In this document: positions 1 to 64,000 of the stretch, piece after piece
How positions within the stretch are numbered: position 1 is the stretch's first letter
How the letters are laid out: each line of letters starts with the position of its first letter
Virus record (IMG/VR): IMGVR_UViG_3300012979_000044
Coordinates: 2,073 to 66,072 of that record
DNA: 64,000 nt
Direction: 5' to 3' (one strand)
Source of the DNA: a virus
Lineage: Duplodnaviria > Caudoviricetes
Translations under genes and position numbers: made by a program
The notes under the pieces: generated by a model
Databases searched by the model: none
Seen by the model: only the letters and a program-made list of their open reading frames with translations
What the model was told of the DNA's origin: nothing

Positions 1-1061
1 TCATCGATGTAATAAGACTGACCATTTGCTTTGATCAATGAACCAAATGGATTGTCCGGATCGCTCTTGATCTCTTTAAGAGCAGCCAGTTTACCATTCT
101 TTTCTTTTTTGTTTGAGTTGAAGATTACGTCAACTCCGGGAGGCATCCCTTCACCATCAGTTAGAATAGCCATACCCTTTATGTAATGTGTGTCATCAAC
201 AAGAATACGAACCTGTGAGTATGTATCTTTACCAAGACTTAAGTCTTTGACACCTCGTCTGATTTCGATAAGTCCATCTCGTTCAAGACCGCCAGTCTCA
301 GCATAACGAACCATAAGTCTGTTTGAATCCATGGAGGCAGGATGCTGGAACTTAGTGAATGTTTCACCATCGTCGTGTGATGTGTATTCACTGATGGTTC
401 CTACTTCGTCCATCTTATAGATGTCTTTATGCTGCTTACTAGGAATAGTAAGTACAGTCTGGTTTGTCTGCTGTCCAGGGTTTGTAGGCTGCTTGATACC
501 GCCTTTGTATACGTGATAACCTTCACGAGTCTCAAGATAATAAAGCGCATCTTCGAGCTTTGTTCTTGAGATACCGAGTTCGATCTCGACACCGGGACCA
601 ACGTCGATCATACCCTTCTTATCGGCATGCTCTTTAAGAAGCTTAACTGTTTCCATAGCCTTGTTCATTCTGGCTTCGGAATCTACAGAAAGGAGGCTAC
701 GAACTGTTGATTCATTGATACCCATCTTTCGACCGATTTCAGTATTACCGAGACCGTCTTCTTTCAAAGACTTAGCAGTTGCAACTTCGAGCTTACGTCT
801 CTCATAGTTAGCCCATGACTTCTCTCTACGATAGTCATTCATAGACATGCCAAACTCTTTCTTGATGTTTTCGGCGGTCTCAGTCCAACCGCGTTCTTTG
901 AGTATGTCGACTCTAGCCTGGAAATCCAGACCATGCTGATAAGGATCTTTACCGCTTCCATAAGGATAACGACCCGAACGTCTCTTTACACCATAGTGTT
1001 CGAGTTTACTAGGGTCTTCAGCGACACCATAGTAAGACATCATTTCATCAGCTAAAGACAT
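1..1061 (-). CDS. Large phage protein, N-terminal ~353 aa, runs off the left edge; HTH near the N-terminus; possible phage RNA polymerase
   Basis: Hand-translated open frame MSLADEMMSYYGVAEDPSKLEHYGVKRRSGRYPYGSG...GNTEIGRKMGINESTVRSLL...DPDNPFGSLIKANGQSYYID; GGAGG RBS upstream; absent from the ORF track because it has no stop in the window. Confidence is for the CDS; the RNAP call is much weaker. Confidence 0.85.
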   Translation of the reverse strand, partial: MSLADEMMSYYGVAEDPSKLEHYGVKRRSGRYPYGSGKDPYQHGLDFQARVDILKERGWTETAENIKKEFGMSMNDYRREKSWANYERRKLEVATAKSLKEDGLGNTEIGRKMGINESTVRSLLSVDSEARMNKAMETVKLLKEHADKKGMIDVGPGVEIELGISRTKLEDALYYLETREGYHVYKGGIKQPTNPGQQTNQTVLTIPSKQHKDIYKMDEVGTISEYTSHDDGETFTKFQHPASMDSNRLMVRYAETGGLERDGLIEIRRGVKDLSLGKDTYSQVRILVDDTHYIKGMAILTDGEGMPPGVDVIFNSNKKEKNGKLAALKEIKSDPDNPFGSLIKANGQSYYID

Positions 1062-1064
1062 GGT

Positions 1065-1721
1065 TTATACCTCCTTATTCATAAACTTTGCCATTTCTTT
1101 ATCCTGGTCGATTATCTGATTCATAATGTCACGAATATCTTCGACTTCAGGATTATGAAACTTGACTTCTTTGCTTTGATAGATTCTTAACTCTATTTCA
1201 ATAGTTTCTGGTTTGACTTTGTATTCCAGACAGAAAAGAGCAGCATATATCATAAGCTGATCCATCTTGACAGAGCCAGTACCAGTTTTCAAATCATGGA
1301 TTCTCAACATACGGCCATCAAAAGATATTGTATCGGCTGTTCCGAAGAATATGTCCGAATACACAAGAAGTTGTTCTGTTGTCATTCGAAATCCTATAGC
1401 GTCATTCACGTAGACCATTAGGTTTTCAAATATTGCTGCAAGATCCACATAATCAACAATGTAACGAGGTATACACTGCGTGTCATTGTCGAGCAGATAT
1501 ACTTTGTACAGTTTCATGTCACTTTTACTAAGTTTGATTCTTTCTCGTATCATGGTCTCAGCAAAAGCATGTGATACTGTTCCAATGGTCGGTATCCATC
1601 TTGTGATGTATCGATTAATATTTTCGTCAATCGATTTACCTAACCAGTACGGTTGGCTTGCACTGAACGGTGCGTGCAGCCCTTCAAGATTCTTGTGGTT
1701 TGAAAACTGAAATGAGTTCAT
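1065..1721 (-). CDS. PD-(D/E)XK / Cas4-like exonuclease
   Basis: GTAD...IHDLKTG...QLMIYA nuclease motifs; GGAGG RBS. Confidence 0.7.
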   Translation of the reverse strand: MNSFQFSNHKNLEGLHAPFSASQPYWLGKSIDENINRYITRWIPTIGTVSHAFAETMIRERIKLSKSDMKLYKVYLLDNDTQCIPRYIVDYVDLAAIFENLMVYVNDAIGFRMTTEQLLVYSDIFFGTADTISFDGRMLRIHDLKTGTGSVKMDQLMIYAALFCLEYKVKPETIEIELRIYQSKEVKFHNPEVEDIRDIMNQIIDQDKEMAKFMNKEV

Positions 1722-1736
1722 TTAATACGGCCTCCT

Positions 1737-2216
1737 TTATATCCATTCAAAGTGATATCCTCGATGCGATGACTGCCTTCCATGTTTACAGTCTGTAATA
1801 CCTCGAACATCGCCGTGTATATCGCGAGCACAATCGCTCATGGAGTCATATATTTTTCCGGTTTCAACTACTTTCACTCGTACAGTTCGTGGAGGTTTTT
1901 TCAAACCAGTGTCATAGGCATGTTTGATATTTACGCTACCGGTACACCACTCCAGATTAGAAGCGCGATTATTTCGTTTGTTACCGTCAATATGGTTCAC
2001 TTCACGATCACCAGGTTCTTTATTGCAGAACGCCTCGGCTACTAATCTGTGAACTTTTTTAGTTTCGGATTTTCTGTTTTCATACAATGTAACCAGACTA
2101 TACCCCTTTGGATTTCGTCCTGGTTTCAAAATTTTTTTCGTAGTTTTGTTTCTAACATTTCCGTCGTCACTGACTTCATAATTAGAAAACCCATTAATCG
2201 GTTTCCAGTCTTTCAC
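1737..2216 (-). CDS. NUMOD4-HNH homing endonuclease
   Basis: WKPINGFSNYEVSDDGNVR (NUMOD4), VHRLVAEAF, VNHIDGNKRNNRASNLEW (HNH). Confidence 0.9.
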   Translation of the reverse strand: MKDWKPINGFSNYEVSDDGNVRNKTTKKILKPGRNPKGYSLVTLYENRKSETKKVHRLVAEAFCNKEPGDREVNHIDGNKRNNRASNLEWCTGSVNIKHAYDTGLKKPPRTVRVKVVETGKIYDSMSDCARDIHGDVRGITDCKHGRQSSHRGYHFEWI

Positions 2217-2236
2217 AATGCAATCTCCTTTCTCTC

Positions 2237-2530
2237 TTAACGAAATACTTCTTGTAATTCAGAAAGCACTTCGGTTTTATTCTCTGGGAATATGAATCTC
2301 GAAAACGACATCTTATTCATAAGATCGACATAGTAATTCTGATTCGGTCTGTGCGAAGCTTTAGCCGACTTCTTGCATTCGAGGGTTGCCCACTTGTCAT
2401 TGAACAAGATCAAAAGATCAGGTATACCCTGAATATCACCCGAATCTAATTTGGTTACGATGCAACCGGGAAAGAGTGATTTCAATTCTTTCTTGAGTTT
2501 TGCTTGAAACTCGGATTCTTTTTTACCCAT
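2237..2530 (-). CDS. VRR-NUC domain nuclease
   Basis: ESEFQ...GIPDLLIL...LECKK...PNQ; start moved to MGKKESEF, which has a GGAG RBS. Confidence 0.8.
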   Translation of the reverse strand: MGKKESEFQAKLKKELKSLFPGCIVTKLDSGDIQGIPDLLILFNDKWATLECKKSAKASHRPNQNYYVDLMNKMSFSRFIFPENKTEVLSELQEVFR

Positions 2531-2706
2531 GAGTCTTCTCCTTTCAAAAGAACGCTCAAAAACGAAAAGAGATCGATGACCGCAATTCAAGCAGTTTTCA
2601 TCTCTTCTCTTCATAAAAGGGCATGTTTTTTTCGCGAATCCAAAAATGTTGAGAGAGGGCAAAAAGAAAAGAGGCTGCAATAATTGCTAACCTCTGATCT
2701 TTGGTT

Positions 2707-2892
2707 TTAATTTTCAGTGTCCTTCGTCATTTCTTCAAGTTCTTTCATCTCTTTGTAACCTTCGATTATGATTGGTGCAAGACCTACCACAATACATACA
2801 CCGTTCAGTACAATTGTACCGAGCCAATGTTTCTTGTAGAAGCGTACTGTCTCCTTACATAATTCGCCGTAGTCTTTGAAAAATTCTTTCAT
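2707..2892 (-). CDS. Small membrane protein
   Basis: GGAGG RBS; one hydrophobic segment; lies between motif copy and terminator. Confidence 0.75.
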   Translation of the reverse strand: MKEFFKDYGELCKETVRFYKKHWLGTIVLNGVCIVVGLAPIIIEGYKEMKELEEMTKDTEN

Positions 2893-2994
2893 GATAAAAG
2901 ACCTCCTTTTAATTTTTTTCCATAATAGGAGGTGTAATTTGCGCGTATGAACAAAAGGAAGAGCCCGTGTTAGAGCTCTCCTATTAAGACAATA

Positions 2995-3354
2995 TCATTT
3001 GCTATTATTCAGATTTTCGCCTATGAGTATGAATTCCGTAAAATTACTTATGATTGCGTCTTCATCACATCCATCAAGCAAATGCTCGCCGACAACGCCT
3101 AAATCTTTCAGCATGTAGCCTGTCTCGTTTGGACCCGCTGAGAGAGCAAGCGTAATTACGTTTTTACCTTTGTATCTTTTATTCACACGTTCATTAATGG
3201 TACGTGAGACAATATTCATGATATCGTCGGGTTCTTTCGTTACACGCTTTGTCTTCAGCAGATAGCCAGCCGCTCCGCCAATTAAAGTGGCGCTTATCGT
3301 TAAGCATATTTCGCCGGTATGTTCCTTCAGCCAATTTTTAATTTTAGTACTCAT
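2995..3354 (-). CDS. Hypothetical protein with N-terminal TM segment
   Basis: Start moved to MSTKIKNW (GGAGG RBS). Confidence 0.75.
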   Translation of the reverse strand: MSTKIKNWLKEHTGEICLTISATLIGGAAGYLLKTKRVTKEPDDIMNIVSRTINERVNKRYKGKNVITLALSAGPNETGYMLKDLGVVGEHLLDGCDEDAIISNFTEFILIGENLNNSK

Positions 3355-3432
3355 ACTAAGTACCTCCTTTAATAATATTTGAGAATTGTCTTTTCTCATA
3401 ATATAAACTGTAAACCTCGCGTCCTTAGCCGT

Positions 3433-3860
3433 ACTTACACAACACTTACACAACACTTACACAACACTTACACAACACTCACACGAATCACACCCCAAAC
3501 CCCACCCAAAATCCCGCCAAAACCGCCCTTTGGTCAAAAACCCACTTTTTCGTCCAGTTTTCCTATTACTATATATATTTTTTAAAATTTAATAATTAAT
3601 AGAGAAAAAAAGTGGGAAAGTGGGCAGAAACGCCGCAAACGACGGTATATAGCCAAAAACTGCCTGCCCACTTTTAAAATGAAAGTGGGCAAAAGTGGGC
3701 AAAAGTGGGCAAAAACATGACAATAAATTTGTCAAGACCGTTTTTTGCCCAAAAATCGCCCTTACGAACTCGTCAAAAAGTGACCAAAACCCACTTTCTG
3801 GTCAAATAAAAATGACCATGGTCAAACAAAAGTGACCAAATCTTGACAATAAATTTGTCA
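3433..3860. repeat. Repeat-rich non-coding region, probable replication origin
   Basis: 4x ACTTACACAAC (3433-3476); direct and inverted AAAGTGGGC/CCCACTTT repeats (3537-3797); AT-rich tract near 3570-3610; 2x TGACAATAAATTTGTCA (3718-3734, 3844-3860). Confidence 0.65.
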
Positions 3861-3875
3861 TAAAAGTAAAAGGAA

Positions 3876-3895
3876 GAGGCTATGTTTCAAGCCTC
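3876..3895 (-). terminator. Intrinsic terminator with TGAAACAT loop
   Basis: GAGGCT-TGAAACAT-AGCCTC followed by T-rich tail. Confidence 0.7.
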
Positions 3896-4120
3896 GTTCA
3901 CTTTTCTCCATAAAAGATCTGGATCATAATCGAATAATTGAGCGTATGCGATACACCATACGTATGTAACTTTACCCGTATTTACATGACGCGCTACCAC
4001 CTGCCTCGAACAATGTAACTTCTTAGCTACATCACCACAAGACATGTCGTACTCAATCATGCTTATAAGTAACCACTCACCAAATGGTGTAGTCGGATTC
4101 ATGTCAAATACTGATTTCAT
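3887..4120 (-). CDS. Small HTH-like protein
   Basis: MSCGDVAKKLHCSRQVVARHV; GGAGG RBS before MKSVF. Confidence 0.65.
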   Translation of the reverse strand: MKSVFDMNPTTPFGEWLLISMIEYDMSCGDVAKKLHCSRQVVARHVNTGKVTYVWCIAYAQLFDYDPDLLWRKVNEA

Positions 4121-4172
4121 TGATCTCACCTCCTTCTATAACAGAATCTGCTAAGTACGCGTCCAAAACGAA

Positions 4173-4192
4173 GAGGCTATGTTTCAAGCCTC
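4173..4192 (-). terminator. Intrinsic terminator, identical to 3876-3895
   Basis: 22-bp identity AAGAGGCTATGTTTCAAGCCTC at 3874 and 4171. Confidence 0.7.
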
Positions 4193-4201
4193 ACTCGTAT
4201 C

Positions 4202-4654
4202 CTATGATTTTACATAGTCCGAAATATCGCCATCTACATTAAAGTCAAGTAATACCGCTTTTTCATATCCACACGGAACGCCTCCAGGAAGTTTACTGTA
4301 AAGACCAAAGTCCACAAAGCCGTCGCTAGGCACATCCTTCATACCATACAACCAGCCAACATTCTTAAATTCTTCCGACTCGGGTATTCCTAATGCTTCG
4401 TAAACCTCGCTCAAAAACAAATATCCTCTATCCTTCAACAACATATTAAAATAATGTTCCTGTTGCAGAATAAAGGCATAATTCGTTTCCGGGTTTCTCG
4501 TCCACATAGGACTACTTGCGTCGAAATATCTAGCATACTGACTGCAGCATAATCCAGAATCGCGTTCAACGGTCTTCGTTTCTGTTTTTGGTTCCTCCTT
4601 CTCTTCCATAATGTCGTCGAGTTCCATTTCAATGGTAATTTTAATTTTAGCCAT
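4202..4654 (-). CDS. Protein carrying the C-terminal half of the DUF6353-like family
   Basis: YARYFD...GYLFLSEVYEALG...VGW...VDFG...LLDFNVDG aligns by eye with the C-terminus of 22119-23054. Confidence 0.8.
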   Translation of the reverse strand: MAKIKITIEMELDDIMEEKEEPKTETKTVERDSGLCCSQYARYFDASSPMWTRNPETNYAFILQQEHYFNMLLKDRGYLFLSEVYEALGIPESEEFKNVGWLYGMKDVPSDGFVDFGLYSKLPGGVPCGYEKAVLLDFNVDGDISDYVKS

Positions 4655-4728
4655 GATACTTTTCTCCTTTTTAATATGATTAGTAACCTCTCGGTTCCAT
4701 AACAGCGTACGTAGCCCACGCGAAGAGC

Positions 4729-4771
4729 AAAACTAAAAGACCCATTTTTCAGGGTCTGATAGTTATTTGTC
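4729..4771. repeat. 43-bp exact direct repeat, copy 1 (copy 2 at 28038-28080)
   Basis: AAAACTAAAAGACCCATTTTTCAGGGTCTGATAGTTATTTGTC at both sites; includes a terminator hairpin. Confidence 0.9.
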
Positions 4772-4779
4772 AGTCTGTC

Positions 4780-4986
4780 TTAATCGATCTTAAGGTTGTC
4801 TTTACACCACATGTCGATTCTTCTCTGTACGTAATATACAGAACGATGCACCGCTTTAGCTATAAGTTCAACATCACAACCAACCTTGTGCATATGTATT
4901 ATACAAGCGTTAGTAACTATCTTGTTGATCCAATTGTGCTTTTCCTCCTTAGTCATCTTCTGTCCATCCTTAAAAATTTCGATCAT
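4780..4986 (-). CDS. Small HTH-like protein, paralog of 10662-10865
   Basis: MIEIFKDGQKMT vs MIEIIINGQKLT; IAKAVHRS vs IADTACCS. Confidence 0.7.
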   Translation of the reverse strand: MIEIFKDGQKMTKEEKHNWINKIVTNACIIHMHKVGCDVELIAKAVHRSVYYVQRRIDMWCKDNLKID

Positions 4987-5111
4987 GATAAATATCTCCT
5001 TTTCGATTAATGTAAGACATCACTGTCTTCATAAAGGAATACGTTCCTATCGCGTATCTAAGCAAAAAGAAAAGACCAAGTTGTTTTCACTCAGTCTCTT
5101 CTTTATCCCGT

Positions 5112-5357
5112 TCAGATTGCTACTTTTACTAAGTAAGTTTTGCCATTACTGTATTTAGCTTTTACCGTCTTAATTCCCATTCGTTTGATTGCCAAATGAA
5201 AACCTTTGTAGCAGTATATCGGATGTTTATATTCGTGCTCCTTGATATCCACTTCACAGATATCATGGTTTCCGTCCATAAACTCCTTTACCATCTCCTC
5301 AAGATAATGATGGCCGCTTTTACGGTTGGGAATTTTCTCCACAGGTACAAGTTTCAT
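5112..5357 (-). CDS. Hypothetical protein
   Basis: AGGAG RBS; lies within a motif-terminator cassette. Confidence 0.75.
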   Translation of the reverse strand: MKLVPVEKIPNRKSGHHYLEEMVKEFMDGNHDICEVDIKEHEYKHPIYCYKGFHLAIKRMGIKTVKAKYSNGKTYLVKVAI

Positions 5358-5418
5358 AGTAATAATCTCCTTTTAATATATATAGTAACCTAATAGGTTC
5401 CATAACAGTAGGTGAATA

Positions 5419-5808
5419 TTACGCGTCCTTAGCCTCTATTATGATATGCGATCGTCTGTTATATCTGTCTAGTACCGAAAAAGCTATCTGTTCTATTCTA
5501 TCGCGGTCATCGTCCGTCAGCCGATAATACAAATCAAAACCAGTAGATCCGTCGAAATCTTCAAAAACATAGTAATATGAACTCTGTCTAAACTCCTCAG
5601 GATAACGCTCGATCATTTCTACGAGATATATAGATACTAAATCGTAATACTTGTCTGGAACCACAGTCTGTCCAAGCTCATAATATTGATATGAATACAC
5701 CAATATACGCCTTTCCAAATGACCAATCATATCGATGATGGTAGCTCCTTCCCAAAAGATCATTAAACTATCAGTCTCAAATTTATATCCTTTACGTTCA
5801 ATAAGCAT
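5419..5808 (-). CDS. Stand-alone domain resembling the N-terminal (Ia) region of NAD+-dependent DNA ligase
   Basis: ILVYSYQYYELGQTVVPDKYYDL resembles the LigA YY-x6-D-x-x-YD pattern; no KxDG motif. Confidence 0.5.
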   Translation of the reverse strand: MLIERKGYKFETDSLMIFWEGATIIDMIGHLERRILVYSYQYYELGQTVVPDKYYDLVSIYLVEMIERYPEEFRQSSYYYVFEDFDGSTGFDLYYRLTDDDRDRIEQIAFSVLDRYNRRSHIIIEAKDA

Positions 5809-5861
5809 TTCGATTACCTCACTTTCATGAATTAGCCATTTGGTTAGTACGTATTTAATAT

Positions 5862-6074
5862 TTACTTACCTTTAAACTTCCATTTATACTTCAAAGGAAC
5901 TTTCTTCTTATCATGACCTACGTACATAGACACGACCTCAAAGTAATCCGGATTCAGTCTCTGCTGCTGTATGTATTCCTGCGCACCCTCGGGAGTCTGG
6001 AACGCCATGTACTCCAGATGAGATTTCCGTAATATAGCCATAGTTCGATTATTTCTTATAACGTATACGATCAT
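5862..6074 (-). CDS. Hypothetical protein
   Basis: Co-oriented ORF in gene string. Confidence 0.6.
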   Translation of the reverse strand: MIVYVIRNNRTMAILRKSHLEYMAFQTPEGAQEYIQQQRLNPDYFEVVSMYVGHDKKKVPLKYKWKFKGK

Positions 6075-6077
6075 GGT

Positions 6078-6908
6078 TTATTTCTCCTTAGTTCCTCCAG
6101 TAATGATCTCACTATACGGCAGTGTCTCGATCCACTCACAGAACTCATACCATTCATCCTGCTTATGAGTTTTACGGTCTCTATACATACCCACAAGAAC
6201 CTCATAGCTGAGCATGATAGTTCTCTTCTGATTATAGCTACTGGGGAGAAGCTGAATCATCTGCCACCAATAGCGATTCATCGCACCAGGACGGTCACTC
6301 ACCTTTTCACGAGGGTCGTCTTTATTCTTGAGATATTTGGTACGATAATGATTCAGGATGTTACAGGTCATCTGAATATAATGTTTAGGAGTGAAATAAC
6401 ACCAATGACCATCAACATCTACCGCCGCTAAAGCATTATCTTTTTCTATTTCATAACGCTCATCAAAAGCAAGCATATCTTCCGGTCCGAACAGATGCTC
6501 TGTTGAGAAATCGTCAAGAGTAAACTCCTTATCCGCAATCTTATGCATAGTTGAGCAAGAGTTCGCAACGGTTCCTATTTTATATGTATCAAATTCTTTC
6601 CACCAGTACAATGGCGCGGTAATATCAACATACACCACAATCATTCTACGATACTTTGCATGCACCGGACCACCCTTAGCAAGGTTGTTCATAAGTCCCA
6701 GATCGTTGGGGCCAACTATATACGTTTTTTCAACATCTGCAATATCAGCATTACACATACTTCCCTGAGGACAATCTTTACAGTGTACGGTATGTTCAGA
6801 GAGAGCACAAACGTTGCTGTCACTTCTATCCCAAGAATTCTTAGGATTACGCATACCTCTAATAGCAGCTTTCCAACCAACAACCTCTACGTTTTCAATC
6901 TTAATCAT
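6078..6908 (-). CDS. ThyX-like (flavin-dependent thymidylate synthase-related) protein, divergent
   Basis: AAIRGMRNP..SW, HAKYRR, APLYWWKEFDTYK, NSCSTMH, QLLPSSYNQ recalled as a phage ThyX-like family; start at MIKIEN. Confidence 0.55.
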   Translation of the reverse strand: MIKIENVEVVGWKAAIRGMRNPKNSWDRSDSNVCALSEHTVHCKDCPQGSMCNADIADVEKTYIVGPNDLGLMNNLAKGGPVHAKYRRMIVVYVDITAPLYWWKEFDTYKIGTVANSCSTMHKIADKEFTLDDFSTEHLFGPEDMLAFDERYEIEKDNALAAVDVDGHWCYFTPKHYIQMTCNILNHYRTKYLKNKDDPREKVSDRPGAMNRYWWQMIQLLPSSYNQKRTIMLSYEVLVGMYRDRKTHKQDEWYEFCEWIETLPYSEIITGGTKEK

Positions 6909-6999
6909 TTTTACTTTCCTCCTTAGCAACAGTCATTATACACATGATTCCCACACCTGCAGTACCGCCAAGTAAAGTACCAAGAATAAATCCTACCAT
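6901..6999 (-). CDS. 32-aa membrane peptide (DUF3789-like)
   Basis: Hand-translated MVGFILGTLLGGTAGVGIMCIMTVAKEESKND; GGAG RBS. Confidence 0.55.
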   Translation of the reverse strand: MVGFILGTLLGGTAGVGIMCIMTVAKEESKND

Positions 7000-7208
7000 C
7001 TCCACGCACTCCTATCATAACGTAATTCATTTAATGTCATACCGGGGGCGTCTTCAACCATCTGATCACGAGCGTATAACATATCCTCAATATCATCGAA
7101 ATATTCGTTCATAGCCATGCGCTCATCAAGTCCTTCGAACCAATCCTTAATACATGACGCTATAAGCAGTATCGCTAAAGCAAGGTAAAACATCATTAAA
7201 AGTTTCAT
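6993..7208 (-). CDS. Small membrane protein
   Basis: N-terminal hydrophobic helix; GGAG RBS. Confidence 0.65.
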   Translation of the reverse strand: MKLLMMFYLALAILLIASCIKDWFEGLDERMAMNEYFDDIEDMLYARDQMVEDAPGMTLNELRYDRSAWRW

Positions 7209-7298
7209 TTCTTTTTATTCTCCTTTTCGGTTTCTTTTTTAGCATTCTCGACATCCTTCTTGGATTTTCTCTGTAAATAATCCATATACTTCTCTGTC

Positions 7299-7754
7299 TC
7301 AGTCATAATAAATCTTCTCCTTCAAGTTTCTTTTGAATTTTTTCAATCTCAACAGACGGTCTTTCTGCTGTAATTCGTTGTCATAGTGAGCAATCTGACG
7401 ACACTCTTCCCAATGCTTCTCTTCCAGCGCCTTGATGTCAAGAGGATTCTCTACACTCTGCTTAGCTTTGATACACATAGCAGCGATCTGACATGCCTCA
7501 ATCGCTAAGTGAATAGCAGCATCCTTGGTCCTCAACAAATGCTCAACTGCGATCTTAGAGTTGTCGTTTCTGATCTGCTTCCATGCAATATCGAAATAGC
7601 GGTTAACGTCATTCAGAGCATCATCAACCTCGTACTTCTCCTCCGCAATAACCCCGTATGCTTCATGCAGCGAAGCAAACATCGGGAACTTCTCGTTAGC
7701 AGCTGTCAACTCCTTGTCAACAGCCGCAATAATATCTTCTCTTATAGCATCCAT
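7299..7754 (-). CDS. Possible all-alpha NTP pyrophosphatase (MazG-like)
   Basis: HEAYGVIAEEKYEV...EACQIAAM acidic helical pattern. Confidence 0.45.
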   Translation of the reverse strand: MDAIREDIIAAVDKELTAANEKFPMFASLHEAYGVIAEEKYEVDDALNDVNRYFDIAWKQIRNDNSKIAVEHLLRTKDAAIHLAIEACQIAAMCIKAKQSVENPLDIKALEEKHWEECRQIAHYDNELQQKDRLLRLKKFKRNLKEKIYYD

Positions 7755-8344
7755 TATTTTTTACTCCTTTCGTTCCAGGGAAAGCCGAAATCAGTTCTTT
7801 TGATTTTACATACAGGCTCGCCGTTCAGCCAGAATACGATGCCCTCTATCATATTTTTCTCAAGAAATGTTTTCACTGAATCAAACGTTCTTTTTATCAG
7901 GATACTATCCTCGCCATGTCTACATAACGTATCCAGAATATAACCATGAGGATTCCCTTGGAAATGAGGGCCTATCGCTTCATAAGTGCCGTCAAAAATA
8001 TCCATATGGCACTGTAACGTCCAAACACGATACTTATCATATGCTTCTATAAACCATTTATCGCCTGGGTCGTCGGGGTTTACCCTAACCCAATGAGGAT
8101 GATGACCGGTTATTGGATCGGGTTCACAACAGGGTATAGCTCCCTCAGGGGGTTTCTTTCCCTTTCTAGCATCGTATCTCTTATAGAATACACCATCGAT
8201 GATGGCACAGCAGCTACCATCATATTTAATGGTCGCTACTCCGTGAAGAAACGCCTCTTCACAACCAGGCGTAATCTCATCGGTAATGTCTACTATTCTA
8301 TGGTTCTCGAATACTCTTTTAAATAACGTTGGAATCTTTTTCAT
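7754..8344 (-). CDS. RNA-ligase-like nucleotidyltransferase (DUF5565-like)
   Basis: TIKYDGS (KxDG), YEAIG, EGIVF, CKIK motifs. Confidence 0.7.
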   Translation of the reverse strand: MKKIPTLFKRVFENHRIVDITDEITPGCEEAFLHGVATIKYDGSCCAIIDGVFYKRYDARKGKKPPEGAIPCCEPDPITGHHPHWVRVNPDDPGDKWFIEAYDKYRVWTLQCHMDIFDGTYEAIGPHFQGNPHGYILDTLCRHGEDSILIKRTFDSVKTFLEKNMIEGIVFWLNGEPVCKIKRTDFGFPWNERSKK

Positions 8345-8360
8345 TTTAGTCTTACTCCTT

Positions 8361-8753
8361 TTAATCGATTATCTCAGGTTCAACAGGAATCCACATCTTG
8401 GGGTTGAAATTGAGCGAATACTGATAGTTATCCACTACACCCTGAGTAATGTCCTCGACTACATACGTAACATTATCGGAAAGACCGATAAAATGCTTTT
8501 TATAACCTCCATCGCACTCAACAATAACCTCAAGCTGGTTATCACTCGTGTCTGCTTCAATGCTCATCTTACCAGTCATCTGGAATATTACGTCTCCCTG
8601 AAGACAATTAATAACTGTCAACTGACGAACGTCATTAAAGTTATCCGCCTCCTGGGATAAGTTATAGCTGACTCTATCAGCCTGAGTTGTTTCGCAGCCA
8701 GTGAAACAGCCAACTGCTAAGATACAAGATAATATAATTGCAAGTTTTTTCAT
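8361..8753 (-). CDS. Lipoprotein
   Basis: MKK + hydrophobic stretch + FTGC lipobox. Confidence 0.75.
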   Translation of the reverse strand: MKKLAIILSCILAVGCFTGCETTQADRVSYNLSQEADNFNDVRQLTVINCLQGDVIFQMTGKMSIEADTSDNQLEVIVECDGGYKKHFIGLSDNVTYVVEDITQGVVDNYQYSLNFNPKMWIPVEPEIID

Positions 8754-8754
8754 T

Positions 8755-9096
8755 TTAGTTTTCCTCCTTATTTGATTTGTTTAAATTTTTATTGTAAAGT
8801 TCATCAGCTTTGGGATCCTTAAACGGTTTTCTTCCTGATATAATACGAACTTCATTAGGGGTAAGTATTTCATTACATTCTTTTAACGGACACCAATCGA
8901 ATACGTTTTTACTCAACCAATAAACGTTTCTATAAGCATCGATTTCTTCACCGGTCTCTTCGTCGTATTCGGGAGCGATTACACAACGGCCGATTCTTTC
9001 ATACAGTCCGTTATCTACAAGGTCGTATTGTTTATCACTACAGAATGGACATTCTATACAACATTTCGGTTTATCCAATGGGACTATGTAAGCCAT
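8755..9096 (-). CDS. Cys-rich hypothetical protein
   Basis: PKCCIECPFC...WCPLKE; GGAGG RBS. Confidence 0.7.
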   Translation of the reverse strand: MAYIVPLDKPKCCIECPFCSDKQYDLVDNGLYERIGRCVIAPEYDEETGEEIDAYRNVYWLSKNVFDWCPLKECNEILTPNEVRIISGRKPFKDPKADELYNKNLNKSNKEEN

Positions 9097-9108
9097 GTTA
9101 TCCCTCCT

Positions 9109-9606
9109 TTAAAAACGTTTAAACAAGTCTCTTTTTTTACCTAAGACCATCTCAACGAAACCCAACAGTTCCGTGAGTACTCGATCTGAGTGATTGGGCG
9201 TTCTTATGCTACCATCGAGAATCTTATTACCGAATTGTCGGATTTCCTCAATCGAGTATTCCGCTATCTCGTCAATACTTAGTATCTTAGATGTAGAACA
9301 GTCGAATATTGTTACATTATTGAACGGCTCAAGGATTTTCAGTTTTTCCTCATTCTTAATCCGTCCGATAAGATTTTCGAACGTCTCCACAAAATAATCG
9401 TCGTGCTCAGGGTCGATACCGAATAATCTAACTTTTTCAAGTTCATAGCCATCGTATGCGGCTTTGACATGTTTGTCGCCATATGTTACATGAAGTACCA
9501 TGAACACCATAGAGTCGCTACGACCGTCAAATTTTATGTCTAAGATAACGTTCTCTTTTTCAGCCAGTTCTTGCAAACGATAGGCTAGGGTTTCATTTTT
9601 ATCCAC
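9109..9606 (-). CDS. Hypothetical protein; C-terminal domain paralogous to 9780-10040
   Basis: FGNKILDG...LLGFVE...KRDLFKRF. Confidence 0.75.
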   Translation of the reverse strand: MDKNETLAYRLQELAEKENVILDIKFDGRSDSMVFMVLHVTYGDKHVKAAYDGYELEKVRLFGIDPEHDDYFVETFENLIGRIKNEEKLKILEPFNNVTIFDCSTSKILSIDEIAEYSIEEIRQFGNKILDGSIRTPNHSDRVLTELLGFVEMVLGKKRDLFKRF

Positions 9607-9609
9607 GCA

Positions 9610-9765
9610 TCATCCCTCCGCTTTCTCAGCATTGTTCTCTTCAACCCAGATACATCTGTCACCACAATCAATGCGGTACATAGAAATGTAACTAGCGATG
9701 GCTATTATTCTACCAACAGCGCCAGTAGCCTTATCTCTGATAATATCGTCAATGTTAAATTTCAT
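9610..9765 (-). CDS. 51-aa hypothetical protein
   Basis: Hand-translated MKFNIDDIIRDKATGAVGRII...; GGAGG RBS. Confidence 0.6.
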   Translation of the reverse strand: MKFNIDDIIRDKATGAVGRIIAIASYISMYRIDCGDRCIWVEENNAEKAEG

Positions 9766-9779
9766 TTTACTTTTCCTCC

Positions 9780-10040
9780 TTAAAAATAATTAAACAAGTT
9801 TCTCTTGACGCCCGAGGTCTTCTCGACGAAATCCAGTAATTTAACCAGAGCAGATTCGTGTCCCCCAGGTACTGTTATTTCTCCGTCAATAATATTATTG
9901 CCGAATTCTAGCAGTTCTTCATAATCGAAGTTAGCTATTTCCGCCACATATAACCGTCTTGATTTACGATTGTCCCATATGACTACGTCTCTTATTTCGG
10001 CCAATGAGTTAAGTCTAGCTTCATATTCTTTATACGTCAT
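9780..10040 (-). CDS. Hypothetical protein, paralog of the 9109-9606 C-terminus
   Basis: FGNNIIDG...LLDFVE...KRNLFNYF. Confidence 0.75.
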   Translation of the reverse strand: MTYKEYEARLNSLAEIRDVVIWDNRKSRRLYVAEIANFDYEELLEFGNNIIDGEITVPGGHESALVKLLDFVEKTSGVKRNLFNYF

Positions 10041-10049
10041 ATAAACGCC

Positions 10050-10382
10050 TCACATATTATCCTTAACGAACTCTTCTTTTGATACAATATTAATCTGGAT
10101 TCTATCAAAATCGATTCCGTATTCTTTTTCGTAACGTTTCTTAACCTCATTCGAAACAATCTTCATGCCCATTATTTCAGGTGTCTCCAAAACGAGCATA
10201 AGATCCTCGTAGAATTTTTTTATGTATTTTGGCTGATTTCCACGACCCTCAAATACCGCCAGCATAGCAACTACCATGTGTTCACCAATCTGGTTACATA
10301 TATCGGGAAGACGGTCGTACAGATCTTCAAGTGCGGCCTGTTTAGCATGCTCTCGTAATGACTTTCTGTTTAAACTGTTCAC
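10050..10382 (-). CDS. Hypothetical protein
   Basis: Co-oriented ORF; GGGGG RBS. Confidence 0.7.
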   Translation of the reverse strand: MNSLNRKSLREHAKQAALEDLYDRLPDICNQIGEHMVVAMLAVFEGRGNQPKYIKKFYEDLMLVLETPEIMGMKIVSNEVKKRYEKEYGIDFDRIQINIVSKEEFVKDNM

Positions 10383-10387
10383 GACGT

Positions 10388-10669
10388 CTACCCCCTCACA
10401 AACTTAGGACAATCACTTATGTTGGTACCCACCGTACCGTCTCTGAGTCTTTTAGTGTGGTATACGGTATCCTCGTAAACCTTACCAGTCATCATATACT
10501 GACAAGATCCATCGGTAGCTTTCGCACAGCACCAACAAAGAGCGTCTCGCATGGTGTGTGACGTTGGATTCTTTTTGTACATATCTTCACATTTTTTGCA
10601 GTTATACTTGCATGTCTTGCATTTTTCTCTGCCTGGTTTGTTGCTTTTGTATTCTCGTTTGTTATACAT
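10388..10669 (-). CDS. Cys-rich (Zn-binding-like) hypothetical protein
   Basis: CKTCKYNCKKC, CWCCAKATDGSC; start moved to MYNK. Confidence 0.65.
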   Translation of the reverse strand: MYNKREYKSNKPGREKCKTCKYNCKKCEDMYKKNPTSHTMRDALCWCCAKATDGSCQYMMTGKVYEDTVYHTKRLRDGTVGTNISDCPKFVRG

Positions 10670-10865
10670 ATTCGCCTCTCCTTTTAAGTTCATCGATAAA
10701 TTTTTGTACAGTTTCTTCTGAGCAGCATGCTGTATCAGCTATCTTCTTTTTGCTATAACCTGCTTCATGCATCTTCTGTACAAGATACATAGCCGCTGTC
10801 TGAGCAAGAAATGATGTTTTTTGCGGCTCGGTCAACTTCTGTCCGTTAATAATAATTTCGATCAT
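10662..10865 (-). CDS. Small HTH-like protein, paralog of 4780-4986
   Basis: YSKKKIADTACCSEETVQKFI; AGGAG RBS. Confidence 0.7.
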   Translation of the reverse strand: MIEIIINGQKLTEPQKTSFLAQTAAMYLVQKMHEAGYSKKKIADTACCSEETVQKFIDELKRRGEYV

Positions 10866-10891
10866 GGTTAAATCTCCTTTTTCTACGCGAA

Positions 10892-11575
10892 TCAATAGAA
10901 GTGATTGTATGTGCCATCTCCGTAGAAATACAGATACGAACCAAACTCGTCCGGATGCGCAAAGTAATAATCTACCGCTTCCTTAACCGAGGATGTGACA
11001 TTACTTGTAAAATCATAATACGCAACATAACCGCTGAACTGATTCGGCTGGGTTACGACTTCGTATACAGTGTTGGGAAATATATCGGAATTAACACGGT
11101 TCATTACTGTGGCCACAACTTTAGCTTTCTCCTCAACCGGCACCCAATCTGAGCCGTACTCTCTCGCTACAAGATTACAAAGTAATACGTAATCATCGTA
11201 CGTAGGCTCTTCGTATGAAACGTCGTTATTCACCGGTTCAACGTACGTAGCCGGCGCTGTGGTTGTGGATATCACCGTTGTAGATGTGGTTGTAGTAGCA
11301 GTCGTTGTAGTGTTTGTGGTGTGTTTAGTAGTTGTAATAGCTGTCGTCGTTGTCGCTACAGGTATCTCAACTACGGTAAAATATGAGTCCTCGGGTTTCG
11401 CTGTCGCAAAGCGAATATAGAACCCAAGCATAAGTAATATAAACCATGTAAGTAGCCACATGGAGACACAGACCACGAGTAATATTCGGAATCGCTCCTT
11501 ATCGATGTCTCGGGGTGTCACTTCGTCCGTACCCGTCTCTTCAACAGCCGTGTTTTTGTTTTCGTTATTGTTCAT
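10892..11575 (-). CDS. Membrane-anchored SleB-like cell wall hydrolase
   Basis: TM helix, Thr-rich linker, LVAREYG...VVATVMNRV...FPNTVYEVVTQPNQFS. Confidence 0.8.
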   Translation of the reverse strand: MNNNENKNTAVEETGTDEVTPRDIDKERFRILLVVCVSMWLLTWFILLMLGFYIRFATAKPEDSYFTVVEIPVATTTTAITTTKHTTNTTTTATTTTSTTVISTTTAPATYVEPVNNDVSYEEPTYDDYVLLCNLVAREYGSDWVPVEEKAKVVATVMNRVNSDIFPNTVYEVVTQPNQFSGYVAYYDFTSNVTSSVKEAVDYYFAHPDEFGSYLYFYGDGTYNHFY

Positions 11576-11637
11576 TACTTTTCTCCTTAAAAATAAAATT
11601 AAGAGACCTACAGTTGTTAGTAAGTCCCTTTTATGTT

Positions 11638-11811
11638 TTATGTTCCCTGTGATTTATTGGCCATATCAATAATCATTCTATGTATTTCTTTAGATTTCTC
11701 AGGATCGTCACCTGAAGCTATACGTAATTTCTCGTTATATTGATCGAGTAAATCGCATAGTTCAATGTGCATTTCCATGAGCTCTGTAAATAATTCTTTC
11801 ATGGCAGCCAT
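11638..11811 (-). CDS. 57-aa hypothetical protein
   Basis: GGAGG RBS before MAAMKELF; in a cassette. Confidence 0.65.
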   Translation of the reverse strand: MAAMKELFTELMEMHIELCDLLDQYNEKLRIASGDDPEKSKEIHRMIIDMANKSQGT

Positions 11812-11899
11812 AATATCACCTCCCATAAAACGCTGTGTTTTTCGCACGAGAAGCAAAACTAAGAGACTTACAGTTGTTAGTAAGCCTCTTGTTGCTAAG

Positions 11900-12220
11900 C
11901 TAGTCCGCCATATGTTCATACCAGTAGTCATCATTAGGATTGTAGTAGTCCGGTAATTCCCTCGTCGTCAAAATGATCGAGTAAGCGCTGTAACCGTTCA
12001 TGTAGAAATCATGTGACATATAAACGTGCGAGTCATCCGAATTATCGAAAAACTTGTAGTCATAGTCTTTATTTGATATCTCAGCTATTAACGCTTTTCT
12101 CGATTTTTCGGATGCGACCTCCGCATCGTTTTTATCATCATGTTCTGATAGAAGTTCATAACTCCATCCGTCATCAATGTGATCGGGGGAATATCCTTTG
12201 TAAATTTTAAATTTTTTCAT
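11900..12220 (-). CDS. Acidic hypothetical protein
   Basis: AGGAG RBS; in a cassette; shares a 45-bp leader with 32810 and 33711 genes. Confidence 0.75.
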   Translation of the reverse strand: MKKFKIYKGYSPDHIDDGWSYELLSEHDDKNDAEVASEKSRKALIAEISNKDYDYKFFDNSDDSHVYMSHDFYMNGYSAYSIILTTRELPDYYNPNDDYWYEHMAD

Positions 12221-12289
12221 AATGATTCTCCTTTATAAATATGATGTAAAGCTTTTGCTTTCATAAAGGAAAATGATCATATCGCGAAT

Positions 12290-13558
12290 CTACGCATATC
12301 GTCTCGTGGTGTTCGGTGAATAGGTCATTCTGATATTCGATTTGTCAACCCACTTGGTCTCGTTAAACCGTTTCTTGTTCGCAACAGCTCTAGCGATAGC
12401 CAAGTCGATAGATGCCTTAGATTTCAAATGGAAATAGTACAGCTTTTCATATGGTGTGTTCAGTCGGTCAATTCGACCAGCAGCCTGCGCCATTACCTTG
12501 TACGAATAATTCTGCGAGTAGAATATAATAGTATCTGTCTTGATACAGTTCCATCCCTCGCATCCGGCAGTATACTGAACCAAATATACCCAACGTTTTG
12601 TATCGGGAACCGGTTCGTGCTTATGTCCATTCCACTGAGCGATCTTTACCTTTTTTCCGTAATAAAGATTTTTGAGAATCTCCAATTCGTAATCGAAGTT
12701 GTAGAATATAATCGCTCTTGGATGCTCTTCAAGGATTTCAAGGAGTTTCACTTGTCTCGATTCGTCCTCATTTACAATTCTTCGAAGCACATAACATAAA
12801 CCCGAAGCCTGTTGGATAGGTTCGTTCTTATATGGATCCCAGCGATCTCGTTGAGCGTCCTTATACTTCGCTCGATCATATTCTACAACGATATCTTCAT
12901 GGATAGCTTCCGTTTTTCTCGTGAAATCCATATCGATTAGAATTTGATTTCGCTGGCGAATGAGTCGCCCAGTGTTAATGTATTTTTCAATCTTTGGATA
13001 TTTACTAAAACGAGAGAATACCACATGTTCGCGGTTGAACTCGGTTTTATTTTTGTAAAATCTATTCGCTACAAAGACCGGAATATAATCGACCCAAGAG
13101 TCGCCGGGTGTTGCTGATAATATGATCCAGTCGTTTTTTCTAGCCAAATCCAAGAATACTTTTACCCATACGCCATTGCCGGTTACACGATCCTCGTCGA
13201 ATATAAAGAATGCGCCATGTACATCTTTGTACTTTTTGATATTATTCCAGGAATCTATAACAATACGATTATCGTAGTAGTTCACTTCGGGATCGGGAGA
13301 CATCAAATAATTACACAATTCGCCTTCCCATTCCAGACTGTTACGTTTCATGGCTGTAGTGATGATATAAAGATCTTTTGGTTTTTTCATGTATGTATGT
13401 TCACTACCTTCGATCCATCCGCCCTGCTCTTTGAAATAATAAAAGAGTCCAGTTCTAGATTTACCAGAACCAACTCCTCCGTTCAGGATACAACCGTTAG
13501 ACATTTTTTCAACAGCGTTCATTTGATAATCGTATAGAAATTCACCCACAAATACCAC
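12290..13558 (-). CDS. Superfamily 2 helicase
   Basis: GGVGSGKS (Walker A), FIFDE, LSATPG, GCEGWN, QAAGRIDR. Confidence 0.85.
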   Translation of the reverse strand: MVFVGEFLYDYQMNAVEKMSNGCILNGGVGSGKSRTGLFYYFKEQGGWIEGSEHTYMKKPKDLYIITTAMKRNSLEWEGELCNYLMSPDPEVNYYDNRIVIDSWNNIKKYKDVHGAFFIFDEDRVTGNGVWVKVFLDLARKNDWIILSATPGDSWVDYIPVFVANRFYKNKTEFNREHVVFSRFSKYPKIEKYINTGRLIRQRNQILIDMDFTRKTEAIHEDIVVEYDRAKYKDAQRDRWDPYKNEPIQQASGLCYVLRRIVNEDESRQVKLLEILEEHPRAIIFYNFDYELEILKNLYYGKKVKIAQWNGHKHEPVPDTKRWVYLVQYTAGCEGWNCIKTDTIIFYSQNYSYKVMAQAAGRIDRLNTPYEKLYYFHLKSKASIDLAIARAVANKKRFNETKWVDKSNIRMTYSPNTTRRYA

Positions 13559-13611
13559 CTCCAGAAAAAATTAAAGGGACCAGTTGTTTTTACCGGTCCC
13601 AATAATTGAGA

Positions 13612-13821
13612 TTAAATATGAAATCCTATTTCGACTTTGTTTTTAGCTTCTGTGTTTTTGGTTTCAGTAATCGGCATATCCAATTTGGCTCTGATCTTGT
13701 TTTCGAGTCCGGATTCTTTTAATAAGTCTCCAAGAACTACATCAAGCGCTTTCGCCGTTGTATATCCAATGTAGAAACCGAAACCCAGTTTAATCGCTTC
13801 TTTGATTGTCATAGGTCTCAT
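13612..13821 (-). CDS. Small membrane-associated protein
   Basis: LGFGFYIGY hydrophobic segment; in a cassette. Confidence 0.65.
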   Translation of the reverse strand: MRPMTIKEAIKLGFGFYIGYTTAKALDVVLGDLLKESGLENKIRAKLDMPITETKNTEAKNKVEIGFHI

Positions 13822-13846
13822 CTCCTTTCATTAAAGGCTATGAAAA

Positions 13847-14011
13847 TTACGCGTCTTTCTCTTTTTCTTCGTAGTTAACCGGCTTTTCGGTATGCTCGTT
13901 TACCGGCATTGCCAAACACTCGTTACATGGTTCCTCTGTTCCGTCAAGTTCCAAGTGTCTGCATGTCTGACAATGCACGGCGTAGTTAACGATTCTGATG
14001 TCTCTACTCAT
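13847..14011 (-). CDS. 54-aa CxxC protein
   Basis: MSRDIRIVNYAVHCQTC...PCNECL; start moved downstream of the track start. Confidence 0.65.
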   Translation of the reverse strand: MSRDIRIVNYAVHCQTCRHLELDGTEEPCNECLAMPVNEHTEKPVNYEEKEKDA

Positions 14012-14846
14012 TAGCAGCCTCGTCTTTCTCAGGGAGCCACTTTCTGAATTCGTTGTAGTAGCTACCCTTATTACCAAGGAACTTCTTAGCAATAGCCATA
14101 GCAAGACCCTTTTCGGGATCGAATGCGTCGTTATCAGCCTTTACAACCGTCTTTGTGTCATCGTTCCAGAACACGATAGTTGCAGGATTGTTGAATATAA
14201 CCTCTTTAATTCGGAGAGGCTCGCCGTATACCTTTGTAATTTTCATATTATTCTCCTTTTCTTTATTGATGGTTGGTTCTAGCAGCTCTTCTAAATCCTT
14301 ACGATAAATAGATAAGAGAGCGTCGATTTCATCCTGATGACGTTTACACTCAATTTCTTTCGCCTTTTCATTTGACATCGAATTCATCACGTCGTTTATA
14401 CACTTTATGTCGTCAGGCGTTAAGAAACGAGTTGTCGTAATGCTTTCATTAGGTCCCGTGGCAAATGCGCCATAGATATTGTTTAACACCGTCTTTTCCG
14501 CAGTGCGTTCGTCGACACCAGCAGCTATTAATCGGTTGATTTCATAAAGCATACGATTTTTTCCACTGTTTCTAGACGTCATCAAATAATAATTAATCTT
14601 CGGTCCCTGCTCCATTCGCTTCTTCTGCTCAGTTACGTAGTCCCAAGCAGTCAGCGCGTTTGCAGTCGCTTCATCGATGTATCGATATCCACTGTTAATA
14701 TTACCTATAAGAACTCCGACACCCGACTTGTCCGCCATTTGTTCCATATATTCCATGAATCTTTTAGCTTCGGCACTAGAAGGTAACGCCGTATGTTTGT
14801 TAGGGTTTTCCTTCCGCCAAGCAGCATAAGACATAGTTTCAGCCAT
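14004..14846 (-). CDS. Hypothetical protein with a conserved phage C-terminal domain
   Basis: IKEVIFNNPATIVFW.D.TKTVVK...DPEKGLAMAIAK. Confidence 0.75.
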   Translation of the reverse strand: MAETMSYAAWRKENPNKHTALPSSAEAKRFMEYMEQMADKSGVGVLIGNINSGYRYIDEATANALTAWDYVTEQKKRMEQGPKINYYLMTSRNSGKNRMLYEINRLIAAGVDERTAEKTVLNNIYGAFATGPNESITTTRFLTPDDIKCINDVMNSMSNEKAKEIECKRHQDEIDALLSIYRKDLEELLEPTINKEKENNMKITKVYGEPLRIKEVIFNNPATIVFWNDDTKTVVKADNDAFDPEKGLAMAIAKKFLGNKGSYYNEFRKWLPEKDEAANE

Positions 14847-14858
14847 ATGAATCTCCTT

Positions 14859-15065
14859 TCAAAATTTATGAATATAGAATCTTCGTTCTTCGATAACTCC
14901 GTCATCATTACAAGTCAACTTAACTCGTAATTTCTGATCCGGAATATCAAAGATCCATTTATTTGATACTGGATCGGTATACCATTCAACAATATCTTCA
15001 TACTCACCATAATGCTTATCAAAATACGCATTTAAATGTTTGCTGTAGAATCTATTTGTTTTCAT
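14859..15065 (-). CDS. Hypothetical protein
   Basis: GAGGTG RBS before MKTNRF. Confidence 0.65.
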   Translation of the reverse strand: MKTNRFYSKHLNAYFDKHYGEYEDIVEWYTDPVSNKWIFDIPDQKLRVKLTCNDDGVIEERRFYIHKF

Positions 15066-15075
15066 GGTGAACACC

Positions 15076-15546
15076 TCACAAATATCCTTTTTCTTTTAAG
15101 CTGACGTACTTACCATCGCCGATAACCAAATGATCCAACACGTTGATACCAAGAATTTCACCAGACTCGATTAGTCGTTTGGTAACTTTAATATCCTCGG
15201 CACTTGGTGTCGGATCTCCACTTGGATGGTTATGGGCTAGGATAATACCTACAGCATTAGCTAATAGGGCCTTTTGAAATACCTCTCTAGGCCCTACGAT
15301 TGAACTATTAACATTTCCGTGAGAAATTTCAAATACAGACGTCATTACCATTTTTGTGTTAAAGCAAAACATATACATATACTCTTCTGAGTCAAGATGC
15401 ATACGTAGAAAGTTTCTAGCAAATAAATATACATCATCCGGACTAGTAAACTTGTTTTCCAATCCTGCATAATTGATACTAATTTCTTTCGTAAGTTCCA
15501 CTTTTTTACTTTCAGTAAGTTTAGTTTTGTATTTAGTGACCCTCAC
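15076..15546 (-). CDS. RadC-like JAB domain protein
   Basis: PREVF...AHNHPSGDPTPSAEDIKVTKRL...LDHLVIG. Confidence 0.9.
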   Translation of the reverse strand: MRVTKYKTKLTESKKVELTKEISINYAGLENKFTSPDDVYLFARNFLRMHLDSEEYMYMFCFNTKMVMTSVFEISHGNVNSSIVGPREVFQKALLANAVGIILAHNHPSGDPTPSAEDIKVTKRLIESGEILGINVLDHLVIGDGKYVSLKEKGYL

Positions 15547-15570
15547 TGTTCTCAGTCCTTTTTAATAGAT

Positions 15571-16038
15571 TTAATCTTCGTACTCCATGTCCGCTGCGAA
15601 TCTATCTACGTCCTGAACAACATTAATAGCCTGCAAATATGCAGTTCTACCCTGCTTACCGTTTACATCCCAGTCATAAGGACGAATATCGAGATCAACT
15701 CCGATAATATCAACACGGTCAAGTCTGCCGACATTGTGTTCTTCGAGTCTGATCTTGTTACGTCCTGACTGCAGATATACAGCAGGTCCTCTGTCATTGA
15801 ACTTAACCTTTACAGGTAAGAACATAAATGGCTCTTCGCCTTCCTCACGAGGTGGCTTAATCTTTACGTTCCAACCCTGAGCTGCAAGTTCATCTGCAAG
15901 CTCGGTAGTGGGAATAACAACAGAGAAGTTTCTGTCTCCCTCTCTGTTATACTTTGATGCTTCTCCACTGAAATTTCTGTGAATGATTCTGCAATCATCA
16001 ATCTGTAAGATTCCTCTTGGTGCAAAAGTGATTTCCAT
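15571..16038 (-). CDS. Probable single-stranded DNA-binding protein
   Basis: RNFSG..SKYN.EG.RNF, acidic/aromatic tail DMEYED; next to the replicase. Confidence 0.65.
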   Translation of the reverse strand: MEITFAPRGILQIDDCRIIHRNFSGEASKYNREGDRNFSVVIPTTELADELAAQGWNVKIKPPREEGEEPFMFLPVKVKFNDRGPAVYLQSGRNKIRLEEHNVGRLDRVDIIGVDLDIRPYDWDVNGKQGRTAYLQAINVVQDVDRFAADMEYED

Positions 16039-16136
16039 AGTTTTAATTTCCTTTCTGGTTTAAAAAATTTTTTAATATAAAAACTAAGACACTCGAATCG
16101 TCATTCTAAGTGTCTTCAGTCTTCTGCGAGTTTTAC

Positions 16137-16211
16137 TCATTTGCTATTTTTGTTATCAGTAAGCCATTTGAATACTAAGTAGCCGACTAATACTGCGATT
16201 GCTAATTCCAT
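16137..16211 (-). CDS. 24-aa hydrophobic peptide resembling Fst-like type I toxins
   Basis: MELAIAVLVGYLVFKWLTDNKNSK; GGGGGTG RBS; own motif copy (16228) and terminator (16086-16116). Confidence 0.6.
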   Translation of the reverse strand: MELAIAVLVGYLVFKWLTDNKNSK

Positions 16212-16254
16212 GAGTTTTCACCCCCTTCATATAAGAGGATGAAAATTACGCGAG

Positions 16255-19200
16255 TCAGAACGGCTCGTAGAATGAACTAGCATAGTCGCTATTATCGTGA
16301 CCCTTCTTGCAGTATATCTTGCCGCCATCGACTACCAAGTTGCTACATCCAGTACAGGTGTCTCTTCCACATTCCATTACCCATGGAAGATCAATCGGTA
16401 GTGGTACTGTCTCGTCAGACACGAACCACTCGAAGTCTCCGTACTTAGATATCTCTGCAACAGCATCGTCGATAAGTTTCGTATAGAATGATCTGTCAAT
16501 ATCACCCTCACGACCCATCATCTTTATCTGTTCAGACTCAACCCAACGATATCCAGTAGAGCCTGGAGCAGCATAATTCTTACCGTCAGCTACACGATAC
16601 AATATACCACCGTTCGTACCCTCAGCTACAGGACAGAACTGTCCGACACGTCCTACGAATGCCATATCATGGCCCTCAGATATCACCGATGTTAATTCGT
16701 CATCTGACATAGACGCATACTCGTCAACCAAAGCAAGGTCACGTTTACGACATTTGTCTGCTTTGCCGTTAGCGATAGCGAGCCTCGTATCATGAATAAG
16801 CTCCCATTCAGATACGTCAGGAAGTGACTCGTTGAAATCCAAATATAAGTCGCCCTTAGATACTGCGAATGTCTCACACATATCCTCGAATACGATATCT
16901 TCCTTGCTGAACAGAGTTTTGAACAGATATGGAACAGCGAATTGCTTACCAGTAGCAGTCCATTTACCGCCCTTTTTCTTGTTGTCGCCAGGAATATAAC
17001 CGTACATCTTCTCACATTTGTCAGGCATTGCGTACTTAGCAATATACACAGCGTCATTGACAAGCGTCATCTTGTCGTAAGTAGCCTCATGCTCGAATGT
17101 ATATCCGTAACGCTTACCGAAATTATAAACGAATTCGATAATTTCTTTCGTAGCGTTCTCGATTTTGATAGAGTCTGTCTTGATGTGAACGACCTTGAAA
17201 CCCTGTTCACGTACAGCTTCTCTCAGGTCAAGCATGAACAATGCGCCACGCTTAGCTACGATATTGTCAACGTTACGAGGATCTCTGAATGCATTATCGA
17301 AGTGAGCAGCCGTCAATCCGTAAACCGAGTTAATAGCTGTTTTCAATGCGTTAGCAAGATCGCCACTTGACATCTCACCACGTATTACTTTCTCGACGTA
17401 TGGTGTAAGCTTTCCGTCAAGCATTTCATTAACGACATCCCATGATTCGTGTTTAATTTCAACTCGTCCGTACACGATGTCGTAGAATGCTCTGGTGAAT
17501 CTCGGTCCAAATATACACTCTGCCATTGCCGAATGTGGATGCATTGACGCTACGTCATCCAGACCTACGTTTACGTACATTCCTGGGATTCCCTCAGCCC
17601 AACCACCTTCGCCTACTTCTTCACCACGATAATATGACTTACCGTTTTCGAATTTGTAGCCTGGGAAATATGGAAGAAGCGAACCAGCTTCGCCATGACG
17701 TTGTGCCATCATTTCGGGGAATTTCTCCCTGAGGAATTTCTCAACTTCTGGATCAAGCTCGAATACAGGCTCAGCTAAGTTACGATAACAGAACTCACGC
17801 TGAGGATTTTTCTCATTACCAAATATAAATCTGGTAGTAAGTGTATTCGTTGTATCGTTAACTGTCATTCCGGCTAAGTCTGCAAGAATCTGTCTCGCAG
17901 TCCAGTCCGCTGATAAATATTCGAAGGCTGCTTCAGTAGCGATTACGTCATTATCACAATACTCAGCTACCTTAGGCCAAAGTTCTTCTGGAACAGGTTG
18001 ATCCCAAGGAAGTCCAAGCTCCTGATGGTGGATACCCATTTCGATTTCGAGCTTCTTCAGAGATTTCTTGTTACCCGCAGAAGCGAAATCATAAATATCT
18101 GTATAACTAAGATTGTAAGCAGCACCGAAGAATGCATTTCTGTCTCCGGCTATAATTCTCTGAGAAATATGATATAACTCTTCGTTTGTCTTACCCATGA
18201 GACGAGCATATATGATGTGGTTATCATATCTACGATTATTGAAACCGATAAGACGATAATGTGTCAGCATCTCAATATCGCTCGGACTAGGGTTTATCAT
18301 TCGTATAACGGGGTTCTCCTTGCCTTGGAACTTGTAATTCACAATGAACAGGTTAGGGAATACCTCGATATCAAAGAATACAATCGGAATATCGCCGTCC
18401 GTATCCACATTTGCAGCTGGTTCGTCAGACTTGAATTTCATCTTGTCGACGGTATCCATGCAAATATCAGCTTTATTAGTGCTGTTTCCTGCAAATGCAA
18501 GTATTGAATTATACATATCGGATACGTCATAAATCATACCTGAGTTGTAAGCATCTTCAAGAAGCTTATATATAAAATCAACACTGCATTTGGTACTTGA
18601 ATGTATTTCTTTATTGAGGTTCTTTTTGATCAGAACTCTCAAATGTTTTTCGTTTTTTATGCTATCTGACGATAACATTTTACCATCCTCCTTTAGCGGT
18701 AATCCTGAAGATATCACCGCGATGGGTAAGTTAACGCATTTAGTTAGCATTCGTCTTAATGAACTATTGCCTGTGAATGCTTTAATCTCAATCTTGTCAT
18801 CATAGACACGACTGAGTTTCTCTACATCTCCCGTATAAATATAATGGAGATGGATGCCGGTACCACTCTTAGATAACTCTGCGTACGTAGCCGGCCACTT
18901 GGAAGCCTCTGCTAAATTTAGCTCTAATGATTTTTTACCGTCAGGACCAGTCAAATCGAAATCGATTATGATGTGATTTTCCGGCACCTTGACATAATGC
19001 AGTTTATGTGTATCAATATCACCGAGTTTTGAAGTGACGTTAATCCATTTGTTTATAGGTGTCTGTTTCAATGATGTATACTGAGCCAAACAATCAACGC
19101 ATTCTTTGTCGAATAACGAATCCTGTTCCTCGAAATCAAGCCATGTTTTTTGTTCGGTCTTTATTTCTTCTTTTTTCTCAGTCTCAGTTTCGAATTTGTC

Positions 19201-20490
19201 AGTTCTGAAACCTGAGTAATATGACCGAACTCTCGAACCGTCTTCCATATTGAATCTCTCGTCAAAGTTTCTGAAGTAGTTCTTAAGCTCTTCTTTGAAA
19301 TTTCTCTGAGAGAAAGGATAGGGTACCTTAGCGTCCTCAACATACTGTTTGTACATTTCCCACGCAGCCTTTAACGTTGTACCATCCTCTTTTTTGAATA
19401 CAGAATACGAATCGATTATAAAGTTGTAGAAGTCGTTCGTAGCCCCCATCATAGAAAGCGGAACATAATCGTCATAGAAATATGGATCACGTTCGTACAC
19501 CTCTTTACAATGCCACGCAATAGCACCGAGCTCGAACGGAATATGATCAACAGCACGTTTGTAATCAGCTTGATTAAGCTTCTTTCCACTAGGTGTGACA
19601 TCAATGAGTCGTCTTATGAGACCTGACTTCGCATCTGTGATACGTACAGGCTTGTTTGTGCCCATAAATAAAAAGCACTTAAACCTGTTGGCGTAAGTAC
19701 TTTTAAATTTCTCATTGACAGTCATAAGCTCATGTGAAACTAAGCTGTTGAGTCTTGTGTTATCCTCAATCCTTGACAAATCACCATCGTGCTGTATCGC
19801 AACTAATGGATTTGACTTAAATGCTTCGAGCGCAAACGAATTACTTGGAGAACCGAGTGCCTTCGCATCGAATACAGAATAATATCCATCAAATAACATC
19901 TGTATTACGTTCAATATTGTCGATTTACCAGTACCTGCTGAGCCATACAGAACCATGAATTTCTGCAGCATCTTTGAATCACCATTCAGAATAGAACCTA
20001 TGGCCCATTCGATTTTATGTCTTTCGTTTTCAGAATATAATGTGCCGATGAGACGTTCCCATGACGGACATTTACCAGGCTCAAGTGGATATGGTAATCG
20101 TTTTGATGCATAGTCTTTCTTAGTAGTTTCAGTATTGGCAAATATAAGAGATTCGTCTAACATAGCAAACGAATCCCTCATTTGTTTTTGTACGTATTTA
20201 TGCCAGGCGTCTATCATACCAGACTCAGAATCCCACATATGCAGAATACGTACATCTTCGCCGAACTTATTACGATTATCTTCCACATATTTAGTAAGCT
20301 CGTAGTCTATCAAACGTAATGCGTCACTCTCGTTCGTAGACCACAAGCCTAATTCCTCTATCCACACTGCATAAAAATCACCGCCTCGTATCATGAGATC
20401 CTCTGATTTAGGATAGAGTTTAAATCGAGGATATACTTCCCACGTTCCGCTTTTTGTCCGCCTCGTGGAAATAATTATGAAATCTAACAC
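16255..20490 (-). CDS. Multidomain replicase: SF3 (D5-like) helicase + AEP primase + 3'-5' exonuclease + family B DNA polymerase
   Basis: GSAGTGKST; IIDFD / ELSKSGTGIHLHY; FFDIE, GFNNRRYD, YCDND; DDVASMHP, KTAINSVYG, HIKTDS. Confidence 0.85.
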   Translation of the reverse strand: MLDFIIISTRRTKSGTWEVYPRFKLYPKSEDLMIRGGDFYAVWIEELGLWSTNESDALRLIDYELTKYVEDNRNKFGEDVRILHMWDSESGMIDAWHKYVQKQMRDSFAMLDESLIFANTETTKKDYASKRLPYPLEPGKCPSWERLIGTLYSENERHKIEWAIGSILNGDSKMLQKFMVLYGSAGTGKSTILNVIQMLFDGYYSVFDAKALGSPSNSFALEAFKSNPLVAIQHDGDLSRIEDNTRLNSLVSHELMTVNEKFKSTYANRFKCFLFMGTNKPVRITDAKSGLIRRLIDVTPSGKKLNQADYKRAVDHIPFELGAIAWHCKEVYERDPYFYDDYVPLSMMGATNDFYNFIIDSYSVFKKEDGTTLKAAWEMYKQYVEDAKVPYPFSQRNFKEELKNYFRNFDERFNMEDGSRVRSYYSGFRTDKFETETEKKEEIKTEQKTWLDFEEQDSLFDKECVDCLAQYTSLKQTPINKWINVTSKLGDIDTHKLHYVKVPENHIIIDFDLTGPDGKKSLELNLAEASKWPATYAELSKSGTGIHLHYIYTGDVEKLSRVYDDKIEIKAFTGNSSLRRMLTKCVNLPIAVISSGLPLKEDGKMLSSDSIKNEKHLRVLIKKNLNKEIHSSTKCSVDFIYKLLEDAYNSGMIYDVSDMYNSILAFAGNSTNKADICMDTVDKMKFKSDEPAANVDTDGDIPIVFFDIEVFPNLFIVNYKFQGKENPVIRMINPSPSDIEMLTHYRLIGFNNRRYDNHIIYARLMGKTNEELYHISQRIIAGDRNAFFGAAYNLSYTDIYDFASAGNKKSLKKLEIEMGIHHQELGLPWDQPVPEELWPKVAEYCDNDVIATEAAFEYLSADWTARQILADLAGMTVNDTTNTLTTRFIFGNEKNPQREFCYRNLAEPVFELDPEVEKFLREKFPEMMAQRHGEAGSLLPYFPGYKFENGKSYYRGEEVGEGGWAEGIPGMYVNVGLDDVASMHPHSAMAECIFGPRFTRAFYDIVYGRVEIKHESWDVVNEMLDGKLTPYVEKVIRGEMSSGDLANALKTAINSVYGLTAAHFDNAFRDPRNVDNIVAKRGALFMLDLREAVREQGFKVVHIKTDSIKIENATKEIIEFVYNFGKRYGYTFEHEATYDKMTLVNDAVYIAKYAMPDKCEKMYGYIPGDNKKKGGKWTATGKQFAVPYLFKTLFSKEDIVFEDMCETFAVSKGDLYLDFNESLPDVSEWELIHDTRLAIANGKADKCRKRDLALVDEYASMSDDELTSVISEGHDMAFVGRVGQFCPVAEGTNGGILYRVADGKNYAAPGSTGYRWVESEQIKMMGREGDIDRSFYTKLIDDAVAEISKYGDFEWFVSDETVPLPIDLPWVMECGRDTCTGCSNLVVDGGKIYCKKGHDNSDYASSFYEPF

Positions 20491-20505
20491 ATTACATATG
20501 CTCCT

Positions 20506-21018
20506 TTACGTTATTGTATCAAGATACCAGTTCATCTGATACCATATTTCGACATCTCGTAAATCGACAGTGGTATTTCGAACAGTAAACAAGCCGCCTT
20601 TTCCGTTTCTCTCGTATCTACGGTCAAGGAATCGATGCACTCTTTCTTCGACATATTTTTTATCAAATATAGAATCCTGTTGTCCACCTAATCCCATATT
20701 AGTAGTCATCTGCCAGAACCACTGACCGGTTCTATTTCCATACTCGGGATTATCCATGATGTTTTCTTCCATTCTCAACGATAGAGCAACCATCATTTCG
20801 AGAACAGAGCAAGGACCGTCAAGAATAGCGATAATATCATCGGCTTTGAACTCGTATCCGTTCTCCAGAGCGAAACGATATCGCAGTTCGAGTCCGTCGT
20901 TATATCGGTTCTCGTCTTTTAATATCGTATACGTGAATTCTGTATCATGAAAGAACATTAACAGTTTTCTGAATGATATATCTGGAATGATTCGGTCCTT
21001 TGTCACAATGCTGTACAT
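20506..21018 (-). CDS. Conserved phage hypothetical protein (true start may be upstream)
   Basis: PCSVLEMMVALS..ME...WFW.M; frame stays open upstream to about 21063. Confidence 0.75.
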   Translation of the reverse strand: MYSIVTKDRIIPDISFRKLLMFFHDTEFTYTILKDENRYNDGLELRYRFALENGYEFKADDIIAILDGPCSVLEMMVALSLRMEENIMDNPEYGNRTGQWFWQMTTNMGLGGQQDSIFDKKYVEERVHRFLDRRYERNGKGGLFTVRNTTVDLRDVEIWYQMNWYLDTIT

Positions 21019-21069
21019 CCAATTAAAATAGTCGTTACGAATGTCGTCATTTATATTTCTAATACCTCA

Positions 21070-21636
21070 TCACTCCTCCTCGTCTGTGTATCGACAGTTA
21101 TTTAATACAACTTCGTAGTCCATTTCTTTGTAAGTGTTACGAATATAAAGTGTCTCGTAACCGCAATTTAAGAATCTGTCTTTCCAATCTACGCCGATTG
21201 CCTCCGCAACTTCGTCCTCAGAAAGAACCTCGCCAACACCGTCGACAACAACGTCGTCTACCATAAAGTAATCCAATGACTCAGTCTCGAATTCGAAACC
21301 GTATTCGTCGTCGTTAATGAACGATACAAATGGATTGTCGTCTTCGCTTGGTAAGTCATAGTCCTTATCGTCGTTACGTTTACTGTAATTTGTGTAACCC
21401 TCATTAGAGAGTACCTTTTCATAATCAGCAGTATGATCTACTTCCTCGATTTTTTCATCCGGGGAATTTTTCGGTTCTGTTTTTGCCTTTTTCTTTGAAT
21501 ATACCTCTTTCACAGACGCAATCTCCTCATCTGCGATGTTTTTGTAGTACTGCTTTGTAGCAAACCAAGTTGCAACAGAACCAACTGCTGCTCCCGCTAC
21601 AAATATCACCGCTGCTTTTACTTTGTTATTCATCAA
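21070..21636 (-). CDS. Membrane-anchored acidic hypothetical protein
   Basis: N-terminal FVAGAAVGSV helix; acidic C-terminus. Confidence 0.75.
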   Translation of the reverse strand: MMNNKVKAAVIFVAGAAVGSVATWFATKQYYKNIADEEIASVKEVYSKKKAKTEPKNSPDEKIEEVDHTADYEKVLSNEGYTNYSKRNDDKDYDLPSEDDNPFVSFINDDEYGFEFETESLDYFMVDDVVVDGVGEVLSEDEVAEAIGVDWKDRFLNCGYETLYIRNTYKEMDYEVVLNNCRYTDEEE

Positions 21637-21787
21637 TGTCAGCCTCCATTTTTAAAGATATTACAGTGATAGCCAAACCTCCAAACAATAAGGAGATGCT
21701 CATAAGAGCACCACCTACAATATGTTTTTTAGTTCGGGTATCGAGTATCTCATCAACCAATACCATAAGCATTTCTAATCGTTCCAT
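21626..21787 (-). CDS. 53-aa membrane protein
   Basis: Hand-translated MERLEMLMVLVDEILDTRTKKHIVGGALMSISLLFGGLAITVISLKMEADIDE. Confidence 0.6.
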   Translation of the reverse strand: MERLEMLMVLVDEILDTRTKKHIVGGALMSISLLFGGLAITVISLKMEADIDE

Positions 21788-21793
21788 AAAGCC

Positions 21794-21889
21794 TCACTCC
21801 TTAGATAATATGACCATACCACCCATAAAGAAAATACTGGCTATCGTGAACAAACAATAAGATGTTACGTTAATTGTTTGATGACTCAT
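21794..21889 (-). CDS. 31-aa membrane peptide
   Basis: MSHQTINVTSYCLFTIASIFFMGGMVILSKE; AGGAG RBS. Confidence 0.55.
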   Translation of the reverse strand: MSHQTINVTSYCLFTIASIFFMGGMVILSKE

Positions 21890-21901
21890 AGTTTTTCACT
21901 C

Positions 21902-22117
21902 CTATATAGAGTTTTCGGGAATATAAATACCTGATTGTAATTCATATCCGGGTATCCTGCCTAATCCTAGACCACATTTGACAGTAGATACGCCGGCACC
22001 CATTTTTACTGCTGCTTCTTCCGCGGTTAAGAAGCCTATCAGTTTACCATCGTGTATAACTGGTTCGTTTTCAAGATTGTTTTGTAGAATATAAACGATC
22101 AGGTCTTTACCCGTCAT
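21902..22117 (-). CDS. Small HTH (excisionase-like fold) protein
   Basis: LTAEEAAVKMGAGVSTVK. Confidence 0.55.
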   Translation of the reverse strand: MTGKDLIVYILQNNLENEPVIHDGKLIGFLTAEEAAVKMGAGVSTVKCGLGLGRIPGYELQSGIYIPENSI

Positions 22118-22118
22118 T

Positions 22119-23054
22119 TTACATCAGCTCCCAGATGTTGCCGTCGACATTGAAATCAAGGAGAATTACTCTTTCGTATCCGTTTACGAATGCACGAACA
22201 CGTTCTCTGTTAGTATCGTAGATACCAAAGTCAATATAGTTATCGCCGACAGGATTCTTTTCGTCATAAACCCAACCAACGACATGACCAGCCTTAGTTT
22301 CCGGAATACCAAGTGCTTTATATACGTCGTTAAGGAATACTCTTCCATCAGCTTTGAGTTTATTATTGAAATGTGCCTGTACTGTTTTCAGATAACACAG
22401 ATTGTGCTCAGGATCCTTAGTCCATCCGTTGCACCCCTCATCGAAGAAACGGCTGTAATCGGAATACGTATTAGGATCGTCGCAAACTTCCTTGATTTCC
22501 TTTACTACTTTTTCTTCACCTGTCTCTTCGTCGATCTCAGTATGCTCGAATTCTTTTGATTTGATGTTATAACGAAGCTCGTGATCAAGTTCCTTACCGA
22601 ATCTTTCTACGACACGGTTTCTGTAGTCCTTGAATGTGCCCTCTACTGTTGCATAAGCTGCTGCAAGTGCTGCATTACGCTTGTTGAGAATATTGTGTGA
22701 GCAAATAATAGCTGTGATTGACACCGCACCGAGTGCTACAGCTGGTGCGTATAACTTAGCGATCTTAACGCCAGTCTGAACATTTACGATTGCTGTATCC
22801 TTCTTGTGATCTTCTTCAGTATATTTATTAGAATATCCTTTTTCCTCAACATATGAATCGAACTTTTCGAGGTTTTCTTCACGCTCAGCGAGAACCTCAT
22901 CGATCTTAAGTGTCGCACGACAAGCAAGTACACCAGCACCTACAACACCAACAATGCCTGCACCTACAAGGATCGCAGGACTATGCTTCTTAGCTTTGAA
23001 GCCTACACGATGCAGGCCTCTTGACATTTTATTTTTAATAGCTTCGAGTTTCAT
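22119..23054 (-). CDS. DUF6353-like phage protein
   Basis: KKHSPAILVGAGIVG...AAYA...YR.RV...G.VFLNDVY. Confidence 0.8.
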   Translation of the reverse strand: MKLEAIKNKMSRGLHRVGFKAKKHSPAILVGAGIVGVVGAGVLACRATLKIDEVLAEREENLEKFDSYVEEKGYSNKYTEEDHKKDTAIVNVQTGVKIAKLYAPAVALGAVSITAIICSHNILNKRNAALAAAYATVEGTFKDYRNRVVERFGKELDHELRYNIKSKEFEHTEIDEETGEEKVVKEIKEVCDDPNTYSDYSRFFDEGCNGWTKDPEHNLCYLKTVQAHFNNKLKADGRVFLNDVYKALGIPETKAGHVVGWVYDEKNPVGDNYIDFGIYDTNRERVRAFVNGYERVILLDFNVDGNIWELM

Positions 23055-23056
23055 AA

Positions 23057-23332
23057 TTACTCTACCTCCGTTTTATTTTCTTTTTCGAGTTTTTCTACAT
23101 GATCAATGAGATGATTGAGATACCATCTTGCTTTCTTCAGGTCTTCGAGACCATTCTTACCCTTCCATCTGCACATATATTTGAGAATGTTTCCAGTATC
23201 TGTTGCTTCGATACCTTTCAGGTCAAAAGTAAAGGCCTCAATGACGTCAATCGTCTCAAGGCCTGTTTCTGACTTATAATGTGCTGGATGGTTCACCATA
23301 TCTGGTGTTGCCGCATTAAGTTTAGCTGCCAT
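23057..23332 (-). CDS. DUF3310-like protein
   Basis: DMVNHPAHY...GNILKY..RW..KNGLEDLKKARWYL. Confidence 0.85.
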   Translation of the reverse strand: MAAKLNAATPDMVNHPAHYKSETGLETIDVIEAFTFDLKGIEATDTGNILKYMCRWKGKNGLEDLKKARWYLNHLIDHVEKLEKENKTEVE

Positions 23333-23343
23333 GCATTTCCTCC

Positions 23344-23940
23344 TTACAGTGCAGTAGCTCGTGGGAGCTTAATAATATAACCGTCTCTTGTACGTACAAC
23401 ATCTGCAGAACGCAGTGATGTCCATCCGTACTTATTGTCTGTATAGTCGCAGCTGAGACCAGCTAAGTCGTACATATCCGCAACTGAGACAGAACGGTAC
23501 GTATCGATAAGCTCGTCCATTCTATCGAGAACTTCCTCAGCTTCTCCACGACTGTCAAATACGATATTGTCGAAATCATATCCTCTACTTGTTCTGGAGC
23601 TACGGAATCTATCGTCTCGATCGTCAGAATATGATCTGTAAGATACATATCCGGAAGAGCTAGAACGTCCGCTTCTCTTTTTATCAGTTCCGAGAAGCAT
23701 CGCTACTCCGTCCGTAACGATATCAGATACCGCCTTTTTGATAGACGGAATAAGAATATCATTGACGATATAGCTACCTACATTACCAGCGTCTTCGCCG
23801 ATGAATGCGCTAGCGATTTTACTGCTCTTCTTAGACTTAACTTTTGACACCTTTCCTGTTACAACAGGCTTGTCAACTCTTTTTTCTCGTTCAGCAGCCT
23901 CTGCTTTTGATTTGTGTGAATTTGATTTGTAATCAGACAT
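23344..23940 (-). CDS. Conserved phage hypothetical protein
   Basis: Start moved to MSDYKSNS (AGGAG RBS); VSVADMYDLAG...YGW. Confidence 0.75.
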   Translation of the reverse strand: MSDYKSNSHKSKAEAAEREKRVDKPVVTGKVSKVKSKKSSKIASAFIGEDAGNVGSYIVNDILIPSIKKAVSDIVTDGVAMLLGTDKKRSGRSSSSGYVSYRSYSDDRDDRFRSSRTSRGYDFDNIVFDSRGEAEEVLDRMDELIDTYRSVSVADMYDLAGLSCDYTDNKYGWTSLRSADVVRTRDGYIIKLPRATAL

Positions 23941-23976
23941 GTCAATTACTCCTTTCGAATATAAAAAGAAAAGCCA

Positions 23977-23998
23977 AGACACTATGTTTCAAGTGTCT
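23977..23998 (-). terminator. Intrinsic terminator with TGAAACAT loop
   Basis: AGACACT-TGAAACAT-AGTGTCT followed by T-rich tail. Confidence 0.65.
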
Positions 23999-24011
23999 CA
24001 GCTGTAGGTTC

Positions 24012-24377
24012 TCACTTCTTTTTCTTCTTTTTTGCAGGATACTTTTCAGTATCTTCCTCGATGTCTTCAACGTCCTCTTCTACTTCCTCGATGTCTTCAG
24101 CTTCGACTTCGATAATTTCTTCGTCTTCGACCTTCTTGCGTTTCTTCTTCTTAGGCTCGTCCTGTTCGTCCTTCTTGCTCTTAACCTTCTTTACGATTGC
24201 CTTAACGCCCTTCTGCACCAGTGCAAATGCACCGATTGCAGCAGCCGCTACGGCTACGTATTTGATTGTTTCGTTGCCTTCAGACTCACAGTCGCCTGTG
24301 TAGTCACAAGTGTCGAGACTATAATCTCCGTCATAGTTTGTCTCGGTTTCAAAATTAGTCATTGTTTCTTCGTTCAT
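24012..24377 (-). CDS. Membrane-anchored protein with highly charged Lys/Glu tail
   Basis: TM AVAAAAIGAFALV; poly-K and E/D tracts. Confidence 0.7.
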   Translation of the reverse strand: MNEETMTNFETETNYDGDYSLDTCDYTGDCESEGNETIKYVAVAAAAIGAFALVQKGVKAIVKKVKSKKDEQDEPKKKKRKKVEDEEIIEVEAEDIEEVEEDVEDIEEDTEKYPAKKKKKK

Positions 24378-24434
24378 GATAATTTCTCCTTTTAAAAAAA
24401 TTAATAATTAGTGAGAGTTACCTCTCATAATAGT

Positions 24435-25208
24435 TTATGAAAACTTCGCGAATCCGTACTTAGGGTCTTCTTTGAATCCAAGAACCAAGCACGGACGTCC
24501 GTCATCAGCTACAAGGGCATGGATATCTTCTTCGATCAAGCCCCAATCAATTTTCCAACCGATAGAATCACCGATATTGGTATGACTAAGGCCAAGTTCG
24601 TCGTAGAAATCGTTTAAGGACGCGCACATCGCCATATCGGTCATCATCGTATGATTTAAACGATTTATTGCACGTCTGATAGTTTCCATGTCAGAATCGA
24701 AATATCGATCGTTGAATGGATCGTAGCAAAGTGAAGTGCCTTTGCCAGTGATGATAACCTGATTTTTTGAGACTGGATTTTCTCTCAAGTGATCACGTTC
24801 TATTTCCTCTCTTATCGCTTTCTCCTTTTTCTCGCCTATAGTCTCTACGACTTTCTCTTTGTACTCAGCCAAAGCAGTTTCGGAGATTTTATAGGCGGTC
24901 GCAAGTGCAGCATTACGCTTAACATTTGTTGCACTCGCACCGATAAGACAACCAACAGAAGCAACACAAGTTACAGCAGCCGGAATATAAGGTTTCCATG
25001 CTACTTTTACTGTCTCAATAGGTGTAAGTTCATCAACATCGAGATATTCTTTCTCATCTTCGATTAACTGTAACGCTTTAGGCGTAGCCTTTACCGCCAT
25101 TACAGTCGTAGTCAACATACCAGCAATACCAATTCCAGTAAGTATCTCGGGACTGTGTTTTACGCATGCAGTTTTGAATGACGCACACGCAGCTTTAAAT
25201 TTTGACAT
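24435..25208 (-). CDS. DUF6353-like phage protein (paralog)
   Basis: KHSPEILTGIG...AVKATPKALQLIE...SLNDFYDELGL. Confidence 0.8.
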   Translation of the reverse strand: MSKFKAACASFKTACVKHSPEILTGIGIAGMLTTTVMAVKATPKALQLIEDEKEYLDVDELTPIETVKVAWKPYIPAAVTCVASVGCLIGASATNVKRNAALATAYKISETALAEYKEKVVETIGEKKEKAIREEIERDHLRENPVSKNQVIITGKGTSLCYDPFNDRYFDSDMETIRRAINRLNHTMMTDMAMCASLNDFYDELGLSHTNIGDSIGWKIDWGLIEEDIHALVADDGRPCLVLGFKEDPKYGFAKFS

Positions 25209-25266
25209 GATAATGTCTCTCCTTTCAGAAAAACAAAAAGGACCCAAATATGAGTCCCTTTACGGT

Positions 25267-25449
25267 TTATTCATTTTTATTAGCAAGCTCCTTCAAGATC
25301 TCGTCTTTAAGTTGAGCCTTCATATCGTTTCTGTTGTTCTTTTCAACCACATTGCTAAGCAGTACACCTGCTACTCCAATGATTGTTGATGTCACAGCAG
25401 CTACCTTACCAAGGTCCACTTTTTTCAACATGTCTTTCATGAGTCTCAC
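25267..25449 (-). CDS. Small membrane protein
   Basis: One TM segment; in a cassette. Confidence 0.65.
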   Translation of the reverse strand: MRLMKDMLKKVDLGKVAAVTSTIIGVAGVLLSNVVEKNNRNDMKAQLKDEILKELANKNE

Positions 25450-25482
25450 CTCCTTTCATAATACGGCATGAAATCCTCGCGA

Positions 25483-26238
25483 TTAGTAGTATCGAAAGGC
25501 TTCGTCTGGGCGATACGGCATTGTAATAATGATAGTTTCTAGACCGTCATCGTTAACTGTTTTTTCGAAATTAAATTCAATCCAGTTATAGCCAAAGAAA
25601 CTCCAATTATAAGATTCTTTAGACCAACCAATTAAGTCGCCACCCTTCATTTTTTTAACACCGAGTAGTTCGTACCAGTCGTTGACTGTGACTTCTTCTA
25701 ACAAACTGAATAACTTGTTAAGTTCGTATTCAGCTAGTTTTACTCGCTCAGGATCAAGTTCGAAATATCGTCCTGAGAACTCATCAAAATATAATTTTTC
25801 GCCATTATCAAGAGGTCCTTTGTGTTCGTACCAGTCGTTAATAGCGTCTTCAATTTCCTTATCAGCATCTTCACCATAACGTTCTGCGACTTGTTTTTTA
25901 TATTCACGATAACGTTCGCTAAGTAATGCGTAAGAAGACATTAAAGACGCCTGCTGTTTCTTATTCAAAGCATTTGCTCCGAAAATACAAGCGATTGTCG
26001 CTGCTCCAGTTGTAACGGCTGGAATATACGGTTTCCAAGCGACCTGCACTTTTTCTACAGGAGTTAACTCTTCACCTTTAACTTCTTCAGCTTCTTCGAT
26101 CAACTGTAGCGCTTTAGGTGTAGCCTTTACCGCCATTACAGTCGTAGCGATAACGCCGCCAGCTCCGATCACGGTAAGAATAGTTGAACCGTGTTTGTGT
26201 ATTACTTTTTTCGCTTTGTGCACAAGTTTACATCTCAT
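25483..26238 (-). CDS. DUF6353-like phage protein (paralog)
   Basis: KHGSTILTVIGAGG...AVKATPKALQLIE...TVNDWYELLG. Confidence 0.8.
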   Translation of the reverse strand: MRCKLVHKAKKVIHKHGSTILTVIGAGGVIATTVMAVKATPKALQLIEEAEEVKGEELTPVEKVQVAWKPYIPAVTTGAATIACIFGANALNKKQQASLMSSYALLSERYREYKKQVAERYGEDADKEIEDAINDWYEHKGPLDNGEKLYFDEFSGRYFELDPERVKLAEYELNKLFSLLEEVTVNDWYELLGVKKMKGGDLIGWSKESYNWSFFGYNWIEFNFEKTVNDDGLETIIITMPYRPDEAFRYY

Positions 26239-26270
26239 CGTTCTCACCCTTTCAAAATATAAAAGTAAAA

Positions 26271-26337
26271 GAAATAGTGTAAGACTTGAACTTACCCTTC
26301 TAGTTTCCTAGCTGCTCCCCAGTGAGCTTTCTATTTC
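26271..26337 (-). ncRNA. tRNA-like RNA with the anticodon loop replaced by a GAAA tetraloop
   Basis: GAAATAG/CTATTTC acceptor stem, GCTC-ACTGGG-GAGC D arm, CTAG-GAAA-CTAG, GTAAG-TTCAAGT-CTTAC T arm; motif copy directly upstream, T tract directly downstream. Confidence 0.65.
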
Positions 26338-26407
26338 TCATAATACGGCATGAAATCTTCGCGAAAATGAAAACGGAAGAGAACCGAAGTTCAATTCCGC
26401 ATATGTA

Positions 26408-26758
26408 TTAGCTCTCCTTTACCTCAGGCTTGTCAAGTTTCTTTGTAATCTTGTCAAGCTTGGTATGAAGTTCTGCCATATGAATGAATAATGCCTTCTG
26501 GTTCTCTATCGCCAAGTCCATGTTGCGTTCGATTTTTGTAATCTTCTCTCCAATGGTGTCATAGAAGTCACACATTTCTGTCGTAGCATCTTTACTTACC
26601 TTCACAGCCTTCATCATCAGTGAAAATGCCTTAACCGCTGCCTCGTCCTCGGCCATATCAGCCATCAGGTCGATATCCATCGCGCTAAGCGCCATCTTCA
26701 TAGCTTCGTCCATGATTTCGTTAAGTTCCTTTGCCATTCCCTTAAAATTTGTGTTCAT
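26408..26758 (-). CDS. Coiled-coil hypothetical protein
   Basis: AGGAG RBS; in a cassette. Confidence 0.75.
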   Translation of the reverse strand: MNTNFKGMAKELNEIMDEAMKMALSAMDIDLMADMAEDEAAVKAFSLMMKAVKVSKDATTEMCDFYDTIGEKITKIERNMDLAIENQKALFIHMAELHTKLDKITKKLDKPEVKES

Positions 26759-26834
26759 AATATTTTTCTCCTTTGAATAAAAATTTTTTATCGAAACTCT
26801 ATGGTTTCATAATACGCTGTGAATTTTTCGCGAA

Positions 26835-27206
26835 TTAAATATAACGTCTATCAAAGGTAGTATCCCATCTTTCTTTTTTGATAGGTTTCATTTTAAGAGA
26901 CCACATTATTTGTCGTATGGTAACAGTAGAATATAAACCGTCCTTACGCTCACTTGAACGTTCTTCAAAGAAATCTTTAAAACCAGGATGCAAATATAAA
27001 GCGTCAGTCAACCAAGGATCTATCTCACTCCACCAAGTCTTTTTCGTAGTGGGATCATAACGCTGTTGAATCACAGCTAATCCTCGATCCTCTATTAAAA
27101 ATAAAGTACATCTGTTATATACGGGGTGATCGCAGATGTATGTACGTCCGTACTTAGACAAATATATAGTTGGTTTTTCGTAATGGTATCGCATGTTCCT
27201 CCGCAA
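26835..27206 (-). CDS. Conserved phage hypothetical protein
   Basis: YICDHPVYNRCTLF...GLAVIQQRY; GGAGG RBS suggests a start a few codons downstream (MRYHY). Confidence 0.75.
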   Translation of the reverse strand: MRRNMRYHYEKPTIYLSKYGRTYICDHPVYNRCTLFLIEDRGLAVIQQRYDPTTKKTWWSEIDPWLTDALYLHPGFKDFFEERSSERKDGLYSTVTIRQIMWSLKMKPIKKERWDTTFDRRYI

Positions 27207-27248
27207 AACTAAGAGGCTACAACATTCGTAACCTCAAAGTTGTGTTTA

Positions 27249-27413
27249 TTACTTCTTAATCTTGTTGTCGATCTTCTGCTTCAACTCTTTTGCTTTTGTC
27301 GCAACGAGTTCTCTCGCTTCGGGTACGAACGCAATAACTGTTGCCGCTGGCACAATTATCTGTCCGATCCAAAGTCTAAGTTCTCTTGCCGCTTCAATGT
27401 CTTTGTGACGCAT
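27249..27413 (-). CDS. 54-aa hypothetical protein
   Basis: Hand-translated MRHKDIEAARELRLWIGQIIVPAATVIAFVPEARELVATKAKELKQKIDNKIKK; AGGAG RBS. Confidence 0.7.
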   Translation of the reverse strand: MRHKDIEAARELRLWIGQIIVPAATVIAFVPEARELVATKAKELKQKIDNKIKK

Positions 27414-27467
27414 AAATATCAACTCCTTTCATTATAGGCGATGTTATGTGCGCGAGAGCAAAAACAA

Positions 27468-27487
27468 GAGGGTGTGTTTCAACCCTC
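27468..27487 (-). terminator. Intrinsic terminator with TGAAACAC loop
   Basis: GAGGGT-TGAAACAC-ACCCTC followed by T-rich tail. Confidence 0.7.
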
Positions 27488-27505
27488 AAGTCTTGCCGTT
27501 TAGTT

Positions 27506-27895
27506 TCACTTCTTAAATAGTCGGTTAAAGAAGTTTCTGCCTGCCACCGTTGTGATTGTTCCTGTTTCTTCGAACTTGATGCTCTTCAGTGTTCCCCAGA
27601 TTGTAAGTCCTGCAGGGATTGCGATACCTAACGCCTGGAGACAGTTCTGAGTCTTATTGTTCTTCTTCTCGTTTTCAGCCTTAGCTTCGTCGATCTCATT
27701 CTTACTCTTTTCGAGTTCGAATTCATCGTCAGCTTTGCGTTCTTCGAGTTCAAGCTTCTTAAGCTCAATTTCTCTGTCCATCAGCTTGGTGATCGCATCG
27801 ACCGCGGTCTTATGCTCATCAGTTCCTACCTGAATCTTCGAAAGTTCTTCGAATTCCTCTTTGATTTCTTCGGTGAGTAAATGTTTTGTACTCAT
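27506..27895 (-). CDS. Coiled-coil protein with a C-terminal hydrophobic segment
   Basis: GGAGG RBS; in a cassette. Confidence 0.75.
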   Translation of the reverse strand: MSTKHLLTEEIKEEFEELSKIQVGTDEHKTAVDAITKLMDREIELKKLELEERKADDEFELEKSKNEIDEAKAENEKKNNKTQNCLQALGIAIPAGLTIWGTLKSIKFEETGTITTVAGRNFFNRLFKK

Positions 27896-28037
27896 CTTTA
27901 GTCCTCCTTTTAGTTATAAATATATTGAAACTATACGTTCCATAACAGCAGATGTTACGGACGCGTATAATTTTCAACGAGTAATAAAAATATCATGCGA
28001 AATGGTATAATGCGTACTGAAAATATAAATCTAGATT

Positions 28038-28080
28038 AAAACTAAAAGACCCATTTTTCAGGGTCTGATAGTTATTTGTC
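28038..28080. repeat. 43-bp exact direct repeat, copy 2
   Basis: Identical to 4729-4771. Confidence 0.9.
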
Positions 28081-28257
28081 CTTCTTCTTTTTGATGCATT
28101 TAATGATAAGTTTTATAGTCAACACGTCCAGCAGTACTAATATAACTAATGGTATAAATATTGATAATGCTCCGCTGATTATCGCTATAATACCCAGTCC
28201 TAATGTTACTGCTATAATAATTAATGCTGTTAATATAATAGTTATCATAAATATCAC
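28072..28257 (-). CDS. Very hydrophobic small membrane protein with Lys-rich tail
   Basis: About two TM helices then KCIKKKKDK; in a cassette. Confidence 0.7.
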   Translation of the reverse strand: MIFMITIILTALIIIAVTLGLGIIAIISGALSIFIPLVILVLLDVLTIKLIIKCIKKKKDK

Positions 28258-28309
28258 CTACCTTTCATAATATATTATGTTTTTAATGCGAAAAAAGAAG
28301 AGCCCCAAT

Positions 28310-28531
28310 TTAGGACTCTCCCTTCCACATAATGCCTTTAACACTAGGTAAATAATCCAATAAATCAATTGCTTGTTCTCTGTTCATCTCTGTTAAAATA
28401 TCATATCGCTTCCATACTACGACATAACTGTGATTCAATACAGTTACACCCATAGATTTAAGTTTTTCTAATACTTTTTCTAATGATTCATGTGTACAAA
28501 CAGTAATGTTTATTTTCTTAGTTTTACCCAT
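28310..28531 (-). CDS. Hypothetical protein
   Basis: Start moved to MGKTKK, downstream of motif 28549. Confidence 0.65.
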   Translation of the reverse strand: MGKTKKINITVCTHESLEKVLEKLKSMGVTVLNHSYVVVWKRYDILTEMNREQAIDLLDYLPSVKGIMWKGES

Positions 28532-28563
28532 TTTTAAACACATCCTTTCGTAATAGGACATGT

Positions 28564-28782
28564 TTAATACGCGTTTAAATACAGAATATACTCGATCTCC
28601 TCTATCAAATTATCAAGCTTTTCGATTGTTATGTTTACGTCATTAGCCGATTTTAATAAATGCGGAATATCACCGTTATTAGCATCGTAACGTAGCACAT
28701 CCACCTCGTCTTTCAGCACAGTCAAAAGACCGTACATTAATCTAGATTTATCTCTAATCTCTTTCAACGCAGTCGGCTTCAA
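28564..28782 (-). CDS. Hypothetical protein
   Basis: TTG start, GAGG RBS; stop overlaps the CGCG motif. Confidence 0.6.
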   Translation of the reverse strand: MKPTALKEIRDKSRLMYGLLTVLKDEVDVLRYDANNGDIPHLLKSANDVNITIEKLDNLIEEIEYILYLNAY

Positions 28783-28915
28783 TTATTTGTACCTCTTCTT
28801 CACTGTTTTGTTCTTTGATCATTTTTAAAGCTTTAATAACCATACCACTCGCAGTTACGAGTAATGCTAGTTTAATAATCTTGTTTTCCAAATATAATCC
28901 CTCCTAGAAAAATAA

Positions 28916-29037
28916 AAGAGAAAGGTTAGGCTATTCCATTCCCCGTATTACTCGACCGAGATTTTGGTCGTACGTCCAGTGTATTACTGGCACCAGATTT
29001 TTCCGCTTTCGCCCTCTTGTGCGCCATGCTTTCTCTT
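28916..29037 (-). ncRNA. Candidate structured small RNA (~122 nt)
   Basis: Between motif 29038 and a T tract; 9-bp end-to-end stem AAGAGAAAG/CTTTCTCTT; internal hairpins CCAGT/ACTGG and CGACC/GGTCG; no RBS-led ORF. Confidence 0.55.
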
Positions 29038-29074
29038 CATAATACAACATGATCATATCGCGAAAAATAAAAGA

Positions 29075-29203
29075 GAAAGACTTAGAAACTTACTACTTTG
29101 CTTCTGTATTTCAATCCGCCATCCTTCTCGGGTTTCTCACCCTTACGCCTCAGAGACACCCTTTCGGGTACACCACATGATAATAAGTTCATATCTTCCT
29201 TTC
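29075..29203 (-). ncRNA. Candidate structured RNA or 36-aa ORF (29082-29192)
   Basis: ACCC-GAAA-GGGT and GGGT-GAGA-AACCC hairpins with an end-to-end stem; also an AGGAAG-led ORF MNLLSCGVPERVSLRRKGEKPEKDGGLKYRSKVVSF. Confidence 0.4.
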
Positions 29204-29231
29204 ATAATACGTCATGTTTTTATCGCGAATA

Positions 29232-29648
29232 TTAATCTCGCGCTTTATCCAATAGCCAAAAGAATCTTCTATATCTGTCGTAGTAAATATCCCGACTACA
29301 TGGTATCCCCATCTTCGTCCGTAGACTATTATATGACAACCCCTCTGTTACACCTTTCAAAATATAAATGGCTAGATCGCAGTCTGTTTCTTTTGCGACT
29401 TTTTCTATCATTTCTATTCTAGATAAAAATAACTGTCTCTTCTCGGCTATATGAGCCGTCGAATCGCTTTTCAGTCCCGTGTACGTACGTGTGCTGCTAT
29501 ATGAACTCGTGCGATAAAATCCGATTTCAGAATATAGTCTTTTCCAATCCGGATATTGTAAACAGAAATGTTTCAATTCGTAATGTCTGTGCTTACTTAT
29601 CCAATATCGATTTTTCTTTGATAGTTCTGGTTTTGTTTGAGCTTGCAT
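29232..29648 (-). CDS. Probable transcriptional regulator (RinA/ArpU-like)
   Basis: YELKHFCLQYPDW...ILKGVTEGLSY...YYDRYRRFFWLL C-terminal HTH-like region; GAGG RBS before MQAQ. Confidence 0.6.
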   Translation of the reverse strand: MQAQTKPELSKKNRYWISKHRHYELKHFCLQYPDWKRLYSEIGFYRTSSYSSTRTYTGLKSDSTAHIAEKRQLFLSRIEMIEKVAKETDCDLAIYILKGVTEGLSYNSLRTKMGIPCSRDIYYDRYRRFFWLLDKARD

Positions 29649-29745
29649 CACCTCGATCCTCCTTGTTAACAAATTTGATTCGTATCTTAGCATCGTACTT
29701 ACGACTAAATATAACGCTCATAATCTCTTCTATTCTCGACTTCAC
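29593..29745 (-). CDS. Small hypothetical protein (start uncertain)
   Basis: KSRIEEIMSVIFSRKYDAKIRIKF; first gene left of the switch; overlaps the next gene by 56 nt. Confidence 0.4.
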   Translation of the reverse strand: MKSRIEEIMSVIFSRKYDAKIRIKFVNKEDRGDASSNKTRTIKEKSILDK

Positions 29746-29795
29746 CGATTTTCGTAACCTCCCTTCCAAATCGGTAGCATAAGTATACCACGGTT

Positions 29796-29863
29796 GTCGC
29801 ATAATGCGACTGTAAGTTACTGGAAAACCCATGATACGCGACTTAAAAGTTGCATAATGAGAC
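29796..29863. promoter_or_regulatory. Two 15-bp palindromic operators in the lysis/lysogeny switch
   Basis: GTCGCATAATGCGAC (29796-29810) and GTTGCATAATGAGAC (29849-29863); the second overlaps candidate TTGCAT-N18-TAATAT upstream of the repressor. Confidence 0.6.
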
Positions 29864-29884
29864 TACGCTTGTGTAATATATTAT

Positions 29885-30301
29885 TTGGGAGGTGAATATA
29901 TGGATAGTACCGAAATGGGAAAGCGAATGAAACAGCGTAGGACCGACATGGAAATATCAGTTATGGATTTGGTTGATGCGACTGGATTATCAAAAGCTAC
30001 ACTACATCGATACGAGAATGGTTCGATAAAACATATAAAGACGCCAGTGTTGCAAGTAATCGCGTTTCGTCTCGGCGTATCGTTAGAATGGCTTATGGGA
30101 GAAACAGACAACATGGATCGAACAGTTTATACTAACCAGGATATACATGAAATTTTGTCCTACGCTCTAGATTTAATTCGCGATAACTATTTCACGAACA
30201 GAGGAGAACCGGTGGATAAAAACACAGCAAAAATCATTGAATTATCATTGGCATATTTGCTGACAATACTAGATACGAAAAGGGGAAATCATCATGAATG
30301 A
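29885..30301 (+). CDS. XRE-family (CI-like) repressor
   Basis: RMKQRR...SVMDLVDATGLSKATLHRYENG...IAFRLGVSLEWLMG. Confidence 0.85.
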   Translation: MGGEYMDSTEMGKRMKQRRTDMEISVMDLVDATGLSKATLHRYENGSIKHIKTPVLQVIAFRLGVSLEWLMGETDNMDRTVYTNQDIHEILSYALDLIRDNYFTNRGEPVDKNTAKIIELSLAYLLTILDTKRGNHHE

Positions 30302-30623
30302 ACATCAAGAGAAAATCGTAAATATAATTGCGGGTATTGAGAGAGAACGAATCAAACAGCACATGGCAAAACCAAAGAAAGAACCTGTAGCCGTATATAC
30401 ACGAGTCGGTAGTAAAGAGCAGCTTGGCAGAACGGAGAATGAGAAAATCCAAAAAGTAATTGACGATGCTACAGAACGACTTTTCAAATATCTCGAACAG
30501 GGTCGCATCGACGAGATGCAGTTCATCGAATATAACAAAAATATGTATAAAATTTGTGAGGACGAGATGAAGAAATGTGCAGCCCGCATAGCCGACAAGT
30601 TTGGAGGAAATATAAATGGTTAG
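30294..30623 (+). CDS. Hypothetical protein with a degenerate serine-recombinase active-site motif
   Basis: VAVYTRVGSKEQ vs integrase AGLYERVSTDEQ. Confidence 0.7.
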   Translation: MNEHQEKIVNIIAGIERERIKQHMAKPKKEPVAVYTRVGSKEQLGRTENEKIQKVIDDATERLFKYLEQGRIDEMQFIEYNKNMYKICEDEMKKCAARIADKFGGNING

Positions 30624-31992
30624 GATTCTCCGAGCGGGCTTGTACGAACGTGTAAGCACTGATGAACAGAAATTAAAAGGATATTCAATAGCTGCTCAAA
30701 AAGATAACCTTGAAGAATATTGTCAGAAAAATCGTATGAAAATCGTAGATCACTATACGGACGAGGGAATATCCGGAAGTAAACCGCCTTTGAAAAGACC
30801 GGATCTCAAACGACTACTTGACGATGTTGAAGTCGGACGAATAGATATAATTCTTTTCACAAAACTCGATAGATGGTTTCGGTCGGTAAAAGAATATTTT
30901 AAAGTACAAGAAATATTGGACGACAACAAAGTTGAGTGGAAAGCTATTCACGAGAATTACGATACAACTACCGCCAACGGACAAATGGCTATAACTATAT
31001 TTTTAGCTGTGGCTCAGAACGAACGTGATCGAACTGCAGAACGTATAAAAACAGTAATTGACCATAAACTAAAAAATAGAGAAGCTTGTTTCAGTTACAA
31101 ATCGATACCAATGGGATATAAAAAGGAACCAGATGAAAACGGCATACAGCGACTCGTTAAAGATCCAGAAACACAACAAGCAGTACAGGAATTTTGGGAT
31201 ATACTACTCGAATCCAATAACTTGAATAAAGCTATTCGTCATGTTACGCAAAATTATGATATAACGAGAGAATGGCAATCGTGGAGTCGCATGACGCAAA
31301 GTGATTTTTATTGCGGGATTCACAAAGGCGTTCAGGATTTTTGTGAACCGTACGTATCCCCCGAGAAATGGCTTAAATATAATCAATCTAAGCCAATCAA
31401 AGCGACACCTAGCGGACGAATATATTTGTTTCGTGGGTTGATTCGTTGCGAGGGGTGCGGACGTAAACTCTCAGGTTCGGCTCAGACCTACCACGGACGT
31501 AACGCAGAATATAAAGGTAAAGAATATAAAGCGTATCGTTGTAATGCTCGTTGTAAAACTTGTGATAATCCTACGACCGTCGCTGAGTTAAGATTGGAAA
31601 CGCATTTACTTGACAACTTAGAGAAATATTTAGAAACTGAGATTGTGTTAGCCGAAGTCGAAATAAATAAACCAGCACCGAAACCGAAGATAAATATAAA
31701 CAAATTAAAAGAACGAAGAAGACGTCTTGAGATCGTTTATCTCGCTGGTAATAAAACAGACGATGAATATTTCAAAGAAGATGCTGAGTTGAAACTTGCA
31801 ATTGAGAAAGCTGAGAAAGAGAAACCACCTGAACCAAGAGATATAACACCTTTGAAAGAGATGCTTGAAACTGATTTCAGATCTTTGTATGAGAAGTTTG
31901 ATGACGAGGAGAAACAGCAGTTCTGGTTGAGTCTCATTAAAGAGATAATCATCGAAAATAAGAAAATAAAAAGAGTCAAATTCTTTAACTAA
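30616..31992 (+). CDS. int: Large serine recombinase (integrase)
   Basis: YERVSTDEQ, YTDEGISG...RP, KLDRW.R, recombinase domain, CEGCG...C..C..C zinc ribbon, coiled coil. Confidence 0.92.
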   Translation: MVRILRAGLYERVSTDEQKLKGYSIAAQKDNLEEYCQKNRMKIVDHYTDEGISGSKPPLKRPDLKRLLDDVEVGRIDIILFTKLDRWFRSVKEYFKVQEILDDNKVEWKAIHENYDTTTANGQMAITIFLAVAQNERDRTAERIKTVIDHKLKNREACFSYKSIPMGYKKEPDENGIQRLVKDPETQQAVQEFWDILLESNNLNKAIRHVTQNYDITREWQSWSRMTQSDFYCGIHKGVQDFCEPYVSPEKWLKYNQSKPIKATPSGRIYLFRGLIRCEGCGRKLSGSAQTYHGRNAEYKGKEYKAYRCNARCKTCDNPTTVAELRLETHLLDNLEKYLETEIVLAEVEINKPAPKPKININKLKERRRRLEIVYLAGNKTDDEYFKEDAELKLAIEKAEKEKPPEPRDITPLKEMLETDFRSLYEKFDDEEKQQFWLSLIKEIIIENKKIKRVKFFN

Positions 31993-32001
31993 TTAAGATT
32001 A

Positions 32002-32029
32002 GCTTCCCTATTTCAGGGAGGCTTTTCTT
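32002..32029 (+). terminator. Intrinsic terminator after the integrase
   Basis: GCTTCCCT-ATTTC-AGGGAGGC-TTTTCTT. Confidence 0.75.
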
Positions 32030-32081
32030 ATATACAATAAATGAAAAAGGGAAAGCCCGTGTAGGCTACCCTTTTGTTGGA

Positions 32082-32390
32082 TTACTCCACTTCCTCATCT
32101 TCGTCCTCGAAATAAGGATCGTAATCGTATGAGCTTTCTCGTTTCAGGAATTCGTCGCTGTTGAGGTAGTTCACACCGGTTTCAGCATTGTAGATCTCGT
32201 ATTCGTTATCGTAGAAATCATATATACGGGAGTCGCTAGAGTCAAATCGTTTGATCGTACCGTCCTTATATGTAACGACCGCAATTTCATCTCCAGTAAT
32301 CACCTCGATATCGATTGTCCCGATATTCTCGATATCGCCAATGTCGTGTGTGACTTTTCTATCAGCGTAGTCCATCAATGTAATAGTCAT
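32082..32390 (-). CDS. Acidic hypothetical protein
   Basis: AGGAG RBS; cassette with motif 32435 and terminator near 32049-32073. Confidence 0.75.
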   Translation of the reverse strand: MTITLMDYADRKVTHDIGDIENIGTIDIEVITGDEIAVVTYKDGTIKRFDSSDSRIYDFYDNEYEIYNAETGVNYLNSDEFLKRESSYDYDPYFEDEDEEVE

Positions 32391-32474
32391 AATTTTAATC
32401 TCCTTTTATGAAAATAATTTTTTGGAATTTTATCCATAAAAGATAAGAATATCACCGCGAGCAGATTATACTTT

Positions 32475-32530
32475 TCATTATGGTTTAACCTGTCGTCACC
32501 AGTTGGTGTTGTGTAGTTAGTCCATAATGA
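32475..32530. other. Candidate attP site for the serine integrase
   Basis: 56-bp dyad TCATTATGG-N13-CACCA-[GT]-TGGTG-N13-CCATAATGA, exactly symmetric about a central dinucleotide; about 480 bp from int. Confidence 0.65.
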
Positions 32531-32558
32531 GAAACGCAAAAGGAAAGGGCAGAAACCC

Positions 32559-32810
32559 TTAACCTTCGCTATTCGTTAAACTATCGAATATCATCTGTGC
32601 TTCATCGATAGTATAATCTCTAACGTAGTCAGCGTTGTCCGCCTCTCCTTTTACAATGTCCGCATAAGCTTCTGCTCGGTGGAGTTCGCCTTCTGGTGTA
32701 AATGAATTCTATGCTTCCAGTCCGATACCTATAAGTATACCAGCAACCAATAATGCCAGTCCTATAAGCATACCTACTAAAACCTCAATGATTCCTTTTA
32801 CATTTTTCAT
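32559..32810 (-). pseudogene. Membrane protein gene interrupted by an in-frame TAG (32709-32711)
   Basis: MKNVKGIIEVLVGMLIGLALLVAGILIGIGLEA*NSFTPEGELHRAE...SEG*; frame stays open 49 codons past the TAG up to the terminator. Confidence 0.6.
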
Positions 32811-32889
32811 AAAACATTCTCCTTTATAAATATGATGTAAAGCTTTTGCTTTCATAAAGGAGACGGTTCATATCGCGAATGCAAAAATA

Positions 32890-32986
32890 AAATAGCGTGT
32901 GGCATGCGTTCCCTACTCATTGCTGAGTCATAGTCGTCCACATCTTACAGAATAAACGTTCTTATGGTCGCTTTTCTAACTATTTC
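32890..32986 (-). ncRNA. Candidate structured small RNA (~97 nt)
   Basis: Between motif 32986 and a T tract; AAATAG/CTATTT end-to-end stem; ACTCA-GCAA-TGAGT GNRA hairpin; no ORF. Confidence 0.5.
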
Positions 32987-33049
32987 ATAGAAGGACATAA
33001 TATAGTCGCGAGATGAAAAATAAGAGGGTCTGTTGCGACCCCCTCACTT

Positions 33050-33364
33050 TTATGAGAATAATTTTTCGATCATTTTTACTTTGTCCGATGACCATGTCGT
33101 CTGTGATTCTGCGATCTTAATTACAGCAGCGTATATATCGTAAGAACATCCGCTTTTCATAGCTGATATAGCTTTTTGTTTGTCTGAAGACCACATACCT
33201 GAATTCATGATCGCGTCAACGGCTTCGGAAAATCCGCTGTCGTCACACGTATGAAATTCATCAATATGTGTTTGTTCGCAACAACAAGCCACTACACCAG
33301 CCAGTATCACACCTCCTACGACACCGATGCCTTTTAAGACTTTCTCAGTATTGATTTTCATCAT
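33050..33364 (-). CDS. Membrane-anchored protein with duplicated WSSDK motif
   Basis: TM GIGVVGGVILAGVVA; GMWSSDKQKAI / TTWSSDKVKMI. Confidence 0.75.
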   Translation of the reverse strand: MMKINTEKVLKGIGVVGGVILAGVVACCCEQTHIDEFHTCDDSGFSEAVDAIMNSGMWSSDKQKAISAMKSGCSYDIYAAVIKIAESQTTWSSDKVKMIEKLFS

Positions 33365-33465
33365 AGTTTCCTCCTTAAAGTTTTTTTAATCGAGATTCCT
33401 CTCATAAAGGGGCGTGTTATACGTGCGAAAAGAAAAATAGGAGTAGCGAATGCCACTCCGTGTGA

Positions 33466-33711
33466 TTACTTATAGCGTACTGTTCCAACTTGTGTTGGGA
33501 AATCTTTTCCGTTTGTATATATGTATATGAGAAAGTATTCGTCTGAAGTCTCGCAGGGCTCGCACGTGTAATAATCATACTCGTCTTCGTCCCAGTTATG
33601 TTCAGCTAAATACTGTTCGCATAGTTCTTCCTCGGAATACTCAACATTGTTGCATCCCGCCATAGTAATCATAGTGCAAATTACTCCTATTAAAGCCATA
33701 AACTTTTTCAT
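33466..33711 (-). CDS. Small acidic lipoprotein
   Basis: MKKFMALIGVICTMITMAGC lipobox; AGGAG RBS. Confidence 0.7.
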   Translation of the reverse strand: MKKFMALIGVICTMITMAGCNNVEYSEEELCEQYLAEHNWDEDEYDYYTCEPCETSDEYFLIYIYTNGKDFPTQVGTVRYK

Positions 33712-33824
33712 GATAATTTCTCCTTTATAAATATAATGTAAAGCTTTTGCTTTCATAAAGGAGGACGTTCATATCGCGTAGAGCAAAAATAAGAGGCTGT
33801 GTTTCAAACCCCTTATTGTTTTTG

Positions 33825-33998
33825 TCATTTGTAATCGTAGTAACTATGATGTTTTCTTCTTCGGTCATATCTGTCTTTGCTATCCTTTCGTAAGTCTTCT
33901 TCGATTTTAATTACACCGCATAATGTAATGAGTGCCATCGTTTCGAATCCAATTACGAAACCAATACACATTCTGCCGATATTTTTAATTGTGTTCAT
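33825..33998 (-). CDS. 57-aa membrane peptide
   Basis: Hand-translated MNTIKNIGRMCIGFVIGFETMALITLCGVIKIEEDLRK...; AGGAG RBS; in a cassette. Confidence 0.6.
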   Translation of the reverse strand: MNTIKNIGRMCIGFVIGFETMALITLCGVIKIEEDLRKDSKDRYDRRRKHHSYYDYK

Positions 33999-34053
33999 AG
34001 TTATTCAACTCCTTTCATTAAAGGAGCTGTTACGGACGCGAATATACGATATA

Positions 34054-34503
34054 TTAACGTCTCTTCGTTTCGATCATACGCTGCTCGGTAGTAACCACTA
34101 TTCCGCGAGGATAAATCCATACGTTATAATCAATCTGCATCATAAAATCTCGTCCGGCTTTAATTGTACCACTTGAAATATCGGAGAGTTTCTGTTTTGA
34201 CGCCATTGCCGTTTTAAACCACATTTCACCAATTTCACGATAGCGATTTGCCTTCTCGACATTACCTTTCGCGCTTTGTTTATAATACGCACTCATAAAC
34301 TTAGAAGCTTTTTTGTTGTTTTCCTTCATGATTCTCGTCAACATTTTCGTTGCGCGCTTTGTTTCTTTCTTCTGGAGTCGCTCGTCGTGATCAATTTTAT
34401 AGAGACGTGCTTTACCTTTAGGTGTAAGCGATCCATCTTTATTCTGATATCTACGCACACCCCACTTCATACCCATTACACCATGATGTTTGAGATCGTT
34501 CAT
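34054..34503 (-). CDS. Basic protein with HHGVxGMKWG N-terminal motif
   Basis: MNDLKHHGVMGMKWGVRRYQNKDGSLTPKG. Confidence 0.8.
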   Translation of the reverse strand: MNDLKHHGVMGMKWGVRRYQNKDGSLTPKGKARLYKIDHDERLQKKETKRATKMLTRIMKENNKKASKFMSAYYKQSAKGNVEKANRYREIGEMWFKTAMASKQKLSDISSGTIKAGRDFMMQIDYNVWIYPRGIVVTTEQRMIETKRR

Positions 34504-34508
34504 GAATA

Positions 34509-34718
34509 TCACTCCTTAAGATTCTTATTATAATTCGCAGTACTTATACCAAGGATTACACCAAGGAAAGTGTCAACTGCGGTAATAGTTCCGACAATTT
34601 CCTCGCCGTACGGTAAACCCCAGATACTAGCAAGAGCGAAATATAAAGTGCCGAGACCTGGAAGTAGATACATAGCGACCCACTTCAGTCTGTCATACCA
34701 TTTGTTGTTAAGTTTCAT
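34509..34718 (-). CDS. Holin, Dp-1 family
   Basis: LNNKWYDRLKWVA...LPGLGTLYFALASIWGLPYGEEIVGTI...FLGVILGIS. Confidence 0.85.
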   Translation of the reverse strand: MKLNNKWYDRLKWVAMYLLPGLGTLYFALASIWGLPYGEEIVGTITAVDTFLGVILGISTANYNKNLKE

Positions 34719-34729
34719 AAATATCACCG

Positions 34730-35032
34730 TCACATTCCGAATTTGGCCATAAGAAAACCAGCAATAGCAGCGACGACAACGCTAAGTACAGTCTTAACGG
34801 TATCTTCCCAACGCTCAGCTGGTTTGTTAGTCAACTTTTTTACATCTGACTTTATTTCCTTTACGTCAGTTTCGACGTTTTCCTCTCGTACGGCAAGCAC
34901 TTTAACCGTTCCGACAAGTTCATCGAGGTTATCCTGTCTTTTTTCGAGGTCCTCAATTCGATGAGTATTACTCTTGCTTCTTTCCTCTGTTTCTGTGAGT
35001 CTGTGTTCAAAGTTAATATTGTTTTCTGGCAT
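34730..35032 (-). CDS. XhlA/hemolysin-like holin accessory protein
   Basis: EHRLTETEERSKSNTHRI coiled coil + C-terminal TM; next to the holin. Confidence 0.75.
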   Translation of the reverse strand: MPENNINFEHRLTETEERSKSNTHRIEDLEKRQDNLDELVGTVKVLAVREENVETDVKEIKSDVKKLTNKPAERWEDTVKTVLSVVVAAIAGFLMAKFGM

Positions 35033-35051
35033 TAATTAATTCTCCTTTCGT

Positions 35052-37067
35052 TTATACGCCGATTACATAACGTAATACGTAGTTGGCATTGTTACATAAG
35101 ATACCGCACGGACTGGTACCAGCTGCGGTGTTGTTGTCGTTGCCTGAAATATATCCATCGAATATATACAAGTATTTTGAAGCGAATATTTCCAACGTAC
35201 CATTCGAAGCCATCAAGAATGTATGTCCACATCCATTATGATTAGCTATCTGCATCTTAGGCACGAAATGCATACTGAAATCGTAATCGTTGACCACATT
35301 GTTGATATAGGTACTAAACACAAGAACAATTCCATGTCTCTGCCCAGAGACGAATCCTGCTAGAGGAATCGACTGCTGACTATGCATATGAAGCGCGCCT
35401 GACCACAGTAGCTTACCGTTTAAGTCACTTGTGTTTACCCATTCACCCCAGGTTCCGTCACTATAACAACGTTCGTATCTCTCTGGTTTACCCTTCGTAC
35501 AGACAGCAACTGTATGTCTTGTCTGTCCGCTATCACCGCAATATTCGACGGTCAGAGTGCCTGTTCCCTCGTCGAATGGACAATTAGAATATCTAGATGA
35601 TTGAACGTCCTTTATTATGTAGAATCCGACAAGGAATACCGTGTCAAAATCTGTCTCATTTTGAAGTGTAGGATAGTCTAATCCGCCAGTCAAACGAGTC
35701 TTCCATGCAACCTCGAATGTGTCGTCAAACTCAGATACTTTACCAACAGACATACCACGACCATTAGCTTTGAAATGCATAATGGTTGCTGCTGTTGATG
35801 CTACAGTTGTTCGAGTTACAGTTTCGAAATTATCAGTAACCAACAGCTTAACATCATAGCTTGAACCGGTGTCAGCTGCTATGACGTAGTATCCCTCGTT
35901 AACTGTAAACTGATTGTCATACAAACTCAGAGGTATATCACTGTATTCGGTTTCGGAAGATTTCTTATATTTGAGATGATACTGTGTGGTGTTCTTACTG
36001 TTGAGCGATGATGCGGTACAACTGAATGTTATTTTGATATGATCGCCTTCATCGTTAATAACGCCATCACTCGTACATCGATTAACTTTCAATAGCGTTA
36101 TACTTGGCGCGTTATAATCAATGACATTTATCGACGTTGAACCAGTTCCGGAACGACCACGTCGGTCCAATACTCTGGACGTGATATCTACAGTTCCGGA
36201 CACTCTCAATTCAGAAGTGGTGAACGTTCTCTCAGTATAATTACCGCCGTTTATTGTCGTACTGTACGCAGTAATATCAGAGTTATATGCCAATATAGGA
36301 TTGACCGTTACTGTCAATTTAGATCTACCTTTTACATATCCACCGTAAATATCCGAATATCCAGTAGCATCCGAAACAGTAATGGTACATGACGGTTTTA
36401 CACTATCAGGAATTGCGAGTGTTGTACCATACGAATTACTTCCTACATTCGTATCCCCGCTGTATGTAGTAATCGTATATTCTACCCATACCACAGTGTT
36501 CGCTATATTCTGACTAGCCCATTCAATAGGCGGTGTGAATGCGATATATGCATCTGGTGATTTAGTACATACAGTCGTTGACGCACTACCACATGTAACT
36601 GTGATTGTGTGAGTAAAAGAACTTGACTGTTTGTACACGGTCAAAGTATGTGTCGCACCAAGAGTACCGTTACCGACATCCATAGTGGATTTTCTCGCAA
36701 TTGTACCCAGTGTTTCCGTATAACTCTGTTCGTTTGAGGTAACCACATTATGACTGATCCACGCTGAACAAGTTAACGATTTGGTTCCGTCGTCGTTATG
36801 CGGAATATCAAGTGTCTTTGTGAATAAGATGATTCCAGCGTTCGTTATCTTTTGCGATGAGGTAACTGCAGCGGAATATGTAACACCGTTAATCTTACAA
36901 TATACAGTACCTGTACCGTATGTTGTATAGCCGGTGTTAGTACGATAGAAACGAACACTTACAGTAACATTTGTTGTGTTATTTGTTAGGTTTTGTGAGT
37001 TTTGAGTAATCGTTATCGTATAATTTACGTATTGATTACTCGTACCCATAGCACCTGAAGTAGCCAT
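35052..37067 (-). CDS. Minor tail / receptor-binding protein (DUF859-like)
   Basis: QNSQN...N.T.VTV.V N-terminus, Thr-rich beta repeats, C-terminal knob; last gene of the tail block. Confidence 0.7.
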   Translation of the reverse strand: MATSGAMGTSNQYVNYTITITQNSQNLTNNTTNVTVSVRFYRTNTGYTTYGTGTVYCKINGVTYSAAVTSSQKITNAGIILFTKTLDIPHNDDGTKSLTCSAWISHNVVTSNEQSYTETLGTIARKSTMDVGNGTLGATHTLTVYKQSSSFTHTITVTCGSASTTVCTKSPDAYIAFTPPIEWASQNIANTVVWVEYTITTYSGDTNVGSNSYGTTLAIPDSVKPSCTITVSDATGYSDIYGGYVKGRSKLTVTVNPILAYNSDITAYSTTINGGNYTERTFTTSELRVSGTVDITSRVLDRRGRSGTGSTSINVIDYNAPSITLLKVNRCTSDGVINDEGDHIKITFSCTASSLNSKNTTQYHLKYKKSSETEYSDIPLSLYDNQFTVNEGYYVIAADTGSSYDVKLLVTDNFETVTRTTVASTAATIMHFKANGRGMSVGKVSEFDDTFEVAWKTRLTGGLDYPTLQNETDFDTVFLVGFYIIKDVQSSRYSNCPFDEGTGTLTVEYCGDSGQTRHTVAVCTKGKPERYERCYSDGTWGEWVNTSDLNGKLLWSGALHMHSQQSIPLAGFVSGQRHGIVLVFSTYINNVVNDYDFSMHFVPKMQIANHNGCGHTFLMASNGTLEIFASKYLYIFDGYISGNDNNTAAGTSPCGILCNNANYVLRYVIGV

Positions 37068-38773
37068 TAGTCAGTCACCTCCGCAGTATTATGATTACCG
37101 GATACCAGTAAGAATGACAACGAACCATCAGTTCGTGGTATGTATGCAAAGTTACCAAACTGAGCACGCTCATTTACTTCGACAATGATATTACCAGTGT
37201 GGAAATCTACACCGTCCCACCAACCATATTGTTCGTTATTTTTTCTGAAAGATATGATACCAGTATCGAGTCTTAACTCTGCGCTGTTTTCGCCACAGGC
37301 ATCTTTGATACCGATTCCGTTTTCAGTAAATGTGAAATACTTTTCGAATTTGTTAAGTTTACCCGTCAATTCGCTGTTTTCTCGTTCGAGATTTTGAATC
37401 GTATTTGTCAATGATATAGTGATTCCGGTTGCTCGCTGCTCTATCATTGATTCGACGGTGCCTTTATATGATTCAAAGTCACCAGTAGCGACATAATCAG
37501 CCAAAGCTCGTTGAATTATGCTAGAACAGTCACTCGATATCGAAGTATTTTGATTTACTAAGGCAATATTGAAATCGTTAGACACGTTGTCAAGTTCGTC
37601 GGTAGTAACCATATCCGAGATATCGTCTTGAGTAAGCATTCCTGAAATATCTTTTTTAGTAGCCATGTCCGCAATGTCGTCCTTAGACGCCACGCTAGAG
37701 CACATTATCACGAATTTGTATTTTCCGTCTTCATCAATGTAATATTTTAGATAGTTCTCGCCATCACCGACAACAAACTGACCATCCGAATCGAGATATA
37801 CACCACGAGTATCGTTATCGGCAGATTCTTTTACACCAGAATATATAGCATTTTCAGTTATTTTGAATCCACCGATAGTAGCATCGAACGCAACCAAATC
37901 CTCTACTGCAATTTTTGTAGCAGTGATCGATTTAGCTGTTATAATGCTACCGTTCAAACTGTTATAGTCAGTCTGCTCAGCTTCGATTTTCATGCCGTCG
38001 GTATTAAGTTTGTAATACAGACCGTCAGTACCTTTTATCACTAGCTTGTCCGCTACGACAGTGTTACCTTCGATCAGATCACCTTTGATGGTTACACCGA
38101 CGAGGGTTCCTGTTATTTGTTGATTGTCAACTACTGCATCTTTGATAATTCCAGAGTTAGCATAAAACTCCTTAAATACGGCCTTACTAATATTTGCGAA
38201 GTTAATGTTGGCGAAGTCGATGCTTGCGTATTGTGCAGTGAGGTCTTTTACGTTAGCTTTATCGGAATTCAATTTTAGAATAGTCGCATTAACCGCATTC
38301 AGTTCCTCAGTGTTTACGTAATTAGCATCGAGTTCGTCAACAGTGATAATATCCGCTTCAAGCTGTTCGATCTTGGCGTTGACCGCTTCGAGATTTTCCG
38401 TCGTGATAATATCTGCTTCAAGCTTTTCGATCTTCGCATTAATTGCGGAAAGATTCTCCGTTGTAATGGTATCCGCTTGTATTTTCTTGACAGTCGAAGA
38501 TAAGTCAGATACTGTTTCACCTCTGGCTGCAGGAGACGACATATTACCTGTTGCAGTAAGAGTATGATTCTTGATAGTAACGGCTACTCGTTCTCCATCT
38601 TTTACTTCGGTAACGCTTTCATATGGAGTGAGCATGTCAGAACCGTCAAGTTTTACATAGGTACCGCCGTTAAACTCTTTTATCGTTCCGTAAAGAACAG
38701 TATCTTTCTTAGTCTTTCTCGAATCGTTAGTGATTTTAGCAAACTGAGATATGAGATCCTGTGACAGTCCCAT
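37067..38773 (-). CDS. Minor tail protein with coiled-coil repeats
   Basis: ITTENLxAxNAKIExLEA repeats, AKSITATKI, IGGFKI; start moved to MGLSQDL. Confidence 0.7.
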   Translation of the reverse strand: MGLSQDLISQFAKITNDSRKTKKDTVLYGTIKEFNGGTYVKLDGSDMLTPYESVTEVKDGERVAVTIKNHTLTATGNMSSPAARGETVSDLSSTVKKIQADTITTENLSAINAKIEKLEADIITTENLEAVNAKIEQLEADIITVDELDANYVNTEELNAVNATILKLNSDKANVKDLTAQYASIDFANINFANISKAVFKEFYANSGIIKDAVVDNQQITGTLVGVTIKGDLIEGNTVVADKLVIKGTDGLYYKLNTDGMKIEAEQTDYNSLNGSIITAKSITATKIAVEDLVAFDATIGGFKITENAIYSGVKESADNDTRGVYLDSDGQFVVGDGENYLKYYIDEDGKYKFVIMCSSVASKDDIADMATKKDISGMLTQDDISDMVTTDELDNVSNDFNIALVNQNTSISSDCSSIIQRALADYVATGDFESYKGTVESMIEQRATGITISLTNTIQNLERENSELTGKLNKFEKYFTFTENGIGIKDACGENSAELRLDTGIISFRKNNEQYGWWDGVDFHTGNIIVEVNERAQFGNFAYIPRTDGSLSFLLVSGNHNTAEVTD

Positions 38774-38780
38774 TTTGACA

Positions 38781-39878
38781 TCACCTCCATAAATTTGTAG
38801 TAAATACAGCTTTTTCAGTAACTGGTGTTCCAGGAGCACATTTGATGCTTTGACTTATTACTTTTGCTTTGATGTTGGATATACCTGCTCGTTCGTAGTT
38901 GAGCATTACACAATCTCCGACACGAACTGGACAATATCCATGTGTATACGAAATAGTATACTCGATAGCAGATGCTTCTTTCAGAAGTCGTTCCGCATAT
39001 AAATTTATCTGATTTTCTGTAGGATCACCGATAAGATCAGGGTCAGTTACTCTATGCACTATCTCCCGTCCTCTACGTATAGTTGAGGTAGGACTATTCG
39101 GGTCATCGTTAACAACTCGTGCGTGATAGTACTCTTTTCCTTTGGAATATATAACTTCAACCACGTTCGGAATACCATACAGATCATGGTCCATCGTAAT
39201 GTCAGGATATAAAATTGAGCTATTGTCATCTGTGTATGTCCATACAGGCTGCATAGCTGAAATATCCTGTTTCGGAGCGAATAATATACGTCCCATTTCG
39301 TCGATGTCGTACGTATATTTTGCGTTGACCATCAGTGCGGATAAGAACGATATCCATGTATCATTCGGATCTGCTACGAAATCAGAATATAAAGTTTTCT
39401 TGTTTGTCGTCACTACTACAGGAGCTCGTAAATGCTCTTTCGTAAGTCTGGTTACGTGCTCCATAACATTGTCCTGTTTAGCAATATAGTAACCAATTGG
39501 AGGACGACTCTCCTTTAATTCGATCAACGGAGTGTAAGCATCCATTGAAACATTACGAACTTTACCGTTGAATGTTGAAGACGGTGTCTGTACAAGATAT
39601 GTTCCTAACGGATGCTTCTCTTTTAATCCATTTTGAATTGCAATAAGATAAATTCTTATGTAACATTCGCCAACGGACTCCGCAATATTGATCATAGCCG
39701 AACCAAGAGTATCTGCTTCGGAATCACGTGAGATAGAACTACTTATGACTGTATCGAGTTTCGTTTCGTCTTTCCATGTTCCAGGATTAACGATATAATA
39801 CTCGAATGTCTGTTGCATAGATTTGGTCCAGTCGATTCGTACTGGCATTTGTTTGATAGGCGTAAGTTCGCCAGCCAT
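38781..39878 (-). CDS. Tail hub / Tal-like baseplate protein
   Basis: Position after the distal tail protein; PNVVEVIYS, YCPVRVGD. Confidence 0.65.
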   Translation of the reverse strand: MAGELTPIKQMPVRIDWTKSMQQTFEYYIVNPGTWKDETKLDTVISSSISRDSEADTLGSAMINIAESVGECYIRIYLIAIQNGLKEKHPLGTYLVQTPSSTFNGKVRNVSMDAYTPLIELKESRPPIGYYIAKQDNVMEHVTRLTKEHLRAPVVVTTNKKTLYSDFVADPNDTWISFLSALMVNAKYTYDIDEMGRILFAPKQDISAMQPVWTYTDDNSSILYPDITMDHDLYGIPNVVEVIYSKGKEYYHARVVNDDPNSPTSTIRRGREIVHRVTDPDLIGDPTENQINLYAERLLKEASAIEYTISYTHGYCPVRVGDCVMLNYERAGISNIKAKVISQSIKCAPGTPVTEKAVFTTNLWR

Positions 39879-39879
39879 A

Positions 39880-42390
39880 TCATACGCCTCCTTCTACTCT
39901 TGTAACTTCGAATGATATTGGTATTGTAAGTGTGTGATGTTTCTTACTGAATGAAACTGTAATGTTAGCCCAGTAGCCACTACCCGATGGTTCTCGTACA
40001 TACACGTCACCCATGTAATTAGCAAGGCGACGAATCTGATACAGAGTTTCTTTATCGTCAGCAGGAATAACTACACTCCATGATGAAGTAGAGCCAATAT
40101 GTGTTCCGTAATAACTTGTGGGATGTGAACGACCAATATATTCGATCAGTTCCACATCTGGTTTGTTTTTGTCGGAAATATCGACATTGTACATCAGCTT
40201 AAGCATCGAACCGGTCCAATTCGGCTGTTCCATAGCTGTGGCTTCTGGCGCATCATAACTGCTCCATTTTTCATCCCACTGAATGACGATTCCCTTTTCT
40301 CCTACAGGAACGCCTGGGAGATCAGTATAGCTTACTGTTCCAGTTGTCTCTGACTTAGCTACTATTCTGTAGCGAGCGAGATCTAACGCTGGATGTGGAT
40401 CTGTTACGAATAAATCTGATTTGTTTGGAACGTCTTTGATGATTTCAACAAAGCTTCCGTCGAATTCTCTTCGGTAAACAGACAAGAGCATACCTTCGAT
40501 AAGATTGCCATCAGCATCCTGAATATAAGGATTGATGTTAGCAGTGAGACTATTTTTGTCAATTCCGATTTTTGCATTTGGAATATAAATGTCGTCACTC
40601 CATGCAACTTTGAAATGTCCTTCAACGTCACAAGTAAGACCAGAATCAAATGACGTTACACATCTCACGATATAATTGACGTTGTTTTCAAGCGTTACGT
40701 TTTCAGCAGAAAATATAACTAACAAAGAACCACTTGTACTAAACTGTTTAGCATAAACTTCATCGCCCTCGTTAACCATTTTGACGTTACCGTATACGTC
40801 TACAGTTTCGTATGATTCATCAGCTATAATACTGAGATGATAACCGGTTGGTGTCTGAGACTTTGGATAAGCATCCACCTGAATGTAAAATGGTAACACC
40901 TCAATCGTTGTCGATGACTCAGCTTTATCATTAAGAATAGCGAGCTCGGTCATAGGCTGAGCGTGAACGTCTATCGTTCTTTCTACAGACCAATCTCCGT
41001 ATACGCCAGTTACACCACGAGTCTTGACTTTCCACTTGATTTGTGTTCCATCGGTATACTGCGTCGTGTCAATTTCATAGAATTGAGTTTTATTTTTATC
41101 CTTGTCAGTTACTTCCTGATCGATTACCACGTCAGATACGACGCCACCAATATCGAGTTGTATTGTAGCACCGAACTGCTTTGATCCGTCGCCACTATTG
41201 TGCACCCAATAAAGTACGACTTTCTCGCCAGTGGAGACTACGGTTGACGAAGACCAAGTTGTTGGTGATGTAGGTGGTTCGCCTATAGTTACACTTACGA
41301 TATTAGACCATGGTGATTCGCCCGCATCGTTAATAGATCTTACTCGGAAGAAATATTGTTTACCAGTTTCTAAACCAGTTTTCTCGTAGTGATTAAATAA
41401 GATACCGCTTTCAGTAGTTGTGTCGTCGGCAGAGTCGAATGCTTCTATTCGATTTGAATATTCGATCTCGTACGATTTTGCTGTCGGATCATTACTCCAT
41501 TCCAAATATATGGATGTTGCGGATTTACCCGTTGCTTCCTGCATTATCGGACTTGTCGGGTTTGTATGTACGCTATCTGAATAATCAGAATTCTCACTTT
41601 CGAGACTTCCTCGCTTTGAGCGACAGCATACTTTATAAGATGCACCAGAAGCTACGTTACATACGAATTCAGCATGTCCAGTGAGCTGTATCTTTACTGT
41701 TCCTGAACTTACAATCAGGGTGTCATTTTTAACAACAGTAAATATAATCTGATCAGCATTAAGATTCGACACGTTATCCAAGGATGCAGTCAGTTTTCCT
41801 CTATCGAGTGTTACTTTTGGAGTGTCTGGTTTCTTTGGAGGATTGTTCGATACGTCATATATTTTTTCTGTAGACCAATCACCAGTCCAATAGCTGACGT
41901 CAGTATTGTTTGAGCGATAAGTTTTAGAAATAGCTTTGACTTTGAACTTTATTTGCTTAGCATTTGACGGAGCGTTATAAGTGCTGTGTGTGTATTCGGT
42001 TGTAGTCTTTGTGCCTACGAACCATACACCGTCACCAGTATCGTAATACCACATGACTTCGTAACTTTCGGTATTCTCTCGACTCCATGTCCATGAAGCG
42101 AATATCGTACTATCAGTATTCGACTGTAAGCCGAACAAATTTATAGTCGGTCTGTTTGTGGTATTAGCAGGCGGACCGGAGCTCGAACCTGAACCAGAAC
42201 CCGAGCCCGGATTACTTATCTGTAACACCTGACCAACTACGATATAGTTTGGATTTGAAATGTTATTCCATTTCTGTAGTAAAGCTACGCCTCCATTAGC
42301 TCCGTATATAGAAGACGCACCAATCGTAGAAAGGTTTCGCTGAGCGATACTACTAAGAGTATCGCCCTTCTTAACCGTATAAGTTGCCAT
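39880..42390 (-). CDS. LysM + fibronectin type III tail (distal-tail-like) protein
   Basis: YTVKKGDTLSSIA...IVVGQVL (LysM); YLEW...YEIEY...LETGKQYFFRVRSINDAGESPWS (Fn3). Confidence 0.8.
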   Translation of the reverse strand: MATYTVKKGDTLSSIAQRNLSTIGASSIYGANGGVALLQKWNNISNPNYIVVGQVLQISNPGSGSGSGSSSGPPANTTNRPTINLFGLQSNTDSTIFASWTWSRENTESYEVMWYYDTGDGVWFVGTKTTTEYTHSTYNAPSNAKQIKFKVKAISKTYRSNNTDVSYWTGDWSTEKIYDVSNNPPKKPDTPKVTLDRGKLTASLDNVSNLNADQIIFTVVKNDTLIVSSGTVKIQLTGHAEFVCNVASGASYKVCCRSKRGSLESENSDYSDSVHTNPTSPIMQEATGKSATSIYLEWSNDPTAKSYEIEYSNRIEAFDSADDTTTESGILFNHYEKTGLETGKQYFFRVRSINDAGESPWSNIVSVTIGEPPTSPTTWSSSTVVSTGEKVVLYWVHNSGDGSKQFGATIQLDIGGVVSDVVIDQEVTDKDKNKTQFYEIDTTQYTDGTQIKWKVKTRGVTGVYGDWSVERTIDVHAQPMTELAILNDKAESSTTIEVLPFYIQVDAYPKSQTPTGYHLSIIADESYETVDVYGNVKMVNEGDEVYAKQFSTSGSLLVIFSAENVTLENNVNYIVRCVTSFDSGLTCDVEGHFKVAWSDDIYIPNAKIGIDKNSLTANINPYIQDADGNLIEGMLLSVYRREFDGSFVEIIKDVPNKSDLFVTDPHPALDLARYRIVAKSETTGTVSYTDLPGVPVGEKGIVIQWDEKWSSYDAPEATAMEQPNWTGSMLKLMYNVDISDKNKPDVELIEYIGRSHPTSYYGTHIGSTSSWSVVIPADDKETLYQIRRLANYMGDVYVREPSGSGYWANITVSFSKKHHTLTIPISFEVTRVEGGV

Positions 42391-45300
42391 TATGTTCTCC
42401 TTTCAACTTTAGCAGCACGAACAAGTGTTGCAATTGCGTCTGATACGTTAGAACCATCGTCATATGTAATTCCGTTAATGTAGTTGTTATTTGTTGTGCC
42501 AACATTACCAAGTTCCTTACGAAGCTTGTCGATAGCGTATACTACATCGTCGTTTCCGGCTCCATTTTGACGGTTTGACATCATTCGATTAACAGCGCCA
42601 ACGTTTGACAGTAAGCCTATGGACGGTTTCATACTGAACATTCCGCCTATGGTTCCAGCGCCAGATTCAACAGCACTTAAATCAAGTACGGGACGAATTG
42701 TGGGCTGCAGTGAGTCCTCATCGAACGAACTTGTGATTCTGCTGATTGCATTGCTGAAACCTTTTCGTGCGTTGTCAGCCATACCGTAACCAGAATTGTA
42801 TACTTTGCCGTTGAGATCGTCTAACGCATTAACGAAACCAGCTACAACGAATCCACCCATCTCGTAGAACACCTTCGAGGGTGAGTTAATTCCAGCCGCT
42901 TCCTTAGCTGCGGTTATAGCCGCCTGCATAGCTGTTGTTGCCGCTGCTGTTGCGAGGTATGCGCTACCAGATATACCCTTTGCAAGTCCCTGTACTAAGT
43001 ATGAACCTGCGGAATACATCGAAGTGTACCCCATTTTGACGGAAGATGACATAGTATTAGTCATCGTGGTCATAGCTGTATTAACTTTTTCTTTTGACGC
43101 AGTGATACCGCTAACGAATTTGCTGATTATGTACTTTCCGGAATTGGTAAATCTTGCACCCTGATTTGTCACGATTTCTATCATTCGATTGAGCATTTCT
43201 TTAGCTTTGTTACTTGCTTTTGGCGTGCCTTCACCGAATGCCATTACAAATTTATCTACTGATACTTTACCAACCGTTTCAAGAGCCGTTACAAATCCTC
43301 TTGTGTCTCCGAACTTGGTATTACCCATGTCTTTGAGAACACGAATTATAGACTTTAAGTCGTTGACCGCTTTGGAAAGCTTTGATGTGTCTATACCACC
43401 GATCTTAGTCGAGCAAGTGCTTAAAGTTGTGGCTAAGGACGGAATTACTGTGTTGATTTTGGTTATTTCGTCAGTTCCTATTTTACCGTCCATACAACCT
43501 GCTGCGGGTAATTTCTCGATAGTACTCTTGATTCCGTCAATCGCAGTTGCTGCATTATTAACGTTTTCGAGTTTGAGGCCGTCTGTCTTATCAGAGAAGA
43601 CCTTCATACCCTCACCGAGTTTAGCAATGTTAACAGCAAATGTATCAAGACTGTTGTCGCCTACGATTTTGGATATCCATCCGCCTTCATTAGGTATCTC
43701 ATTTGCCATTTCAGCTAATGCTTTACCTGCTTCAGCAGCTGCTCTGATTGCATCTGGTTTTACGCCTGCAACTTTATCGCCGAATCCAGCAAGACCTTCA
43801 CCGAATGTTGGTAATTTGTCGCTGAATGTAGCCATATCGTTTTCGCCGACGATCTTAGCAATCCATCCACCCTCGTTAGGTATCTCGTGAGCCATATCAG
43901 CTAATGCTTTACCTGCTTCAGCAGCTGCCTTAACTGCCTCTGGGTCTATATCCTTGACTTTTTCTGAGAATTTTGCGATTGAATCGCCAAATATAACAAG
44001 CTGAGGACCGAATACATCCATAGTGTTATCGCCAAGGAAATCGGCTAACAGACCACCGCTGTTTGGAATTGTATCTGCCATTTCAGCCATCATCTTACCG
44101 GCATTCGCCGCTGCTTCAACTGCTTCTGGTTTTACATTCTTAACCTTGTCTGAGAATTTAGCCATCGATTCGCCGAATGTTTCAAGTTCAGCGCCGAATG
44201 AAACCATATCTTTTCCGCCAACAAGAGCAGCAATCTTTTCGCCAAGGAAACCACCGCTTGATGGTAATGCGTCATACAATTCGGTAACCATACGACCAGC
44301 ATTAGCTGCAGCGTTAACTGCTTCAGGATTGAAGTTTCCTTCGGTTAATTTGTTTGAGAATTTAACCATTATGTCGCCGAACTGGTTTAAGGTTTCGCCG
44401 ATACCGCTTGTCCAGTTGTCACCACCGAACAATGACATTACTGCGTCCACAATACCAGCACCAGCTAAAGCAGTCAGCATAGATGCAATATTCTTACATC
44501 CTTCCGCTGCAGAAGCGTCGATCGTCTTAGCACCAGCTATGAACGGCATTAAATTTATCATGAACATCGAGAGGTTCGACGCCATCTCAGGTAATCCTGG
44601 AGCTATCCATTTCTCGAATGCTTTGATCGCTAATCCGAGACCCACAGCCAATACTGCTAAACAACTAATACCGATGAGTGCCGCCGGACCGAGAAGACCA
44701 ACTACACCCAATGGAACCATGGCTGCCGATAACGCCAGTACAAGAATACTCAATGCCTTTGCGTTTTCAACTCCATTTTGAACGTCAAGCGCAGACATTG
44801 TAGCAAGCACCAACGCAAGTAACTCCATAACTACTGCCAACGCAACCATACCTGCCGCACCCATGAGTACAAACGGACCAAGAAGGCCCATGAGACCGAT
44901 TGGCACCATTGCTATGGATAATGCAAATATAAGGATGCTGAGCGCCTTTGCGTTTTCAATACCATTTTTAACCTTAAGTGCGGTCATCGTAGCAAGCACC
45001 AACGCAAGTAATTCCATAACTACTGTTAATGCCGCCATGCCAACTGCGCCCATAAGAACTGATGGTCCAAGAAGTCCCATTAATGCCATGGGGATCACAG
45101 CGATAGATAATGCGCCGAATAATATCGTTAATGCCTTTGCATTTTCGATTCCATTTTTAACCTTGAGTGCGGTCATCGTAGCGAGAACTAATGCCAACAG
45201 TTCGAGAACCGCCGCAAGACCGGCCATACCGACCACAACAATACCAACGTCCTTCCACGTCATGGCACCAGTGAAATTGCTAAGAGCGATCATCGCTACG

Positions 45301-48300
45301 GTCATAGCTCCAAGCAATATACATAAAGCAGTAACGTTTCCGAGATCGGCACTAACTTCAAGAGCATTCATCGACGCTAGAACGAGTACCAGTCCTTCAA
45401 GAATAAGTGCAAGACCAGCCATTCCAGCACCGAGCTGACCGAGTTTATTCCATCCGATATCATTTGTCTTGCTTAATGCGAACATCACTCCGCCGATAGC
45501 AAGTAACAGCACGGATAACGCTGCTGCATTAGGTAATGCGTTCTGAACATTCAGATTTGACATTCTTACCAATACGCCAGCTACCGCCGCTAACACTAGC
45601 ATCATACCTGTGAATGTGCCAAGTATTTTACCCATTTTGACGTTTTCCAACGATTTCGTAGAAGCGAATACCGCTGCAAGTGACAACATAACCATCGATA
45701 ACGAAGCTGTTGCTGACAGTAACTTTTTAGTGTCTAAGAATGACAACGCCACTAACGTGCCACAGAGAATACCTATTGATACCGCCATAGCAATCATCGT
45801 TCCTTTGGCCTCTTGAGCAAGACCCGTAGCCGCCACAGCAACACTCATCATGAGTATGATTTGAGCTATAGCATCTGTTGCAGTCTTTATGTCTTCGGGT
45901 TTAAGTATGCTGAGTCCAAATATACATGCTGTTAATACGCCAATAGCAACCGCCATACCCATAAGCATGAGACCAGCTTTACCAGCGTTCTTACCAGCAA
46001 TTAATGATGCACCCATTAACAATGCAAACATCGTCATGGTTTTGGTAATAAATTCGATACCTTTATCAACATCGTTGGGATCCAGTTTCGCAACGCTTTT
46101 TACTACAAGTGTCAGGACAAGCATAGCTGCCGCCATTTTAAGCAACAGAGAACCGGCTTTTCCGCCGTTTTTACCTGATAACATAGATACAGCTATCGCT
46201 GCTGCGAATAGAATACCGATGTTACCCATTACATCCATTGCTCTACGAACTTCGCCACTGCTGATTGACGCCGCCATTTTGACGACAGCGACCATTATTC
46301 CCATAGCTATGGACATCTTAAGAAGAAGTGATCCGGCCACAGCGCCATGTTTACCCGCAAGTTTTGATACTGCTATTATCGCCATGAACAATACTTCGAT
46401 GGCTGCTACTACAGCAATACCCTTCTTGATGTCGCCTTTACTGAGATCAGAAGCGGTTTTAAGTACATACGTCATGATCAACATAGCTACTGACATCTTA
46501 AGCAACATAGAGCCTGCTGCGATCATTTTATCACTTCTTGTCGTCAATGCGTTCATCGCAAGCATCAGTACACCTAAAGCAAGTACTGCCGCTGTCAGAC
46601 CCACTATGGCGTTTTTCATACCGTCGCTGTCAATAGAAGCTAAGAGAGCGATTGAAGCTGCTATGATAAGTAAGCTACCTGCCAATTTAAGCATTCCATT
46701 TGTAGCGACCTCAGCACTGATAGTGATTGAACCGAGTTTCTTAGCTGCAACCATTAAGCCGATGAGGATACCGGATAATACCATTATAGCAATACCACCC
46801 TGTACCAATGCAGGTAAATCCATTTTTCCTAAAATATAAACCGCACCAGCCAGTATCGCTAATGCTGCTACTATCTTTAAGATACCTGTAGCCTTTTGAT
46901 TGAACGCTTTAGCCTTGACTAACTCACCAACGTTGTCAAGCAATCTAGCTAAGGCTATGAATGGCGCTGCAAACTTGTTCAGAACGTTAGCAATTGTGTC
47001 AGCTATGCTAGTGAACGCCTTCGCTACATTATTAATTGTGAACAACATACCGCCCATTAACAAACCAGCTGCAATAGAGCCGTAATCGATGTTCTTGATT
47101 ACGTTTACAACACCTTTGAATGTCTTCTTTACCTTCTCAGCAAGTTTTGGGAAGTGCGTTTCTATTCCATTTTGAATTCCATCGAACAGATTCTTCGCAA
47201 AGTTTTTGCCTGCTTCGAAACTGAATATGTCTTTGAGGCTCATACCAGAAGAAGCGAACTCGCTTATACTTTTTACCATCCCAGAGAAACCACCCTCGAA
47301 TGGATTCTTGCCCGAGAACAGCTTAGACATGTCTACAGATCCCTTAAACGCATCGATCCATTTCTTAACCCAGTTGACACCCTTTTCGAGATAAGGTAAA
47401 AGAAAAGAGATTGCTCCTTTGATGTCGAATACGCTGTCAACCCAATCTCTGAAATTAACGACTGCGTCACCAACGTAAGCCGTAAGATCGAGAATATCTA
47501 AGTTGAACAGCGATAAGATAGCTTTAACTACCTTCAAAGCAATTGTGAAACCGCCACCTAACACAGTAGTGATCACATCTAAGATCGCAAATACACCCTT
47601 TAAGGTACGCTTCATCTTTTCGGCTGTTTCATCACTCATTACCAATTTCTCAGAGAAATTATGTATTGATTCGATTACGCCGTACAGTCCATCTGCTGTC
47701 ATAGGCGGAAATACATCCTGCCATGCTTCTTTTAATGTAGAGCACAGTTTTATAACGCCATTGATAGCGTTCATTAAAGAATCAAGTAAGAGTTCTCTAC
47801 CACTTGGTTTCTGAATATTATCGATGAGTTCTCGTAAAGGAGTTCCAGTCTGTTCAGCCTGTCGTGCCAATTTACGATATGCTACGATTTCCTCGTTTGT
47901 ACATCCGATACTCTTCAGCTGTTCGTCTGTAAGATCTTCGAGTGTTAATCTATGACCGTCAGTTGTTTTATTTACGAGATCCTGAACCTGACTATATTCG
48001 TAGCCGGCATCCGCTAATGCTTTTACTCTGGATGCACCATTACCGAATTCGCCACTCCAAACTCGATCAACAATTTTCTGGAAAGCTTCCAGTTTATCAG
48101 TCATAGCCTGTGTGGATTTGTTAACCTCCGATGATTCACCAGTCAAACGTTTGAATGCGGTAATAATATCGTCAGTAGAAACTCGTCCGCTTTGCATAGC
48201 TTTTTCAAGGCTACCGTAACGGTTTATCATAGAATCGAGTTCCCAACCGTGTTCTTCCTTTAGAACACCAGCAAGAGATTCTTTGAACTTGTCCATAGAA

Positions 48301-49493
48301 CCGCCAGCATCTTCAACGTGCTTCGTAAATTTGGTCCATTTTGAAGTTAATGCGCCTTCAATAAGGTTGTTACGAGCATCAGACATCTTGTCGATTATCG
48401 GACTGAGTTTATCATTCAGACCTGTGAAGAAAGACTTCGCTTCTTCAAAGTTACCGAACATAAGCTCCCAAGTTTTACCCCAACCAGACTGTGCTGTTTC
48501 TTTTAGTGTGTCATATAACTGAGTAAGGGTCTTTACTTTGGTAGCCGCATCTTCAGCCATCTGAGCTTCCTTCAAGAGAGCGTCAGCTTGTTCCTGAGTA
48601 TACTTACCTGCTTTGAGCATTGAGTCTGCATACTCTTTAGCGCCTTCTACAGTAAACTTCTTAAGTGTTGTGTTAAGAACATCTGCTGTAATCCAGCCTT
48701 CCTGAAGTGAGTCTCTGAATGAACCCGCATCTGCGATTATCGCATCGACATTTGTGCCGAACTCCCTAGCAGTCTGTTTCAATGCTTCCTGAAGCTTTTC
48801 GCCACCCATACCAGCATTTACTACAGAGTTCCAGTCCATAAGTTTAACTGTACCTGCGGCAAGTGCCTGAGAAAGCTGATACATTGCCGTAGATGCCTGC
48901 TGTGAAGATGAACCAGACATGGCCGCTACGTTTGCAATACCCTGAATAGCGTTGGCTGATTCTTTAAGTCCGACACCAGCTGCTGTAAACGTACCTATGT
49001 TCCTCGTCATTTCTGAGAAGTTATAGATAGTTTTGTCAGCATATGTATTTAATTCGTCAATAACTTTTGTTACTGACTCAATGTTTTCACCTTTAGAAGA
49101 TGTATTCGCCAGGATTGTCTGAATAGCATTGATCTTGGTTTCATACTCGTTGAAACCGGTTTTTACAGGATCGAGAGTAAGTGCGTTTACAATATTCTTA
49201 CCTGCTCTTATCGCAGAATTTGTAAGATTGACTAAGCATGTAGCTCCTATCACGCTAAGACCGCTAAATTCAGCCTGTACACTACGTACTCCCTGACCGA
49301 GCACATCCATGTTCTTTTTTACAATATTGGCATGATTGGTAAGACCGGAGAGTCCTTTTGCCGCGCCTGAGAAATTAAGTTTGGCTTTAAGTTTGTCGAG
49401 GGTTGACATTGTTGTCGAAACATTCTTTTCGAAATGACGATTGTCAAATTTCATCTCGACGACTCTTTGGTCAACTTTTTTACTCTTACTCAT
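42390..49493 (-). CDS. Tape measure protein
   Basis: 2367 aa; IDELNTYADKTIYNF tape-measure domain; Ala/Gly-rich amphipathic repeats. Confidence 0.92.
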   Translation of the reverse strand: MSKSKKVDQRVVEMKFDNRHFEKNVSTTMSTLDKLKAKLNFSGAAKGLSGLTNHANIVKKNMDVLGQGVRSVQAEFSGLSVIGATCLVNLTNSAIRAGKNIVNALTLDPVKTGFNEYETKINAIQTILANTSSKGENIESVTKVIDELNTYADKTIYNFSEMTRNIGTFTAAGVGLKESANAIQGIANVAAMSGSSSQQASTAMYQLSQALAAGTVKLMDWNSVVNAGMGGEKLQEALKQTAREFGTNVDAIIADAGSFRDSLQEGWITADVLNTTLKKFTVEGAKEYADSMLKAGKYTQEQADALLKEAQMAEDAATKVKTLTQLYDTLKETAQSGWGKTWELMFGNFEEAKSFFTGLNDKLSPIIDKMSDARNNLIEGALTSKWTKFTKHVEDAGGSMDKFKESLAGVLKEEHGWELDSMINRYGSLEKAMQSGRVSTDDIITAFKRLTGESSEVNKSTQAMTDKLEAFQKIVDRVWSGEFGNGASRVKALADAGYEYSQVQDLVNKTTDGHRLTLEDLTDEQLKSIGCTNEEIVAYRKLARQAEQTGTPLRELIDNIQKPSGRELLLDSLMNAINGVIKLCSTLKEAWQDVFPPMTADGLYGVIESIHNFSEKLVMSDETAEKMKRTLKGVFAILDVITTVLGGGFTIALKVVKAILSLFNLDILDLTAYVGDAVVNFRDWVDSVFDIKGAISFLLPYLEKGVNWVKKWIDAFKGSVDMSKLFSGKNPFEGGFSGMVKSISEFASSGMSLKDIFSFEAGKNFAKNLFDGIQNGIETHFPKLAEKVKKTFKGVVNVIKNIDYGSIAAGLLMGGMLFTINNVAKAFTSIADTIANVLNKFAAPFIALARLLDNVGELVKAKAFNQKATGILKIVAALAILAGAVYILGKMDLPALVQGGIAIMVLSGILIGLMVAAKKLGSITISAEVATNGMLKLAGSLLIIAASIALLASIDSDGMKNAIVGLTAAVLALGVLMLAMNALTTRSDKMIAAGSMLLKMSVAMLIMTYVLKTASDLSKGDIKKGIAVVAAIEVLFMAIIAVSKLAGKHGAVAGSLLLKMSIAMGIMVAVVKMAASISSGEVRRAMDVMGNIGILFAAAIAVSMLSGKNGGKAGSLLLKMAAAMLVLTLVVKSVAKLDPNDVDKGIEFITKTMTMFALLMGASLIAGKNAGKAGLMLMGMAVAIGVLTACIFGLSILKPEDIKTATDAIAQIILMMSVAVAATGLAQEAKGTMIAMAVSIGILCGTLVALSFLDTKKLLSATASLSMVMLSLAAVFASTKSLENVKMGKILGTFTGMMLVLAAVAGVLVRMSNLNVQNALPNAAALSVLLLAIGGVMFALSKTNDIGWNKLGQLGAGMAGLALILEGLVLVLASMNALEVSADLGNVTALCILLGAMTVAMIALSNFTGAMTWKDVGIVVVGMAGLAAVLELLALVLATMTALKVKNGIENAKALTILFGALSIAVIPMALMGLLGPSVLMGAVGMAALTVVMELLALVLATMTALKVKNGIENAKALSILIFALSIAMVPIGLMGLLGPFVLMGAAGMVALAVVMELLALVLATMSALDVQNGVENAKALSILVLALSAAMVPLGVVGLLGPAALIGISCLAVLAVGLGLAIKAFEKWIAPGLPEMASNLSMFMINLMPFIAGAKTIDASAAEGCKNIASMLTALAGAGIVDAVMSLFGGDNWTSGIGETLNQFGDIMVKFSNKLTEGNFNPEAVNAAANAGRMVTELYDALPSSGGFLGEKIAALVGGKDMVSFGAELETFGESMAKFSDKVKNVKPEAVEAAANAGKMMAEMADTIPNSGGLLADFLGDNTMDVFGPQLVIFGDSIAKFSEKVKDIDPEAVKAAAEAGKALADMAHEIPNEGGWIAKIVGENDMATFSDKLPTFGEGLAGFGDKVAGVKPDAIRAAAEAGKALAEMANEIPNEGGWISKIVGDNSLDTFAVNIAKLGEGMKVFSDKTDGLKLENVNNAATAIDGIKSTIEKLPAAGCMDGKIGTDEITKINTVIPSLATTLSTCSTKIGGIDTSKLSKAVNDLKSIIRVLKDMGNTKFGDTRGFVTALETVGKVSVDKFVMAFGEGTPKASNKAKEMLNRMIEIVTNQGARFTNSGKYIISKFVSGITASKEKVNTAMTTMTNTMSSSVKMGYTSMYSAGSYLVQGLAKGISGSAYLATAAATTAMQAAITAAKEAAGINSPSKVFYEMGGFVVAGFVNALDDLNGKVYNSGYGMADNARKGFSNAISRITSSFDEDSLQPTIRPVLDLSAVESGAGTIGGMFSMKPSIGLLSNVGAVNRMMSNRQNGAGNDDVVYAIDKLRKELGNVGTTNNNYINGITYDDGSNVSDAIATLVRAAKVERRT

Positions 49494-49870
49494 AATTTAG
49501 TCACCTCTTCCCATGCCTGATCGGTAATCTTATCAAAAATGGGCTGAATAGCTGGATTAATATAATCTCTGCCTTCAACCCATCCTCCGTTTCGAGTACC
49601 GTGTCCATACTGCAATATAATTGCAATATTGACGTATTTATTTATGTTGCTGTTATTAAATTGTATAGAGTAAACTCCATTTTGACTTTTTATCTCGTAA
49701 CTCCAAGACGCTGCTGTCTTTCCTGAGTCAACAGGGGTTGCAGACGCAAGGGCTGCTACACCTTGTTTACCGAAACGATCCAGAACCTTTATAATTCTAT
49801 TAGGATTCTTAGCCTCTCTTAGATAACGGTCCAGCTCTTTGAAATCGCCCTTGTGTCCGAACTTAATCAT
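49490..49870 (-). CDS. HK97 gp10-like tail completion protein
   Basis: ATPVDSGKTAASW...ILQYGHGTRNGG. Confidence 0.75.
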   Translation of the reverse strand: MIKFGHKGDFKELDRYLREAKNPNRIIKVLDRFGKQGVAALASATPVDSGKTAASWSYEIKSQNGVYSIQFNNSNINKYVNIAIILQYGHGTRNGGWVEGRDYINPAIQPIFDKITDQAWEEVTKL

Positions 49871-49885
49871 ACTTACACCCCTTAA

Positions 49886-50614
49886 TTAGAGAATTGCTTT
49901 AATTGCTTCGAGTTTAGCCTTTGCTTCCTCGTACAGTGTCTTCCAGTCTGGCTCCTCAGGTTTTGTGGATTCAGGCTGAACAACATCAGGAGTCTTGACA
50001 AACCCGTTAAGACCCTTTGATTCGATGAGTGTTGGGTAATCCTTATAGCACTCGTTCAGGTCAACGTCACCGCTGATACCATCAACTTTTCCAGTAGACG
50101 AATGCTGCCACATACCGTACTCCGTTGTATTCGTCGGTTTACTGCCGTAGCGAGCAACCCACTTATCGAACTTTGCAAGTTTCTTGAGATCGAGGCGATC
50201 GCCAAAGCCAGATACGTCAGAAGCATAGATGCCACAGTAATATCCTGCTGCTTCCATTGTTTCACAGAAGCCGATACAAGCCTCGGTGTTACCTTCCTTA
50301 GTTGCCGCTGTAGGATCTTCGAAATCCATGTATACAGGATACTCAAATGTCTTCCCCTTGAGGATTTCAAGGAAACGTTTTGCATCGGCGATACCATCAT
50401 TTCTGGAGATGCAATTCTTACCGACATAGTAATACGCGCCAAGCGGAACGCCCGCGCTCTTTGCGTTTTTGTAGTTTGTTTCAAATGTTGAATCCGTGTA
50501 TACACCGGAATCGGAACCGCCGGCTTTCAGGATAGCAAAGTCAACTGTTTTCTTAACCTTGTCCCAGTCAGGGGCTCCGTTCCAGTGAGATACGTCAATA
50601 CCGTTTTTCATCAT
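49886..50614 (-). CDS. GH25 muramidase (endolysin)
   Basis: GIDVSHWNG, GAYYY, YMDFED, WVARYG, WQHSSTG.VDGI.G.VDLN. Confidence 0.9.
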   Translation of the reverse strand: MMKNGIDVSHWNGAPDWDKVKKTVDFAILKAGGSDSGVYTDSTFETNYKNAKSAGVPLGAYYYVGKNCISRNDGIADAKRFLEILKGKTFEYPVYMDFEDPTAATKEGNTEACIGFCETMEAAGYYCGIYASDVSGFGDRLDLKKLAKFDKWVARYGSKPTNTTEYGMWQHSSTGKVDGISGDVDLNECYKDYPTLIESKGLNGFVKTPDVVQPESTKPEEPDWKTLYEEAKAKLEAIKAIL

Positions 50615-50619
50615 AGTAA

Positions 50620-51168
50620 TCATCCTTTCGAACCCAAAGCTTTTCTTCGGGCGTCATTAAGCGCCTTGTTACGACTCATTATGTCGCTCTGACTCATTTT
50701 CTTTCCAGGCGTGTTTTTCGCACTGCAGAATTTGATCAAGGCTATCAATCTATTCAAATGCCAATACTGACATTCGAACGGTATCTGTAACGAGATCATC
50801 CAATAATATAGAGTCTCAGACGATATAAATTCACCGCTGTTACTGCCCCGGCTATTGTCGAGAACGATCGATGCCGTCTGAGAATCGTCTATATATTGGT
50901 TAATCTCATCGATTATTTTGTTGTTATGTGCCATGAAAACGTATACATTTGGGTCAACGTTTTCGGTAAGTGTCATGAATTTTATATAATCCAGGGTTTG
51001 TTCCATTGTCTTTTCTTTATCAGAAATGTATGGAATGTGCCATTTGGCTTCCCATTTTGAAAGAGAGACAAGTGAATGCTCTAATTTCAATGTCTGCTCT
51101 TCTATTACGACGAATTCTTGTTTCTCGTCGTCAAACAGGTCGATAGCCGGTATTGTAATTTCGAGCAA
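50620..51168 (-). CDS. Tail assembly chaperone-region protein
   Basis: LEHSLVSLSKWEAKW...SETLYYWM...WHLNRL; position after the first chaperone. Confidence 0.65.
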   Translation of the reverse strand: MLEITIPAIDLFDDEKQEFVVIEEQTLKLEHSLVSLSKWEAKWHIPYISDKEKTMEQTLDYIKFMTLTENVDPNVYVFMAHNNKIIDEINQYIDDSQTASIVLDNSRGSNSGEFISSETLYYWMISLQIPFECQYWHLNRLIALIKFCSAKNTPGKKMSQSDIMSRNKALNDARRKALGSKG

Positions 51169-51191
51169 TCTTTGTCACCTCTGTTGTTTTC

Positions 51192-51620
51192 TTATCGATT
51201 CTTCTGTTCAAGAAATGCCTTAGCCTTAGCCTGAGCTTCTTCGTCTGCCATGTCAGCAGGGATAATGCCGTTGATAAACTTAGCAGCTGCATCAGCATCC
51301 GTTGCAAGTTCCATGAAAAGAACTGAGTATGCTTCTGTCTGAGCGAACTTTCTTGACAGGGGTCTACCCTCTTCGTCCATCTTAAGAAATCCTCTGCCGT
51401 CAGCACTTCTCTCGCCATATGCCTTGAGAATAAGATCCTTAAAGATCTTCATGATAGAGGGTGCGTCTTCAGCAGCTACGATTCTCTGAATTGTCTCAGC
51501 GAGACCACCAACAGTTCCGAGTTCCATTTCCATGATTTCAGCCTTGGAGAGGTTGAAGTAGTAGTCTTCAGATCTGGGGTTTCCGTTATAATCTGTGTAA
51601 TTAATAGTCTTCTTTAACAT
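51192..51620 (-). CDS. Tail assembly chaperone
   Basis: Follows the major tail protein; start moved to MLKKTINY. Confidence 0.7.
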   Translation of the reverse strand: MLKKTINYTDYNGNPRSEDYYFNLSKAEIMEMELGTVGGLAETIQRIVAAEDAPSIMKIFKDLILKAYGERSADGRGFLKMDEEGRPLSRKFAQTEAYSVLFMELATDADAAAKFINGIIPADMADEEAQAKAKAFLEQKNR

Positions 51621-51652
51621 AATTTTTCTCCTTTTTAATAAATAAAATAAAA

Positions 51653-51674
51653 GGGCCGATCCTAAGACCGACCC
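51653..51674 (-). terminator. Intrinsic terminator after the major tail gene
   Basis: GGGTCGGTC-TTAG-GATCGGCCC-TTTT. Confidence 0.75.
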
Positions 51675-51698
51675 CATTTTGAATTTTGCAGTTGGTGA

Positions 51699-52391
51699 TT
51701 AGCCTTCTGCGCCGATAAGCTCAGCAACCTTCTCAGGAAGAGGGAGCTGTGCGTTTGCGGTTGAAGAACCGTAAAGGAACTCCTCGAATGCCTTGAGCTT
51801 AGCCTTGAGCTCGGGTGTGTTGAACTTAGTAGAGTCAACAGTTACGAGAGAAGTAGGCTTGTACTCGTTCTCGCCGATCTTAACGTTAACAGGTGTAGAC
51901 TTGAGCTCCCATGACATAGTCATAGTTTCGGAGTTCTCGTTCACAGTGTTGTTAGCTCTCTCTGAGGGAGCTGCTGTAAGACCGTATGCGATCTTGATCT
52001 TGTAGCCGAACTTGTCTGATTCAGTGTCGTTACCGATAAGTGACTTCCAAGCAAGACCAAATGTCTTACGTGTCTGCTGACCGATTGTTACACCAGTAGC
52101 AATTGTAGCGGAACCGTCACACTCAGCAAACTCATCAGGATATGTGTATGCTTCGATTGTTGCGCCGAATTCCTCTGCAGAAATAAGGTTTGCATACTTT
52201 ACGTTGTCAGCCCAGAGTGCTGTAGCCTCAGCGCCGGAAGGACTCTCTGTAATATTGATTACACCGTTCCATGCGACACCGTCGCCGTATGTACCATTTG
52301 ATGTAGGATAAAGAGCAACGTTGCTTACGCCTCTTTCCCACTTCTTTTCGCCTGCTGCATGCCAAACAAGTGGTCCTTTTGTATCTGCCAT
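51699..52391 (-). CDS. Major tail (tube) protein
   Basis: ITESPSGAEATALWADN.KY...FGATIEAYTYP (phi13-like family). Confidence 0.88.
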   Translation of the reverse strand: MADTKGPLVWHAAGEKKWERGVSNVALYPTSNGTYGDGVAWNGVINITESPSGAEATALWADNVKYANLISAEEFGATIEAYTYPDEFAECDGSATIATGVTIGQQTRKTFGLAWKSLIGNDTESDKFGYKIKIAYGLTAAPSERANNTVNENSETMTMSWELKSTPVNVKIGENEYKPTSLVTVDSTKFNTPELKAKLKAFEEFLYGSSTANAQLPLPEKVAELIGAEG

Positions 52392-52404
52392 TTGTTATTC
52401 CTCC

Positions 52405-52710
52405 TTAAAAATATAATTCGAAAACGTAATGATACAGATTGTCCGATACGTAATGTCTGTCGAAACCACATTGTGGTAATGTATTCAGTTTATCGACAAT
52501 TTCATCATCGGGATTTGTAGTCAAGTACGTTATTTCGTATGATTTGTTAGTGCCGTATACGGCGTTGTCTGCGTGGACATTCTCTATATTGCTAAGAGAA
52601 TATCTTATCGCTGGGTACTTCATTGATACTGACGGAGGGGGCTGAAAATACACATTTCTTGTTCCCAGGATGTTAACCAGGAGTTCATGTAGATCGAGTC
52701 TTTTACCCAT
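52405..52710 (-). CDS. Tail terminator / head-tail joining protein
   Basis: VYFQPP...YPAIRY...DNLYHYVF. Confidence 0.7.
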   Translation of the reverse strand: MGKRLDLHELLVNILGTRNVYFQPPPSVSMKYPAIRYSLSNIENVHADNAVYGTNKSYEITYLTTNPDDEIVDKLNTLPQCGFDRHYVSDNLYHYVFELYF

Positions 52711-53017
52711 TGTATACGCCCCCCAACGTCAGAATTAGTCTAGGGTATTGGACGTCAACATTTGTGACTTTCCATTTAATACCCATAAACTCAGCGTAAC
52801 GCACAGAATGGAAATTTTCATTGGCATATGGATCGGCGATGAAACTGATCTCATTGCCAACAGTTACGTCGTCGTTGAGTTTATCTGAAGACTGTAATCT
52901 TCGTGTATTTCGATATGTGTCACCGGAATACTCACGTTCCACTATATTTTCGGTCCATACGCCAGGTGCTGTTTCGAGCATCTCTGCGTAGCCTACTTTG
53001 CCGAACCATTTAGCCAA
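52703..53017 (-). CDS. Head closure / head-tail adaptor
   Basis: Follows the capsid gene; KWKVT.VDVQYPRLILTLG. Confidence 0.7.
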   Translation of the reverse strand: MAKWFGKVGYAEMLETAPGVWTENIVEREYSGDTYRNTRRLQSSDKLNDDVTVGNEISFIADPYANENFHSVRYAEFMGIKWKVTNVDVQYPRLILTLGGVYNG

Positions 53018-53042
53018 TTAAATCACTCCATTTTGAATTTTA

Positions 53043-54824
53043 TTAGCCCTCAGCAGAGCCAGAAACAAGTTCCTCAAGCGCAATAGCAGAGAAAGGAACT
53101 GTGTTACCACCAGAGATACGTGTCTCCATAAGGTACTTATACTTGTTGAAGTCAATGTCGAACTGCTCGAAGTTTGTGATCTGACCACCCTTAACAGAAC
53201 CGATCTGGTAATCTGCGAAGTTGTAGAACAGACCAAGAAGCTTCTTAGTCTTGCCGTCATCAGTTGTACGTGTCTTACCCTCGTACTGCTCAACAGTGTA
53301 GATGTTTTTTACGTTGAGTGCTGCAGCAAGATCATCCTTAGACTGGTACATACGATGACCATTCATGTCTCTTGCAAGAAGCATAACGTTAAGAAGATGA
53401 GGTGTGCAGAAGAAGTCAAGTGAACCAGAGCCCTTGTACTTCTCACGAGCATAAAGTGCCGCTGTGATGATAGCCTCAGCGTAGATGTAGTTCTCACCGA
53501 AGTTAGCATTAGTGTTAGAGCCCTGAAGCTCAGTTTTTGCCTTCGCAATATCAACATCCTGATAAATTGTGAAGAGCTCGATGTCGCCCCATACAGGCTG
53601 AATATGAGCTTCCTTGATCTTGTCAGGATCGCCCTTAGGACGGCTGTCACCGATAGATACCGCCTGAGCAATTGTCATCTCAAGCTTAGAACGCATGATG
53701 TTCTTCTGGTAGTTAACTACGTCGAAGTCTTCGATATCAAGGATGTCATCACGGTGCATCTCGTCCTTTACGTATACAGTCTGAGGATCGAAAGAACGGC
53801 CGATCATGTCGAACTGACCAATAAGCTTCTTCTGTTCGCCCTTTGTGTAACCGAGACCTCTGATATCAGCCTCACGAAGATCTGTATAGCGGCAACGTAC
53901 ACGAGCCATAGGACTCTTCTTGACCTTGCCGAGGATTGTGCCTACCCAAGACTCGTCCTTGTCGAGGATCTTAGGTGCGCCAGGAGTGTTCTCCCACTCA
54001 TTCTCAGGGAAGAGCGCCTCATAGTCAGCGAAGCCGTGCTGAAGTGAATTATCCTCAGCAAACTCGGCCATAGCAGCCTTGAATGTACCAAGTCTCTTAG
54101 CACGCGCAATAATAGCCTTCTCGTCTGCATGAGTGAGATATGTGCCCTGCTCTTCCATGTCGTTGTCAAATACATTGTGTTTCATGTTGTTTCCTCCTTC
54201 ATCATCATCTGAATCGTCACCTTCGAGTGCCTGACCGAGTGTTGCGAGCCAAGCCTGCTGCTGCTCTTCGGTACAGGAATTGAAGATGTCCTTAATTGAC
54301 TTATCGTCATTGTTTGTGTTCTTTTCCTTATCCATTTTGACGTTATCCTCCTTTTTATCGTCTTCAGCGTGATAAAGTTCGATACCGCCATCGTTATAGA
54401 TTGTTGCTTCGGAATCGGACTCCTCGCCATGTGCCATAACAGCATCGATGTAAGCGCCGGGATTAGCTCCAGCAAGAACAAGGCTGAGTTCACGAATATT
54501 ACCGTGAATTACATTGCGCATGTTTTCCTTAAGATTATTAGCATAGATCGAAAGGGCGTCAATGTCGCCATGCTGCACAAGAAGCTTTGCGGTTTTACCG
54601 TTTTCAGTATCATTAAACTTGCAGTAAGCGTAAACACCCTCATCTCTGTTTTCGAGAAGCGCATGTCCAAGGACTTCGTCAGGGTGATTATGCTGATGAT
54701 TCCAAACGAGAGGAACCTGAGCTCCATCATTATGTTTGAAAGCATCTTTCATGATTGTTCGACCATCCGAGCATTTGATGTTATGCTTGGTGGCCCAACC
54801 ACTGAAATCATAGTCAATCGCCAT
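53043..54824 (-). CDS. Fused prohead protease + major capsid protein
   Basis: DFSGWAT, PLVWNH, ALSIY, RELSLVLAGANP (HK97-type protease), acidic linker, then capsid domain; GGAGG RBS before MAIDYD. Confidence 0.85.
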   Translation of the reverse strand: MAIDYDFSGWATKHNIKCSDGRTIMKDAFKHNDGAQVPLVWNHQHNHPDEVLGHALLENRDEGVYAYCKFNDTENGKTAKLLVQHGDIDALSIYANNLKENMRNVIHGNIRELSLVLAGANPGAYIDAVMAHGEESDSEATIYNDGGIELYHAEDDKKEDNVKMDKEKNTNNDDKSIKDIFNSCTEEQQQAWLATLGQALEGDDSDDDEGGNNMKHNVFDNDMEEQGTYLTHADEKAIIARAKRLGTFKAAMAEFAEDNSLQHGFADYEALFPENEWENTPGAPKILDKDESWVGTILGKVKKSPMARVRCRYTDLREADIRGLGYTKGEQKKLIGQFDMIGRSFDPQTVYVKDEMHRDDILDIEDFDVVNYQKNIMRSKLEMTIAQAVSIGDSRPKGDPDKIKEAHIQPVWGDIELFTIYQDVDIAKAKTELQGSNTNANFGENYIYAEAIITAALYAREKYKGSGSLDFFCTPHLLNVMLLARDMNGHRMYQSKDDLAAALNVKNIYTVEQYEGKTRTTDDGKTKKLLGLFYNFADYQIGSVKGGQITNFEQFDIDFNKYKYLMETRISGGNTVPFSAIALEELVSGSAEG

Positions 54825-56061
54825 TTTGATTTTCCTCCTTTTGAAGTTTTGTTTCAGGTTGTTCAGTCTCATTCTCGTTATGGTTGAGATTGCTGTTTAT
54901 CAACTGATCAGCCTTAGGATCCTCGGATGGTTTCATTCCGATAACCTGTCTTATCTCGTTGGATGTAAGGATCTCATTTCTTGTAAACTTGTCAGCGATT
55001 TCCGCAATGTTGTTTACAGGAACGAGCTTGAATACATCTCTGAAATAACAAATAGACTGTCCCTGAGATCGGGCAGTCTTTGTAAGAAACTTTCGTTTCA
55101 TTTCATCAACTATAGCGGACAAGATAGGTTCGATTGTTCGGCTATAGTAGTTAAGCATTGTTTGCTCGTCGGCACTACCGTCAAGTATAGACTGTGTAAG
55201 GCCGAGCTGACTGAATAACAGATTAGTAAGATATTCGATCTGTTTCATCAGGTTGTTTTCCACAGGTCGATTAAGCTGAGTTATGTGCTCAGTTCCGTCT
55301 GTGTAAGCGATTCCATATTTGGAACCAGAGAGTTGCTTTTCGATGTCGGCACGACGTTCCTCTGCTTGTTTACGTCTTGCTTCGGACTTGATTATGTATG
55401 GCAACTGAATGATTAAGTCCAGTTTACCGCTACCGCTTTGTTCGTCTATTGCATCCAGAAGATTAAGCTTTCGAACGAGACGCTGCATGGTTGAACTTGG
55501 TTCATTCATTACTGCATACAGTGGGTTTTCAATAATGGCAACTTGCTTTTTAGGCAGTATAATGTCTTCTTTCTTACCCTTTTTCTCATTGTAGACTTCC
55601 AGCTTTACTTTATCCGGATACCACTCAAGCACTTTACCAGTTCGCATAGATGTAATATCGTACGATCCAGTAACTTTAGGATTGAATGTTGTATCAACAG
55701 GAACAATAGCAACACAACCTTCGTCAAGCATTGACATAACAACATCCTGCATGAACGATCGACCTGTTTGATCGATGTTTGCTTCAAGATTTAAACAGCT
55801 ATTAAGCTTTGAATCTATTGAAGATATGAATCTTCCGTTTTCATCAAGCTTACAGTGTTTAATGTTTATCGCCGCAACATCCAGAGCAATCTTGTTATAG
55901 ATAGATGTAACCATAGATCTCTCGTTTCTTCTTGAGAGTCTAGGACGATCCGGTCTATAACTGTAACCGGGACCAAGGTCGTGATATGACGGCGTAGGGT
56001 CTCGATTCATGAACGCATTCCAGGCATGTTTCAGTCTAGAACCGAATTTTGGTTTTCCCAT
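54814..56061 (-). CDS. Portal protein
   Basis: 415 aa upstream of protease-capsid; EILTSNEIRQVIG C-terminal motif. Confidence 0.85.
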   Translation of the reverse strand: MGKPKFGSRLKHAWNAFMNRDPTPSYHDLGPGYSYRPDRPRLSRRNERSMVTSIYNKIALDVAAINIKHCKLDENGRFISSIDSKLNSCLNLEANIDQTGRSFMQDVVMSMLDEGCVAIVPVDTTFNPKVTGSYDITSMRTGKVLEWYPDKVKLEVYNEKKGKKEDIILPKKQVAIIENPLYAVMNEPSSTMQRLVRKLNLLDAIDEQSGSGKLDLIIQLPYIIKSEARRKQAEERRADIEKQLSGSKYGIAYTDGTEHITQLNRPVENNLMKQIEYLTNLLFSQLGLTQSILDGSADEQTMLNYYSRTIEPILSAIVDEMKRKFLTKTARSQGQSICYFRDVFKLVPVNNIAEIADKFTRNEILTSNEIRQVIGMKPSEDPKADQLINSNLNHNENETEQPETKLQKEENQNGD

Positions 56062-56118
56062 TTTGAATTTTCCTCCGATGTATTAGAGTTATGTCGGACA
56101 GTCATTAAAATTTTAGTT

Positions 56119-59007
56119 TTATTCGCTGAACAATTTCACAAGATTGTTGTAATATACATCTGCATATTTCAGATAGCCGTATACTGACGGATGCACATTG
56201 TTATTCTGTCTTGTAACAATCATAGGATTTCTTGCAGATGCAGGTTGTTCAACTGTGTTATAATCACGCTTGCAATCCAATGCAAAGTACAACTCCGCAC
56301 AATACACGAAAGAATACTCAGGGTTATCGTCATATGTCTTGATGTAATGCTCTACTACATGTAACAAAGCACGTTTTAATCCCTTTGATGATTGTGTTTT
56401 ATTATTGATTCCGCAACCGTCCTGTGTAGCAGGTGGAGTCACGAGTGATACGATTATAGGTATTTCGCTATTATATTCGTGAATCGAATCAATCATAATC
56501 TTTAATGCTGAAAGACTGGCACTTTGAGCCTGACCGTTAGTGCCAAGTCCAATCACTACTGCATCTACAGAATCATATCCTTGCTGTTGCATATAGTAAC
56601 TGAAATTGAATGCTGTTCCGTCATAAAAAGGATTATCGCAATCCGTTCTATAACCTGTTTTTGTTCGGGTATAGTCGTATGTTGCCCAACCGCTTCTACC
56701 CTCGTGATTAACAGCAAATGTATTATCTCCGATAGTCACTGTATCTGTACGTGTTCCAAGCGAAGTGATTCCACCATTAGACAAATTATGTTGAATTTCG
56801 GCTGGGTAAATACCTGCATCGGTCAACGAATCACCGATAAAAATAACTTTTTTATTTGTCGGTTTTTCATCAGCAAGAATTGTGAGTGTAAAAATAGCCG
56901 TATCAACTGCTTCTTTAGATTTCAAGTTTACAAGTGATAATGTTACAACGTGTTCTCCAACATCACTTGCAATAGGTGTTATCCTCAGACAATCGCTTAA
57001 AACTGTCGCTCTGGAAATGTTAGTAACTGAGGCTGTTACATAATAAGCGTCTGTCAAAGCATCAATTACGTTATCAAAGTATAAATTCCATTCGTGTCCG
57101 ACAAGAGCAACACTTCCTTTAGGGATTATAAATTTCGGTACGTCCGTAGGTATGTCCGCTAAACAAGTTAACCAAGTCGGTAAAGGTACCAACCCTTCAA
57201 AATATATAGGTGGATGTTCTTTAATCTTTTCAAGTCCAATATATAAACAAGTGGCTGTCGGGAATTGCGTGATTATCATTGCAATGTCACAAATCCAACT
57301 GCCGTCCTCGTTTACTGTAAGCCAATTTGGTATTGTTGCAAGATTGTTCCATTTTCCCGAGAATGTAACATATTCATCGTCATTTTCGCCTTTGGCAATC
57401 GTTAAAGCTCTCATTACGTATGTTGTATTTTCTGTATACTGTGTTGATTTTAACAAACCTGTTGTTATAACACTTAAATCGATTTTTACAAGATAACCGT
57501 TAGCGTAATCCTTAATTTCAAGTTTTTTTGTTGATGTGTCATAATTCTGTATTCTCTTACCATCGATAATACTCTTTCCTACTGTAATATCATCAATCGT
57601 TAAGTTTTGCTTGAGATTATTAGGTGATACACCGTCCGTAGTCATTTTAATAGCAGGTGTGATATTAACATTAAGTTCGCTAACACTTGACGAAATCTCA
57701 TGCAAGGTATTAACGAATACCAAGCTAAATCCATCAGCATTAGCAGACTCATATGTGAAATAACCGTGAGTTGCTCCCTGTGGCACATTTATATCCTGTG
57801 TTTCAACTGTACCAAGACCGCCTGATATAAATATATCTCCGTTGAAAAAACCATATCCTGCCAGTGTTTCATCAACACCGCATTTATACTCATATTTTTC
57901 GCCATAGTGTACTGGTATCTTAACCGTTGTATAAGCCACATTATTGTTAAAGTTTCCATTTACACTAATATATGTATTTTCCAACGTTTCTTCTATTTTT
58001 ACAAAAGACAACTCGTTGAATTTCTGATTTAAAGCGGACTCAATATTGTTTATACCACCTAAAGCTTCAACTATAATGTCCGGTTTATTAGACTTTCGGC
58101 ATGAGAAATATGCGATAGTTGCATTTTCGGGAGCTGCCACTATTGTTGTACCTTTTGTGGCAACACCGCCCGAAATATACTTAGTGCCGTTAAAAAAGGC
58201 ATAACCTGCTGTCGTTTCATCGTAACTGCTTGTATATCTATACTGCGAACATGGTGTTACAAATACTTTTAACATATCATATCTTTCATGTGTTAAAAGT
58301 CCGCCTGTTGAGGAAACATATTTACCCTCAATCATTTCACCGCTTATATGCGTAAGATATTGTACATCTTCCGAAACCTTTAAAATATCAGTTTCATTCT
58401 GATCAAGTCTTGTTTTCAGATTTGGATGTGTCGTACCGTCAACAGCAACTCTCGCCTGGGTTACTTCATTCGCCAGAGCGTCATAGCTTTCAGGAACAGA
58501 CTCGTCAAGATATGCATCGACATCGGCTTTAAGTTTGTTAAGGATATCAGTAACTTCCTCAGGAGTAACCTGATCAGTGACTTCGAGTCCTTCGATAACT
58601 CGGACATTAGCTATCGCGGTGCTGAATGACTGAGTTACAACACCGTTGGTTGTCTTGAGCATTTTGACAACGAAATTCACAGTACCTTTTGCTGCTGTGA
58701 CGTCGGAATCAACAAGCCAAGTAAACAGAATCTTATCTTCACTCACTGTCACGTCAGTTACAGTATAGTAATTACCCAGACCCTGAGCGTTTACATAGTT
58801 GATTCTGGTTTCGAATGTAGACATGTCGAAGCCGTTGTAATATCGAGGCATCCGGAAGTTGATGCGATTGATGTTCTTATCACCAACGACACCCGCAATA
58901 ACTCCATCAGCTGGTACAGCTATAGTTCTCATGTCTTCGTCAATGTTAAACTGTACGGAGTCTTCCAAATATCCCATTTCAGCCATTACTTCATTTAAAC
59001 TAGCCAT
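56119..59007 (-). CDS. BppU-like N-terminal domain + duplicated beta domains + SGNH/GDSL hydrolase (accessory virion fibre)
   Basis: VVGDKN.NRINF.MPRYY; IFIGDSLT, GRSGW, GLGTN, NVHP. Confidence 0.75.
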   Translation of the reverse strand: MASLNEVMAEMGYLEDSVQFNIDEDMRTIAVPADGVIAGVVGDKNINRINFRMPRYYNGFDMSTFETRINYVNAQGLGNYYTVTDVTVSEDKILFTWLVDSDVTAAKGTVNFVVKMLKTTNGVVTQSFSTAIANVRVIEGLEVTDQVTPEEVTDILNKLKADVDAYLDESVPESYDALANEVTQARVAVDGTTHPNLKTRLDQNETDILKVSEDVQYLTHISGEMIEGKYVSSTGGLLTHERYDMLKVFVTPCSQYRYTSSYDETTAGYAFFNGTKYISGGVATKGTTIVAAPENATIAYFSCRKSNKPDIIVEALGGINNIESALNQKFNELSFVKIEETLENTYISVNGNFNNNVAYTTVKIPVHYGEKYEYKCGVDETLAGYGFFNGDIFISGGLGTVETQDINVPQGATHGYFTYESANADGFSLVFVNTLHEISSSVSELNVNITPAIKMTTDGVSPNNLKQNLTIDDITVGKSIIDGKRIQNYDTSTKKLEIKDYANGYLVKIDLSVITTGLLKSTQYTENTTYVMRALTIAKGENDDEYVTFSGKWNNLATIPNWLTVNEDGSWICDIAMIITQFPTATCLYIGLEKIKEHPPIYFEGLVPLPTWLTCLADIPTDVPKFIIPKGSVALVGHEWNLYFDNVIDALTDAYYVTASVTNISRATVLSDCLRITPIASDVGEHVVTLSLVNLKSKEAVDTAIFTLTILADEKPTNKKVIFIGDSLTDAGIYPAEIQHNLSNGGITSLGTRTDTVTIGDNTFAVNHEGRSGWATYDYTRTKTGYRTDCDNPFYDGTAFNFSYYMQQQGYDSVDAVVIGLGTNGQAQSASLSALKIMIDSIHEYNSEIPIIVSLVTPPATQDGCGINNKTQSSKGLKRALLHVVEHYIKTYDDNPEYSFVYCAELYFALDCKRDYNTVEQPASARNPMIVTRQNNNVHPSVYGYLKYADVYYNNLVKLFSE

Positions 59008-59008
59008 A

Positions 59009-59335
59009 TCATCCCTCCTGACGTATAATTATTGAGTCCGTAGACATTTTACATCTTTCTCGCAGACTTACGAGTTTAAGTTTGAAGCATGGTGAATCTG
59101 TAATTTCATCCGGAACCATGCACGTTCCATCGATGTCTACTGGAACGGCGTACTCTTTCTTGTCACGTTCGAACACGGCAATAATCTTAGAGTCCAGTAC
59201 GTCTCTTCCAATGAAATCGAAACGACATTTGAGAAGACCTTTAGAGCCTCTAACGATATTTGAGAAATCTCCTTCTTTCATCAACCTCTGTCCTTCGACA
59301 TTGAACTGAAGTATTCTCACGATTACCACCTCCAT
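59009..59335 (-). CDS. Hypothetical structural protein
   Basis: Co-oriented, between terminase and the fibre gene. Confidence 0.65.
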   Translation of the reverse strand: MEVVIVRILQFNVEGQRLMKEGDFSNIVRGSKGLLKCRFDFIGRDVLDSKIIAVFERDKKEYAVPVDIDGTCMVPDEITDSPCFKLKLVSLRERCKMSTDSIIIRQEG

Positions 59336-59341
59336 TTTGAA

Positions 59342-59842
59342 TTAATCTTCTAACAAGAAGTTACGACCTCTGTTGATAAGAGCTACGTCGACGTCTTTAA
59401 GACCCTGTTCGAACATTCGCTTATACTTTTCGTTCTTTTCGATTTTAGCTCTGGTCTTTGCTGCCTGGGCTTCCATCTGCGCTACTTTGTATTTGAGTTG
59501 ATTGGCTTTAGCACGTCTCTTATGTGCTCTATCAGCGTTTCTGGTTCTGTCAGCTTTAGCGTTTAACTTAGCTGCTTTTTCATTCAGCTTAGCTGCTTTT
59601 GGAGCATTCTTTGTGACCTGCTCATAGCGTCTTTTCTCAAGCGCCTCACTTCTTGAATCGAGTTTTGCGATCTTCTTGTTGATTTTCTTCTGATGTGATT
59701 CCAGCGTACGAACCGCCTTATCACGATCAGCAGTATTACCAGACGAGTTAGCAGTAGACAGTTTCTTACGTGCTCTATGAACACCCCATCGCATGCCCTT
59801 CACACCATAATGTGTGAGCTCGTCATTTCTGTTATCATACAT
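59342..59842 (-). CDS. Basic coiled-coil protein with HYGVKGMRWG motif
   Basis: DELTHYGVKGMRWGVHR. Confidence 0.8.
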   Translation of the reverse strand: MYDNRNDELTHYGVKGMRWGVHRARKKLSTANSSGNTADRDKAVRTLESHQKKINKKIAKLDSRSEALEKRRYEQVTKNAPKAAKLNEKAAKLNAKADRTRNADRAHKRRAKANQLKYKVAQMEAQAAKTRAKIEKNEKYKRMFEQGLKDVDVALINRGRNFLLED

Positions 59843-59857
59843 AAATGTTCACCTTCC

Positions 59858-61603
59858 TTATTCGAAAGCGTCCCTATTAAGTTTATAAGACACATAAGCA
59901 TCCATCATAGCTGCTACAGCGTCTATCTTTTGATCATATCGTTTCTTCAACAGTTTCCTGTTACCGTTTGTATCTTCGAGAGTGATACAGTTTCCCATTG
60001 CGAATTGCATGAGATCTTCGTCAAATAACAACATTCTTTCTTCTGAAAGTTTCTTGAGTTCACCAAGTGGTACAGATTCGGTCTTTGCGCCTTGAATAAC
60101 TTTTTCAATACCAAAGGGGCCGTTCTCTCTTTCCCATCTTTCAACGAAGTCCCGTGCATTGTACGGGTCATACCCGAAGCAGCGAATGTCATAGTTGCTG
60201 TTGTTAATGTGATTATCAAGATCCTCGTAAACTTCCATCATATCCAACACAGTTCCCTCAAGAACTATTAAACTACCTTCTCTCATGAATTCTTCATACT
60301 TGAATCGCATTGCGGATGGTAATTTACTGAGTGTCAACGATGTAATATAGTTTCGAGTCTTTATACCGAAGCAACCGTTTGACAATGGGAATAAGAAAGT
60401 GAACGCACAGAAGTCATCACCTTGCGAAAGGTCTGCGCCTAACGCACAAGGCATACCCCAGTAGTCTCTTCGTCTATGCGGGAGCGTCTCTTCATAAGTG
60501 AAGAAATATGTATAACCTTCCATAGGAATACCGAAACGTTTTGCGAGAATATCATTACGAACAGCAGGAGCTTTCTCGGCTCTTTCTACGTCGAGCTGGT
60601 ATGTCTCGTAAGTTACAGTCTTACCTAGGTTAGGATTGGCCTTAAGCCACTTGGACGGATCAGCTACTTCGTCAATAGAATCAAGTTTATACCACCAGAT
60701 GGACACATGAGGATTCACGTATTCACCCTTGAGTATGTCCATTAACTCCATTTTGATTGTATCGCCGGATCCGTTACGCACTGTTCCTTCAGAACTGATA
60801 GCGACGATAAGATAGTCGTCATTCTTGGAAGCACCCTGTTCGGCTGCGCCCACGACGTCCTCTCTGATGTCACCAGAAAGCCATTCGTCAATCGTCCAGT
60901 ACTTAGCTCTTGAACCCTGAATCTTATCAATTGACATTGGTCTGATTTCAAGGAGTGAGCCAGTCAAGAAATTCTCAATTCCCTTTTTGGTAGAGACGAG
61001 CTTCTGACGATTAGCTTTAGAACCAGTTGTGTTCTGGATAGAACCTTCTGTTAAGAACTTATACAACGGTCCTCTAGCTCTGGTTATGGCAGTTCTGAAC
61101 GGACTCATAACTTCCTCAGCCTGCTTCATTGTAGGTGCTGTTGTAATCTGATGTGTGGTCGATGTGTCTACGTTTAAGAAGAAGTTTTGTAGGCAGGACG
61201 CATACATCGATTTAGCTGCGCCTCGTGCGACAATAAGATACTGCTTGTTGATTAATCGTTTCTTGATTAATTTCTTTACGTAATGTCCACCATGACCATC
61301 AGGATCAGGCTCGTATACGCTACGTTCAACAAAGTAATACCAACCAAATATCTGTTCCGCCCAAAGTTTAAATGAATCTAATAGATGTAAGTCTTCACCG
61401 TCAGTTAAGGTGAGCTCATTCTCACAATACGCAATAAACCCATCGACAGCTTGGTCGTCATACCAAATGCCAGGGTTATCGATTAACGCATCTATTCGGT
61501 TCATCTCCATTGAGACTTCTTCACATACTGGTATTTCACCTCGAATTACGGCATCTCGAAACTGTCCGTAATATTTAGGGACAGCAGTATTTGATAATGC
61601 CAT
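59858..61603 (-). CDS. terL: Terminase large subunit
   Basis: VARGAAKS (Walker A), WTIDEW (Walker B), GADLSQGDDFC, KIDAVAAMMD nuclease. Confidence 0.92.
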   Translation of the reverse strand: MALSNTAVPKYYGQFRDAVIRGEIPVCEEVSMEMNRIDALIDNPGIWYDDQAVDGFIAYCENELTLTDGEDLHLLDSFKLWAEQIFGWYYFVERSVYEPDPDGHGGHYVKKLIKKRLINKQYLIVARGAAKSMYASCLQNFFLNVDTSTTHQITTAPTMKQAEEVMSPFRTAITRARGPLYKFLTEGSIQNTTGSKANRQKLVSTKKGIENFLTGSLLEIRPMSIDKIQGSRAKYWTIDEWLSGDIREDVVGAAEQGASKNDDYLIVAISSEGTVRNGSGDTIKMELMDILKGEYVNPHVSIWWYKLDSIDEVADPSKWLKANPNLGKTVTYETYQLDVERAEKAPAVRNDILAKRFGIPMEGYTYFFTYEETLPHRRRDYWGMPCALGADLSQGDDFCAFTFLFPLSNGCFGIKTRNYITSLTLSKLPSAMRFKYEEFMREGSLIVLEGTVLDMMEVYEDLDNHINNSNYDIRCFGYDPYNARDFVERWERENGPFGIEKVIQGAKTESVPLGELKKLSEERMLLFDEDLMQFAMGNCITLEDTNGNRKLLKKRYDQKIDAVAAMMDAYVSYKLNRDAFE

Positions 61604-61627
61604 ATTAGTCTCCTTTTAAGATTTGTG

Positions 61628-62383
61628 TTAGTTAGTTACACGACGAGCAATCTCGTCTTCGATAAGATCAAGTATGTCATCTCTGGTTAAACCGGATGTC
61701 CTGTTGTTGTTCTTATTTTGATTGTTAGAATCGCCGTTGCCGTCGATATATTTGTCGATGAACTTACGCAGATTCTCCTCGTTTTTCGCTCGATTAGCAA
61801 GTTCCTGAATTTCCTTGTTGGACAGCTTATTAATATTCTTAAGCTTGCCTTTATAATTCAGTGGTTCAGGCGTCTTAACATCAAAGCCCATCTTTTTAGC
61901 AAGCGCTTTACAGATCGGTTTCTGAGTGAATTCGTAAATCTCGTTAGCTTTTCTACCGTAAGCGAGAAATTTGTCCATGCGATCGAGACCTGTCTTCTTC
62001 GTAGAAGCAGCTATTTCGCTGAGTTTAGCCTCAGTATTAATGCGGTTGATTCTCTCATTGATTTCGGCAGTGGTAAGGAGATCACGATTCTTATAGAGCT
62101 CCCTAGCATCGGTACTTTTCAGCATTCGTGCTCTTCGCTCTTCCATGGTCTCTTTCTCAATAGCTTCTCGTCTCGCTTTTGCTTCCGCAGCCTTTTCAGT
62201 TTTGACACGCTTCTTCTTAGTGAAATATCCTTCTCGCTTTTCTCGGCCGCCGTCGCCAGATCCCTCACGAGCTCTACGCATTTTAAGTCCGAGAGGTGTC
62301 CAAGTACCGTCTTTGTTCTGGTACTTACGCTGACCCCATTTCATACCTTTCTTACCGCTGTGATAGAGTTCCAGTTCGTTCAT
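61628..62383 (-). CDS. Basic protein with HSGKKGMKWG motif
   Basis: ELYHSGKKGMKWGQRKYQNKDGTWTPLG. Confidence 0.8.
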   Translation of the reverse strand: MNELELYHSGKKGMKWGQRKYQNKDGTWTPLGLKMRRAREGSGDGGREKREGYFTKKKRVKTEKAAEAKARREAIEKETMEERRARMLKSTDARELYKNRDLLTTAEINERINRINTEAKLSEIAASTKKTGLDRMDKFLAYGRKANEIYEFTQKPICKALAKKMGFDVKTPEPLNYKGKLKNINKLSNKEIQELANRAKNEENLRKFIDKYIDGNGDSNNQNKNNNRTSGLTRDDILDLIEDEIARRVTN

Positions 62384-62398
62384 TTTGATTCACCTCTT

Positions 62399-62731
62399 TC
62401 ACTGATGATTAGTTAATCGCCATTCCAGTTCAGTAGCCTGTCGTGTTAGCGCTTCCATAACTGATGAACTTGCTGGAGGATCGAAAACCAGTTTTACTTT
62501 TATGTAAATATAAGTTTTCACACCTTCAACTTTGAGCATGTCAGCATCTGGAATATAGTCGGACCAGGTAGATGTCTCGTCTTTGATCATGAATCCTTTC
62601 GCTGGTCCTACACCCATTTGGTTGAGACTCATGAAAACAGTGTTGATGTGCGTGATTATGTCTGGATCAAACTGCGTGTAATCAGCACCAGGTCCGAGTA
62701 GTTTCTTGATAGAGGTAAGGATGCTTTCCAT
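62399..62731 (-). CDS. Head-tail connector-like protein
   Basis: MESILTSIKKLLG...VKLVFDPP...ELEWRL. Confidence 0.55.
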   Translation of the reverse strand: MESILTSIKKLLGPGADYTQFDPDIITHINTVFMSLNQMGVGPAKGFMIKDETSTWSDYIPDADMLKVEGVKTYIYIKVKLVFDPPASSSVMEALTRQATELEWRLTNHQ

Positions 62732-62743
62732 ACGGATCACCTC

Positions 62744-63028
62744 TTAGTCTTTTGTGATAAACTTCTTCATGCAGAAACCATTTAAGCCGGTTCCGATTGT
62801 GGTAATTTCATACCAGTCTTTATGTGTCAGCTCGTCTTCGATGGTTACTTTCGTACCTTCGGGGATTACGCCAATTATAGTACCGTTAGGATCCTTTCGA
62901 ACATTGAGATGCGCGCATGCAACTTTACCGAACACAGGTTCTTTTGTGTCGATAGTTGTTTCTGTGTCGGGAGCCACCTCTTCGACAGGTTTTGCTACCT
63001 TTGGGAATTCTTTAAAGTGTTTACTCAT
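62744..63028 (-). CDS. SH3b-domain protein
   Basis: LNVRKDP...IIGVIPEGTKV...WYEI...GFCM. Confidence 0.7.
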   Translation of the reverse strand: MSKHFKEFPKVAKPVEEVAPDTETTIDTKEPVFGKVACAHLNVRKDPNGTIIGVIPEGTKVTIEDELTHKDWYEITTIGTGLNGFCMKKFITKD

Positions 63029-63041
63029 TTTGATTCACTCC

Positions 63042-63473
63042 TTAATCACGTCGCCAAGGACATGTGTCATTTCTTCTGCGTTCAACTGGTGCGGTAAAGA
63101 GTTTACTACCGTCGCCATAGTGGATCGCATCGTGTGTAGATTTGAAAGTGCATATAAGGTATTCTGGATTAAGCAGGTAATCGCTCCTTCGCAGAATATC
63201 CTCAGTGGTTATGGGATTCATGTGATGAATCAGTATTCGTGTCTTGATCTCTCGATCGGGACATGCCAGATCGCAACCTTGATCACGAATAATTACATGG
63301 TCTCGAATAGCTAGCCATTCCGGATCTCTTTGATAGAATTTCTGATTCAAATATCTATCGAAACCGAAAGTCTCTTCGCCAACTCGACCATTCAATCTTA
63401 AATATTCGAAACGCTCTTCAAAAGTTGGTAACTGGATCAACTCAGAATATGTTCTAATAGTCTTCGTCGTCAT
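63042..63473 (-). CDS. HNH endonuclease (packaging-associated)
   Basis: RDQGCDLAC...IHHMNP...NPEYLIC...THDAIH; start moved to MTTKTIR. Confidence 0.8.
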   Translation of the reverse strand: MTTKTIRTYSELIQLPTFEERFEYLRLNGRVGEETFGFDRYLNQKFYQRDPEWLAIRDHVIIRDQGCDLACPDREIKTRILIHHMNPITTEDILRRSDYLLNPEYLICTFKSTHDAIHYGDGSKLFTAPVERRRNDTCPWRRD

Positions 63474-63807
63474 AGTTACTCGGACCCCCTTGACCAGCAT
63501 AATTTCGCATAGCTTCAAGTGCTTCAGTATACAGAGCTTCGACTCTTTTCTGAGATTGCAGCTGCTCAGTTTTAGCAGTAATAAGATCCTTCTGCTTTTC
63601 GAGAATTTCCTTTTCGATTCTTTCTTTCGTAGAACCGAGTTTCAAATAATGAGTTATGACCTGAGAAGAAGCAGTTCCATCTCTCAATTGCTGTTCAGCC
63701 AGGTCTACCGCTAAAGATATCATTTGATTCTCTCTAGCTTCCGGTGTTAGTGCAGGCCTCATTCTAGAGACTTTGTCGCTTTTAGATGACTTTGTACCCT
63801 TAGGCAT
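63454..63807 (-). CDS. Conserved protein at the head of the packaging block, possible terminase small subunit
   Basis: RPALTPEARENQMI.LA.DLAE.QL; position; AGGAG RBS before MPKG. Confidence 0.55.
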   Translation of the reverse strand: MPKGTKSSKSDKVSRMRPALTPEARENQMISLAVDLAEQQLRDGTASSQVITHYLKLGSTKERIEKEILEKQKDLITAKTEQLQSQKRVEALYTEALEAMRNYAGQGGPSNYDDEDY

Positions 63808-63843
63808 GGTGTCTGTTTCATCTCCTTTACTGATTATCATAAC

Positions 63844-63964
63844 TTTTTAGCGACATTTAGAGAGGTTTATGCGAGTTTAGTAGACAGTGAAAGGAGACAC
63901 AAAAACCGTTCTTTTGAAATCGAGAGACCATAATCACATAAACCTCTTTAGATGCCGCTAAAAA
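63844..63964. repeat. 28-bp imperfect inverted repeat with 65-nt spacer
   Basis: 63844-63871 vs 63937-63964, 3 mismatches. Confidence 0.8.
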
Positions 63965-64000
63965 CATTTTCCAAATATCACCGCCGGGGATTTTTCAAGG

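Follow-up and report, generated by a model that had tools for sequence, protein, structure and literature searches.

A repeated fixed-spacing motif in the early region of a temperate gut phage is the probable promoter of a phage-encoded two-barrel RNA polymerase

The 64-kb window, that is, the whole stretch of 64,000 nucleotides analyzed here, contains 27 copies of a motif with the core CGCG-N16-TTATG. We consider it likely that the phage's own polymerase uses these sites as promoters and probably initiates at the G of TTATG, a reading that rests on sequence analysis, with no start sites or biochemistry.

The core pattern has 17 exact matches in the window, all on the minus strand (2612-33778), against 0.42 expected from dinucleotide shuffles (n = 100), none of which reached 17 and the largest of which gave 3. 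Allowing up to one mismatch gives 34 matches (11.9 expected), which a weight matrix trained on the motif sites themselves splits into two groups. The first comprises 27 minus-strand sites scoring 18 to 37 bits between 2612 and 34040, namely, the 17 exact copies and 10 with one mismatch (4137, 11824, 13829, 16228, 27430, 28266, 28549, 32986, 33403, and 34016); pattern and matrix scans thus reproduce the number, composition, and strand given in an earlier note on this DNA. The second consists of 7 chance-level matches below 8 bits (16572, 21824, 34748, and 58594 on the minus strand; 32458, 34104, and 36108 on the plus strand). In the weight-matrix scan, nothing in the 30-kb late region reached 8 bits, and the plus strand had one weak site alone (11.2 bits). 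The late structural operon is without a copy.

Information content exceeds the background from -25 to about +7, making the motif longer than the earlier note had it. It can be written as T-CGCG-(A/T-rich N7)-CAT-N3-yCT-w-TTATG-RAA (about 28 bits), with the CGCG box at -24 to -21, an A/T-rich spacer, CAT at -13 to -11, and yCT-w-TTAT directly before the G, followed by purines. The C at -13 (spacer position 8) is present in 25 of the 27 copies, the same count as before, and is followed by A in 22. The putative promoter copies are as follows, with bit scores from the matrix trained on these same sites.

34016-34040, minus strand: one mismatch (TAATG), G(+1) at 34016, RBS at +3, ORF 33825-33998 (57 aa); 32.5 bits
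33754-33778, minus strand: exact, after GAAACAC-loop terminator, 43-nt leader with 5' hairpin, ORF start at 33711; 33.8 bits
33403-33427, minus strand: CGCA, after terminator, 39-nt leader with 5' hairpin from +1, ORF 33050-33364; 29.1 bits
32986-33010, minus strand: CTATG, without C at -13, after strong terminator, heads ORF-less RNA; 24.2 bits
32853-32877, minus strand: exact, 43-nt leader with 5' hairpin, short ORF; 31.4 bits
32435-32459, minus strand: weakest copy, exact core without C at -13, 45-nt leader with 5' hairpin, ORF 32082-32390; 18.2 bits
29203-29227, minus strand: exact, first copy downstream of the lysogeny module, directly after ORF 29232-29693; 36.4 bits
29038-29062, minus strand: exact, heads ORF-less RNA of ~125 nt; 33.0 bits
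28549-28573, minus strand: TTACG, RBS at +3, ORF start near 28531; 29.5 bits
28266-28290, minus strand: CGCA, after strong terminator, RBS at +3, small ORF; 28.4 bits
27941-27965, minus strand: exact, 46-nt leader with 5' hairpin from +1, ORF 27506-27895; 29.6 bits
27430-27454, minus strand: TAATG, after GAAACAC-loop terminator, RBS at +3, 54-aa ORF; 33.6 bits
26808-26832, minus strand: exact, 50-nt leader with 5' hairpin from +1, ORF 26408-26758; 32.6 bits
26339-26363, minus strand: exact, heads cloverleaf-like ORF-less RNA; 34.4 bits
25457-25481, minus strand: exact, RBS at +3, 57-aa ORF; 34.2 bits
24426-24450, minus strand: exact, 49-nt leader with 5' hairpin from +1 (-7.6 kcal/mol), ORF 24012-24377; 32.4 bits
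16228-16252, minus strand: ATATG, directly after primase-polymerase gene, then RBS and mini-ORF; 31.0 bits
13829-13853, minus strand: TAATG, RBS at +3, 66-aa ORF; 32.5 bits
12262-12286, minus strand: exact, after helicase gene, 42-nt leader with 5' hairpin, ORF 11900-12220; 35.1 bits
11824-11848, minus strand: CGTG, after terminator, RBS at +2, 57-aa ORF; 25.7 bits
5401-5425, minus strand: exact, 44-nt leader with 5' hairpin from +1, ORF 5112-5357; 27.6 bits
5030-5054, minus strand: exact, after terminator, 44-nt leader with 5' hairpin, ORF 4780-4986; 29.0 bits
4698-4722, minus strand: exact, after terminator, 44-nt leader with 5' hairpin from +1, ORF 4202-4654; 25.6 bits
4137-4161, minus strand: TTATA, after GAAACAT-loop terminator, RBS at +4, 77-aa ORF; 23.9 bits
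3397-3421, minus strand: exact, 43-nt leader with 5' hairpin from +1, ORF start at 3354; 25.7 bits
2921-2945, minus strand: exact, after terminator, ORF 2707-2892; 34.1 bits
2612-2636, minus strand: top score, exact, heads endonuclease/HNH/Cas4 exonuclease/RNA polymerase operon; 36.7 bits

The context of the motif, like the motif itself, is a direct observation. A hairpin with a T-run lies within ~10 nt of most copies. An RBS and ORF come next in most cases, at about +17 or about +44; a few copies precede short ORFs that may not be real, and three precede ORF-less structured RNA. Regional scans found terminator-like sites to be enriched (21 against 7.8 expected and 13 against 3.6), and in a simple scan sigma-70-like sites were not (28 against 36 expected at 24 to 36 kb; 18 against 16.5 at 1 to 6 kb). 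As the copies stand right after terminators and right before an RBS or the 5' structure of an RNA, there is no room for another promoter. The three RNAs and the lysogeny module that interrupts the array are as follows.

26262-26339, minus strand: ORF-less cloverleaf-like RNA, 9-bp closing stem from G(+1), then U-run; MFE -19.7, z -1.98; no ARAGORN or Rfam call
28905-29038, minus strand: ORF-less branched RNA, 10-bp closing stem from G(+1), then U-run; MFE -34.9, z -1.83
32890-32986, minus strand: ORF-less RNA, closing stem from +2, next promoter copy directly after; weak, z -0.45
29885-31992, plus strand: lysogeny module, opposite in strand and breaking up the promoter array, with Cro/CI-type repressor (29885-30301), 109-aa ORF (30294-30623), and serine integrase (30616-31992)

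The strand skew flips at 30 to 32 kb. The phage itself is a 66-kb temperate gut phage.

Cluster A mycobacteriophages carry stoperators, and the single orientation, intergenic placement, and many copies of our motif are like them, so in a phage that encodes a CI-type repressor these sites could be operators of that kind. They could also act at the RNA level, for example as places where an endonuclease makes processed 5' ends at the G, which the 5' hairpins from the G would equally suit. We give very little credence to such nonpromoter roles, as the lytic relatives 1706, Egad, Vardy, and Scarif keep the motif without repressor or integrase, and no other promoter candidate fits the 0 to 10 nt between T-run and motif or motif and RBS in these terminator-bounded cassettes. 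Moreover, the conserved bases span 30 bp at fixed spacing, and the part before the G has no conserved RNA structure.

The most likely transcription start is the G of TTATG, an inference with only indirect support and no start-site data. Of the 27 leaders, 13 have a 5' hairpin with its first paired base at +1 or +2. Their stems differ in sequence, and the number of hairpin starts across register shifts peaks at shifts -1 and 0; in a wider set of 174 sites, the signal at +1 is merely a modest local peak (19 sites). The end-to-end stems of the ORF-less RNAs close at +1 or +2 in all three cases, as had been described, and together with the leaders they indirectly favor the proposal that TTATG spans the start site.

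The genome announcement of Gordonia phage Vardy read a 50-bp motif as having a sigma-70 -10 (PMC9671010). By extension, the sites could be ordinary host sigma-A promoters, -10-only or extended, with the TATAAT-like segment as the -10 and the upstream conserved bases as UP or discriminator-like context. The hexamer at -6 to -1 is indeed a good sigma-A -10 in Egad, Vardy, and Scarif (TATAAT, TATATT, or TATAGT), and 11 of the 27 copies here have TATTAT or TATAAT. Nevertheless, we find this explanation highly improbable, as the Clostridia phages mostly have TTTTAT as the hexamer, preceded by C at -7, and FP_oengus mostly has CTTTAT. Hexamer position 2, where an A is the key base of a -10, is A in merely 11 of 27 sites here and in 43 of 177 among relatives. 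None of the 27 copies has a -35 at 16 to 18 bp, and with the RBS beginning at +3 in about 10 copies, a start 6 to 8 nt past such a -10 would truncate it. Sigma-A recognition also has no use for the conserved CGC at -24 to -22, the C at -13, or the G at +1. The scarcity of the motif in host chromosomes outside prophages and its absence from FP_Lagaffe, both described below, also speak against it.

The candidate reader is encoded at the left end of the window.

3-1061, minus strand: RNA polymerase N-terminus, first 353 codons of a 937-aa two-barrel RNA polymerase, ORF cut by the window edge
1065-2530, minus strand: genes cotranscribed with the polymerase, coding for a VRR-Nuc-like endonuclease (2237-2530), an HNH endonuclease (1737-2216), and a Cas4-family exonuclease (1065-1721)

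ORF 3-1061 is the start of a single-chain two-barrel RNA polymerase with a QDE-1/YonO-like fold; no biochemistry exists for any member. The full gene (genome positions 320-3133, minus strand) belongs to PHROG 4291 (E = 0), and its product carries the motif GADFDGD at aa 521-527 and two HTHs identified with Pfam, one sigma-region-4-like (aa 102-125) and one C-terminal (aa 898-935). Its AF2 model (pLDDT 83) matched QDE-1 (E 9e-9), P23-45 gp64 (the P23-45/P74-26 non-virion RNAP), RDR2, crAss gp66, and beta' in Foldseek. The order endonuclease/HNH/Cas4/polymerase is also found in FP_oengus, 1706, Egad, Scarif, and Vardy. The polymerase gene is the last of the early region, behind its own kind of promoter, and the sigma-70-like scan found no convincing sigma-A promoter near it.

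A matrix scan of this and related genomes, which the earlier note had proposed, shows that the motif travels with the polymerase gene across host phyla, a co-occurrence that is observed directly. Faecalibacterium phage FP_oengus (polymerase identity, 47%) carries 14 coding-strand copies; in a relative whose polymerase is 85% identical, the 10 kb upstream contain 14 copies and the downstream side none. In 80 Clostridia prophage/MAG loci, 189 matches lie on the polymerase strand against 1 on the opposite strand, and nearly all of these loci have an orthologous copy ~950 nt upstream of the polymerase gene (2612-2636 here). Diverged forms that keep the architecture, CGCR-N7-CA followed by 11 to 12 nt to a G, occur in Lactococcus phage 1706 (~11 copies) and in the actinophages Arthrobacter Egad (10 plus, 0 minus), Streptomyces Scarif (9 plus, 0 minus), and Gordonia Vardy (8 plus, 0 minus); the hosts of these four phages represent two phyla. 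As for controls, FP_Lagaffe, which shares its host with FP_oengus and lacks this polymerase, has no motif match (maximum, 5.2 bits), and in five isolate genomes carrying such prophages, 39 of 61 pattern matches fall in about six prophage regions, the motif being rare in these host chromosomes outside prophages.

The identity of the reader remains inferred. The earlier note had named two candidates, and the polymerase (ORF 1-1061) is well supported by its two-barrel identity, the co-occurrence, and the controls, while the putative activator (29232-29648) is weakened, as FP_oengus alone among the five comparators has a relative. We think it unlikely, though not to be dismissed, that a small phage factor (sigma-like, appropriator, or activator) directs host core RNA polymerase to the promoter, with the two-barrel protein doing something else or acting only later. 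The polymerase gene does lie at the far end of the region that it would have to transcribe, and several conserved early proteins have no known function, including an 86-aa gene always following the polymerase gene and the 212-aa ORF 23344-23982, both present in all five comparators. The only early-region proteins common to all these comparators are the polymerase, replication/recombination proteins, membrane DUF6353 paralogs, and two small proteins of unknown function. ORF 29232-29693 (PHROG 11237), the first lytic gene beside the repressor, also precedes the first motif copy here and in FP_oengus, both temperate, but it is missing from 1706, Egad, Scarif, and Vardy, all of which bear the motif. 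No sigma-factor gene was found, as none of 51 early ORFs matched a sigma-factor family in Pfam, and the DUF6353 paralogs look membrane anchored, with no sigma-like fold match. Such a factor would also have to dock on the divergent host cores of Clostridia, Lactococcus, and three actinobacterial genera, and the polymerase is the sole conserved protein with DNA-binding modules.

Under the preferred reading, in which the phage polymerase recognizes the sites, the 27 copies, each a single contiguous element, would drive early and middle genes plus small RNAs, read by the 937-aa single-chain enzyme (YonO/QDE-1 class, PHROG 4291) without a host sigma factor. The fused HTH modules, one like sigma region 4, may read the upstream part as duplex, and the T-rich segment at -6 to -1 may melt, both steps being inferred without evidence; we found no link between G/A variation at -21 and the HTH sequences, and a small conserved partner protein could supply the specificity instead. 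With each unit stopping at an ordinary hairpin-plus-U terminator, the array would be a series of promoter/RBS/gene/terminator cassettes. As one copy heads the polymerase's own operon, polymerase supply would be self-reinforcing. Counting against this reading, a promoter of its own type ahead of the polymerase gene leaves the source of the first polymerase molecules unexplained, and packaging of the polymerase in the virion is only hinted at.

The motif gives a so far untested enzyme family a testable promoter. A redirected host core would have been modeled on T4 MotA/AsiA or SPO1 gp28, while for the polymerase-motif pairing proposed here, the precedent is the single-chain two-barrel RNAPs of the P23-45 type, each with its own promoter motif (PMC10770324). 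Last, TTATG with the G as presumed +1 resembles the T-3 A T G+1 promoter of the phiKZ non-virion RNAP (PMC4666361), an analogy drawn in the earlier note that is correct as published.

Exact matches to CGCG-N16-TTATG number 17 in the window, against 0.42 expected, and lie only on the minus strand, which reproduces the count of the earlier note. When one mismatch is allowed, there are 34 matches against 11.9 expected, and a weight matrix trained on the sites gives exactly 27 real ones (18-37 bits, all minus, 2612-34040), as in the 17 plus 10 originally claimed, while the seven further one-mismatch matches score below 8 bits and are at chance level. The C described at spacer position 8 is likewise present in 25 of the 27 sites. 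The element is longer than had been stated, with a total information of ~28 bits. Numbering the G of TTATG as +1, the conserved upstream half consists of T at -25, the CGCG box (-24 to -21), a spacer rich in A/T in which -15/-14 are W, and CAT at -13 to -11, and the downstream half of C at -7, T at -6, TTAT at -4 to -1, the G, and then three purines. Around the G, T-3 is present in 24/27 sites, A-2 in 27/27, and T-1 and G+1 in 26/27 each. We conclude with high confidence that the motif is real and acts as a promoter.

The IMG/VR record is 66,072 bp long (the window covers its bases 2073-66072), with a CheckV completeness of 100%, and nearly all genes of the phage are carried by the minus strand. 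No motif copy was found in the late operon.

Layout of the phage genome
64 kb down to 34 kb: structural and lysis genes (terminase, portal, fused protease-capsid, 2367-aa tape measure, tail genes)
30616-31992 (+): serine integrase
30294-30623 (+): 109-aa ORF between repressor and integrase
29885-30301 (+): Cro/CI-type repressor, 138 aa
29.7 kb down to the left end: early/replication region (1411-aa helicase-primase-polymerase, helicase, single-strand annealing protein, Cas4 exonuclease, many small ORFs)

Two minus-strand ORFs that overlap the repressor and the 109-aa ORF (29881-30114 and 30234-30659) are probably spurious. The prohead protease and the major capsid protein form one fused 609-aa gene (53043-54872, minus strand), a fusion also described in Arthrobacter clusters AM and AU. 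An inverted repeat of ~23 bp, enclosing ~70-110 nt, lies shortly before the first late gene, and its pairing is kept despite sequence differences between two phages. In a relative whose sequence spans the junction (L017:13100-13420), nine additional bases (CGCCCGCCT) are found between the termini of this phage (window 63840-64000 and L009:1-63, the locus with its genome end), which suggests, from sequence comparison, that the genome ends are real cohesive ends of 9 nt. The related Arthrobacter cluster AM phages have 3' overhangs of 9 bases (PMC5513430).

In an alignment on the motif, roughly half of the copies follow a stable hairpin plus T-run at a distance of a few bases, and terminator-like sites are enriched three-fold. 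Downstream, a short-leader class of ~10 copies has AAAGGAG beginning at +2 or +3 and a start codon near +17, and a long-leader class of 12 copies has the start codon at +39 to +50 and a small hairpin opening the leader; three copies without an ORF precede a structured RNA ending in a U-run. There is no room for a second promoter between T-run and motif, nor between motif and ribosome-binding site (RBS), and the frequency of sigma-70-type sites is not above that of shuffled sequence. Recognition of the motif itself by host sigma-A was judged on a TAnnnT -10 located 5-9 nt upstream of the start, with a TTGACA-like -35 at 16-18 bp upstream or an extended TG -10, and is considered very unlikely. 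Position 2 of the -6 to -1 hexamer is A in only 11/27 sites here and in 43/177 sites of relatives (A is absent in 16/27 and 134/177), and the homologous hexamer in Clostridia phages is mostly TTTTAT preceded by C. For a -35 or an extended TG -10, there is no consistent hexamer, and a consensus scan was not enriched. The start 6-8 nt downstream that a -10 reading needs would moreover cost the short-leader class part of its RBS. The invariant bases of the motif (CGC, C at -13, and G at +1) are not sigma-A determinants.

The position of the start was inferred from RNA structure boundaries. In 13 of the 27 leaders, pairing in the 5' hairpin begins at the G of TTATG or one base later, with stem sequences that differ, and in a sliding-window check the count of hairpin starts peaks at offsets -1 and 0 and drops to 0-2 beyond +/-4. 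Since a wider set of 174 related sites shows no more than a modest local peak of this signal, we regard the G as +1 with no more than moderate confidence. The analogy drawn earlier with phiKZ is accurate, since its non-virion RNA polymerase uses T-3 A T G+1 (PMC4666361). The ORF-less RNAs with a boundary at or next to this G are listed below.

ORF-less RNAs downstream of motif copies
26262-26339 (-): cloverleaf-like fold with a 9-bp closing stem beginning exactly at the promoter's G, a T-arm-like hairpin (loop UUCAAGU), and a tetraloop in the place of the anticodon loop
28905-29038 (-): branched RNA of ~125 nt, a promoter-to-terminator unit whose end-to-end stem closes exactly at the G
32890-32986 (-): branched RNA of ~97 nt, likewise a promoter-to-terminator unit, whose stem closes at +2, with weak fold support (z -0.45)

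Neither ARAGORN nor Rfam gave a call in the window, including the RNA at 26262-26339, so these cassettes are not known RNAs. Five terminator hairpins (33788-33817, 27468-27487, ~23970-23995, 4173-4192, and 3876-3895, all minus strand) share the loop TTGAAACAY and stems of the GAGGCT/AGCCTC type and look like a duplicated terminator family. Directly upstream of the copy at 3421, in the usual place of the terminator, there is a short tandem repeat (GTGTAAGTGTT, ~2.5 copies, at ~3425-3460, minus strand). The leader of the polymerase-operon promoter (2540-2612, minus strand) contains a hairpin and then UUUUCGUUUUU, which could be an attenuator before the operon. An attenuator is not a general feature of these leaders, as a crude test found a hairpin plus U-run in only 18 of 83 related ones.

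The ORF at 3-1061 (minus strand) runs past the window edge, and the full protein is a single chain of 937 aa (L009:320-3133). Its match to PHROG 4291 is full-length (E=0, 1159 bits; aa 16-936 aligned to positions 8-907 of the 909 in the profile), and it is 44-58% identical to proteins in 251 phage records. A GADFDGD sequence, the DxDGD metal-binding loop, is located at aa 521-527 and is invariant among 47 aligned relatives. A helix-turn-helix (HTH) lies at each end, the N-terminal one (aa 102-125) matching Sigma70_r4_2 and the C-terminal one (aa 898-935) HTH_23, HTH_24, and HTH_38, and both are conserved in the 80 related loci. An AlphaFold model (AF2, built from the 47 relatives, pLDDT 83) has QDE-1 as its best structural match (E 9e-9), with weaker matches to the P23-45/P74-26 non-virion RNA polymerase (gp64), plant RDR2, P23-45 gp96, crAss gp66, and bacterial beta'. 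The family comprises 251 isolated phages and 2,200 representatives of 50%-identity clusters, with many human-gut Clostridia prophages and SEA-PHAGES actinophages among its members. That these 1706 or YonO-like proteins are polymerases was already predicted in 2010 (PMC2919709) and 2021 (bioRxiv 10.1101/842583). The literature searched holds no start-site data, biochemistry, or promoter for the family, and RNA synthesis from promoters is thus inferred here.

Near-identity DNA searches of phages gave no close relative and a single-protein scan of IMG/VR found none, and the related loci were obtained by an alignment-based scan of genomes. In a relative with an 85% identical polymerase, the 10 kb before the gene contain 14 motif copies and the 10 kb of late genes after it contain none. 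Across 80 loci, drawn from assemblies of Lachnospiraceae, Ruminococcus, Hungatella, Blautia, and others, 189 matrix sites lie on the polymerase strand, against a single one on the opposite strand. In nearly all of them a copy lies ~950 nt upstream of the polymerase gene, at the head of an endonuclease/exonuclease/polymerase operon. FP_oengus, a phage of another host with 50% GC and a polymerase only 47% identical, has 14 copies, all in the early region and on the coding strand. FP_Lagaffe infects the same host species as FP_oengus and encodes a sigma factor in place of this polymerase, and it has no site above 5.2 bits. In five prophage-carrying isolate genomes, 39 of 61 matches to a loose 13-base pattern fall within ~6 prophage regions, and a reversed control pattern gave 7 matches. 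The remaining 22 have no A-rich spacer and are spread over ~19 Mb. MT835495.1, an 'UNVERIFIED' faecal scaffold with a 58% identical polymerase, was of little use as a comparator, since it has two motif copies and synteny over its first 30 kb only (polymerase operon and structural genes). Early-region homologues are absent from its remaining 39 kb, which is possibly host DNA or a chimera.

A diverged motif with the same architecture was found in four further phages that encode a related polymerase, with 8-11 coding-strand copies each; one representative form per phage is listed.

Diverged motif in four comparator phages
Lactococcus phage 1706: TTCGCA-N7-CAT-N3-CTATAGTA-G
Arthrobacter phage Egad: CGCR-N7-CAC-N3-TTATAAT-G
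Streptomyces phage Scarif: TCGCA-N7-CAC-N3-CTATAGT-G
Gordonia phage Vardy: TCGCA-N7-CAC-N3-CTATAAT-G (8 copies, coding strand)

The C of CA and the G are 14 apart in Egad, Scarif, and Vardy and 15 apart in 1706. The opposite strand, examined for Egad, Scarif, and Vardy, has no copies. For a motif found in phages of Clostridia, Lactococcus, Arthrobacter, Gordonia, and Streptomyces alike, the simpler reader is the one conserved DNA-binding polymerase common to them. That the motif belongs to the phage polymerase has good support, albeit indirect, and we consider it probable. We found no pattern across the 80 loci between the preference for G or A at -21, the last base of the CGCG box, and the HTH recognition helices, with a matrix that is biased towards G.

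Other readers were considered among the early proteins. None of the 51 early ORFs matches a sigma family. The activator candidate of the earlier note (ORF 29232-29693) has a relative in FP_oengus only among the comparators and cannot be a universal reader; as it is the first lytic-strand gene beside the repressor in both temperate phages, it may be relevant to induction. The early proteins found in all five comparators are the polymerase and an 86-aa follower, the Cas4 and VRR-Nuc nucleases, a helicase, an annealing protein, a primase-polymerase, the DUF6353 paralogs, and one 212-aa unknown. The 86-aa protein (PHROG 4303; L009:63-323, minus strand, genome 63-323, outside the window) lies directly 3' of the polymerase gene, which it follows in this phage as in FP_oengus, 1706, Egad, Scarif, and Vardy, and is a candidate for a possible polymerase cofactor. 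The DUF6353 paralogs (22119-23054, 24435-25247, and 25483-26247, minus strand) occur 3-4 per genome in all comparators, each with a hydrophobic helix at the N-terminus and, at the C-terminus, a small alpha/beta domain whose fold is unknown. We rejected them as hidden sigma-like factors, as they look membrane-anchored from these helices and their model (pLDDT 68) has no PDB fold match.

Several known kinds of element were also discarded. A sigma-54 promoter has GG at -24 and GC at -12, whereas the bases here are CGCG (-24 to -21) and CA (-13/-12); sigma-54 is not known from Actinobacteria or Lactococcus, whose phages also have the motif family. For a T7-like promoter, there is no T7-type Pol I-fold polymerase among the ORFs scanned, the sole transcription polymerase-like enzyme being two-barrel, and for a reader of the phiKZ type with split beta/beta', the enzyme here is a single 937-aa chain. 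Repeats like the stoperators or start-associated repeats of mycobacteriophages do not fit either, as the motif persists in 1706, Egad, Vardy, and Scarif, which have no annotated integrase or repressor.

The polymerase gene is the last in its region, behind its own kind of promoter, and no sigma-A promoter candidate was found near it. The first polymerase molecules could come from virion delivery, from read-through of the repressor-controlled region, or from weak initiation by the host. At its N-terminus (~990-1061), the polymerase is predicted to be disordered and bears a family-invariant LxHYG...SGRYPxGSG peptide (LEHYGVKRRSGRYPYGSG) related to the DUF7211 motif (LxH[YHS]G.KGMKWG), which opens three otherwise unrelated proteins of the structural/lysis region (34054-34512, 59342-59842, and 61628-62383, minus strand). 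The common peptide may be a targeting or cleavage tag, and we take it as a lead towards virion packaging, not as evidence. In the 1706 record, several ORFs are labelled 'structural protein' and ORF75, the family member of that phage, is not among them, and the Arthrobacter phage paper contains no relevant proteomics on virion packaging. Joining of the cohesive ends places the late operon immediately after the polymerase operon, without an obvious terminator in between, so read-through is conceivable.

We propose, tentatively and as a possibility short of probable, that the enzyme is self-sufficient, a polymerase plus sigma in one chain, with an autocatalytic lytic switch and possible virion delivery. 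The minimal two-barrel polymerase would find duplex promoters via its own fused sigma-region-4-like HTH modules and start at the G of TTATG, with neither a host nor a phage cofactor required. With the best copy of the promoter in front of the operon that encodes it, the polymerase would drive its own supply, an autocatalytic on/off switch by which the prophage is committed to lytic growth, and in infection the first molecules might come inside the virion, given the LxHYG peptide shared with DUF7211 proteins. If true, relatives of the cellular RNA polymerase would have a new way of recognizing promoters, and a compact orthogonal system would be at hand for expression in Gram-positive bacteria. 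Phage polymerases with private promoters are a known kind, and this family has never been bench-tested; we know of no promoter for any single-chain YonO-like enzyme. With a 30-bp consensus that has many natural variants and extends from phages of gut Firmicutes to those of Streptomyces, how a sigma-less minimal polymerase searches for promoters can be addressed with a single protein and a single DNA fragment. The result also accounts for the arrangement of these genomes in cassettes and provides candidate orthogonal polymerase/promoter pairs.

Among known systems, the T7-family promoter is a 23-bp element, from -17 to +6, that ends in TATA-G. Both are contiguous, highly specific elements that run into the start (here an inferred one), AT-rich at -4 to -1 and with an initiating G followed by purines, and both occur in many one-strand copies with an autocatalytic one near the polymerase gene; the T7 enzymes, however, are Pol I-like and not two-barrel, the element described here reaches -25, and the sequences are unrelated. 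The HTH-flanked putative polymerases of the supercluster of 1706, FP_oengus, and the actinophages (PHROG 4291) have the same DxDGD centre, HTHs at both ends, and the same gene position after the Cas4 exonuclease, ending the replication module. The protein here is a full-length member of this group, described by Ruprich-Robert & Thuriaux (2010, PMC2919709) as the '1706 family' of YonO-like proteins. That paper and Koert et al. (bioRxiv 10.1101/842583), in which the word 'promoter' is absent, predict the enzyme only, and the promoter family is not in the papers searched. In Gordonia phage Vardy (cluster DJ), an intergenic motif of 50 bp was published as a sigma-70-type promoter in five copies (PMC9671010), a reading that rests on its TATAAT, taken as the -10. 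It is the same element (TCGCA-N7-CAC-N3-CTATAATG-AGACCCC, 8 coding-strand copies), with CGCR-to-CA and CA-to-G spacings equal to those of this phage, and our result corrects the sigma-70 reading. It had not been tied to a phage polymerase or to phages of other phyla, and Vardy annotates its polymerase, gp89, as a hypothetical protein. What is already known is thus the prediction in print of the polymerase family and one motif copy family, seen in an actinophage and misread; the link between motif and polymerase, the cross-phylum consensus, and the start-site inference are absent from the literature searched.

P23-45 gp64 and gp96 (Chaban et al. 2024, PMC10770324) are structural relatives (Foldseek 8f72 and 8f5m at ~1e-6, 8h2n weaker), and the argument made for them is alike, as a motif upstream of the start site co-occurs with the polymerase among related phages. 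Those enzymes, unlike the one here, have mapped start sites, ChIP data, and crystal structures; the motifs differ, one enzyme is fused to the tape measure and carried in the virion, and the paper mentions no HTH. The phiKZ non-virion enzyme (Yakunina et al. 2015, PMC4666361) is a sigma-less two-barrel phage polymerase whose promoter has a T-3 A T G+1 core over the start, four bases that are nearly invariant in the sites here, but it has five subunits with split beta/beta' and a motif of 4 nt without conserved upstream boxes, compared with a single chain here and a promoter of ~30 bp with CGCG and CAT boxes. Finally, YonO of SPbeta (Forrest et al. 2017, PMC5467207), a DNA-dependent RNA polymerase of the single-chain two-barrel type, shares with this enzyme the one polypeptide, the two-barrel core, a temperate siphovirus of Firmicutes, and, here by inference, the transcription of phage genes from a private start site. 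It is a distant relative for which that paper mentions no HTH, and it serves one late operon from a promoter of undefined sequence, whereas this phage has 27 early/middle units with a defined consensus.
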